Shown here: positions 1 to 42,090 of the stretch, in pieces
Position numbering within the stretch: the first letter of the stretch is position 1
Layout: the number at the start of each line of letters is the position of its first letter
Source: Proteromonas lacertae
Taxonomy: Eukaryota
Reading direction: 5' to 3'
Assembly: GCA_002245135.1 (NCBI GenBank)
Contig: NGBS01000052.1
Coordinates: 1-42,090 of the forward strand
Length of the DNA: 42,090 nucleotides
The notes under the pieces: model-generated
Databases searched by the model: none
Seen by the model: only the letters and a program-made list of their open reading frames with translations
What the model was told of the DNA's origin: nothing
Translations under genes and position numbers: made by a program

Positions 1-758
1 TTTTTTGTGGTTTTATCAACTACTCCTTCACTTTTTGAACCATTTACAGATGTTCCATTTAATTCTTTCTCTTTTCGAGCTAAACATAAATCAACAGGAT
101 TTTGATTGTTTATTTCATCTAATAATAAATCAATATAATATAATCTTAATGCTTCAAATTCTCTATCAACTGTGATTTGTAATCCTGTTGTATTCTTTCC
201 TGAAGGTAATTTGTTCGTATTTGTTCGTATTTATCATTCTGTTGTGAATTCTTACTTCTGACAGAAACTGATTTTTGACTATTTACTCTTGCAGATCGCT
301 GTTTCTTGTTTTCATCTTTTTCTTTTTCTTTAGATTTTTCTTCTTCTGCATTTGTATTTGCTATTGTTGGTTCTTCACTATGTGGTGCTAATTCTCCTTC
401 TAGTTTTGGTTCTGGTGGTAATTCTTTTAACCATGTGTTGATGAATTAACTGGAACTCCATCTACAATTATTGGCTTTTCAGCTTCAACCGGTTGTTCTG
501 GCTGTTTGTTGTTGTCTTGCTTCTTCTCCTTCAGTATTTATAATAGTGTTATTATTACTTTCATCTATTGAAGATTCTACTACTTCAGGTAAAGATGGTT
601 GTTGTTTGATTGGTGATGGTAAAGCTGGGAATGATAATGGATGTTCTGTATTGGATAATTCAATCAATCTATCAGCTTCTTCTAAGTAATATTCCCAATT
701 ATCTGGTATTCAGCATCATTCACTTTGATATTTGCATAAATACCTGTTATATAAAGTA
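1..758. repeat. Near-identical direct duplicate of 28313..29093
   Basis: Base-by-base match with few substitutions and a ~24 nt deletion in this copy; both copies end at ...TATAAAGTA. Confidence 0.95.
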
Positions 759-1860
759 GAAAATCTATTGGAACATAATGAGCTATTTCTATTACTAATT
801 TCTCTATTACTGAATCTGGAATTCCTACTCTCATTTTAACAGAGATTCTTTGTTGATCATGAGATGGAATTAATCCATTACATGGTGAAACACCAACTAA
901 ACCAGGTCGAGATACATTATCAGTTGAGATTTAAATGGAAAATCTACTGAACCTGTATTAAATATATGAAAATCTCTTTCTTTTACTTTCATATAAGGAA
1001 TTCTACTAAAATCAATATTTTGTTTATCCAATCTATAAGATAAGACTGAACTTTCACCTTTCATTTTGATATTATAAACTGGTCCTCCATCTACATAACA
1101 TTTACCCAATGCTCTTGATAATACATGTGGTATTCCAGAATATCTCAATTCCATTTCTTCACATTCACCTAGTTATAAAATACCTTGAATTGGAGTGATT
1201 TCAAATACTTAATTGATTGGAGATGTTTGATTTTCAGTTTCATCTATTTCTAATTCCCAATGATAAGGACAAGGAATTGTTCGACGATTTTCAGTTCAAA
1301 ATCAAAATCATTTTGAGATAACCATAAATTGGGAAAGGCAACATCAGCTACACATGGAATTGAATCTTTCTGAGGATGATCTTCATATCTTATATTCAAT
1401 ATTCCATTTATTTTACATGAGATTTTATCATCTTTATAATTTGGATCAAATTCCACTGTCACATTCATTGATTCATTTGGTTCTAAATGGAATTCATTCA
1501 TACTCAATAATAATGGAGCTGCTATACTTATTATCGCATCTAAACTCAATGTTGATCTTTTCTAAGCATTGAATTAATGGATTCATAAAGTTCACTTTTA
1601 CTTCGGTTTCTTTTGCTTCATTATTTCTTATTTCTCCATCAAATTTCCTCAAACAAGAAAACATTTCCATCACTTCACAGGGTTTTTCACAACTTCCAGA
1701 TGTTACAAAATTTCAAGCAGTATTGGGTTTTAATTCGATTGCATTGGGAGTTATTGTAAATATAGCTTCATAAGGTTTGAATTCATTTCACTTTCCATCT
1801 TTGATTTATTGGCTTTAAAAGATTTTTCTTTTTCTACTGCTGTTTGATTTATCCAAATTT
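1..1860 (-). pseudogene. HYDIN: Fragmented, internally deleted HYDIN-like (axonemal central pair) gene pieces
   Basis: ORFs 897..1154 (ALGKCYVDGGPVYNIKMKGESS..YRLD..IDF) and 1250..1549 (VTVEFDP..GILNIRYEDHPQKDSI..FPNL) resemble HYDIN ASH/Ig-like repeats by recognition; many frame breaks. Confidence 0.65.
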
Positions 1861-1877
1861 ATGAGTGTCAGTGTGAT

Positions 1878-2174
1878 TTGAGAATTAGACAGATAACTGT
1901 ATTAGATAAGAAGGATAAAGAAAAATACACTATTATCCCAAAATTTGAAGTGCATAGCAGTATCAAGAAATTTGAGCAAAAATTTGAGAATGAGAATGAG
2001 GATGAGGATCAGTGTGCTGAGAATCAGGATGTAGATGACATAGATTTGGAGAATGTGTATACACCACCTGTAGATTATGATATTATTCCAATACCAACAA
2101 CACCTGCTCCGATGAAAAGAAGAACTGAGAGTGATAATCAAAACCAACAATACAAGAGAAACAAGAAGAATTAA
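1878..2174 (+). pseudogene. 5'-truncated hypothetical protein (acidic middle, basic NLS-like tail)
   Basis: No ATG; abuts the HYDIN fragment; converges on the 2374..2931 gene. Confidence 0.4.
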
Positions 2175-2373
2175 TTATAATTCATATATTATCTATCAAA
2201 TGCATCATCTTTATTAAAAATAACATTATTACCATATGGAAAAATTATTTTTTGTGGGATTAGAATACAATTACCTTCAAAGTTATTCACATTGTGCTCT
2301 GTAGTAGGATTTTTCATACTAAAACTACATATATCACGAGTAATTTCAAAAAAGCATACTTGATGATGTCCAC

Positions 2374-2931
2374 TTAATGACTCAAAAAAATATCTATTCT
2401 TGGTACATTATTTGTAAAACTTAAATATTTGCTTAAAAATTTTTCTACATCTGGAGTTAAGATTGAATTAATTATTAGTTCGCTTGTTATTATTTTAACA
2501 GGATTTAGTATTTCTATTTGCAAATATGTTTGAAAAGCTGCATATCTTACAAAACAATAACAGTTTGGTAAAACTTGTCTTGCTTGAACAATTTCTAATT
2601 GACCATCTACAGATTTTAATATCATGTTATTTTCACCCATAGAACTCCATTTTATACGATTCTCCATTTTCCATGAACTATCTTGATATTCACTTCGATA
2701 TCCTATATAGGACATTATACTATTGACATTATAAGCAATTGAAATAGCATCATCATAAATTGTAGAATACAAAATAGATAACATATAATGTATGCTCTTT
2801 TCCCAACTCTCTAATTTGGTCTTTCCAATGACATTCACAATTCCATCAATTTTCTCACTAGTTGCACTATCAATACCACCACCTGATCCAGATGATCCTC
2901 CTGTACCACTATTCTTAATATCTACCAACAT
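2374..2931 (-). CDS. Hypothetical viral protein with Gly/Ser linker, possibly structural (fibre/spike-like)
   Basis: 185 aa, GTGGSSGSGGG linker; directly downstream of and in frame with the ATPase. Confidence 0.45.
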   Translation of the reverse strand: MLVDIKNSGTGGSSGSGGGIDSATSEKIDGIVNVIGKTKLESWEKSIHYMLSILYSTIYDDAISIAYNVNSIMSYIGYRSEYQDSSWKMENRIKWSSMGENNMILKSVDGQLEIVQARQVLPNCYCFVRYAAFQTYLQIEILNPVKIITSELIINSILTPDVEKFLSKYLSFTNNVPRIDIFLSH

Positions 2932-3045
2932 TTATCTATCAACTTTTTCTCCTAAATTGCTTGTTATCCATGTCAGTGTCCTCGTGACAGGTGTTAGATC
3001 TGTTGACTCAGCTTGTTTTTTAATAGGACGATATGGGGATTATTA

Positions 3046-3864
3046 TTATTCCGAATCGCTGGGATAACTTGATGAATCAGTGGACTCATCATCGCTGCTA
3101 TAGGAAATGAGGTGATCATATTTATTATTGTGATTATAGCTATTATTACTATTATCTCTAATTCTACTATCAAAATTCACTCTAAATTCATGATTATATA
3201 AATCGATATATAAAAATGAGTGATTACTCTGTTTGGTTGCATAATCATAATATGATTTGAAAACATCGAAATCGATCCATATATCTAAACTTGCATACAA
3301 ATTTCGTAAATTAGCCATACTCAGGTTTTTGAATACCAAACAGTAATCAAGCTGTAAACGAACTGATGGAGTAATATCAGTGATATATTGACTTGATATA
3401 ATTACTTTTGACTTGTAATGACGGTTTGACTTAAGTAATTTAGAAACGGATTTATTTCTTAAATCAAATGATATATCATCGAATATAAATATATTCTCTG
3501 GGTAATCATAATTATCTTTGTCTATATCTTTGATATTATCTAATACTGCATCCAATATATTCACTCTATCTTCATTCACTACTGCATCATAGCAATGGTA
3601 CTCAATTTGGTTATACTTGAGCATATCAGTGATTTTCTCATATATGATATCCTTAGATATAGTTGCAACGAAAAAATACACTACTTGGTCATATCCCTTT
3701 TTCAGCAAGTGTTGTATCATGAAAATAAATATGTTGCAGAAAGGCTCCTGGAAATAGTCATATGCAAGGACACTATCTTTGGAACGTTTTCCACATCCTT
3801 TGACTACTGTCTCAACAGGATTTATGACTATGTTGTTTATTTTTTCTAAATTAACTTTACTCAT
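3046..3864 (-). CDS. A32/FtsK-like virion packaging ATPase, Walker A deleted
   Basis: Walker B IFIFDD, RHYKSKVIISSQY, ITPSVR, FLYID motifs; lacks VARKNSxKTT present in paralogue 25288..25659. Confidence 0.88.
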   Translation of the reverse strand: MSKVNLEKINNIVINPVETVVKGCGKRSKDSVLAYDYFQEPFCNIFIFMIQHLLKKGYDQVVYFFVATISKDIIYEKITDMLKYNQIEYHCYDAVVNEDRVNILDAVLDNIKDIDKDNYDYPENIFIFDDISFDLRNKSVSKLLKSNRHYKSKVIISSQYITDITPSVRLQLDYCLVFKNLSMANLRNLYASLDIWIDFDVFKSYYDYATKQSNHSFLYIDLYNHEFRVNFDSRIRDNSNNSYNHNNKYDHLISYSSDDESTDSSSYPSDSE

Positions 3865-3929
3865 AACAAAAATAACAAAAACATAATTATAAGAAATATA
3901 GCCGTTATCGATATTATTATTATTATTAT

Positions 3930-5419
3930 TTAAACTACACTTACAATACCACTTCCATTAATAGTGACCATACGTCCAGTGATGATATAGAAACGATGAG
4001 ATATATCATTATTAGTAAAGTCATTTGTACCAGGTGTTGAAAATTCAAAGGTTATTTTCAAATCAGTAGCCAAAGGTCTACCTGCCTGGTTCTTAATGTT
4101 GTCCAAATCCTTAGAGCCAAAATTCAATATCTCAAAGAACTTGTCATTGAACTTCTTATCTTTTCTGAATATATCAAACCATGAGTCTTGGAAATATTCA
4201 CGGACAGTCATGAAGCTATCATAATATTGCATAAGTGTATAATCTGGCTGATATACAAAATCATTGATCATCCATCTGAACTGTGCATTTTCAGGTATGT
4301 GGACATATCTTTTTAATGATTCTATCCATGGCCTATAGATAATGTAACGAACAAATGGTCCATTGGAACTATTCAATGTGAATGAATAATTGAATATGCC
4401 AGATCCACCTGATGGTATTTTAATTTGATGACATCTTAAATCATTGAATTGAATAGGTTTTGATAAGCAGTATTGTTTGGTATTATTGTTGCTTAGAGTA
4501 TCCTTGTTGATATAAGCATAAAATTACAATTCTTGAATGTTAACGATTTGAGACTGTCAATACCCTGTTTGAAATTAATAGTATAATAAGTATCTTCTTT
4601 TGATGTATCATCTTTATTTCTTGCAATAGCAGACTTATAAACACTATATAAATTACCAAAATTCTTTTTTGTTTGAAATCTAATACAGATGTACATACTC
4701 TCTCCAAAGAATACATCACTCTTTAATGCAGCAAATGTATTGTAAAATTTACCTAACTGTAATTTAAAATGTAAAGTTTTCTTATTACTATATTGTATTG
4801 CCTGTGCAATTTTAGTACAGACTTTATCTTTTAATTCAATAAAATTCTTACTTGCATCAGCATCATTAGTTTGATCCATTTTCCATTCATTTTTATCTTG
4901 TGCTAAATAACTATGTTCTTTATCATCCCCAGCTAACTGAATTTTATCATAGTAATTGTCTTGATAGAATATATCACATCTCTTTCTAACTAATTCGTCC
5001 ATAAATACACGATATGGTTCATACGAATCATCATGCTTGACCAGATCTGTTCCAGTCTGATTACAAATTCTAAAAGAGGCCAAACCAAACCCTTCTTTAA
5101 TTCCTCCAATTGTACTTGGATATAAATCATCATCTTTATTTATAAGTTTCTTACTTACATCTGCTCTAACAGCACCTGCTTCTGAACCTTTTGCTAATGG
5201 TTCTGTTTCCACATCTATATCGAATTGGATATATGACTTAGCTAAATTGATAATATTATCTCCACTTATCTCCCATCTAATCTCTTCTGCATACGTGTTA
5301 TCACTTAGAGTATATTCTGATGTTAATCCCATCGGAGACAATCTCACATAATTATAGAAGGGTAGCATCACAGGGACATCTACACCATATTTCTGTTCTT
5401 TTGGAATAGATAAAGCCAT
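3930..5419 (-). pseudogene. Putative major capsid protein (double jelly-roll), ~495 aa, one frameshift near 4520
   Basis: ORFs 4493..5470 and 3930..4376 join to match copy 2 (FYAYxNKDT..NNNT..YCLSKPIQFND); EIRWEI..IINLAKSYIQFDI N-terminus, size and position between penton and ATPase. Confidence 0.75.
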
Positions 5420-5450
5420 TAGAAAACAAAAGAATAAAGAAATATAAAAA

Positions 5451-6407
5451 TTAGACTTTAAATACAACAATATCTAAATTAAACTCAATATTATCAAGAT
5501 TAAGCTCATAGCCATTTTGTTGAGTAATCTGAATAGTGATCATACCATTGTTATAGGTATTATTGAATCTCTTTGATGTATTCAATATGTCATTATTCTG
5601 ATATGTAATAAATGGTAACTCTGGATTTGAAACGGGTATATTTTCTAATACATTTGAATCCTGCATAATATTCACTATGTCTAATCTAATGGATATAGAA
5701 TTAACCCATATTAAAGATGGACGAAATGGTAATTGAGTAAATGGGAATGGCTTAACCATAATTTCTTGTTGATTCTCAGGTTCTTGAGATGGAATATATT
5801 CTTTAAAACAACACCAGTAATTGTTTTTGGGTATACCTAATATTTTGTAACTAAGATCTTTGGTGATGATCTCTAATTTTTCTATCCAATATACTGGGTC
5901 TTTTTGATAGTATATTATATTCATATCATTAGCTACCTCAATATGATATGTTTGATTATCATCGAAATTGTCTATACGAAATAAATCTCCTTTTCCTTGT
6001 ATAATAGACACATGTGAACCTTCAGTATTATATGAAGTATCATTTATTCCAAAAACATCATATGTCATATTTTTTACTAAATTATTGATCATACTTAATA
6101 TCTGAGTTTCATCATAGAATCCTTCTGGTATTTTGAGGTGTTTTATAATGTTTGGATACTTTGGTGTATCTACTTGAACATCATGTCTCCATCCCAATGT
6201 GAATACTAATGAAAACTCATCATTTGTTTCTTCCTGTATAGTTGGGAATGAATTGGGTATAACAGCATGTAATAAGCTGACATGAGTATAATCATCGAAT
6301 GATTGCAATTTTAATGTCTTCTTATACTTGTTTCCTCCGCCCATGGAATCAGATAATACAATCATATCAGAATTTAAGTAGTATACACGATGATTCGAAA
6401 CTAACAT
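5451..6407 (-). CDS. Putative minor capsid protein (penton)
   Basis: 318 aa intact; YYLNS, VSLLHAVIPNSFPTI, IPEGFY, ITIQITQQNGYELNL pattern typical of PLV/virophage pentons. Confidence 0.8.
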   Translation of the reverse strand: MLVSNHRVYYLNSDMIVLSDSMGGGNKYKKTLKLQSFDDYTHVSLLHAVIPNSFPTIQEETNDEFSLVFTLGWRHDVQVDTPKYPNIIKHLKIPEGFYDETQILSMINNLVKNMTYDVFGINDTSYNTEGSHVSIIQGKGDLFRIDNFDDNQTYHIEVANDMNIIYYQKDPVYWIEKLEIITKDLSYKILGIPKNNYWCCFKEYIPSQEPENQQEIMVKPFPFTQLPFRPSLIWVNSISIRLDIVNIMQDSNVLENIPVSNPELPFITYQNNDILNTSKRFNNTYNNGMITIQITQQNGYELNLDNIEFNLDIVVFKV

Positions 6408-6439
6408 AAGATAAAATCTATTTTGAAAATAAATTCGTT

Positions 6440-6478
6440 AATAATGTCAATATTGTCATTATTAGTATTAATTACACT
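6440..6478. promoter_or_regulatory. Conserved palindromic motif in divergent promoter (AATAATGTCAATATTG..ATTAGTA)
   Basis: Conserved with the reverse complement of 39612..39652 in the same intergenic position. Confidence 0.6.
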
Positions 6479-6492
6479 TTTATTTTTTAAAA

Positions 6493-7092
6493 ATGAATAA
6501 CGATCAGGAGCACAAATTTAGAACAGTGCCATATAACTTTTGGAACTCTGATAAACAAATACTTATTAATTGCTTTAGAAAGGATGGCAAAATGAGGGCA
6601 CCAACCAAATCTAAATTATGGAATCTCATATGTGGTGATAAAAAGGAATTAACTTATAGTGAGATCAGATATATACTCAAATACGTCGATGAACAGTATA
6701 GATTAGACTTGGAATATAGATTCAAAAATGGATGTTGGTGGGATGAGAGTAAAGAGAAATTAATTCAAAGATTAGGTATTTCTGATGTAGATGAGACTGT
6801 GCGCATTACACCTAATATGTTCCTTGAGTGTGTTAACAAGATTAAGGAGAAAAGAAACCCATCTTTTGAAAAAACTCATCAATTATTAGAAAGTATTATT
6901 ATGATGAATCATGAAGCTAATATATTACCTCCTCCTCCTCCTCCTAATGATAATAAAGAAATAGAAGAAATACAAGTCAAGCTTGAAAATGACAATGACA
7001 ATGTCAATCTCACAGATTATGACTTATCTCCAATATCACCAAGATCCATTAAGGATGAATATATTAATAATAACCAATGTCTTGTAAGTTAG
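6493..7092 (+). CDS. Conserved viral hypothetical protein; helical N-domain, SP sites, C-terminal CaaX (CLVS)
   Basis: 199 aa; homologue 38976..39599 shares FRKDGK.RAPTKSKL and LTYSEIRYILKY. Confidence 0.85.
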   Translation: MNNDQEHKFRTVPYNFWNSDKQILINCFRKDGKMRAPTKSKLWNLICGDKKELTYSEIRYILKYVDEQYRLDLEYRFKNGCWWDESKEKLIQRLGISDVDETVRITPNMFLECVNKIKEKRNPSFEKTHQLLESIIMMNHEANILPPPPPPNDNKEIEEIQVKLENDNDNVNLTDYDLSPISPRSIKDEYINNNQCLVS

Positions 7093-7160
7093 TTTATTGA
7101 TAATAAATACATTACTTTGATTAATTTTGTTTTTCTTATATAAGATTCTCATAAACACAC

Positions 7161-7397
7161 ATGGACTTTGATGTAATAACTGTTTTGCTTTCAGTTCTCG
7201 TATTTGTATTGTATATGATAGCTTTGGCTCTTTTCAAATACTTAAAGGCACACAATTGTATTCCAAACAATACAGACATAGAAGAACTTAGAAATAATAT
7301 AGATGCCATGATGAATAAAGGGTTAGAACATGATAAGACACTTAAGGATATTCAGTCTCTTATTGAAATCACTAAACAAAGGAAAATGACTATATAA
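7161..7397 (+). CDS. Small single-pass membrane protein with coiled-coil-like tail
   Basis: 78 aa, hydrophobic N-terminus then KAHNCIPN; homologue at 38707..38943. Confidence 0.85.
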   Translation: MDFDVITVLLSVLVFVLYMIALALFKYLKAHNCIPNNTDIEELRNNIDAMMNKGLEHDKTLKDIQSLIEITKQRKMTI

Positions 7398-7447
7398 ATT
7401 TATTTCGCTTTTTATATTATATTATATTATGTTTTTTTGGTTAAACT

Positions 7448-7518
7448 TGTATCTTACAACTGGGCCCAGTTGTAGGATACATCACAATTCAAGTTACAAC
7501 TGGCGCCAGTTGTAACTT
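7448..7518. repeat. Two tandem palindromes with core TACAACTGG-SS-CCAGTTGTA
   Basis: 7448..7481 (34 nt, one mismatch) and 7491..7518 (28 nt, perfect), between convergent genes. Confidence 0.9.
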
Positions 7519-7627
7519 ATATTACAATTCAAGTTGTCAAGTGGCCGCCGGATATAGCAGTACCAAACACCAAAAAAAACAAACACACATAACATTACAT
7601 AAAAAACAGAATATATAAAGAATTACT

Positions 7628-7999
7628 TTAATTATCCATATTAGGAACTGGAATACCATACTGATAATGCCTGCCATTATGCACAACTATACGATGTGGA
7701 TCATTCTTTGGCGCGGCTCGTGGCCCGGCTCGTCTTGGTTTACGTTTTGCTCTATCTTTACTTCCTTTTGGTCTTCCTCTTTGTTTAGGTGGATTAGCAG
7801 CTAATAATCGTTCATGCATTTTCATTAATTGTCTATATTGTAATTTAACTTTTGTTTTGTTTTGTAGTGCATTCTTTACTTTGTCTCTATACAAATCATA
7901 GCTCTTTCTCCATTTACTCCTGTTAACTGATTTAGGAATATATGTATTCCAGTCTTTACTAATTTTAAACCCTTTTGGCCATCCTCCATAATAAGACAT
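7628..7999 (-). CDS. Highly basic AT-hook protein, candidate virion core protein
   Basis: MSYYGGW start at 7999; PKQRGRPKGSK AT-hook; Lys/Arg-rich. Confidence 0.65.
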   Translation of the reverse strand: MSYYGGWPKGFKISKDWNTYIPKSVNRSKWRKSYDLYRDKVKNALQNKTKVKLQYRQLMKMHERLLAANPPKQRGRPKGSKDRAKRKPRRAGPRAAPKNDPHRIVVHNGRHYQYGIPVPNMDN

Positions 8000-8103
8000 G
8001 TTGTGATTTTTATAATTGATATTATTTAAAATATAGTAATTATTAATAGTATGTTTACCAAACAAAAACAAACATATATAATAATAATAGAATTTTTAAG
8101 TAT

Positions 8104-8574
8104 TTAATCAGAGTCACTACTACTACTACTACTAATTCCATCAGCAACATTTCTATCAATTGGATGTATGTGATAAAAATTCCCTCCATTCCATTGATAA
8201 TTCATATGATGAAAAACATATTTTTTAAATTTTTGAGGAATACAATCACCATCTGCATACTCATGTTCTCCATTTCTTAATTTTCTATTCATTACTAATA
8301 TTGAAGCTCTTCTGTCATACCCATAGGTTTTGAGGTTTATCATTAATTGATCGCCATGATGTCTATAATCACCTAGTGCTTCTGGATCATTTCTATTAGT
8401 TCTGAGTGAACCACATATAAACACCTTTACTTTATTTCTTTTTAATATTTTCATTGTTTTAATTGGAAATTGAATAACCCATCTATGTGCTCTATTGTCT
8501 CTATATCTATGAATGTAAAAAGCATATTCACCGTTAGGTTGTCTAAGCATATTATATGTTAAATGGTCAGGCAT
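8104..8574 (-). CDS. Hypothetical basic protein, Ser-rich acidic C-terminus
   Basis: 156 aa ATG-initiated ORF, tandem with 7628..7999. Confidence 0.65.
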   Translation of the reverse strand: MPDHLTYNMLRQPNGEYAFYIHRYRDNRAHRWVIQFPIKTMKILKRNKVKVFICGSLRTNRNDPEALGDYRHHGDQLMINLKTYGYDRRASILVMNRKLRNGEHEYADGDCIPQKFKKYVFHHMNYQWNGGNFYHIHPIDRNVADGISSSSSSDSD

Positions 8575-8979
8575 ATTCTTTGTATTATTTGCTATTATAT
8601 ATATTATTAATTTTTTATGGGTCTAATCAATAAAGTTATTGTTTGTTTAGTAATACAAATGTTTGAGGTTTGTTAAAAAAAATAATATCTCACGATCCAT
8701 TGGCATAATGAATAATCTGATGTGTTTCTTATTATATGGCATATCATAAGCAATCGATTGATATAGTTAGATTTCATATATGTTTCATAATCAAAGATGA
8801 TTTAGATTATTGCCTGAAATAAGATATTGATATAATTGAGATGGGTATATACCCTAGTAAGTATATATAAATAATACTTAGATTCTATCTGTCATGTTTC
8901 CTTTATAGTTTTTTCCAAAATAGATTTGAACAAGCCGACAGGTTTGAAATCTATTTATCTTTTTAAAATTACATCATAA

Positions 8980-9662
8980 ATGAGTGGCATTATCCTCAAG
9001 AAAGAGGTGATATATCAAGTGAAAGTAAAGAACTACCATGAAGATCGTGAATTCGATGTTGTAATATTTAATTTATCTGATATCGTGAAAAGACAAAGAG
9101 AACTAAGCAGATATAAGTATACTCCTAATTTATATTATTCATAGGTGGAGACATAATATATATTTTCCGAATTTATACTGCATGTTACAATCATTCAAGA
9201 ATATATGGATCAAAGACAGCAGAGATAGATTAGAGAGTTATAGGAACTTCAAGAATTATTTTATATATTGCTTTAATTATAATCCTAATAATATCAAAAC
9301 AATTGTATGAATTAATTATAAATATTAATATATATATATAGGTTGATCGTAAACTTGATTACTTATATGTATCTTTGAAAGTATTAGCTGAAGAAGAAAT
9401 AACTGAATTCGGTGAAGGTGATAAATCAGCTGATTATCCAAAAGAATATGATGATATATATAATAATGTTTGTGGAATATTATATTCAGATGATTATAAT
9501 AGCGTTAGTTCAAGTGAGAGTGAAGATGATAAGGAAATTGGAATCGATATTAATGAGCAAGTAAAAAAACAAGAGAATAAACAAGATAATAATGTAGATC
9601 AAGAAGTTATCACAAAGAAACAAGAAGAAGAAGAATTTATCACAATTACTGAATCCGATTAA
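8980..9662 (+). CDS. Spliced hypothetical protein, 205 aa (exons 8980-9116, 9145-9304, 9342-9662), acidic C-terminal half
   Basis: Removing GT-AG introns of 28 and 37 nt gives one open frame joining ORF 9375..9662. Confidence 0.7.
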
Positions 9663-10250
9663 GAAACAGATTCTGATATGGAAGTTGAAGAAACAAAAAA
9701 AGACACTTTGGTTAATTAGAATATTAAAGTGAAAGTGAAAGTGAAGAAGATGATATGGAAGTAGAATGGCAATCAGAATATTAAATCATAATGAATCTTG
9801 AATTGGTTTTGCTTTGTTTTGTTTGGGTTAGTATTATAACTTATAAATTATATGGTGTGCTAATTAACACATTAAAATAATAATAAAAGAAATTAAGCTA
9901 TTTTTGAAAAAAGCATTCGTTTCGAGATTTGACTTGAACTCTATATTTTGTTTTATTTGATATAGGATGGTCACCATATGTTGTCATATCACACAGTATG
10001 GTGGCCATGTCGCGCGCGATAAAGTAAGTAATTGTTTATATTTAGGTCTAATATAATATTATTGTTAATGTCATTATGCTATACATGAATATTTACTTCA
10101 TATCCATCTTACTTATTTCTATCATTTAACTTTTTTTTTATTGCATATATCACTAATTATTGTATATTTTTTTATGTCATAATTACATTTGTCATGTAAA
10201 TTACATTTTGACACAAAATATTCATTTTTAAAAATCTTTTAAATGAGCTT

Positions 10251-10672
10251 TGTTGTGCGCCATTTGTCATAGTTGGCCATTTTTCTACCAGACACTTTTA
10301 AAACAAACTAAATATATTTTCTTACTTGTCTTGATGAAAATTTGTTGCTTTTATACTTACTTTGTTATATGACCTACCTCTGCAGTAAACTTTTTGTTAA
10401 TATAAATAGTTGTTCTAATCATTTTTGTTAATGTATTTTAGTCTATATTAGCTAAATATGCATTTAGTTTACTTCAAAAATTTCTAGAAAACAAACGGAG
10501 CAAATATTCAAACTATTTATATTAACAAAAAAGTATACTGCAGAGGTAGGTCATATAACAAAGTAAGTATAAAAGTAACAATTTTTCATCAAGACAAGCA
10601 AGAATATACATTTAGTTTGTTTTAAAAGTGTCTGGCAGACAAATGGCCAACTATGACAAACGGTGCACAACA
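10251..10672. mobile_element. MITE with ~160 bp TIRs (TGTTGTGCGCC...) and 7 bp TSD TGAGCTT
   Basis: Long inverted arms 10251..~10411 and ~10511..10672; TGAGCTT on both flanks. Confidence 0.9.
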
Positions 10673-11364
10673 TGAGCTTCTAATACAATCAGCAGCTCAA
10701 TGAATATATTTTCATGAATATATTTTCAGAACGAAACATAAGTATCTCATATACAAAGTATCAGCTTTATAATCCTTCAGCATCCTCAATGGCACATGTG
10801 TAATTATTTAATATTGAAATTAGAAAATTTTGTAAATGATCTTCAAAAATTAGTATTGTATATAATTTTTTTATCTCTATACATAGATCTGAAGTTAATT
10901 ATTAAAATTTAGTAGTTAAATTTACAATGAGTTATTTATTTGTAGAGATAACCAAATTTTTAAGGAATTTAGTTTTATTTTTTCATTTATCTCATGAACT
11001 ATGATGATTTATTTTTAGATATTTTATATTAACAATACATATGTTGACCTAATAGTTGATATCGGCGCAAGTTATATATATCATAGACCTAACTATATAT
11101 TTGTAAATAACTCTTTATAACTAAGATAAAAATGATATTAGTTAGGTCAACAGATATTATATGATGAAAGCAGCTCAAAGGCGCACAACAGATATTATAG
11201 CTTTTCTTTGATTGTAATCAATTGTACATAGTAAATATCAATACAAATGTTTGAGGTTTGTTACAAAACAAGGGTGATTAAATATTAAGCAATGCTTTAT
11301 AAACCATAACAAGGGGACACACCTCCTAGAACGCTCGTTAGAACTATCATTTATATAGATTATT

Positions 11365-11991
11365 ATGTACATTTTTATATACGATATTCTTTTGTTAATC
11401 ATTATATACATATTTTTTAAAATAAAAAGAAATAATAATCATTATTTATTAATTTACATTAGTTCATGCAATAGATTCTTTTATCTAAACATAACAATTC
11501 CTTCAATTGTAAACCATATGTTAAATTATGAATCAATTCAATATCATATCATTATATTTGATCAAGGAACTAAGGAGTTACGTGATTATAATCATCATTT
11601 CTATCATACATATGACTTGTTCTTTATGAATCCGAATGGATATATATATACATACAATATAATATTTTCTTATTTATATAGCACATATGCTTTACTTATT
11701 GATGATGATAGGCCTATTAAACAAAAGATAGAATTAACTCTTACTAACACAAATTTCTTTGAAATATGCATGGAAATAATGGATATAAGAAAAGATATTT
11801 TTGGGTTTATATTAAAGCAAGAGGGAAATGGAAAGGCAAATTGTTTTAATTACACAAGAAGAAAAGCATTAAAATACTGTAAAGTCGAAAAAGCTTTCAT
11901 GGGATATTATTACAGTAATGGTGCTTCAATTTACAAAACTAAGAGTCTAAAAATGGTTAAACAATACAATGGCGAAATAACATATGTTTAA
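11365..11991 (+). CDS. Putative GT-A fold glycosyltransferase-like type II membrane protein, possibly 3'-truncated
   Basis: N-terminal TM, IIIFDQGT, YALLIDDD (DxD), YSNGASIY. Confidence 0.55.
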   Translation: MYIFIYDILLLIIIYIFFKIKRNNNHYLLIYISSCNRFFYLNITIPSIVNHMLNYESIQYHIIIFDQGTKELRDYNHHFYHTYDLFFMNPNGYIYTYNIIFSYLYSTYALLIDDDRPIKQKIELTLTNTNFFEICMEIMDIRKDIFGFILKQEGNGKANCFNYTRRKALKYCKVEKAFMGYYYSNGASIYKTKSLKMVKQYNGEITYV

Positions 11992-12052
11992 GTATCTAAA
12001 CACTGATAATAATGTGTAAGTGCTTGCGCATGATCCTATGATTATATTGCTT

Positions 12053-12740
12053 TTATGATAGTAGAAATTGCTCAGTTATTGATATTTCGTTCATACTATG
12101 AATTATTTGCTTTGAATTATTTATAACATTCTTACATACATAATAATAATAATGCTTTATAAACTTCATTCTTATTTTGCTAGAATCTAAAATATAAAAT
12201 CTCGGTGAAATTATCATAGAATCTAGCAAAATAAACACCAACTATAACACCATTATTTTTGCTTTTAAATACTTTATATGCATTAATTAATCTCTCATCA
12301 GGAGATAATAGTTCTCTTATTAATTTTTTTCTTAGTATATAAATTTCGTGTATAACATTTTTCCTATATATATTAATAAAAAGACACTTTACTAATTTGA
12401 TTTTACATAATTCCACACATGATTCTAATATATCATAACAAGAAGAAAAGGATATAATTCTTTTATTTTTGTATCTTATATAGTCATTCTCAGTAATTTA
12501 AATTATTGGTTGATAATGAGAAGTTGAAACATTAGTATAAAATAATTTGGGTATGATATAATATTTCTTTAATTTATATATGTTATACCAGCATTTCCAT
12601 TAAAATACATTCCTTTATTTGTGAAGCTTGAACTTATCTTTACTATTGATTTATTTGACACTATTTCATAAATATATAGAATAATAATATATTATATGCA
12701 ATTAATATGAATAATGTGTGATTTTATATTCGATAAACCA
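12053..12740 (-). pseudogene. Degenerate coding-like region (overlapping ORF pieces)
   Basis: ORFs 12180..12416 and 12053..12241 overlap in different frames; function unclear. Confidence 0.3.
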
Positions 12741-13203
12741 TATTAATAGATGGTGTGACAAGAATTATATAAAAGAATATTGACAGATTTATTCAAAGAA
12801 AGTCTATATTGGATTGAAGATAAATCAAATGATAAAGATAAATCGTCTATATATACCTTCTCATATTGCAACTCCTTGAATTTACCTATCCTCTAGTAAC
12901 ATGTCTATTGATTATCGAGATGAAGCTCTAGTAAGTCAGCTCTTCAGAAATCTTTGACATTGAGCCATAGTCCTATGAGAATCATGACGATTACCTACGG
13001 GATGATCTTTTATAGGATTATCTCCTACAGGGACTCTTGAAAGCTATCTACAAGTGTTGGTCATCTCAAGACAATGAATCTAATCACGATCTAGAGTCTC
13101 CTTGCTACGCTAGTGACCTTGTAAGGGCTTTTAATAGAATCGCGGAACCAGGACTTTACAATTGTTAAAATCTCCATTGAGTCTTTTCTGATCCGTGAAT
13201 ACC

Positions 13204-13479
13204 ATGAAGAGAACCAGACCTATCAATGCCTTAGAGGAATTTTCTAGCGATGAGGAAGACACTAAGGTGTTCAGAATTAAGCTTAAGTCGGAGTATAAGA
13301 AGTTGAAGGCTAAGATGGCTGCTGCTGTTGATGATGATGTTCCTCCTCCTTTCCCTCCTAAACCTCATAAATCTTCACTTACAATCACTAACTCCAAGGA
13401 TGAAGACGATGATGATGATCCTTTCAATGCTGAGATCATGGACATGGTAAGAGACTTCATAGCTGACAATACCCGATAA
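13204..13479 (+). CDS. Hypothetical acidic/Pro-rich protein in a higher-GC island
   Basis: MKRTRP start; C/G-ending codons (AAG, ATC, TTC, GAC) unlike the flanks. Confidence 0.55.
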   Translation: MKRTRPINALEEFSSDEEDTKVFRIKLKSEYKKLKAKMAAAVDDDVPPPFPPKPHKSSLTITNSKDEDDDDDPFNAEIMDMVRDFIADNTR

Positions 13480-13515
13480 AGCTAGTGTCTGTGATAACTT
13501 ACCTTGATTATAAAC

Positions 13516-13929
13516 ATGTCGGAGGAGATCACCTTGAATGAAGACGCTAAGTACGTGATCCTTAACCAGAAGGATGACAACCAGGATCTTTCCGATGAGT
13601 TCATCAAGATGTACCTCATCTCCATGAAGCAACAGATAAGGAATCTCGGAGTGATGAGCAGGTATACCGATCCTACTCCTGATGATGACTGTGTATACTT
13701 TAAGAACCTTTCTGCCAAGTTCCATTGTCACCTTATGAAGCTCAATCTGCTTCCTACGACTTTACTTAAAGGTCCAAGACATATCATGACCAGGATGAAG
13801 AAAGGCTGTAAGCTTATCAGATACAACAATAGCAAGGAAGAAGACTATGGATACATCCCACTGGGCCATTACATGCCACTTATCCTCTACTCTGGTGCAT
13901 TAAGAACCTTGAAGTATCTCCTTGGCTAA
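13516..13929 (+). CDS. Hypothetical protein in higher-GC island; frame stays open past the TAA to ~14030
   Basis: Same codon bias continues beyond 13929 (DIEQLSACKKMKQYMDFLQP). Confidence 0.55.
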   Translation: MSEEITLNEDAKYVILNQKDDNQDLSDEFIKMYLISMKQQIRNLGVMSRYTDPTPDDDCVYFKNLSAKFHCHLMKLNLLPTTLLKGPRHIMTRMKKGCKLIRYNNSKEEDYGYIPLGHYMPLILYSGALRTLKYLLG

Positions 13930-14033
13930 GACATCGAGCAGCTTTCTGCTTGTAAGAAGATGAAGCAGTACATGGACTTCCTCCAGCCAACATTGAAGGT
14001 TAAGATTTTGTCTGTAGAAAATAGTCACATTAT

Positions 14034-14563
14034 TGTTGTGCGCCGTTGAGCTAAATGCGCCGTTGAGTGTTAAGAAGACTTAATTCTATTCTAATATCAT
14101 AAACGTAACCTCTGGATCTTCAATATTACTAATCAACACTTTTTATTTTTATATTATTTTAAAATCTTATAACAATATTAGACATCGGGATAAAGGTTTC
14201 AAATAGAAAAGGAATACCTGCTTAAAATTTATTTTGAAAAAACAGGCTTGAATGAAGATAGAATAGATTGTATATTGTTTCGTTTTTAAGTGTCTTAACA
14301 TCTAAATATATGTGATTTAATTGCTTAAACTAATATATTTTTGACTCTAGTAGTGATTGAAGCAAATAAAATTAAAAATAAAATTATAATTGTTTTCAAT
14401 ATGTATGATAAAGTTCAAAATATATATACCGCAGATGTAGCTTATATGACAAAGTAAGATTATATTTGCATATAACTCGCCATCTAACCACGCACTATCA
14501 TTTTAGAATTGAAAAAAGTCTTCTTAACGCTCAACGGCGCATTTAGCTCAACGGCGCACAACA
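14034..14563. mobile_element. MITE of the TGTTGTGCGCC family, ~47 bp TIRs
   Basis: TGTTGTGCGCCGTTGAGCTAAATGCGCCGTTGAG..TTAAGAAGACT and its inverse; internal GCAGA..ACAAAGTAAG motif shared with the 10251 MITE; no clean TSD. Confidence 0.85.
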
Positions 14564-15570
14564 ATATTGAATAAAAACTATCAAAATATTTTCTAGAAAT
14601 CATGTATATTCCAAATTTTATGTTTTTATTGACATATAATGTCTAAATGAGAAGTGTCAGTTACGCAGGAATTAAGAATTATACCCTTCTGACGTCATTT
14701 TAATTTAAAATTTCATTTTCTTCAACTTTTTTGTTTGTATGTTTTTATGATTCAGTCAAAGAGAAAAAATGAATTTCAGTAGAAACTTTGAAGAATGTTA
14801 TAAAATTCTATCAAGATAAGAAGATATTTCAAAAAAGAAAAATCAAGCTTGTCAAACTTGACAGTTTTTTTTTTAATTTCAGAAAATCAAAATGTAAGTT
14901 CTATATATATATTATTATTATTATTATTATTATTATTAAAAAATCAATTTAATATATGTACAACCGTAAGAATATCACTGTTTGTGGGTAAACCGTACCA
15001 GACTATTCTTAGGTGCCTTCTACAGGTAAGAATAAGCGATTTGAGTGTGAATTAGTTTTTGGTACCGGTTATACTGGAGCAAGTGGTGAATTTAAAATTG
15101 TGTATATATTTTAGTGTGTGAATAAATTTATGGGTCATATTTTATTTTTATGTTTTCAATAGTTTTTAGTGTAGGATAATAGAAATAAAGTGTATAAATA
15201 GATAAGTAGCTACCTGTTCTACCCCGGCTGGGTAGCTACTTTATAAAATAAGAAATGTGTTTCTATGTAAGTAAGTAGCGTGTCCTGTGTAGCTTAGCTA
15301 GGACTCAATGATTAAATTGCGTGGTGGCCAAGCTACAGAATGCGTTCTTACTTTTTATAATTATTTTTTTCATTTATCAAATTATTTATGGATTTATATA
15401 GTGTAGTTAAAAACATTCAAAAGAATTTAAATAGTATCAAAAATATATATTTAAAGAATTATCTACAGTATTCTATATTTTTTACTAAATCAAAATTCTG
15501 ACGAGAAACTGTTGTTATAAACAGAAAAAAGAAACAGTTTTGATTTTCCTGGTATTTTAGAAAAACCGTT

Positions 15571-16068
15571 TTGAATCAAAAAAATATAAATATGTGTGCT
15601 TCAGTAAACTTTGCTTTCTTTTGTTCATTTAGAAATAATGAAGATTATTTAGATAAGTGTATATGTGGAACATGTAAGTTTTACTTATATTTTAACCATA
15701 ACATAAGTGCAGTTTTAGATAGTCCATTACTTAAGGAAGAGATAAAGTCTTATAATGAATTCTGTGCTATTTGTCATCAAAAGATGTGGACTAAGTATAG
15801 TGATAAGAGATATTATATGATGCTTTTCGATATTAAACCATCAGTAAAACCAAGAGGATTAAATAGACATTATTTTGCAGTGTTTGATAAGTATATTGAG
15901 TGGTTAACACTACCTGAAGGAATGGGAAGTGTTCATTTGAAGAAGAATCCTATGTTGAAACATTATGTAAAGAAGAATTATATATTTGATAATAGTGATG
16001 ATGAGGAAGAAGAAGCACAAGAAGAAGTTAAAGGAAACAATGATCAAACTACGATAAACATAGTCTAA
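15571..16068 (+). CDS. Cys-rich hypothetical protein with acidic tail, probably part of virus 3
   Basis: CICGTC and CAICH motifs; ATG at 15592; converges on the ATPase 3' half. Confidence 0.6.
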   Translation: MNQKNINMCASVNFAFFCSFRNNEDYLDKCICGTCKFYLYFNHNISAVLDSPLLKEEIKSYNEFCAICHQKMWTKYSDKRYYMMLFDIKPSVKPRGLNRHYFAVFDKYIEWLTLPEGMGSVHLKKNPMLKHYVKKNYIFDNSDDEEEEAQEEVKGNNDQTTINIV

Positions 16069-16199
16069 ATTTTAAAACGAATCTTTATCTTAAAATGATT
16101 TGGGACAGGGTTTAAAAATATGCGTAATTTAATAAAAATCACATAATATAATAAAAGTATAATAAATTTTATAATAAACATAATAAATTCATATTAAAG

Positions 16200-16786
16200 C
16201 TATAATAAAGATTGATCATTAGGGTAAACATGCCTTGAACCAAAATCTATAATCTTTGTATCAATTGTTTGAGGTAATATTGCTTGATACTGATCACCTT
16301 CACATCCATCACTTTCTAACCATAATAAAACTTTATTTTCATTAAAATGATATAAATAAAAATTACAAGATAATTTTTGAGGTGGGGTAACACTATAAGA
16401 AACTTCAGAATGGTCTTTAATCAAAATATTAAAGTTAGCTCTAAACACTTTTTTAACAATATCAATATATAAGAAGTTATATTGTGGCTTAGTAACAGCT
16501 AAATATAACTCTTTAAATGTTTCATATTCAGGTATCCATATATTCAATGAGTTGTATAAGTCAAACAAATTTCTGTTACTTAATCCATAAAATGTTAAAC
16601 AATAATCTACTTGTGATCTTGCTGAAGGTACTATATCAGTAATATATTGACTACTAATTATAATTTTTGATTTTAAATGTCTATTTTCTTTCATTAATAC
16701 TGGTATGATATTAGCTGTTTTCAACTCTAAACTAAGATCATCAAATATTATAATATGTTCTACATACTCAAAATTATCTTTGTTTA
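16200..16786 (-). pseudogene. A32-like packaging ATPase of virus 3, C-terminal half
   Basis: NKDNFEYVEHIIIFDDLS then RHLKSKIIISSQYITDIVPSAR, FLYID; joins 25288..25659 in frame. Confidence 0.9.
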
Positions 16787-18093
16787 CACGATAAGAATGT
16801 TTGACTCGAATTTAAATAGGACTTATATACTTAACTCAAACAGGCTTGAAACTTTTTGATTTTAACACCTTTTTCTTTTTGATTTTTTATTATCTTCGAG
16901 TTTGAATTAACAACTAATATTTCACGCAACTATTGATATTATGTTGTAGTTTATATTAAGCTAGTTATCTAAAAAATCTAATTATAATGAATTTTGAAAT
17001 CATTTGTTATATACATATTATGTATATATTTACAATGATTAGAACATTTTTAATCATAATAACACATATTAATTAAGAATCATTTTAGATCAGTATAAGG
17101 TTAGTATATTTAATTACAAAAGAGTCTGCTACTGTATCTTTAATTCATATCAATCGCTCCTATATAATTTATTGCTTTTATCACTAATGTGTTAAGAAAG
17201 TATGTATCTATGCTTCACATTGATTTAATTTAATATATTGCGCATATTTATCCTATATTTGATTTTTAAATTACATATTTAGTGTGTAATTGAAAATGCT
17301 AAAAAGAAAAACTTTTCTATTTTAAATGCCTTATCTCTGTAATCATTAATTACATAATGAATTATATGTTTATACTGAGTCTACATATCATTACTGTATA
17401 TTTTACTCAAAAAAGTATAAAATAAAAACATAAAATAATACAAAAAATACGTCGTATTAACTGTATATGTCATCTTTTTTAGTAACGAATTTATTATTAT
17501 TATTTGTATTAGCATTTGTTATGAATCGTCTTAGAAGAATGCATGATAACTATCATATTCATTGCTATTTGTATATTATAATATTATATTCATAATGGTA
17601 TATGCTTTTTATATACAAGTACTGTAGATTCTATAAAATATGACAATCCAAAACTGTTTATGTTGTTATAACTGAAATTTTTCCTAAACATCCAAATACC
17701 ATTGTTGTGGGGAGAATATATTCAATTTTACCATCGCTGAGTTCATATCCAAGACATAATATTTAAATATGAAAGACTTATAATTAATATATTTGTTTAT
17801 TTTAGATAGTAGTAGAAAGGCTAAGAAAATACCCAATGCCATCCAAAATTAATCTTCAGAAAGAATGAAACACAAATCAAGCTTATTTTGAATAGGAAAA
17901 CCCCAAAACTATCTAATTATACTTCAAATATGAAATTAAAGGCTGCTGTATTCTTGGAAGTCGCTGATGAAGAAATAATATTTGTCTTTATCCATTCTGT
18001 ATATATTATTGAATATAATTATATGATCTATATTTATATTTATATTTATATTATTTATTTCTCTTATTTTATATATTTTTAAGTTTATTTCAT

Positions 18094-19502
18094 CTACTTT
18101 AATCTGATGAATATGTTTTGAATTGTATCTAAATTACTTGTAACTATTTTATATTTGTTTTTGTTATTATCTTTATTGTAGGTTAGTACATATAACTGGT
18201 TAATATATGATAATGTGTTTAATATTGATTTATCTATGTGGTTATTGGAAAATGTAATCTTTCTAACAGTTTTATACGATCGCTCAAAGATGGAGGTGCT
18301 GTGAAATTTCAAGTTGCCAATATTTCTTAGATATAAAGGAAGATGTACTAACGTATACATGGAAGGGGTAAAATTGTAGTTGCATTCAAGTATTATTAAA
18401 TTGTATAATAGTTTATTATATATATTATCTATAGATTCTTCGCAGTATTCAAAGTTTAATAAACAATTAACACATTCAATAACATTAAAAATTGCGTTAT
18501 ACAGTGGTCTGGAAAATTTCATCAAAATTAATGGAAATAGGTTGGTTAAATAGTAATTTTGTTGAATGATGGTGTAATTGTTTATTTTATATAGGTCTAT
18601 ATACTTATAGGTGGATAAAGATTGAAGAATGGAGAAAGTTGATATCCGGATTGAATCAAAAATTGTTTGTAACTGCTTGTTGTATAAGTAGTCCACTGTT
18701 GATCTTCAGTATATTTATATATATTATTATATATATCTTTATATTTATTTAAATCCATTCCTCGCATGGAGTGTTTAACTTTTATACCATTAATATTTCT
18801 AGCAATTGCATTACAAGTTCTACAATAATTATCCGCTTTTATATAGTTATGAAGATGAAAGAACTCAATGCCACCTGGCATATCCGTTACGTATGATATT
18901 GTATATACATTATATTTATTAGAATTTATTTTTATACCTTTATAGAATAATTCTTTCAATTCATTAACCACTTTCTTTGATAGATTATCGATATTATAAT
19001 GTTTTTTAATTACACCAATGTTGTGGACTAATCTATTATTATTTTTCAAGTTCATTAACTTGAAAGATAATATGTTTACTGTTTTTGAATTTGAAGAAAA
19101 TGGAGCAATACAAACACCATCATATGATATTTGGATAACAATGTGTTTGAAGTTTTTGTGTGGATTAGATAAGAAAAACTAGTATATAAATATTTGTATT
19201 TATCAATATTACATTCTCTTATATTGTCTTTATTCTTATCTAATATATTTGTTATACTAGTTTTTATAGAATTATAATCATCAATTGGTGGAGAATAGTT
19301 AATCAATTTATTGACATGTTTTCTTAATGACTTAAACGAATTTTTAATATGCATATTTTTAATAGATTGGATGGTATTTATTTTCTTCAGTAGATTAGAA
19401 GCTTTACTTTGAGATATTCCATTTTCCAAAAAGAATTCAAACAAATAAATCATGAAAATGTTTGCATTACCATTACTAACTGAATTATTATTTATATTAC
19501 CT
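18094..19502 (-). pseudogene. CACTA/EnSpm-like transposase, frameshifted; N-terminal part continues beyond 22250
   Basis: ISYDGVCIAPF, VTDMPG, YCRTC, TLVHLP..GNL...S.FER motifs across ORFs 19076..19453, 18597..19055, 18094..18696. Confidence 0.75.
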
Positions 19503-22249
19503 CTGGGTTCGATAAAGGGCGTCCTTTTCGAATTTTGCCCTATTTTTGCCCCTTTTTTTTCAGCTGAAAAGAAGCCTGCCCCTTACTGCTCGGGCATAGT
19601 AATATTACCATGTGTTATGCTGTAGTATATTTTTTCTGATTTTTTGTTATAACTTTTCCATATTATCATCTAGATATACTAACATATGTTAAAAAGGATA
19701 TATTATTGTGTATTATAGCATAATAGTCATCTACTTTTCTTATGATTATATAATATCATATGTTTATGCATATATACTAATTATATAGAATATACATACT
19801 GTATATCATATTCTGATATGCATATATATACATTATGTACATTTCAAGGTGATTGACGTCACTGAACATAAATGAAATTTATATAATAAATAATTTTGTA
19901 TATTACACATATATCATATAGATAATTAAGAAGTATAGCTATAGAATGGGTATTTTCAGTTAATTGATAATCAATAGTACTTGTTATGATAATAACATAA
20001 TATATTTCATAAACTAATAGAAAAACTATTTCAAAATTACTATTTAGTATATTTTGCATACTACTTAATGTATTTCAAGCAATTATTTGAATATTTAGAA
20101 AATGGTTTGAGAATTTCGAGCTATCATTTTGCATTTCAATTGTATATGGGTAAAACGAGAGATGCTGTGTATAGATACTTTAATGAAGATGTGGTGTTAA
20201 AGAAACCCCTTGAAAAATACAACAGAATTCAATGCAGAAGGTGCAAGGCAATGATTATTGCTCATTGCACTAATTTGAAACGTCATTACAAAAAGTATAA
20301 ATATATTTATTATATTTATTAAATTAGATGTAGTGAAAAGCTAATCCAATCAAAACTTACAGAATTGAGATATGATGAACGTGCAATAAACTTAATGGTG
20401 ACCAAATATCTTATAGAAAATAACTTAGCTTTCAGAACCATACAATCTAAATCCTTTAAAAATCTAATATATGCATTAAATCCAACTACAAAGTCAATAA
20501 CAATAAACAAAATAAAAGCATCAATGAACGAAGAAGCAGAAAGAATAGTAAAGGAAATTGTAGATAACAGTAAAATATGTATAATTGTGGACTCTTGGAA
20601 ATCAGTAACCAATGAAAACGTTATTAATTTGGCAATAAAGAAAAGCAGTGATATTTCGTTTTTGGAATCCATTTATTTACATAAACGAGAAACATCAGAA
20701 AATATAGTGGAATTAATAATTCAAACATTAGTGAAGTATAAACTAGATATTAAAAACATTGTTGCTGTGAGTAGTGATAACAACTACACCATGAAAAAGA
20801 TAAGTAGTATTTTAGAGAAAAAAATAAATAGACCTGTAGTAAAGTTTGGATGTTTAGCACACATCCTAAACTTAATCAGTAAAAAAGTATTCGAAATAGA
20901 GAAATACAAAAAAGTGATAATCATGTGTAATGACATTATTCATAAGTTAAATAATAATCAAAAGATTAGAGAAATTATATATTCAATTATACAAAAAAAT
21001 ATCCAAATACGCAAGGGATGTGATACGAGATGGTCAAGCTATAGCGATGTATTTAGAAAAATATTACTCAATAAAGAAATTTTATTACAGATAAAATTAT
21101 TAAAGGAAGAAGATATACCAGAAATTAAAGAATGCTACAAGATTGCAAAATATATTTCCACAAATATACACTTATTATGCAAAGATTCATCTACATTAAA
21201 TGATGGTTTCAGAATATTGACCAAAATTAAAAGAAAGTTAATGAAAAGGTCATCAAGTGAAAAAGAACTTATTAAAGACATTATAAAAAAAGAGACTAGA
21301 CATGCAAACTACAGCATTTTAGCTCTATATGAATTTTTAGACATAAACAGTAAACATAAATTTTCAGACATGGAGAAGGATAATATAAAAAGATATATAT
21401 TATCTAAATTCAGCCCTATTTTAAATCAGAAAGCATTAAATGAGATATATCATTTTGAAAGAAGAAAACCATACTCCAAAAAGTGCCCTTCAGATATATT
21501 TTCGAAAAAGATATCAACTAATATATGGTACAATATGTATGGAGTTTTTTACCCAAATGTTAAGAAGCTATATGATATTCTTTCAACTATTCCTGTCACA
21601 AGCTCATTTATTGAACGTTCATTTAGTATTGAGGGAATAGTTCATAATCATATTAGAAATAAATTACAGCTTAATACTATAAATAATATTTTAAGAATAA
21701 AATATGATTTATTAAAAGAAAAAAACAAAGAAAAAGATAGAAATGAAGATGATAATGATATTAGTGAAGAAGAATATAATTTAGATGTGCTGAATGAAAT
21801 TGATAACAATATAGTATATGACACTTTAGATTATCAATGTTCTGGTGATGAAGATGAAAGTTCTGGTAGTTCTAGCGATGAAGGTTTAAGTGATGAAAAT
21901 TCTAGTGATGAAGATAAAAGTTCTAGTGATGAAAATGAAAGTTCTAGTGATGAAGGTTTTAGTGATGAAGGATCTCAAAGCCCTTACTTTTAAGGCTATT
22001 ATTATAATGAAATATTATTGTTTGTTATTGTTATAAGATAATAATACATAATTATGAAAAGAATAAATATTTTTATAGCGTTTAATATCCCTAAAATCGC
22101 ACAAAATATAAAAATTCAAATAAAATAATTGAAAAGGGCAAATTGTACCCTTTTCTATTTTTAGATAGTATAAAGGACGCCCCTTTCAATTTTTGCCCGG
22201 GACATGCCCTTGTCCCGCCACTGCCCTGTCCCTTTATTATTCAACCCAG
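19503..22249 (+). mobile_element. Apparently intact autonomous hAT transposon, 8 bp TSD TATTACCT
   Basis: CTGGGTT...AACCCAG ends, TATTACCT at 19495..19502 and 22250..22257, subterminal TGCCC/GGGC repeats. Confidence 0.93.
20146..21993 (+). CDS. hAT transposase with BED zinc finger, 604 aa (exons 20146-20294, 20328-21993)
   Basis: CRRC..NLKRHYKKC across a 33 nt intron; VDSW, SSDN, CLAH, TRWSS, SSFIERSFS; SSDE-repeat tail. Confidence 0.92.
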
Positions 22250-23210
22250 TATTACCTTCATCATCATCTTCATCTTCACCGTCTTCACCATAAATATAAT
22301 CAAATTCAGATTCAATAAAGTTAGTAGAGTTATCAACTTCAATATTATTAGTATTTATATTATTATTATTATTGATAGTATTATTATTTTTATCGTTCTT
22401 CAATGAATATTCATCATTAATATCATCATCGTCATACTCTAATTCAACATTAGTATTGCTACTTATGTCAATAGTTTGGTCTTCATCTTCATCGCTACTA
22501 TTAGTATTTATAATAGTGTGTTTTGCTTGTAAGAAATTTATTCTGTTGCACTTTTTATAGTTATTAATGTTGATATTATCTATTGATATGTAGTTTTCAT
22601 TGTGATTATAAAATATTATATATTTATTATTATTTGTATCAAAAGATTCTAATGTTTTCTTTATCTTATTAAATTGTAGTATATCTTCAGTATTATTATT
22701 TACTTTTTTTTATAATAGGTATAGGTGCGTGACATAACTTTAGTAACTAGAACTTTATTACGATAGAAAGGAAAATCAATAAACAGGTAATTGTTAACAA
22801 TTTTTAGCAATTTTCTGTCATTTATTTTTGGAGGAGAATTGTTAAATATAAAGGGGTTTACCCTTTGTAGGATAGTATAATTATTAGATTTATATTTAAT
22901 AGGTTTTATATATAGTTATTGGTTCATCAATAAGAAATAAATTAGGATAATATAGTATTTTCATATACTCATTAGTAATGATTTTATCATGAGTATTGAT
23001 GATTATATCATCTGATGTTATTAATTCTTGAAACAATTCTTTTATAACATATTTAACATTCAATTTAAAATTTTTACATTTCCTTTTAATTCTATTAAAA
23101 GTATGAATTAAGTAATTAAAAGTATTGCTGTGATATAATGTAGATGATGTAAATACATTCACTAAAAATAAGAAGTCCTCATAATGTGTAGGTTTATCTA
23201 TATATTCCAT
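22250..23210 (-). pseudogene. 5' coding remnants of the CACTA element (acidic/Asn-rich pieces, ORF 22896..23210)
   Basis: ORF ..EDDDEGN joins ..INNNSVSNGNANIFMIYL after removing the hAT and one TSD. Confidence 0.55.
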
Positions 23211-23384
23211 AATGTGTATATTTAAATTAAAATATTCCTTTTGGATATAATATTTTATTACTGATGTGGATATTATTGAATTATTATATATAATAAATAT
23301 GTTATATCTTAATAGAGTAATAATTAGGAATATATTAGAAGTAAAAAAATATATATCTATATTTATTGTTATTACTGTTTTAAT

Positions 23385-24375
23385 CAGGGTTGAATTTATC
23401 GGTTACCGACGGAGATAGGTCAAAACCTATAGGTTTTGCCTTGACCGTCGGTCGGTCAAGCCTTACAAGCCGTATATTATAAAATCTATTTTAATTCATT
23501 ATGTACTAATTTTCCCTTCATAAAAACTATCTTATAATATATTTTAATACTTGATTCATATATTTTCAATTCAATTAAATAATTTTTAACTTTTTATAAA
23601 GAATTACAATTTAATACTCAACAATAATTAGGTATTTTATATAATTATGTTCTTATTTATTTCTACTAATCATCAGTTTCATTTGTAATCTATCACATGA
23701 TAAATTTGATTTGGATAAGTTACTTATTTGTCCAACCTCTGAAAATATTCTTTCTGGCTCTGAAGATGTTGTAATGAATATCATAATGCAAATATTCTTG
23801 TACTTCATTTGGCATAATTAATCTCTTTCTTTTTACTGCAAATGCATTTATCAAGGCTTTTTATCTTTAACATATTATACCAAAAGGTTTTGTAAAAGTT
23901 AAAATTAAGATGTTTAAGCATATTTGCCTCTTTTAAGGCAATAACTTCACGAGCCGCTCCAATTGGTAAAAATATACTCCTAGAATATATAATGATAGAT
24001 TATATTAGATACATTTATGATAATTTTAAGAAATGATTAATGTAAAGCTTAAAGTTTGCCATTTTTTCTTTCAAATTTTTATAATCATTCTGTACTTTAT
24101 ATTACATATATAACACAATAGAATAACTCATTGGTAAGGTTAGATTCAATTATGAAGAAAGAAAAAAGCGCATCGACCGACGGTTAATTCGGTATTTTAT
24201 AGAATGATATATAGAGCTTGAATTCAATATGTACAGTTAGATAATATTATTAATATCACATGTTTAGGAGGAGGTCAGCTAATAGTTACTACAGCCTGGT
24301 GTCGGTCAACATTTATTTATTGACCTACGACCGATCGGTTTTCTCCGTCGGTCATGACCGAATTATACAACCCTG
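23385..24375 (-). mobile_element. Internally deleted hAT element, TIR CAGGGTTG
   Basis: CAGGGTTG...CAACCCTG, repeated GACCG/CGGTC subterminal motifs, remnant TSSEPERIFSEVG at ~23730..23785; TSD not clean. Confidence 0.8.
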
Positions 24376-25287
24376 ATTTAAGGTATAATTTCTAAATTTA
24401 TGTTTTATATAGTTAGATTATAACTTATTTACTTCTAAGATAGAATTGTATTTACTATATATTTATATTCTAATAGATAATTATTAATATCCAGTTAGAA
24501 TATAAGATTAGTATATTTATAATTATTTATATATGTATATAGGATAAGGAAGTGATATAGATAAAATTTTATAAAGGTATATTTTTATAATTATATTTTT
24601 TTAGGATAGGAGAAGGGAAAAGGAGAAGAAGAAAGAATTAATTTAATAATTTAAGTATAATTGTATTTAATTATGTTATTATTATGTTATTATACATAAT
24701 TATATCAATATACAGCTATAGCAGCTGAATATAAAACAATTCTTTGTATCTCCTTAATTAGCAGGAGTTATCAAAAAGTAGTACAATATTGCTATTCACC
24801 TATATGTCCATATTTGGATAAGCACATAATATCACAATTACATTGAATTACATTCCCAAATACGACCCTTTCTTTCTCAATTATTAATAGCTTAAAAGTT
24901 GCTCTTCAAATCATGTTTCTTTATTCTGAAATATTTTTTTCGATTGGTTTCCTTATTCGCTCACACCAGAGCAAAATATCGACTTTTGTGTGAGTTTCGA
25001 TCTGATTTTTTCGCATTTTTGACACTTTGACCTTATTTTTTGAACGCTGCAAAAGGAATTATTTTATAATATTTTAAATAATTATAAGTTTTATCATTAT
25101 TTATCATAATATATAATTAGTTTTACAAAAGAAAGAAATTACCTAAATCAGGTAATTATAAAACTACATTACAGTAAAGTTAAACATATAATAAAAGGTT
25201 CAGCAAAATTTTGTTTCATAATTCTTTATGGTTATCGAGAAAAATCACTTTAAAGTCAAAAAAAACACTTTAAAAATTCTTATCGTG

Positions 25288-25659
25288 TATATCATCAATT
25301 GATTTCATTAACTTCTCTACTAAATTATCTCCTGAATAAGGTTCAAATAATGAATCATTTTCATCATAACTAAATTCATTATAATCTAATAACTCTTTAA
25401 TTGAATCATATATCCTATCTTGTTTAATTGTACCTACGAAAAAATGTACATGTTGTTTTTTCTTATATTTTGGATCAATAATATGTCTTAATATATTGTA
25501 TATCGAAGTAGTTTTTTCACTGTTCTTACGAGCCACAATAAAAATATTGCATAAAGGCTCATTAAAGTAATCATATCCCAGAATTTTCTTAGGATCAAAT
25601 GACTCACCACCATCGTCAGGCTCAATTTGTATGTTATTTATTTTTTCAAATTTAAACAT
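25288..25659 (-). pseudogene. A32-like packaging ATPase of virus 3, N-terminal half (Walker A ARKNSEKTT)
   Basis: Aligns with 3046..3864 (YDYF.EP.CNIFI, FFV.TI..D.IY); cut by the CACTA TIR. Confidence 0.9.
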
Positions 25660-25731
25660 AGTGTGTGTGTATATATTATGTAGTGAGAAATAAAAAAATA
25701 AAAATAGAAGTCAATAATAAAGTATTATTAC

Positions 25732-25953
25732 TTATACTACTTTTTCAACATCCCTTGGTCCAATAATCAATTGTTTACCAGTAATGATATAGAACTTATG
25801 ATGAATTATATATGGATTATGATTAGCATCAAATCGTTGATTTGAGCAATCCAAAGTAATTTTTAAATCACTTGCTAAGTCTTTACCAGCTCTTAATTTT
25901 AATTCAGTTAATCGATCAGTACTGAAATTTAGAACATCAAAAAAGTTGTCTAC
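25732..25953 (-). pseudogene. C-terminal remnant of a third, divergent major capsid gene
   Basis: Manual translation FFDVLNFSTDRLTELKLRAGKDLASDLKITL..HKFYIITGKQLII..KVV* matches the end of 3930..4376. Confidence 0.88.
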
Positions 25954-26059
25954 ATATATTCATTTGATCATAAAGCTCGTTTAATTGAATTGAAGTATAA
26001 TAATGTATATATTTATTACTCATATGATGAATAAAACAATCATCAATTCTTTTTAAAGG

Positions 26060-26185
26060 TGTTGTGCGCCGTTTGTCAGAGTTGGCCGTTTGCCTACCAG
26101 ACACTTTCAAAACAAACTAAATACATATTCTTACTTGTCTTGATGAAAAATTGTTACTTTTATTTTAACATTTTGTATATGATAG
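26060..26185 (+). mobile_element. Solo TIR of the 10251 MITE family
   Basis: ~100 nt close match to 10251..10355. Confidence 0.85.
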
Positions 26186-26700
26186 ACATGTCAAGATATG
26201 ACTTAATTAGTCTATGTAACAAATTTATTTACATAATCTATTAATACATTTTAAGTACATGAATAATATAATATATTATCTTACAACTCACTTCTGTTGT
26301 TGATATAATTAAAAAAATGTAACTAAAAACTTGAATTTTCTTCCCTTATTTGCACGAAAATCGATATTTTGATATAAATACTTGTTTTATGTGCACATTT
26401 TTTTCATCTAAATCTATAATTTTAGTTACAAAGTTAATATCTACAATATAAACAGATATAAAATCTTTAATCGACATGATTCTCAAAGCTACAACAAATT
26501 AATGTATTTCATATTTCAATGCCTTCTATAAAAATCATTCATTTCAGTGTGTAGCCAATTACAATAGATTTTTAACACTTAGCTTCTTTTGTATAAATTA
26601 CAAAATTATAATTTATGTGTTGTTTTTTGTTTTATATAATAGTATCAATGATTATGAAATGATACACATAAGTCACAGAAGAAAATTGAGAAGTGAAAAA

Positions 26701-26758
26701 TGTCTCCTAGACAAACGGCGTATTTCTAAATCTTCTCACGCCGTTTGTCTAGGAGACA
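26701..26758. repeat. Hairpin with 21 bp perfect arms (TGTCTCCTAGACAAACGGCGT)
   Basis: Arms 26701..~26721 and ~26738..26758; shares CGCCGTTTGTC with the MITE TIR. Confidence 0.85.
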
Positions 26759-26923
26759 CTTTTGATTTCTCATATTTCATATATGAGATAATCATAATAT
26801 ATTATTAACAAATATAACAAAATTGAAATCAGAAAATAAGTTGAAACAACATTCAACTCAAATCTTTTTCCAAAATTGGTTTTTATGGTATGTGGATGTG
26901 TTTACCTAACAAACACATTGTAA

Positions 26924-29093
26924 TTATATAAAGAAAATGTTTCTTTTGTTGTAAATGTAAAATAAATTAGCTTTTTCTTCGTTATTTAAACTTTCAATAC
27001 CTTCAATTAAATCATCAATGAAGTATTTTATATTAAAACTTTCTTTATTTTGAATCTTTGTTATTTCCAAATTATTCAATCTTTGTATAAATATGGGATA
27101 TGGAGTAATGGGTAGTTTGAATAACATCTCAGTATTTAATAATTCTTTTATCTTTTCATTCAACTTTTGTTTATTGAATATTTTCTACTGCAAATGCCCC
27201 AGTATCTACTGTTTGAGTTTCACCTGCTTCAATATCGATTTGGGTTGGTTCTATTGTGAATATTCCATCATCATTTTTCATTGACAAATCAACTGTTGTA
27301 GAAAATATTCCATTATTGCTGAATTAAATTGTTTCACAATTACTAGCTTTTAAAGATGGATTGTTTTCTCTCATATTTATGTTTTTGCCTATTAATAATT
27401 GACCAAATTCATAATATCCTTTGTTCTTAATTTATCTCTTACTTATTATTTGTTATTCATTCTTTTGTTTTATTTTTAATGGCAATTCTTCATCAGGTTC
27501 TAATTTCCATCTTGTGGCATTATTTTCATCTATTAATTTATAATTACTTGTTGGTATTAAGGGTTTTCTTGGAATTTGCTTCTTAACTAATTGGAATACT
27601 ACTGGAGGTGGAACTTTCCAATCTCCATATGTATTAAACAATGGAACTGTTTCTTTGATTTCTTGAATTATTATATCAATATCACTTTCACCATTGTTAT
27701 TGATTATATCACATAATAAACCAACTCCAAATGGTGGAGGAGGAGGTGTGGTGGTTTTTCTTTTTTACCTTTCTATGAGTTTTTATCTCCTTTCTCATCA
27801 ATTGATTTACTTCTTTTTCCTCCTTTCTTTGGATCAGGTAAAGTTGATCTTTCTTCTACTACTGGTTCTGGTTCTTCAGGTGGTGGTAATTCCACTGCCA
27901 ATTTATCACCTACATTTCTTACTTCAGTTTGAATTACATTATAATCTTTATATTATACAATAAGTTATTCCTCCTTGTACTTTGATTGGAATTGCTAAAT
28001 CATATCTTCCATAAGGTAAATCAGATTTCGCTGTAATACTAGCTGTAAATGTCACTGTTGAACTTTCTAGTAATCTTTTCACTTCATCTGGAGTTAATGT
28101 ATATCCACTCTCTTTTAAAGTTCTTCTTTCTATTCCGAAATTCACTGGTAAATTACCTATGTTAGTTATTGTAAATGTCTTCATCTTACTATCAATTCGA
28201 ACTACATTACCAAAATCTACTACAACCTAAATGTAAATTAGATATTTTCTTATTCGCCATTTTTGTTGTTTTGCCTGTTTTATTACTGATATTTGTTAAA
28301 CCAGTTTCAGGTGTTTTTGTGGTTTTATCAACTACTCCTTCACTTTTTGAACCATTTACAGATGTTCCATTTAATTCTTTCTCTTTTCGAGCTAAACATA
28401 AATCAACAGGATTTTGATTGTTTATTTCATCTAATAATAAATCAATATAATATAATCTTAATGCTTTAAATTCTCTATCAACTGTGATTTGTAATCCTGT
28501 TGTATTCTTTCCTGAAGGTAATTTGTTCGTATTTGTTCGTATTTATCATTCTGTTGTAAATTCTTACTTCTGACAGAAACTGATTTTTGACTATTTACTC
28601 TTGCAGATTACTGTTTCTTGTTTTCATCTTTTTCTTTTTCTTTAGATTTTTCTTCTTCTGCATTTGTATTTGCTATTGTTGGTTCTTCACTATGTGGTGC
28701 TAATTCTCCTTCTAGTTTTGGTTCTGGTGGTAATTCTTTTAACCATGTGTTGGTGAATTAACTGGAACTCCATCTACAATTATTGGCTTTTCAGCTTCAA
28801 CTGGTTTTTCTTTTTCTTCTTCTGTTGATGGTTGTTCTGGTTTTTGTTGTTGTGTTTCTTCTCCTTCAGTATTTATAATAGTGTTAACATTACTTTCATC
28901 TATTGAAGATTCTACTACTTCAGGTAAAGATGGTTGTTGTTTGATTGGTGATGGTAAAGCTAGGAATGATAATGGATGTTCTGTATTGGATAATTCAATC
29001 AATCTATCAGCTTCTTCTAAGTAATATTCTCAATTATCTGGTATTCAGCATCATTCGCTTTGATATTTGCATAAATACCTGTTATATAAAGTA
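26924..29093 (-). pseudogene. HYDIN: Second set of fragmented HYDIN-like pieces
   Basis: FTITNIGNLPVNF..IPIKVQGG and VPPPVVFQLVKK..TRWKLEP segments; includes the duplicate of 1..758. Confidence 0.6.
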
Positions 29094-29570
29094 AATTGAC
29101 ATAATTTGAATATATACAGTAAAATAAACTGATTAAAGTTAGCTAAATTTTAATATCCATTAATTCACATAAATTTCAAATTCAAATCAAGCTAAATGCT
29201 TGACTAAATTTATATTTTTTCATTTTTCTCTTGAAATAACAAAATAATTAGAATGAAAACTGGAGGTCCAATGTCCAGTTATTATGTACAAGAAATTTAT
29301 ATACAAAATTCTTATAATTATTCTAATGATTAACATTGATGATGTCTAAATACCACACACAATTCAGAAAAGATAAAATAATTAATAATAGTCAGACAAA
29401 TTTCAATGAGATTCATGGCGCTATTAGAAACAGCCTGTTCAAAATTTGAGCAGTTGCACAAAATAGAACTTTTCCCCAAAATAATAATTGTCTTCAAATT
29501 AACTCTTTTTCTCGAACCCAAAAACAAATATAAAAAGTAAGTAATTTAGATATTTTAGAAATAGTATAAA

Positions 29571-31079
29571 TTACTTCTTATCATGAACAATATAATTTGG
29601 TTTAACTAATTGAGCAGGTCTTAAAATACTCTTTACTTCTTCCTCGCTCAAGAAGTTCAATTCAACTAACACATCACCAACAGATTTATTTTCTTTCAAT
29701 GCTTTCTTAGCTGCTTGAGTACAGTTCTTATATCCAATATATGGTAATAAACAAGTAACAATGCCAATTGAATTCTTAACCATATCATAACACTTCTCTT
29801 TATTAGCTGTAATTCCTTCAACACATTTTGTTCTTAAAGTTCTAATAGCTCTACATAACATATTAGTTGATTGGAATATGTTAAAGATAATAACAGGTTC
29901 CATAACATTCAATTCCAATTGTCCAGCTTGAGATGCTAATGTAACAGTTTCATCAGCACCAATTATTTGAAAGCAGGTTTGATTGACAACTTCTGGAATA
30001 ACTGGATTGACTTTACCAGGCATAATTGAAGATCCTGGAGCCATAGCTGGAAGATTGATTTCATTCAAACCACATCGTGGACCAGATGACATTAATCTTA
30101 AATCATTACATATCTGAGATGTTTTTACGGCTAATCTTCTAATAACAGTGTGAAATAATAACATTGTACCAGTGGATGAAGATGCAGCAACTAAATTATC
30201 AGCTAATTCAATAGGTAAGTTTGTAATATTTCGTAACTTTGGAACAACAGTATTACTGAATTGTGGATGAGATGCTGTTTTTGTACCAATTGCAGTTCCT
30301 CCTAAGTTGACAAATACTAATTTATCTAATACTTTCTTTAAGATAGATAAATCACTTTCAAGGGTTCTAGCATAACCATAGAACTCCTGTTTCATTGTCA
30401 TTGGCACTGCATCTTGTAATTGTGTTCTACCCATTTTAATTACATCTTCAAATTCATCTCCTTTGTTCTTTAAAGATATAATTAAAGCATTTAACTCTCT
30501 CACTAATTTCTTGTTTTCTAAGGCTATACCTATTTTTGCTGCACTTGGGTATGTATCGTTGGTAGATTGACATTTATTTACATCATCATTTGGACTTAAA
30601 TATTGATATTCTCCTTTCTCGTGTTTTAAAATTTCTAATGCACGATTTGCCATAACTTCGTTGACATTCATGTTTGTTGAAGTACCAGCACCTCCTTGAA
30701 TCATATCAATTAAAAATTGATCTCTATATTTTCCAGCTAAGATTTCATCACAAGCTTTACAGATAGCTTCACTATTCTCACGTTTTATTATTCCCAATTC
30801 ACCATTTGCTTCTGCACATGCTTTTTTAATCATAGCAAAAGCTCGAATAAAGTTTGGAAAGTGATTAAGCTTAACTCCTGTTATATTATAATTTTCAATG
30901 CCTCTCATGGTTTGCACGCCATAATATGCATCTTCTGGAACTCTTTTTTCACCGATTAAATCGCTTTCAACTCTTACACCAAATGATCTACTCTATATGG
31001 ATATAATTAACAATACAAATACAACTTTAAAAGTACTACGAATTATTCTTCTTGATGGGGTTAAGAACTTTGATAACAT
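29571..31079 (-). CDS. aspA: Aspartate ammonia-lyase with mitochondrial-type presequence, 492 aa (exons 31079-31023, 30992-29571)
   Basis: QGGAGTSTNMN, KMGRTQLQDA, GSSIMPGKVNPVIPE, GQLELNVMEP; 30 nt intron; MLSKFLTPSRRIIRSTFKVSRSF leader. Confidence 0.93.
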
Positions 31080-31181
31080 TGAAAAATTAAATAAAAAATC
31101 CAAAAACACAATCTTCGATTGTTACTATAGTTATCGATTGTTTAACGATTGTTTGAGTTTTAATTTTTAAAATTTAAATTT
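31080..31181. promoter_or_regulatory. 102 bp bidirectional promoter with three CGATTGTT motifs
   Basis: Lies between divergent ATGs; motif at ~31116, ~31136 and ~31146. Confidence 0.55.
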
Positions 31182-33531
31182 ATGTTAAGTAAACCACCAC
31201 CACCACCACCTGTACCTCCAAAATTATATGTGTATATCTCAAATATTGCATTGTGAGTTAGAAATGCAAGAAAAACTGGTTCATTAAACATATCTTGTCT
31301 TGGATTATCTATAATACCTGATGATGTTTTCCATATTTATGATAATGTATAATGCATATTTTTAATATACTTTTAATAGTTATCAGAAGTAAGTAAATTG
31401 ATATTATTAATAGGGAGAGAATTGGTGGGAAATAGTCGATTTACATAAATTAGATATGTGGTATATATACAAATTATTGTTTTATTTTACTATATTTCAT
31501 AGTCGAAACGAATTAACAGTAATTCCAGATCAAATTTCAGCATTATCTGCATTAGTGTTATTAAATATATCATTCAATCAAATATCAGCAATTAGTGAAC
31601 AATTGTATTGTTTGACAGACTTAAAATCACTTGATTTATCTCAGTATATATCTATTGAAAAAATATTATTAACATTATCATCAATAGTAACAAAATTACA
31701 ACTGTTTCAGATTGTATTGGTGAGTTGAAAAACCTTGATTTACTAAATCTATCCTATAACTCAATAGTAAATACAATAACTCCTTCAATATGTCTATTAA
31801 GTGATTTAGAAGTATTAGATTTAAGTTATAATCAATTAAAAGTCCTTCCAAATGAAATATGTTTATTAACCAAATTGACCAAAGTGATTTTGTCTAACAA
31901 TTTATTACAATCTTTACCATATTCATTTAGCGAATTAACATTACTAGAAACAATAGAATTATGTCATAACAAACTTCAATCTTTACCATCTTTTTCAAAA
32001 ATGAAGAATTTAATCATAATTAATTTAAAAGAAAATCAATTGAATGAATTATCAGAATTTCCATCATCAAACAATCTACAGATGTTATACTTAGATTTTA
32101 ATAATTTAAAACAGCTTAATACAGATATGTTAAAGAATATACCAAATTTACATACATTAAGTGTAAAAGATAATAAATTATCCGTTTTACCACCTAATAT
32201 AACATCTCTCCAAGAATTGAATCAATTAGACATAAGTAACAATGACATAACTGATTTACCAAATGAGTTAGGTTTAATGTATAATTTACAGAAGATAATT
32301 GTCGATGGAAATCCTATTAAAAGAATCAGACAAAACTTATTATTAGGAAGTTGTGAGAATTTGAAAAAATATTTAAAGTCAAGATTACCTACTGAAGTAT
32401 TAGAAAAAGAGATAGATAAAGTTGAACCTGATGAAATTGTATATAGAAATGCTGTTCAGAATGGAATAATTGATTATCAAAATCAGAAATTGAAGATTGT
32501 TCCTGATGTATTTCGTGAGAAACAAGTTATATTAACATCAACAGAAATATTATTAAACAACAATTTGATAAATGAAATACCTGATTATTTTCAGTATTAT
32601 AGTAATGTAAAGAAAGTGATGTTACAATATAATAATATTCAGTATTTTCCAGTAGTTTTATTAACTTTGCCAAGATTAGAAATTATAGATTTAAGTTATA
32701 ATCAGTTAAGTAATTATACTACAGTAAATTTGAATGTAATATATCCTGCATATGAGAATTTAACATCAATCAATTTAACTAGAAATTTTTTATTAGATTT
32801 TCCGTTGTTCTTATATCAATGTAAAAAATTAACAACTGTACAATTAGGGTTTAATAAAATACAGTACATAGAACCGCATGGATTTATATCATTATGCAAT
32901 ATTCATTATTTATATTTGAATGATAATCATATTAAAGAAATACCAAAATCAATTATTTGTTTTGATAAATTACATACTATAAATGTTGAGAATAATGATA
33001 TATACAACTTTCCTTATGAAATATGCTTTTGTGATGGTATACAGAATATACAGTTAAGTGGAAATCCACAAAAGATTGTATAATTTATTATTATATTGTT
33101 TTGTTATTGAATAGATTCGTTATGAATATTTATCAAAGCCATGTGAGTTTATAAAGAAGTATATTAAAGATAGATTAAGTCAAGAAAAGGTAAATGAGTT
33201 ATATGGTTTAAAGAATAAATATCAGGAAATAAAAACAAATCTTGGATTAGGCGATATTCAAAAACCACAACATTTACAACAACAAAGACAAATAACCAAC
33301 AATTTGAAATATGAACTACCTGAAAGAGACAATAGTGAAGTAATAAATAAAATAAAAGGAATTGAAGAGAAAATGAATTCTTTACAAAATGAAATTGAAA
33401 CTCCTGGATTATCATCAGCTAAAATGTATTGTTATTTTAATTAAATTATTAATAGATTTGCACTTAAGAAGGATCTTGCTTTGTTAAGAGCAAATAAGAT
33501 AAAATTAGAAAGATCTATCTCAAAGATTTAA
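31182..33531 (+). CDS. LRRC40: Multi-exon leucine-rich repeat protein, LRRC40-like
   Basis: NARKTGSLNIS and NWWEIVDLHKLD in 5' exons, two LRR blocks with GNPIKRIR..LKKYLKSR; exact exon borders not all resolved. Confidence 0.75.
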
Positions 33532-34075
33532 ATTATTCTTATTTTTCTGTTTTATTTAACAAGCTAATTATTGTTATAAGAAACCTTATAGAAATAATTT
33601 ATGGGAATTTTTTTTAAACCTAGATTAAAATTTTTACCATTTCTTTTATTTTCTAACTTACTCCCTAGAAAATGGATTCATCTAGAAGAGGATAGAAGAA
33701 AAACCAAAATGTTAAAACGCTTAACATTTTATAAATTTCTTGTCATTTTATAACCTTAGTGTATTTACATTGAGTTAGAAAAATCAGCTTGTGCAATTCA
33801 TCAAAGTTTAACATGCTAAATTAATTATGAAAAGTTAATTGCTATCAAACATCAAGATACTTTGGATAAGAATGACTACATAATTTTGTATTTCTATGAT
33901 GATAAACCATTAATTCCTCCACTACAATCTAAAATACATTATCTGATATGAATAATATATACTATTTTTAATGTTTGAAAAAAGAAAAAAGAAAAGATGA
34001 GTTCAAGCCTCGCTCAAGCCTACTCTTTAAATTCTTTTTTAAATAAGCTGTTGTTAAAGTTAATAATAATATATA

Positions 34076-37000
34076 CAGTCAAAAACCTTTAACTTGAATT
34101 TTTATAACTTGAACCATTTTTCTTTCAAAGTTTTTGCATTTTGTGTTAAGTTGGGGTATTTAATTTTAAAACTTTTCTTTGTTACATAACATTCTCTACA
34201 AGTATTATTATTTTATAGCTCATTTAAAATAAATGAGTAAATGTTTAATATATTATGAAGTATATAGCTTCTATTTTATTTCTATAGGTATGCAGAATAA
34301 TAAAAATGGTTATTTGATAGAGATTAGAAATTATAAGAAATATTTGGGAGTAGTTTGGGAATTAAATTATTTATTATAGTAGATTGAGACTTAGTATTTG
34401 TGTTGATGGTAATTGGAGTGAATATAGTAAATGTTTTTTTGACTTTCGATAATGTTCTAAGAATAAGTGAAATCAACCTCAGAAACTGATAATAAATGAA
34501 GTAAATGGAGTAAATGCAATGAATATTCAGCTTAATAAGAAAAGAATAATCTATAATTACACATTACCTTCAGAAAATACCAAATAATGTGATGTCTATA
34601 CAGTTGAATGAAATGTAAGCTGTAAAACCACTGTTCTGGTTGATGAAAAATGATATATGCTAGTATAATCACAACATTACTATTAGTTATGATGTAAAAC
34701 ATAATTGTTGGAAATAATGCACATAAGTTATTCAGAAATAGTGTATGAGATAAGACAATACATTTAATAATGTAAATTGGTTGATATATATCTTTCAATT
34801 GAATGATTAGAAGTAAATATGGAGTAATAGGTTTTTAATTAAAAAGAATCTAATTTGAAATGAATAATGTTATTGATGTATATAGAGATGAAGAAGTTAG
34901 AAAATCGAAAATAAATAGTGAAACAGTAATTTAAATCCGTAATTTTTTTTATATTGTTGTTATAATTGTTATGCTGATTTGATGTAATAAACAATAAAGT
35001 GCTAATTTAATAAATGGTACATACAAGCTTGATGATCAATTTCTGCGTAGATATTCTCAACATCTATTGACGATGTTGACACAAAATATGAATTTTATTT
35101 CACTAAATAAGACTAGACTACATATATTCCTTTTCTTTTCTCTTGGCTCGGCTTGATTTTTTTGAACAAAGCGCCTTTTATGTCTTGTCAAAACTCAACT
35201 ATTACTAGAAAATGCAATAATAGAACATTAGCAGAGAAAGCAGAGGCTGTATATGAGCTTGATAACAAGAAAACAACAAGAGCTAAGGTGAGGGCAAAAT
35301 TGAATGTTGTTAACTCTACGATTACTAACTGGCTTTATAATAGAGATACAATAATGAAGTATTTTGACTGTGATAAATACATGGCTACTATTAAAAGAGA
35401 AAAAAAAACACAAAACCCTGAATTGGAAAAAGGTTTGAAGATATGGTTTGATGAAGCTTATAAAAAACTACCTTTGACACATATTCCTGTCACGAAAAGT
35501 TTATTATTAAGTGAAGCTAGGATACTAAACAAGAATAATGTAGGTAAAGCTATAGTAAGTCAAAGCTATATAGATGGATTCATGAAAAGAAATGGTTTAT
35601 CTTGTATCGTATTACATGGAGAAGCTTCCTCTGTAGGTACTGTGAATCTAAAGCCAATACAAGATGTAATGAGTCAATATGAGCCTAAATATATCTTCAA
35701 TATGGATGAAACCTCACTATTTTACCAGCAATTACCTCAAAAATGTGTTGTAAAAAATGTAGAAAAATCAGATTTTCGAGGTTTTAAGATGTCTAAACAA
35801 CGAATATCTATAGCAGTCACAGTCAACATGGATAACAGTGTATATATTCCATTATTGTTCATTGGAAAGGCCAAAAAACCAAACTGTTTCAGTGATGTTC
35901 CGAAATGTTATACCAGTCAACATCATGCTTGGATGGATTCGACTGTTTTCATTTATTGGATTGATGAAATATTTATGCCAGCAGTAACGTCAACATTAGG
36001 AGATAGTAAAATATTATTAATAATGGATAACTTCAGTGGACATCCGAAAGAATTATCAAAAGAAAAGTATAAAAATTTGGAAATCATATATTTACCCCCA
36101 AATACAACTGCTAAATTACAGCCTCTAGATCAAGGTATCATTAGTGCTTTGAAGGGCAATTACAAGACATCAATCCTCAATGAATGTGTGAAAACTATTG
36201 ACAATTTCGAAGAAATTAGACGAATAAAAGTAAAAAATGGAATGGGTGGATTGAAATTTGGTAAAACTCCTAATATTGCAGATTCGATTGTTTATATGAC
36301 AACTGTATTTAATGAAATGAAATCTTCAACAGTAATCAATTGCTGGAAACAGTCAACAATACCTACTGTAACTCAAATGGCGAAGCTCGAAAGAGTTCTA
36401 GAATTATTACCACCAGAAGAAGACCATAGTGTAAAATTAAGGTTAGCATTGGCTGATATTATTGAAAAAATAAAGGTTTTAAATCCTATAAACAGTAAAA
36501 GTACATTCATTACAGGTACTTCATTATATTCTGCAACTAGAATTGAAGATCTTTGTCCATTTATGCATTTTGAAGAGTCTCCAGCCTTTCAAGTTTCAGT
36601 CATTAATGACACTTCGATGAATATCACTGAAAATATTATAGATAGTGACAAAAAAGAAGAATTAATGACAACAAAATTCAAAAGAAAACTTAATAAACTA
36701 TACAGATCATGTTGCAATATGAATGACGTTAAGAAACAAAGGATATCAAAATGTTTTGACGAATTAAAAACCAATTTATAGATTAATACTATAATTTTTA
36801 CATCATATTTTATTTGTTAATTGTTTTTTGGAGGGTTTAACTATAAAATATCAATCAATAAAATAAGTAGAAGGTGTTGATATGGTTATTTTATTATGTA
36901 GATGCCTAGATGTGGTTATAAAGACAAGAATTCTAAGTATAAAAAAATTTGATCGTTTCATTTTTTATAAAACTGTAATACTTAATATAACTAGATTATA

Positions 37001-37360
37001 ATATTCATTAGTTTAAACTTAATTCATAACAAATATTAGGAAATTTCCACTCTTTTCTCAAATTAAATAGTATTCAACAATTAAAATGCTCTAGTCACTA
37101 CATACAATTCATGAAGCAGTATATAAAGATTTTAATATATAATACCTTATAATATATCAAACAATAACAAAATAAGATAGTAATGTAAATATATAGCGAA
37201 AATAAAAAGACTATAGATATATAGATGTTTTATAACAACGTCTTATCTATTTCAAAACCCCAACAAACACCTCTAATATATAAAACCATAACTTGAATAT
37301 GGGGGTATTTTTGGTTATTTTTTCGCTATTCAAGCTGTTCAAGTTAAAGGTTTTTGACTG
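34076..37360 (+). mobile_element. pogo/Tigger-like transposon, 23 bp perfect TIRs, TA TSD
   Basis: TA|CAGTCAAAAACCTTTAACTTGAA ... TTCAAGTTAAAGGTTTTTGACTG|TA. Confidence 0.95.
35180..36781 (+). CDS. pogo/CENP-B-type DDE_1 transposase (DD33D)
   Basis: Psq and CENP-B HTH-like N-terminus; FNMDET, LIMDN, LPPNTTAKLQPLDQG; uninterrupted. Confidence 0.93.
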   Translation: MSCQNSTITRKCNNRTLAEKAEAVYELDNKKTTRAKVRAKLNVVNSTITNWLYNRDTIMKYFDCDKYMATIKREKKTQNPELEKGLKIWFDEAYKKLPLTHIPVTKSLLLSEARILNKNNVGKAIVSQSYIDGFMKRNGLSCIVLHGEASSVGTVNLKPIQDVMSQYEPKYIFNMDETSLFYQQLPQKCVVKNVEKSDFRGFKMSKQRISIAVTVNMDNSVYIPLLFIGKAKKPNCFSDVPKCYTSQHHAWMDSTVFIYWIDEIFMPAVTSTLGDSKILLIMDNFSGHPKELSKEKYKNLEIIYLPPNTTAKLQPLDQGIISALKGNYKTSILNECVKTIDNFEEIRRIKVKNGMGGLKFGKTPNIADSIVYMTTVFNEMKSSTVINCWKQSTIPTVTQMAKLERVLELLPPEEDHSVKLRLALADIIEKIKVLNPINSKSTFITGTSLYSATRIEDLCPFMHFEESPAFQVSVINDTSMNITENIIDSDKKEELMTTKFKRKLNKLYRSCCNMNDVKKQRISKCFDELKTNL

Positions 37361-37386
37361 TATTAAGGGCTACAGACCCAAAATGA

Positions 37387-37427
37387 CTTGACGCTGGACC
37401 ACGAGGCTTGACGCTGGACCCGAGGCT
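37387..37427. repeat. GC-rich tandem repeat CTTGACGCTGGACC(A)CGAGG x2
   Basis: Directly visible. Confidence 0.85.
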
Positions 37428-37632
37428 AAAATAAAAATAGCCGTTTCATTTTTTGAATTTTTAAAAATTTGAATTTTTGAATTTTTAAACTGGCGGTTTG
37501 TGAATCAAGCTTTTTTAAATTTTGAAGTATGGCGAGTACGGGCCTGTGCTCATGCACAGTTTTTTTTATGTTTTTTTTTTTTTTGAAGTATCAAAAAAAG
37601 CATTTAGAGTCATAATTCAATCATAAAAACAA

Positions 37633-37917
37633 TTAATGAGTTGAATTAATTAATCTACTGACTGGTCCTTCTTCTTCAGGTAAATCTTGTTCATCAATTG
37701 TTCGCATTTTTGTAACCGTTCTTGTTTTGTAACGTTTTGTGCGAACGTTGGTTGTCATGACAGCGTAACTTCTCTTCTTTGGCACATCATCATCTTCATT
37801 CGTTAAATCGATGATGAAATGCGCTATTGAAAATTAAATTGAATGTGTATTTATACAAGGTTCATTGTTTTCAGTAGTTAAATCGACTGGTTCTTTAGGA
37901 TTAATGGGTGAAGACAT
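37633..37917 (-). CDS. Spliced 83 aa microprotein with two SIM-like motifs and NLS-like PKKR (exons 37917-37857, 37823-37633)
   Basis: 33 nt GTATAAATA..AG intron; MSSPINPKEPVDLTTENNEPSHFIIDLTNEDDDVPKKR.. Confidence 0.7.
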
Positions 37918-38034
37918 TTTTTCAATAATTTTAAGATTAATTGTAATTTTCAAAATAGATTTGAATGAATAGTATAGAATTCCTATATAAAATTTAAATT
38001 CTATTTTAAACTAATCATTATAACTAAAAAATAG

Positions 38035-38135
38035 TTTTTGGCGCGAAAACCAATTAAGCTAGCTCGCGCTAAATTATTAAAACTCGCTAGTTTTTAAAAA
38101 TAATTCAAATTTTAGACAGAGAGCGCGCGAAATTT
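38035..38135. promoter_or_regulatory. E2F-like sites TTTGGCGCGAAA (38037..38048) and GCGCGAAA (38125..38132)
   Basis: CG-rich consensus matches in an AT-rich background, 120-210 bp upstream of ATG 37917. Confidence 0.5.
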
Positions 38136-38587
38136 AAAAATTCAAAAATTTAAATTTTTAAATTTGCTTAAAATGCCGTTTCATCATTTTCAAAAATGAC
38201 GAAACACAATAATTCTGAAACGGTTCTTCAATTTCATTTCGGACAAGCCAAATAATTATTTTCAAAATGAATTTGCAAGCCAATTTCTTATTTTTCAAAT
38301 TAAATTGAAGTTTGATGCACAAACCGACTGTTCAAGTCAAGCATTTGTCAAAATAGATTTGAATATTTGAAAATTCAAATTTTTGAATTTTCTAAGAAAT
38401 TTCTTCATATTCTATTTTTGACGCAACGATTGAGAATTATTCTTCAATCGACATTGTACAAAATGAATCGTCACATGTACTTTATTTTAGGCAATTATTT
38501 AGTCTAACGGTTTAACCGTTGCTATTTAAATGATGAAAACGCGTTCGAATCTCAATAATAACTTTCATTTTTTTAAAAGAAAAATAA

Positions 38588-38671
38588 TCGTTTTACTTTC
38601 CCTGAAAAAATAGTCGTTTTACTTTCCCTGAAAAAATAGTCGTTTTACTTTCCCTAAAAAAATAGCCGTTT
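38588..38671. repeat. 26 bp tandem repeat x3.2 (TCGTTTTACTTTCCCTGAAAAAATAG)
   Basis: Units start at 38588, 38614, 38640, partial at 38666. Confidence 0.93.
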
Positions 38672-38706
38672 ATTATATAATAAAAAATTAATTCGTTACA
38701 AATTAT

Positions 38707-38943
38707 TTAAACTGTGTGCTTTCTTTTATTCACAATATCTATATATGTCTTTATATCTTCCAATGTCTTGTCATGCTGCAAGCCTTTCTCCATCATATCG
38801 ATCATATTTGAACGAATGTCTGCGATATCTACCTCATTTGGAATACAATTGTGTGCTTTGAAGTATTTGTACAGTGCCAAAGCGAGCATATAGAGTATAA
38901 ATACTAATACAGAGAGTAAAATTGTCATTATATCGTTCCCCAT
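38707..38943 (-). CDS. Small single-pass membrane protein (homologue of 7161..7397)
   Basis: MGNDIMTILLSVLVFILYM..KAHNCIPN..KGLQHDKTL. Confidence 0.85.
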   Translation of the reverse strand: MGNDIMTILLSVLVFILYMLALALYKYFKAHNCIPNEVDIADIRSNMIDMMEKGLQHDKTLEDIKTYIDIVNKRKHTV

Positions 38944-38975
38944 AAGAAAAAATTTTAAATCAATTAACAAAAAAA

Positions 38976-39599
38976 TTAAAATATAATACAATTAGGCCTT
39001 ATAATGCTTTTATCTGTTATTGATTTTGGACTTAAACTAGGAACTGAGTTAACAGGAGACAAGTCTTCTAAACCACTTAAACTGTTTACATTCGATTTTG
39101 TGACCGGTTTTATGTAATTTACCTCTTCTTTTACCTTAATTTCGTCATCTTTTATGTCAATTATCTCTTGTGGAGGTAAAAAGTCCTCTTCTTCCTTCTT
39201 ATGTAATGCTAAAATCTGTTCTAACATCATTCTTGTCTTCTTTTGACCTGCAATTCTGTGTTCTTTGTGTTTACTTAAGGCTTGAGCGAAGCTTGAAGCG
39301 GTTAGTTTTGGCGCGTTAAGAGGTACTTTTACTTGTTCAATGATTGGTCCATTAAAACAACCTGTCTTAAACTTTGATTCTATGTAATATTTGTACTCAT
39401 CTTCGATGTATTTCAATATATATCTTATCTCTGAGTATGTAAGTCTTGATTTTGATCCTGAAATTAAATGATATAATTTCGATTTTGTGGGAGCTCTGAT
39501 TTTACCGTCTTTTCTGAAGCTTCTGATGATTACTTGTTTGTCTAATTCTGTTAATTTGAATGGAACTGTTCTATGTTTAGGTTTTTTATTATCTTCCAT
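38976..39599 (-). CDS. Conserved viral hypothetical protein with CaaX (CIIF), homologue of 6493..7092
   Basis: 207 aa intact; shared N-terminal domain. Confidence 0.85.
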   Translation of the reverse strand: MEDNKKPKHRTVPFKLTELDKQVIIRSFRKDGKIRAPTKSKLYHLISGSKSRLTYSEIRYILKYIEDEYKYYIESKFKTGCFNGPIIEQVKVPLNAPKLTASSFAQALSKHKEHRIAGQKKTRMMLEQILALHKKEEEDFLPPQEIIDIKDDEIKVKEEVNYIKPVTKSNVNSLSGLEDLSPVNSVPSLSPKSITDKSIIRPNCIIF

Positions 39600-39660
39600 A
39601 AAATAAAAATAGTGTCAATATTACTAATATTACCAATATTGACATTATTATTTTTTCAAA

Positions 39661-40626
39661 ATGTTAGTCTCTAATCACCGTGTATACTATTTAAATTCTG
39701 ATATGGTAATGACTACAGGGACATTCGGAGTAGGGAATAGATACAAAAAGACCTTAGCCTTACCATCATTTGATCAAGATTATACTCATGTGTCGTTATT
39801 ACACGCAGTTGTCCCTAATTCTTTCCCTACTATACAAGCAGAGACAAACGATACGTTTCAGTTCTTATTTACATGTGATTATGATAAAGAAGATGGCGCA
39901 GCGCCAGAAAAACCCACAGTATGTGTACCAGTACAAATTCCTGAAGGTTTTTATGATGAGAATCAGATTCTTAAGTTAATCAATGATGGAATACGTTCAA
40001 TAAAATATATAGATTTCGAAATTCCTGATGATGATTTGTTTATAGTTAAGGATATACTATATACACCTGTAATAGAAGGTAATGGTGATTTATTTAAGCT
40101 AGATGATAAAGATGATGAACATACTAGACATTTAAAAATTGCAAGTAAAATGAATGCATTATATAGTTTAACAAAACCTATTTTTTGGATTTCAAAAATA
40201 GAAATAGTAACAAAAGATTTAGCCTACAAGATATTAGGTATTCCAAATAATAACTATTGGTTATGTTATGATAAATTTGTTCCAGGACCTCAAGGAACAG
40301 AAAAAGCTATAGCTGCATTTTCAGTAGATTTCCCATTTACTCAATTACCATATCGTCCATCTCTTATATGGGTTAGTGCGATATCCATTCGTTTAGATAT
40401 TGTAAACATCATTCAAGATTCAAATGTGTTAGAAAATATACCAATAGCAAACCCTGAGTTACCATTCATTACATACCAGAACAATGACATTCTTAATACT
40501 AGCAAAATGTTCAATAATACTTATACCAATGGTCAAATTACTATTCAGATTACTCAACAAAATGGTTATGAACTCAATCTTGATAATATCGAGTTTAATT
40601 TAGATATTGTTGTCTTTAAAGTCTAA
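39661..40626 (+). CDS. Putative minor capsid protein (penton), copy 2
   Basis: 321 aa intact; termini nearly identical to 5451..6407. Confidence 0.8.
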   Translation: MLVSNHRVYYLNSDMVMTTGTFGVGNRYKKTLALPSFDQDYTHVSLLHAVVPNSFPTIQAETNDTFQFLFTCDYDKEDGAAPEKPTVCVPVQIPEGFYDENQILKLINDGIRSIKYIDFEIPDDDLFIVKDILYTPVIEGNGDLFKLDDKDDEHTRHLKIASKMNALYSLTKPIFWISKIEIVTKDLAYKILGIPNNNYWLCYDKFVPGPQGTEKAIAAFSVDFPFTQLPYRPSLIWVSAISIRLDIVNIIQDSNVLENIPIANPELPFITYQNNDILNTSKMFNNTYTNGQITIQITQQNGYELNLDNIEFNLDIVVFKV

Positions 40627-40656
40627 TTTTTATTTTATTTTTATTTTGTGTTTCTG

Positions 40657-42090
40657 ATGTCTCTAACTATCCCAAAAGAGCAAAAACACGGTGTAGACGT
40701 TCCAGCAATGATGGCCTTTTACCAGTATGTCAAGTTGACACCAATGGAAACTAAATCATTCTATCAACTTAAAGATAACACTTATTCAGATGAAATAAGG
40801 TTCGAATTAAGTGGTGAGAACATTATAAACCTTGCAAAGTCTTACATTCAATATGATATCGAAATTGAAACTCATTCACTTGCTGCAGCAAATGCATTAA
40901 AAAAATTGATCTTAGTGGTAATGTAGCAGCTAGTGGTGAGTTATATCCAAAATATATAAAAGGAATGAAAGAAGGATTTGGATTAGCAGCATTTCGTTTA
41001 TGTAATAATACAGGAACAGATCTAGTTAAGCTTGATGACAATTATGAACACTATAGAGTGTTTATGGATGAATTAGTGAGAAAAAGATCTGACGATTTTT
41101 ATCAATCAAATTATTATGATGGAATTCAATTAAAATGGAATGATGAATACCATGATCATTTAATTCTTGATGAAAATGAATGGGAAATGGATAAAGAAGA
41201 AGCTACATTTGTTACAGCTACTGGAACAACAGATAAATATCAACAGTATAAGAAGTCTAAAACTATTCATGTAAAGATGTTTTTAGGTAAATTTTACAAT
41301 ACATTTTTATCAATGAAAAGTGATGTATTCTTTGGAGAGAGAATGTATTTATGTTTCAATTTCCAACAAAGTCCTAAATTTGGACAAATTATGGGTTTTA
41401 ATAATGATGCTGGTGTTGAAACAACAATAAACTGGCCTGCAGATGGAATAAGACCAGATTCAATTAAATTCAAGAATTTTTATTTCTATGCTTATTTGAA
41501 TAAGGATACTCAATGTAATAACAATACAAGAAGTTATTGTTTATCTAAACCAATCCAGTTCAATGATGTAAAGTGTCATACATTAACAGTAAATCAAGGT
41601 GGATCTGGACAATTTAACTATTCCTTTACATTGAACAGTTCAAATGGACCATTCTTACGTTACATTATCTATAGACCGTGGATCGAAGGAACTCAAACAG
41701 CACACGATGGTAAGAGTGGAACAGCAGAAAATAGATATGCCAGTAATTCCTGAAAATGCACAATTCAGATGGATGATTAACGATTTTGTGTATCAACCAG
41801 ACTATTCATTAATGCAGTATTATGATAGTTACATGACTGTACAAGATTATTTCAAAGATTCATGGTTTGATATATTCAAAAGACATATTCCTTTTGAAAA
41901 GAAGTTCTTTGAAATTTTGAATTTTGGATCTAAAAGACTTGATAATATCAAGAATCAATCAGGAAGACCATTAGCTAGTGACTTAAAGATCACTTTTGAG
42001 TTGTCTACTCCTGGTACAAATGATTTCACTAACTTTAATATCACTCATCGTTTCTATAGTTACAGGAAGAATGTGTACAATCAATGGAAG
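40657..42090 (+). pseudogene. Putative major capsid protein, copy 2; frameshifts near 40900, 41740 and 42058; truncated by window
   Basis: ORFs 40648..40926, 40965..41753 and downstream IPENAQFRWMINDFVYQPDY align with copy 1. Confidence 0.75.

Follow-up and report, generated by a model that had tools for sequence, protein, structure and literature searches.

Three broken virus-derived gene clusters in Proteromonas lacertae, likely members of a Polinton-like virus group already reported from this organism

The window analysed here, i.e. a stretch of 42,090 nt from P. lacertae (contig NGBS01000052.1), has a GC content of 27.2 % (P. lacertae, 27.0 %) and carries three virus-derived gene clusters, all of them broken, amid transposons. 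The initial annotation had taken the whole span 3046..42090 as a viral hotspot, a description that does not hold for its greater part, which is non-viral and consists of transposons, hydin fragments, an aspartase gene and an LRR gene. Hydin sequence has recently been duplicated within the window (95 %), and a 37-nt GT-AG intron is also present. The three capsid-gene clusters which the annotation had placed there do exist, in the gene orders that it gave. Copy 1 comprises the following features:

2374..2931, minus strand: ORFan 3' of the ATPase gene, 185 aa, no Pfam match, likely viral
3046..3864, minus strand: A32-type packaging ATPase, 83 % identical to P0069
3930..5419, minus strand: major capsid protein, predicted double jelly roll
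5451..6407, minus strand: probable minor capsid protein (penton), open, 318 aa, directly upstream of the capsid gene
6493..7092, plus strand: ORF-A, 199 aa, with a homologue in copy 2
7161..7397, plus strand: ORF-B, 78 aa, with a homologue in copy 2
7454..7535, no strand: tandem 40-bp repeat, two copies, with a palindrome in each
7628..7999, minus strand: basic ORFan with an RGRP motif, 123 aa, no Pfam match
8104..8574, minus strand: ORFan of about 156 aa, no Pfam match

The order penton, capsid, ATPase thus runs along the minus strand, and a further open frame beyond the 185-aa ORFan reaches about 2190. The ATPase is predicted to be dead, because an in-frame loss of 13 residues has removed its Walker A motif, and the capsid gene carries a single frameshift near 4.52 kb. 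ORF-B has a hydrophobic N-terminus and is likely a membrane protein; for ORF-A, the Atlas returned helix-turn-helix leads only, the best of which (score 0.78) lay under the lead threshold. The basic 123-aa ORFan, whose RGRP motif we take to be AT-hook-like, is a candidate virion core protein, and the ORFan at 8104..8574 is likely the final gene of the copy 1 remnant.

Copy 2 is inverted relative to copy 1, again with the penton gene before the capsid gene, and its cluster extends past the window end:

34076..37360, plus strand: pogo/Tc5-type transposon with a 23-bp TIR and a TA duplication, adjoining the likely left end of copy 2
38580..38697, no strand: tandem repeats with a 26-bp unit, left part of copy 2
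38707..38943, minus strand: ORF-B, homologue of copy 1 ORF-B
38976..39599, minus strand: ORF-A, homologue of copy 1 ORF-A
39661..40626, plus strand: probable penton, open, 321 aa
40657..42090, plus strand: major capsid protein in four reading-frame pieces, cut by the window end

For copy 3, the annotated order of capsid and ATPase was correct, whereas the ATPase does not stand as a single gene: its halves lie 8.5 kb apart with a transposon between them.

15592..16068, plus strand: cysteine-rich ORFan, 158 aa, convergent with the copy 3 ATPase, no Pfam match, possibly part of copy 3
16200..16786, minus strand: 3' half of the ATPase, 79 % identical to P0081 residues 124-253
16787..25287, no strand: 8.5-kb DNA transposon inside the ATPase gene, with a 12-bp TIR starting with CACG and a TA target duplication
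25288..25659, minus strand: 5' half of the ATPase, 75 % identical to P0081 residues 1-129, Walker A altered
25732..25956, minus strand: 3' end of the capsid gene, 74 codons only (profile E 5.8e-19)

The 3' half holds the Walker B and Arg-finger region (Pox_A32, E 0.046); a fourth element that had been considered at 16.2-16.8 kb was discarded, the ATPase there being this half. The insertion, which from its features is presumably CACTA/CMC-like, itself contains a nested hAT transposase (hAT Pfam matches) and another short element. The remainder of the copy 3 capsid gene is missing, beside a MITE fragment at 26060-26182.

Of the three, copy 2 is perhaps the one with the least damage. All the same, it seems unlikely that copy 2, and partly copy 1, is an intact provirus, still inducible, with frameshifts that arose in the assembly. 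In both copies the frames of the penton, ORF-A and ORF-B are uninterrupted, intact full-length capsids of the family occur in Logan contigs, and Bellas et al. 2023 (PMC10120064) caution that frameshifts in elements of this kind often stem from the assembly and can vanish on polishing. Yet neither the 13-residue loss of Walker A, nor the 8.5-kb insertion with its duplication, nor the truncation of the copy 3 capsid gene is a single-base error, the aspartase, LRR, pogo and hAT frames near the virus copies (473-556 aa) are unbroken, and copy 2 continues beyond the end of the window.

The capsid call had originally been made from size, position and weak motifs. A Pfam search returned nothing for capsid or penton, neither the ATPase nor the capsid profile had a match among PDB sequences, and no named protein was among the matches of the window proteins in homologue searches. 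The structure was approached through a model of the homologue P0002, which is not a window protein but shares 62-66 % identity with copies 1 and 2. While this model is of low confidence (pLDDT 51, pTM 0.45), its top 13 matches in a comparison with 48,161 chains were without exception capsid or scaffold proteins with a double jelly roll (best match: Z 9.2, rmsd 6.3, 319 aligned), and Foldseek gave 74 viral matches at E<=0.001, the best at 4e-10. The window capsid is thus predicted to be a double-jelly-roll major capsid protein, in line with the earlier call. The ATPase call was likewise borne out: many of the 136 homologues carry PF04665, and by homology the window ATPases belong to the A32-type packaging family, with Walker A lost or altered in the window copies.

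The penton is probably assigned correctly as well, though less strongly supported than the capsid and the ATPase. In the Atlas it reached 0.98 to the 'Sputnik minor capsid V18/19' cluster, with a recognition value of 1996, under the 2300 mark, and in hhalign its profile matched the gene that precedes the capsid gene in environmental PLVs (98.9 %, E 1.5e-17), the same position as in the window. Fold matches were weak (Z 3.9-6.0), confined to the middle domain and comparable with that of flagellin, which scores 5.1; Foldseek found no match at E<=0.001, and the environmental penton profile had one weak match in the PDB, to PBCV-1 P1v1 (E 0.019).

Taken together, the window very probably holds what is left of three separate small DNA viruses, related to one another, whose genes encode an A32-type ATPase, a capsid predicted to be a double jelly roll and a likely penton; they likely belong to the P. 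lacertae PLV group.

Copy 1 can be aligned with copy 2 over 2823 nt (68 % nucleotide identity), their capsids are 59 % identical, and they do share the two divergently transcribed ORFans noted before, i.e. ORF-A (38 % identical, E 9e-42) and ORF-B (62 %, E 5e-37). Five genes in the same order, inverted relative to each other, and the recent hydin duplication in the same window might suggest that one old insertion gave rise to both by an inverted duplication within the host genome. The differences between the two copies are, however, biased towards third codon positions (79/59/149 in the penton, 14/9/48 in the C-part of the capsid), with dN/dS of 0.05-0.37 at dS of about 1-2.6, the latter saturated for ORF-A and ORF-B. 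This pattern argues that the two copies diverged under purifying selection and are hence separate viruses, and speaks against duplication after insertion unless the genes stayed selected as host genes. Moreover, copy 3 falls in a different subclade from copies 1 and 2 in both trees, the ATPase tree being the product of a quick search, and the closest relatives of each copy lie outside the window rather than among the other copies. A duplication within the host genome is accordingly extremely improbable, and the three copies are likely distinct viruses that integrated separately, as had been proposed.

As initially reported, no pPolB, integrase or protease was recognised. PLVs in the broad sense (Polisuviricotina) have genomes of 15-40 kb, which often end in TIRs, and encode a replication gene (pPolB, primase-helicase or PolA-helicase) and an integrase (rve or tyrosine recombinase). 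Neither a replication gene nor an integrase or protease was present in the 42 long and 138 short frames of the window, and tblastn of the window with 1,831 ORFs of relatives revealed no polymerase, integrase or protease, the copies being partial. TIR and shared-end tests on all three copies were equally negative, none of eight comparisons beating 30 base shuffles; in the TIR scan, copies 1 and 3 did not exceed shuffled controls and copy 2 runs off the window. No target duplication was found for any of the three copies, the ends having probably been lost. With neither an integrase nor a TIR or target duplication found for any copy, integration by the viruses themselves is inferred.

Pattern scans of viral and metagenome contigs for close relatives found none; ATPase alignments brought up distant ones only. 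These are environmental aquatic PLVs, eight of which (L001, L002, L007, L020, L024, L037, L069 and L078) carry a C48-like protease together with an rve integrase. Their ATPases are 28-38 % identical to the window family over the full length, their capsids match the family directly down to E 1e-7, and their pentons by the profile match given above. The order penton, capsid, ATPase is found in 11 of the 12 environmental loci that are testable, i.e. with both hits present, so that the module cannot be called unusual, as it initially had been. They differ in that their capsid and ATPase genes stand several hundred bases apart, in their protease, replication and integration genes (rve, pPolB or primase-helicase, C48-like protease), none of which was seen in the window, and in lacking the window ORFans. 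One relative, L071, has a phospholipase. The environmental relatives are possibly VC35 of Bellas and Sommaruga 2026 (10.64898/2026.06.19.733378), about half of whose members are described there as having protease and phospholipase. In the examined part of Tables S2/S3 of Bellas et al. 2023 (PMC10120064), the motifs of the distant environmental capsids pointed to no named PLV group.

Among other known systems, the Maverick-Polintons (Polintoviricetes) share the capsid, penton and A32 ATPase module and the endogenous state. In the strict sense they combine pPolB, an rve integrase and a cysteine protease, and their TIRs are long and their target duplication short. None of these was found in the window, while the environmental relatives carry the genes in various combinations; the window capsid has no Pfam or PDB sequence match. 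Virophages (Virophaviricetes, with Sputnik and mavirus), which depend on a giant virus and have a maturation protease, show the same module, a similar capsid fold (Z 7.7-7.8) and a penton-like match, but these Z scores tie with those of non-virophage capsids, and no protease was found in the window. The Blastocystis MELD virus (Starrett et al. 2021, PMC8502044) comes from a related gut stramenopile host, and its virion proteins are likewise unrecognisable by primary sequence; it has an adintovirus-like PolB and an integrase, neither of which was found in the window.

The missing genes could also mean that these elements are naturally compact, capsid-only units of ~7 kb using the replication and integration functions of a helper, with copy 1 near-complete. 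Copy 1 does have host-like DNA on either side (hydin pieces to ~1.8 kb, an intron-like gene from ~9 kb) and about nine ORFs, among which none for replication or integration was recognised, the left arm of copy 2 shows no such gene either, and PLVs without detectable replication genes are known (VC40, 15-20 kb). Nevertheless, a search for a TIR or direct repeat linking the two ends of copy 1 scored 34, below the maximum of 38 reached by shuffled sequences. Copy 1 has already been hit by the Walker A deletion, the environmental relatives encode a polymerase or helicase plus an integrase, and divergent enzymes could hide unrecognised among the ORFans. We therefore regard compact units as very unlikely.

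Under the preferred reading, i.e. decayed remnants of larger viruses, the parent viruses would have formed icosahedral particles from capsid trimers and penton pentamers, filled by the ATPase, as the known function of the module implies. By analogy with the environmental relatives, they would have replicated a genome of 15-25 kb via pPolB or a primase-helicase and integrated by an rve-type integrase. Different subtypes then probably inserted independently into a gene-poor stretch in which transposons and hydin pseudogene pieces gather as well. Decay followed, and the sequence itself shows it: copy 1 lost Walker A, and copy 3 was truncated and received a transposon.

Tables S3/S4 of Bellas et al. 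2023 (PMC10120064) list a 'new', unnamed P. lacertae capsid cluster (column about 24) with 285 hits, or 5.45 per Mb, and an already confirmed capsid fold, five loci of which are labelled in Dataset S1; no group name was given to it, and the main text of the paper does not take it up. The motifs WMINDF, NYSFT and LNFGS are common to copies 1 and 2 and the P. lacertae capsid of Table S3, and each occurs once in the examined table text, solely in the P. lacertae row, the motifs having been chosen after that sequence was seen. By eye, 13/20 and 15/25 residues are identical to the printed capsid in two blocks, and motifs are shared along the whole protein; both sets are double-jelly-roll by the same kind of test and come from DNA of 27 % GC. 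The printed representative falls in the same length class (450 aa against 469-514 aa in the window family) and is, by eye, nearest to the copy 3 subclade (P0046, P0067) and farther from copies 1 and 2. In the available parts of the paper, the cluster is described by its capsid only, and not by penton, ATPase or ORFans. From motifs and by-eye comparison, the window capsids likely belong to this cluster, for which the criterion would be 25 % identity over 30 % of the length. The Gossevirus GKS1 capsid was rejected as a match, its printed type sequence (576 aa) being dissimilar by eye.

The proposal of a possibly undescribed family is thus not supported, because the capsid matches, by eye, a cluster already reported and fold-confirmed, if unnamed and unplaced. 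The label 'virophage-type' does not fit either: the by-eye match lies among the 'new' clusters in the table of PMC10120064, apart from the virophage columns.

An undescribed virus family repeatedly targeting this locus is, in our view, quite improbable. Capsid and penton are without Pfam matches, as stated, their close homologues are Logan proteins without names, and in both trees the family branches off on a long stem of its own (SH-aLRT 99 for the ATPase, 100/100 for the other); three copies in 42 kb have a P of 0.0017 at P. lacertae density, and the reported cluster is unnamed. On the other hand, that cluster has been found and its fold confirmed, and a 2026 preprint handles Proteromonas PLV capsids as known. 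About 2.1 of 1,241 windows would be expected to have three hits by chance, i.e. about two per genome, leaving, if the P. lacertae density applies, a modest excess in place of the claimed hotspot, and the 74-aa capsid piece of copy 3 falls below the 100-aa filter of the PMC10120064 survey. Transposons also accumulate in the same stretch, suggesting tolerance rather than targeting.

Our analysis therefore points to a locus that is likely a further example of a known group, not a new family, and that is ordinary because it adds three more decayed copies to a cluster already counted 285 times. It is tempting to speculate, improbable though it is, on a family-level lineage of gut-protist viruses that has shrunk to a ~7-kb, capsid-only, helper-dependent unit with membrane and basic core proteins, forms the endogenous, host-assigned branch of the hostless aquatic VC35-like group and circulates to this day, the latter being suggested by the intact capsid genes seen across many sequencing runs. 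The modest value of the locus lies in the lineage, which is unnamed and unplaced in the available parts of the 2023 survey and the 2026 framework. New are its penton, its ATPase clade and the bridge to aquatic PLVs with protease and integrase; if these relatives are VC35, a virus group with no known host would have an endogenous relative, namely in an anaerobic stramenopile of the gut.

The three gene clusters lie where the initial annotation had placed them, as judged from open reading frames and alignments. In copy 1, penton (minor capsid protein), capsid (predicted double-jelly-roll major capsid protein) and A32-type packaging ATPase follow one another on the minus strand, with two ORFans, ORF-A and ORF-B, transcribed in the opposite direction.

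Genes of copy 1
6407-5451, minus strand, penton
5419-3930, minus strand, capsid
3864-3046, minus strand, ATPase

Copy 2, from 38707 to the window end, is the mirror image of copy 1; the two align at 68% over 2823 nt, with ORF-A 38% and ORF-B 62% identical between them. The copy 1 ATPase carries an in-frame deletion of 13 residues that takes out the Walker A motif, which is present in 13 of 13 close homologues. An acidic ORF at ~8980-9780 (plus strand), with a 37-nt GT-AG intron-like stretch (9305-9341), is likely a host gene bounding copy 1. A small acidic frame (~37640-37920, minus strand) at what is probably the left end of copy 2 has a single internal stop as well as two VDLT/IDLT stretches, which we take to resemble SUMO-interacting motifs.

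Five of 711 candidates were capsid homologues, all from Logan, unbroken, 469-484 aa long and 43-60% identical. A profile built from these five matched 23 proteins among 1.84 billion representatives, i.e. 20 read as family members or fragments and three distant ones (P0061, P0062 and P0064; E 1e-5 to 1e-4). The homologue P0002, which shares 62-66% identity with copies 1 and 2, was modelled with AlphaFold at low confidence (pLDDT 51); the top 13 matches of this model among 48,161 chains were all double-jelly-roll capsid or scaffold proteins, led by PBCV-1 (Z 9.2, rmsd 6.3, 319 aligned) and followed by orf virus scaffold, ASFV p72, faustovirus, mavirus, Sputnik and others. A Foldseek comparison with models of viral proteins yielded 74 matches at E<=0.001, the best at 4e-10, and the earlier capsid call stands as a predicted double jelly roll by both comparisons.

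For the penton, nine homologues were found among 529 candidates, all from Logan. The model (pLDDT 66.5) gave weak structural matches confined to the middle domain, i.e. the EhV-201 capsid-protein chain (Z 6.0), mavirus penton (4.7) and PBCV-1 (4.6), with adenovirus-derived chains and Sputnik below PBCV-1 and a flagellin at 5.1 in the same list; Foldseek with this model returned zero matches at E<=0.001. The Atlas placed the penton (0.98, 219/256 features) next to a cluster that takes its name from the Sputnik minor capsid V18/19 domain and carries PF21507 on 26% of its members, at a recognition value below the tool's reliable range. Because this placement combines with gene position and a match of environmental pentons to the window family profile (98.9%, E 1.5e-17), we accept the penton call, its fold being likewise predicted. 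The ATPase call is borne out by 136 homologues among 575 candidates, many with PF04665.

Copy 3 retains only the last 74 capsid codons and an ATPase. Both had been seen before; what had been overlooked is that the ATPase is in two halves, both matching the homologue P0081: 25659-25288 corresponds to residues 1-129 at 75%, and 16786-16200 to residues 124-253 at 79%. Between them lies a transposon.

Element splitting the copy 3 ATPase
16787-25287, 8.5-kb transposon with 12-bp terminal inverted repeats starting CACG and a TA duplication

We assume this element to be CACTA/CMC-like; its own ORFs had no Pfam match. Nested within it are a hAT element (~19500-22230), whose 556-aa transposase frame is open, and another, short element (23385-24375) with CAGGGTTG ends. 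A MITE family with TGTTGTGCGCC ends occurs at 10251-10672, 14034-14563, 26060-26182 and 11180-11190, and one fragment sits at the cut-off point of the copy 3 capsid. A GC-richer stretch (15200-15345) with an inverted AGTAGCTAC pair at 15205 and 15232 could be a terminus of copy 3; a search for the partner end of this pair found none.

Copies 1 and 2 have diverged under selection: counted by codon position (1/2/3), the penton shows 79/59/149 differences and the C-part of the capsid 14/9/48, and dN/dS is 0.21 for the penton, 0.05 for the capsid C-part and 0.37 for the capsid middle. A quick-search ATPase tree with 116 rows, from which homologues shorter than 240 aa were excluded, unites copies 1 and 3 with 13 Logan proteins on a single branch (SH-aLRT 99); there, P0069 is the neighbour of copy 1 and P0081 that of copy 3. 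In the capsid tree, which has 21 rows and in which long branches meet, a 100/100 branch separates the family from the remaining proteins, and the copy 3 fragment groups with P0046, P0050 and P0067, apart from copies 1 and 2. The third-position excess, the dN/dS range of 0.05-0.37 and the tree positions speak strongly against a single virus duplicated in place and agree with the three distinct viruses proposed in the initial annotation.

ATPase scans provided 84 environmental loci (four from one scan, the best 80 of 108 from another). Among these listed matches, 25 loci were at least 8 kb long, of which the capsid profile, here including the distant P0061, P0062 and P0064, matched 22 and the penton profile 8; window capsid pieces also matched environmental loci directly (E down to 1e-7). 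The order penton, capsid, ATPase on one strand was found in 11 of 12 loci with both capsid and penton matches, so that the module can no longer be called unusual. Sixty-one large ORFs of the 113 listed, drawn from 11 loci, were scanned for gene content, as were 30 ORFs from L001-L003. Among the ORFs scanned, D5-like primase-helicases were found in L001, L002, L035, L037 and L048, C48-like proteases in eight loci, a phospholipase in L071, and rve integrases and a pPolB in three long contigs with the same capsid module, which are useful references for placing the window family.

Long environmental PLV contigs
L024:1-16151, rve integrase and pPolB
L037:1-17866, rve integrase and primase-helicase
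L020:1-14801, rve integrase

This content recalls Polintoviricetes-related protist groups, notably VC35, whose known host is given as none in the available part of Bellas and Sommaruga 2026 (10.64898/2026.06.19.733378). In the window itself, Pfam found no integrase, pPolB, primase-helicase, protease or phospholipase in 42 long and 138 short frames, and tblastn with 1,831 ORFs of the relatives gave capsid, penton and ATPase matches only, plus two marginal ones; the initial annotation had recognised no pPolB, integrase or protease. Terminal repeats of the window elements were none better than shuffled controls.

The window DNA is eukaryotic in character, with a GC content of 27.2%, and carries several non-viral genes.

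Other genes and ORFans
29571-30992, minus strand, open aspartase-type lyase gene (Pfam Lyase_1, E 1e-87)
31300-33530, plus strand, LRR gene with short introns (Pfam; the 37-nt GT-AG intron 33078-33114 preserves the frame)
13204-13476, ORFan, GC3 0.42, no Pfam match
13519-13926, ORFan, GC3 0.57, no Pfam match

Among anaerobic protists, lyase genes of the aspartase type frequently derive from bacteria, and the LRR gene presumably resembles LRRC40. The two ORFans lie in a 1-kb island (13000-14030) of 41.5% GC against 24-25% around it, which may be part of a further mobile element. An ORF at 11518-11988 (plus strand), without Pfam match, carries a DDD motif which, we presume, recalls glycosyltransferase family 2. 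The Pfam scan also found pogo/Tc5 and hAT transposases and hydin-like Ig-domain fragments. Since GC content and hydin fit P. lacertae, described as a reptile-gut flagellate of 27.0% GC in the part of PMC12129017 available, the host is likely P. lacertae or a relative. The hydin-like fragments at 2-758 and 28314-29093 (with 900-1830 and 26900-28300) are mutually 95% identical, the second copy ending at 29093. Because both have the same reading-frame breaks, it seems that a decayed piece was already broken when it was duplicated. A 114-bp imperfect palindrome (26673-26786) lies between copy 3 and the hydin fragment.

Rather than undescribed, the family appears to be largely known. In the available parts of Bellas et al. 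2023 (PMC10120064), the 285 capsid hits given for P. lacertae (5.45 per Mb) all fall within a single 'new' cluster that has no group name (column ~24 by our own count) and is separate from the virophage columns; five loci are labelled in Dataset S1, with the organism unnamed in the main text. The Table S3 representative (450 aa), whose fold was confirmed there with ColabFold and a Foldseek match to PBCV-1 (E 4.9e-9), has WMINDF, NYSFT and LNFGS in common with copies 1 and 2, and each motif occurs once in the table text listed, always in the P. lacertae row; a further window motif, INLAKSY, was not found in that text. Compared by eye, two blocks of copy 1 are identical to this capsid at 13/20 and 15/25 positions; blocks and motifs alike were selected with the sequence already in view and exaggerate the identity of the whole proteins. 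A 2026 preprint, in the portion accessible, takes Proteromonas PLV capsids as known (10.64898/2026.07.28.741278); literature outside subscription yielded no paper describing these elements and mentioned Proteromonas capsids in that preprint only, the available passages of 10.1101/2022.05.25.493380 and 10.1101/2024.03.23.586382 not naming Proteromonas.

The proposed hotspot is not upheld either. With 285 hits in 52.2 Mb, 0.23 capsid hits are expected in 42 kb, and three or more have P 0.0017, i.e. 2.1 of 1,241 windows by chance at P. lacertae density; counting two hits instead of three gives P ~0.02 (by hand), the copy 3 fragment falling below the 100 aa filter stated in the survey (PMC10120064). 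The same stretch also contains pogo, hAT, the 8.5-kb transposon, MITEs and the duplicated hydin pieces, and an insertion-tolerant region explains the cluster without targeting.

Capsid frameshifts could partly be assembly errors (PMC10120064); the Walker A loss, transposon insertion and truncation are not single-base errors. When intact, capsid, penton and ATPase would have served particle assembly and packaging, and genes now missing would have provided replication and integration. The remnants probably represent a PLV lineage without group name or placement, from a gut protist, that can now be linked to aquatic relatives.
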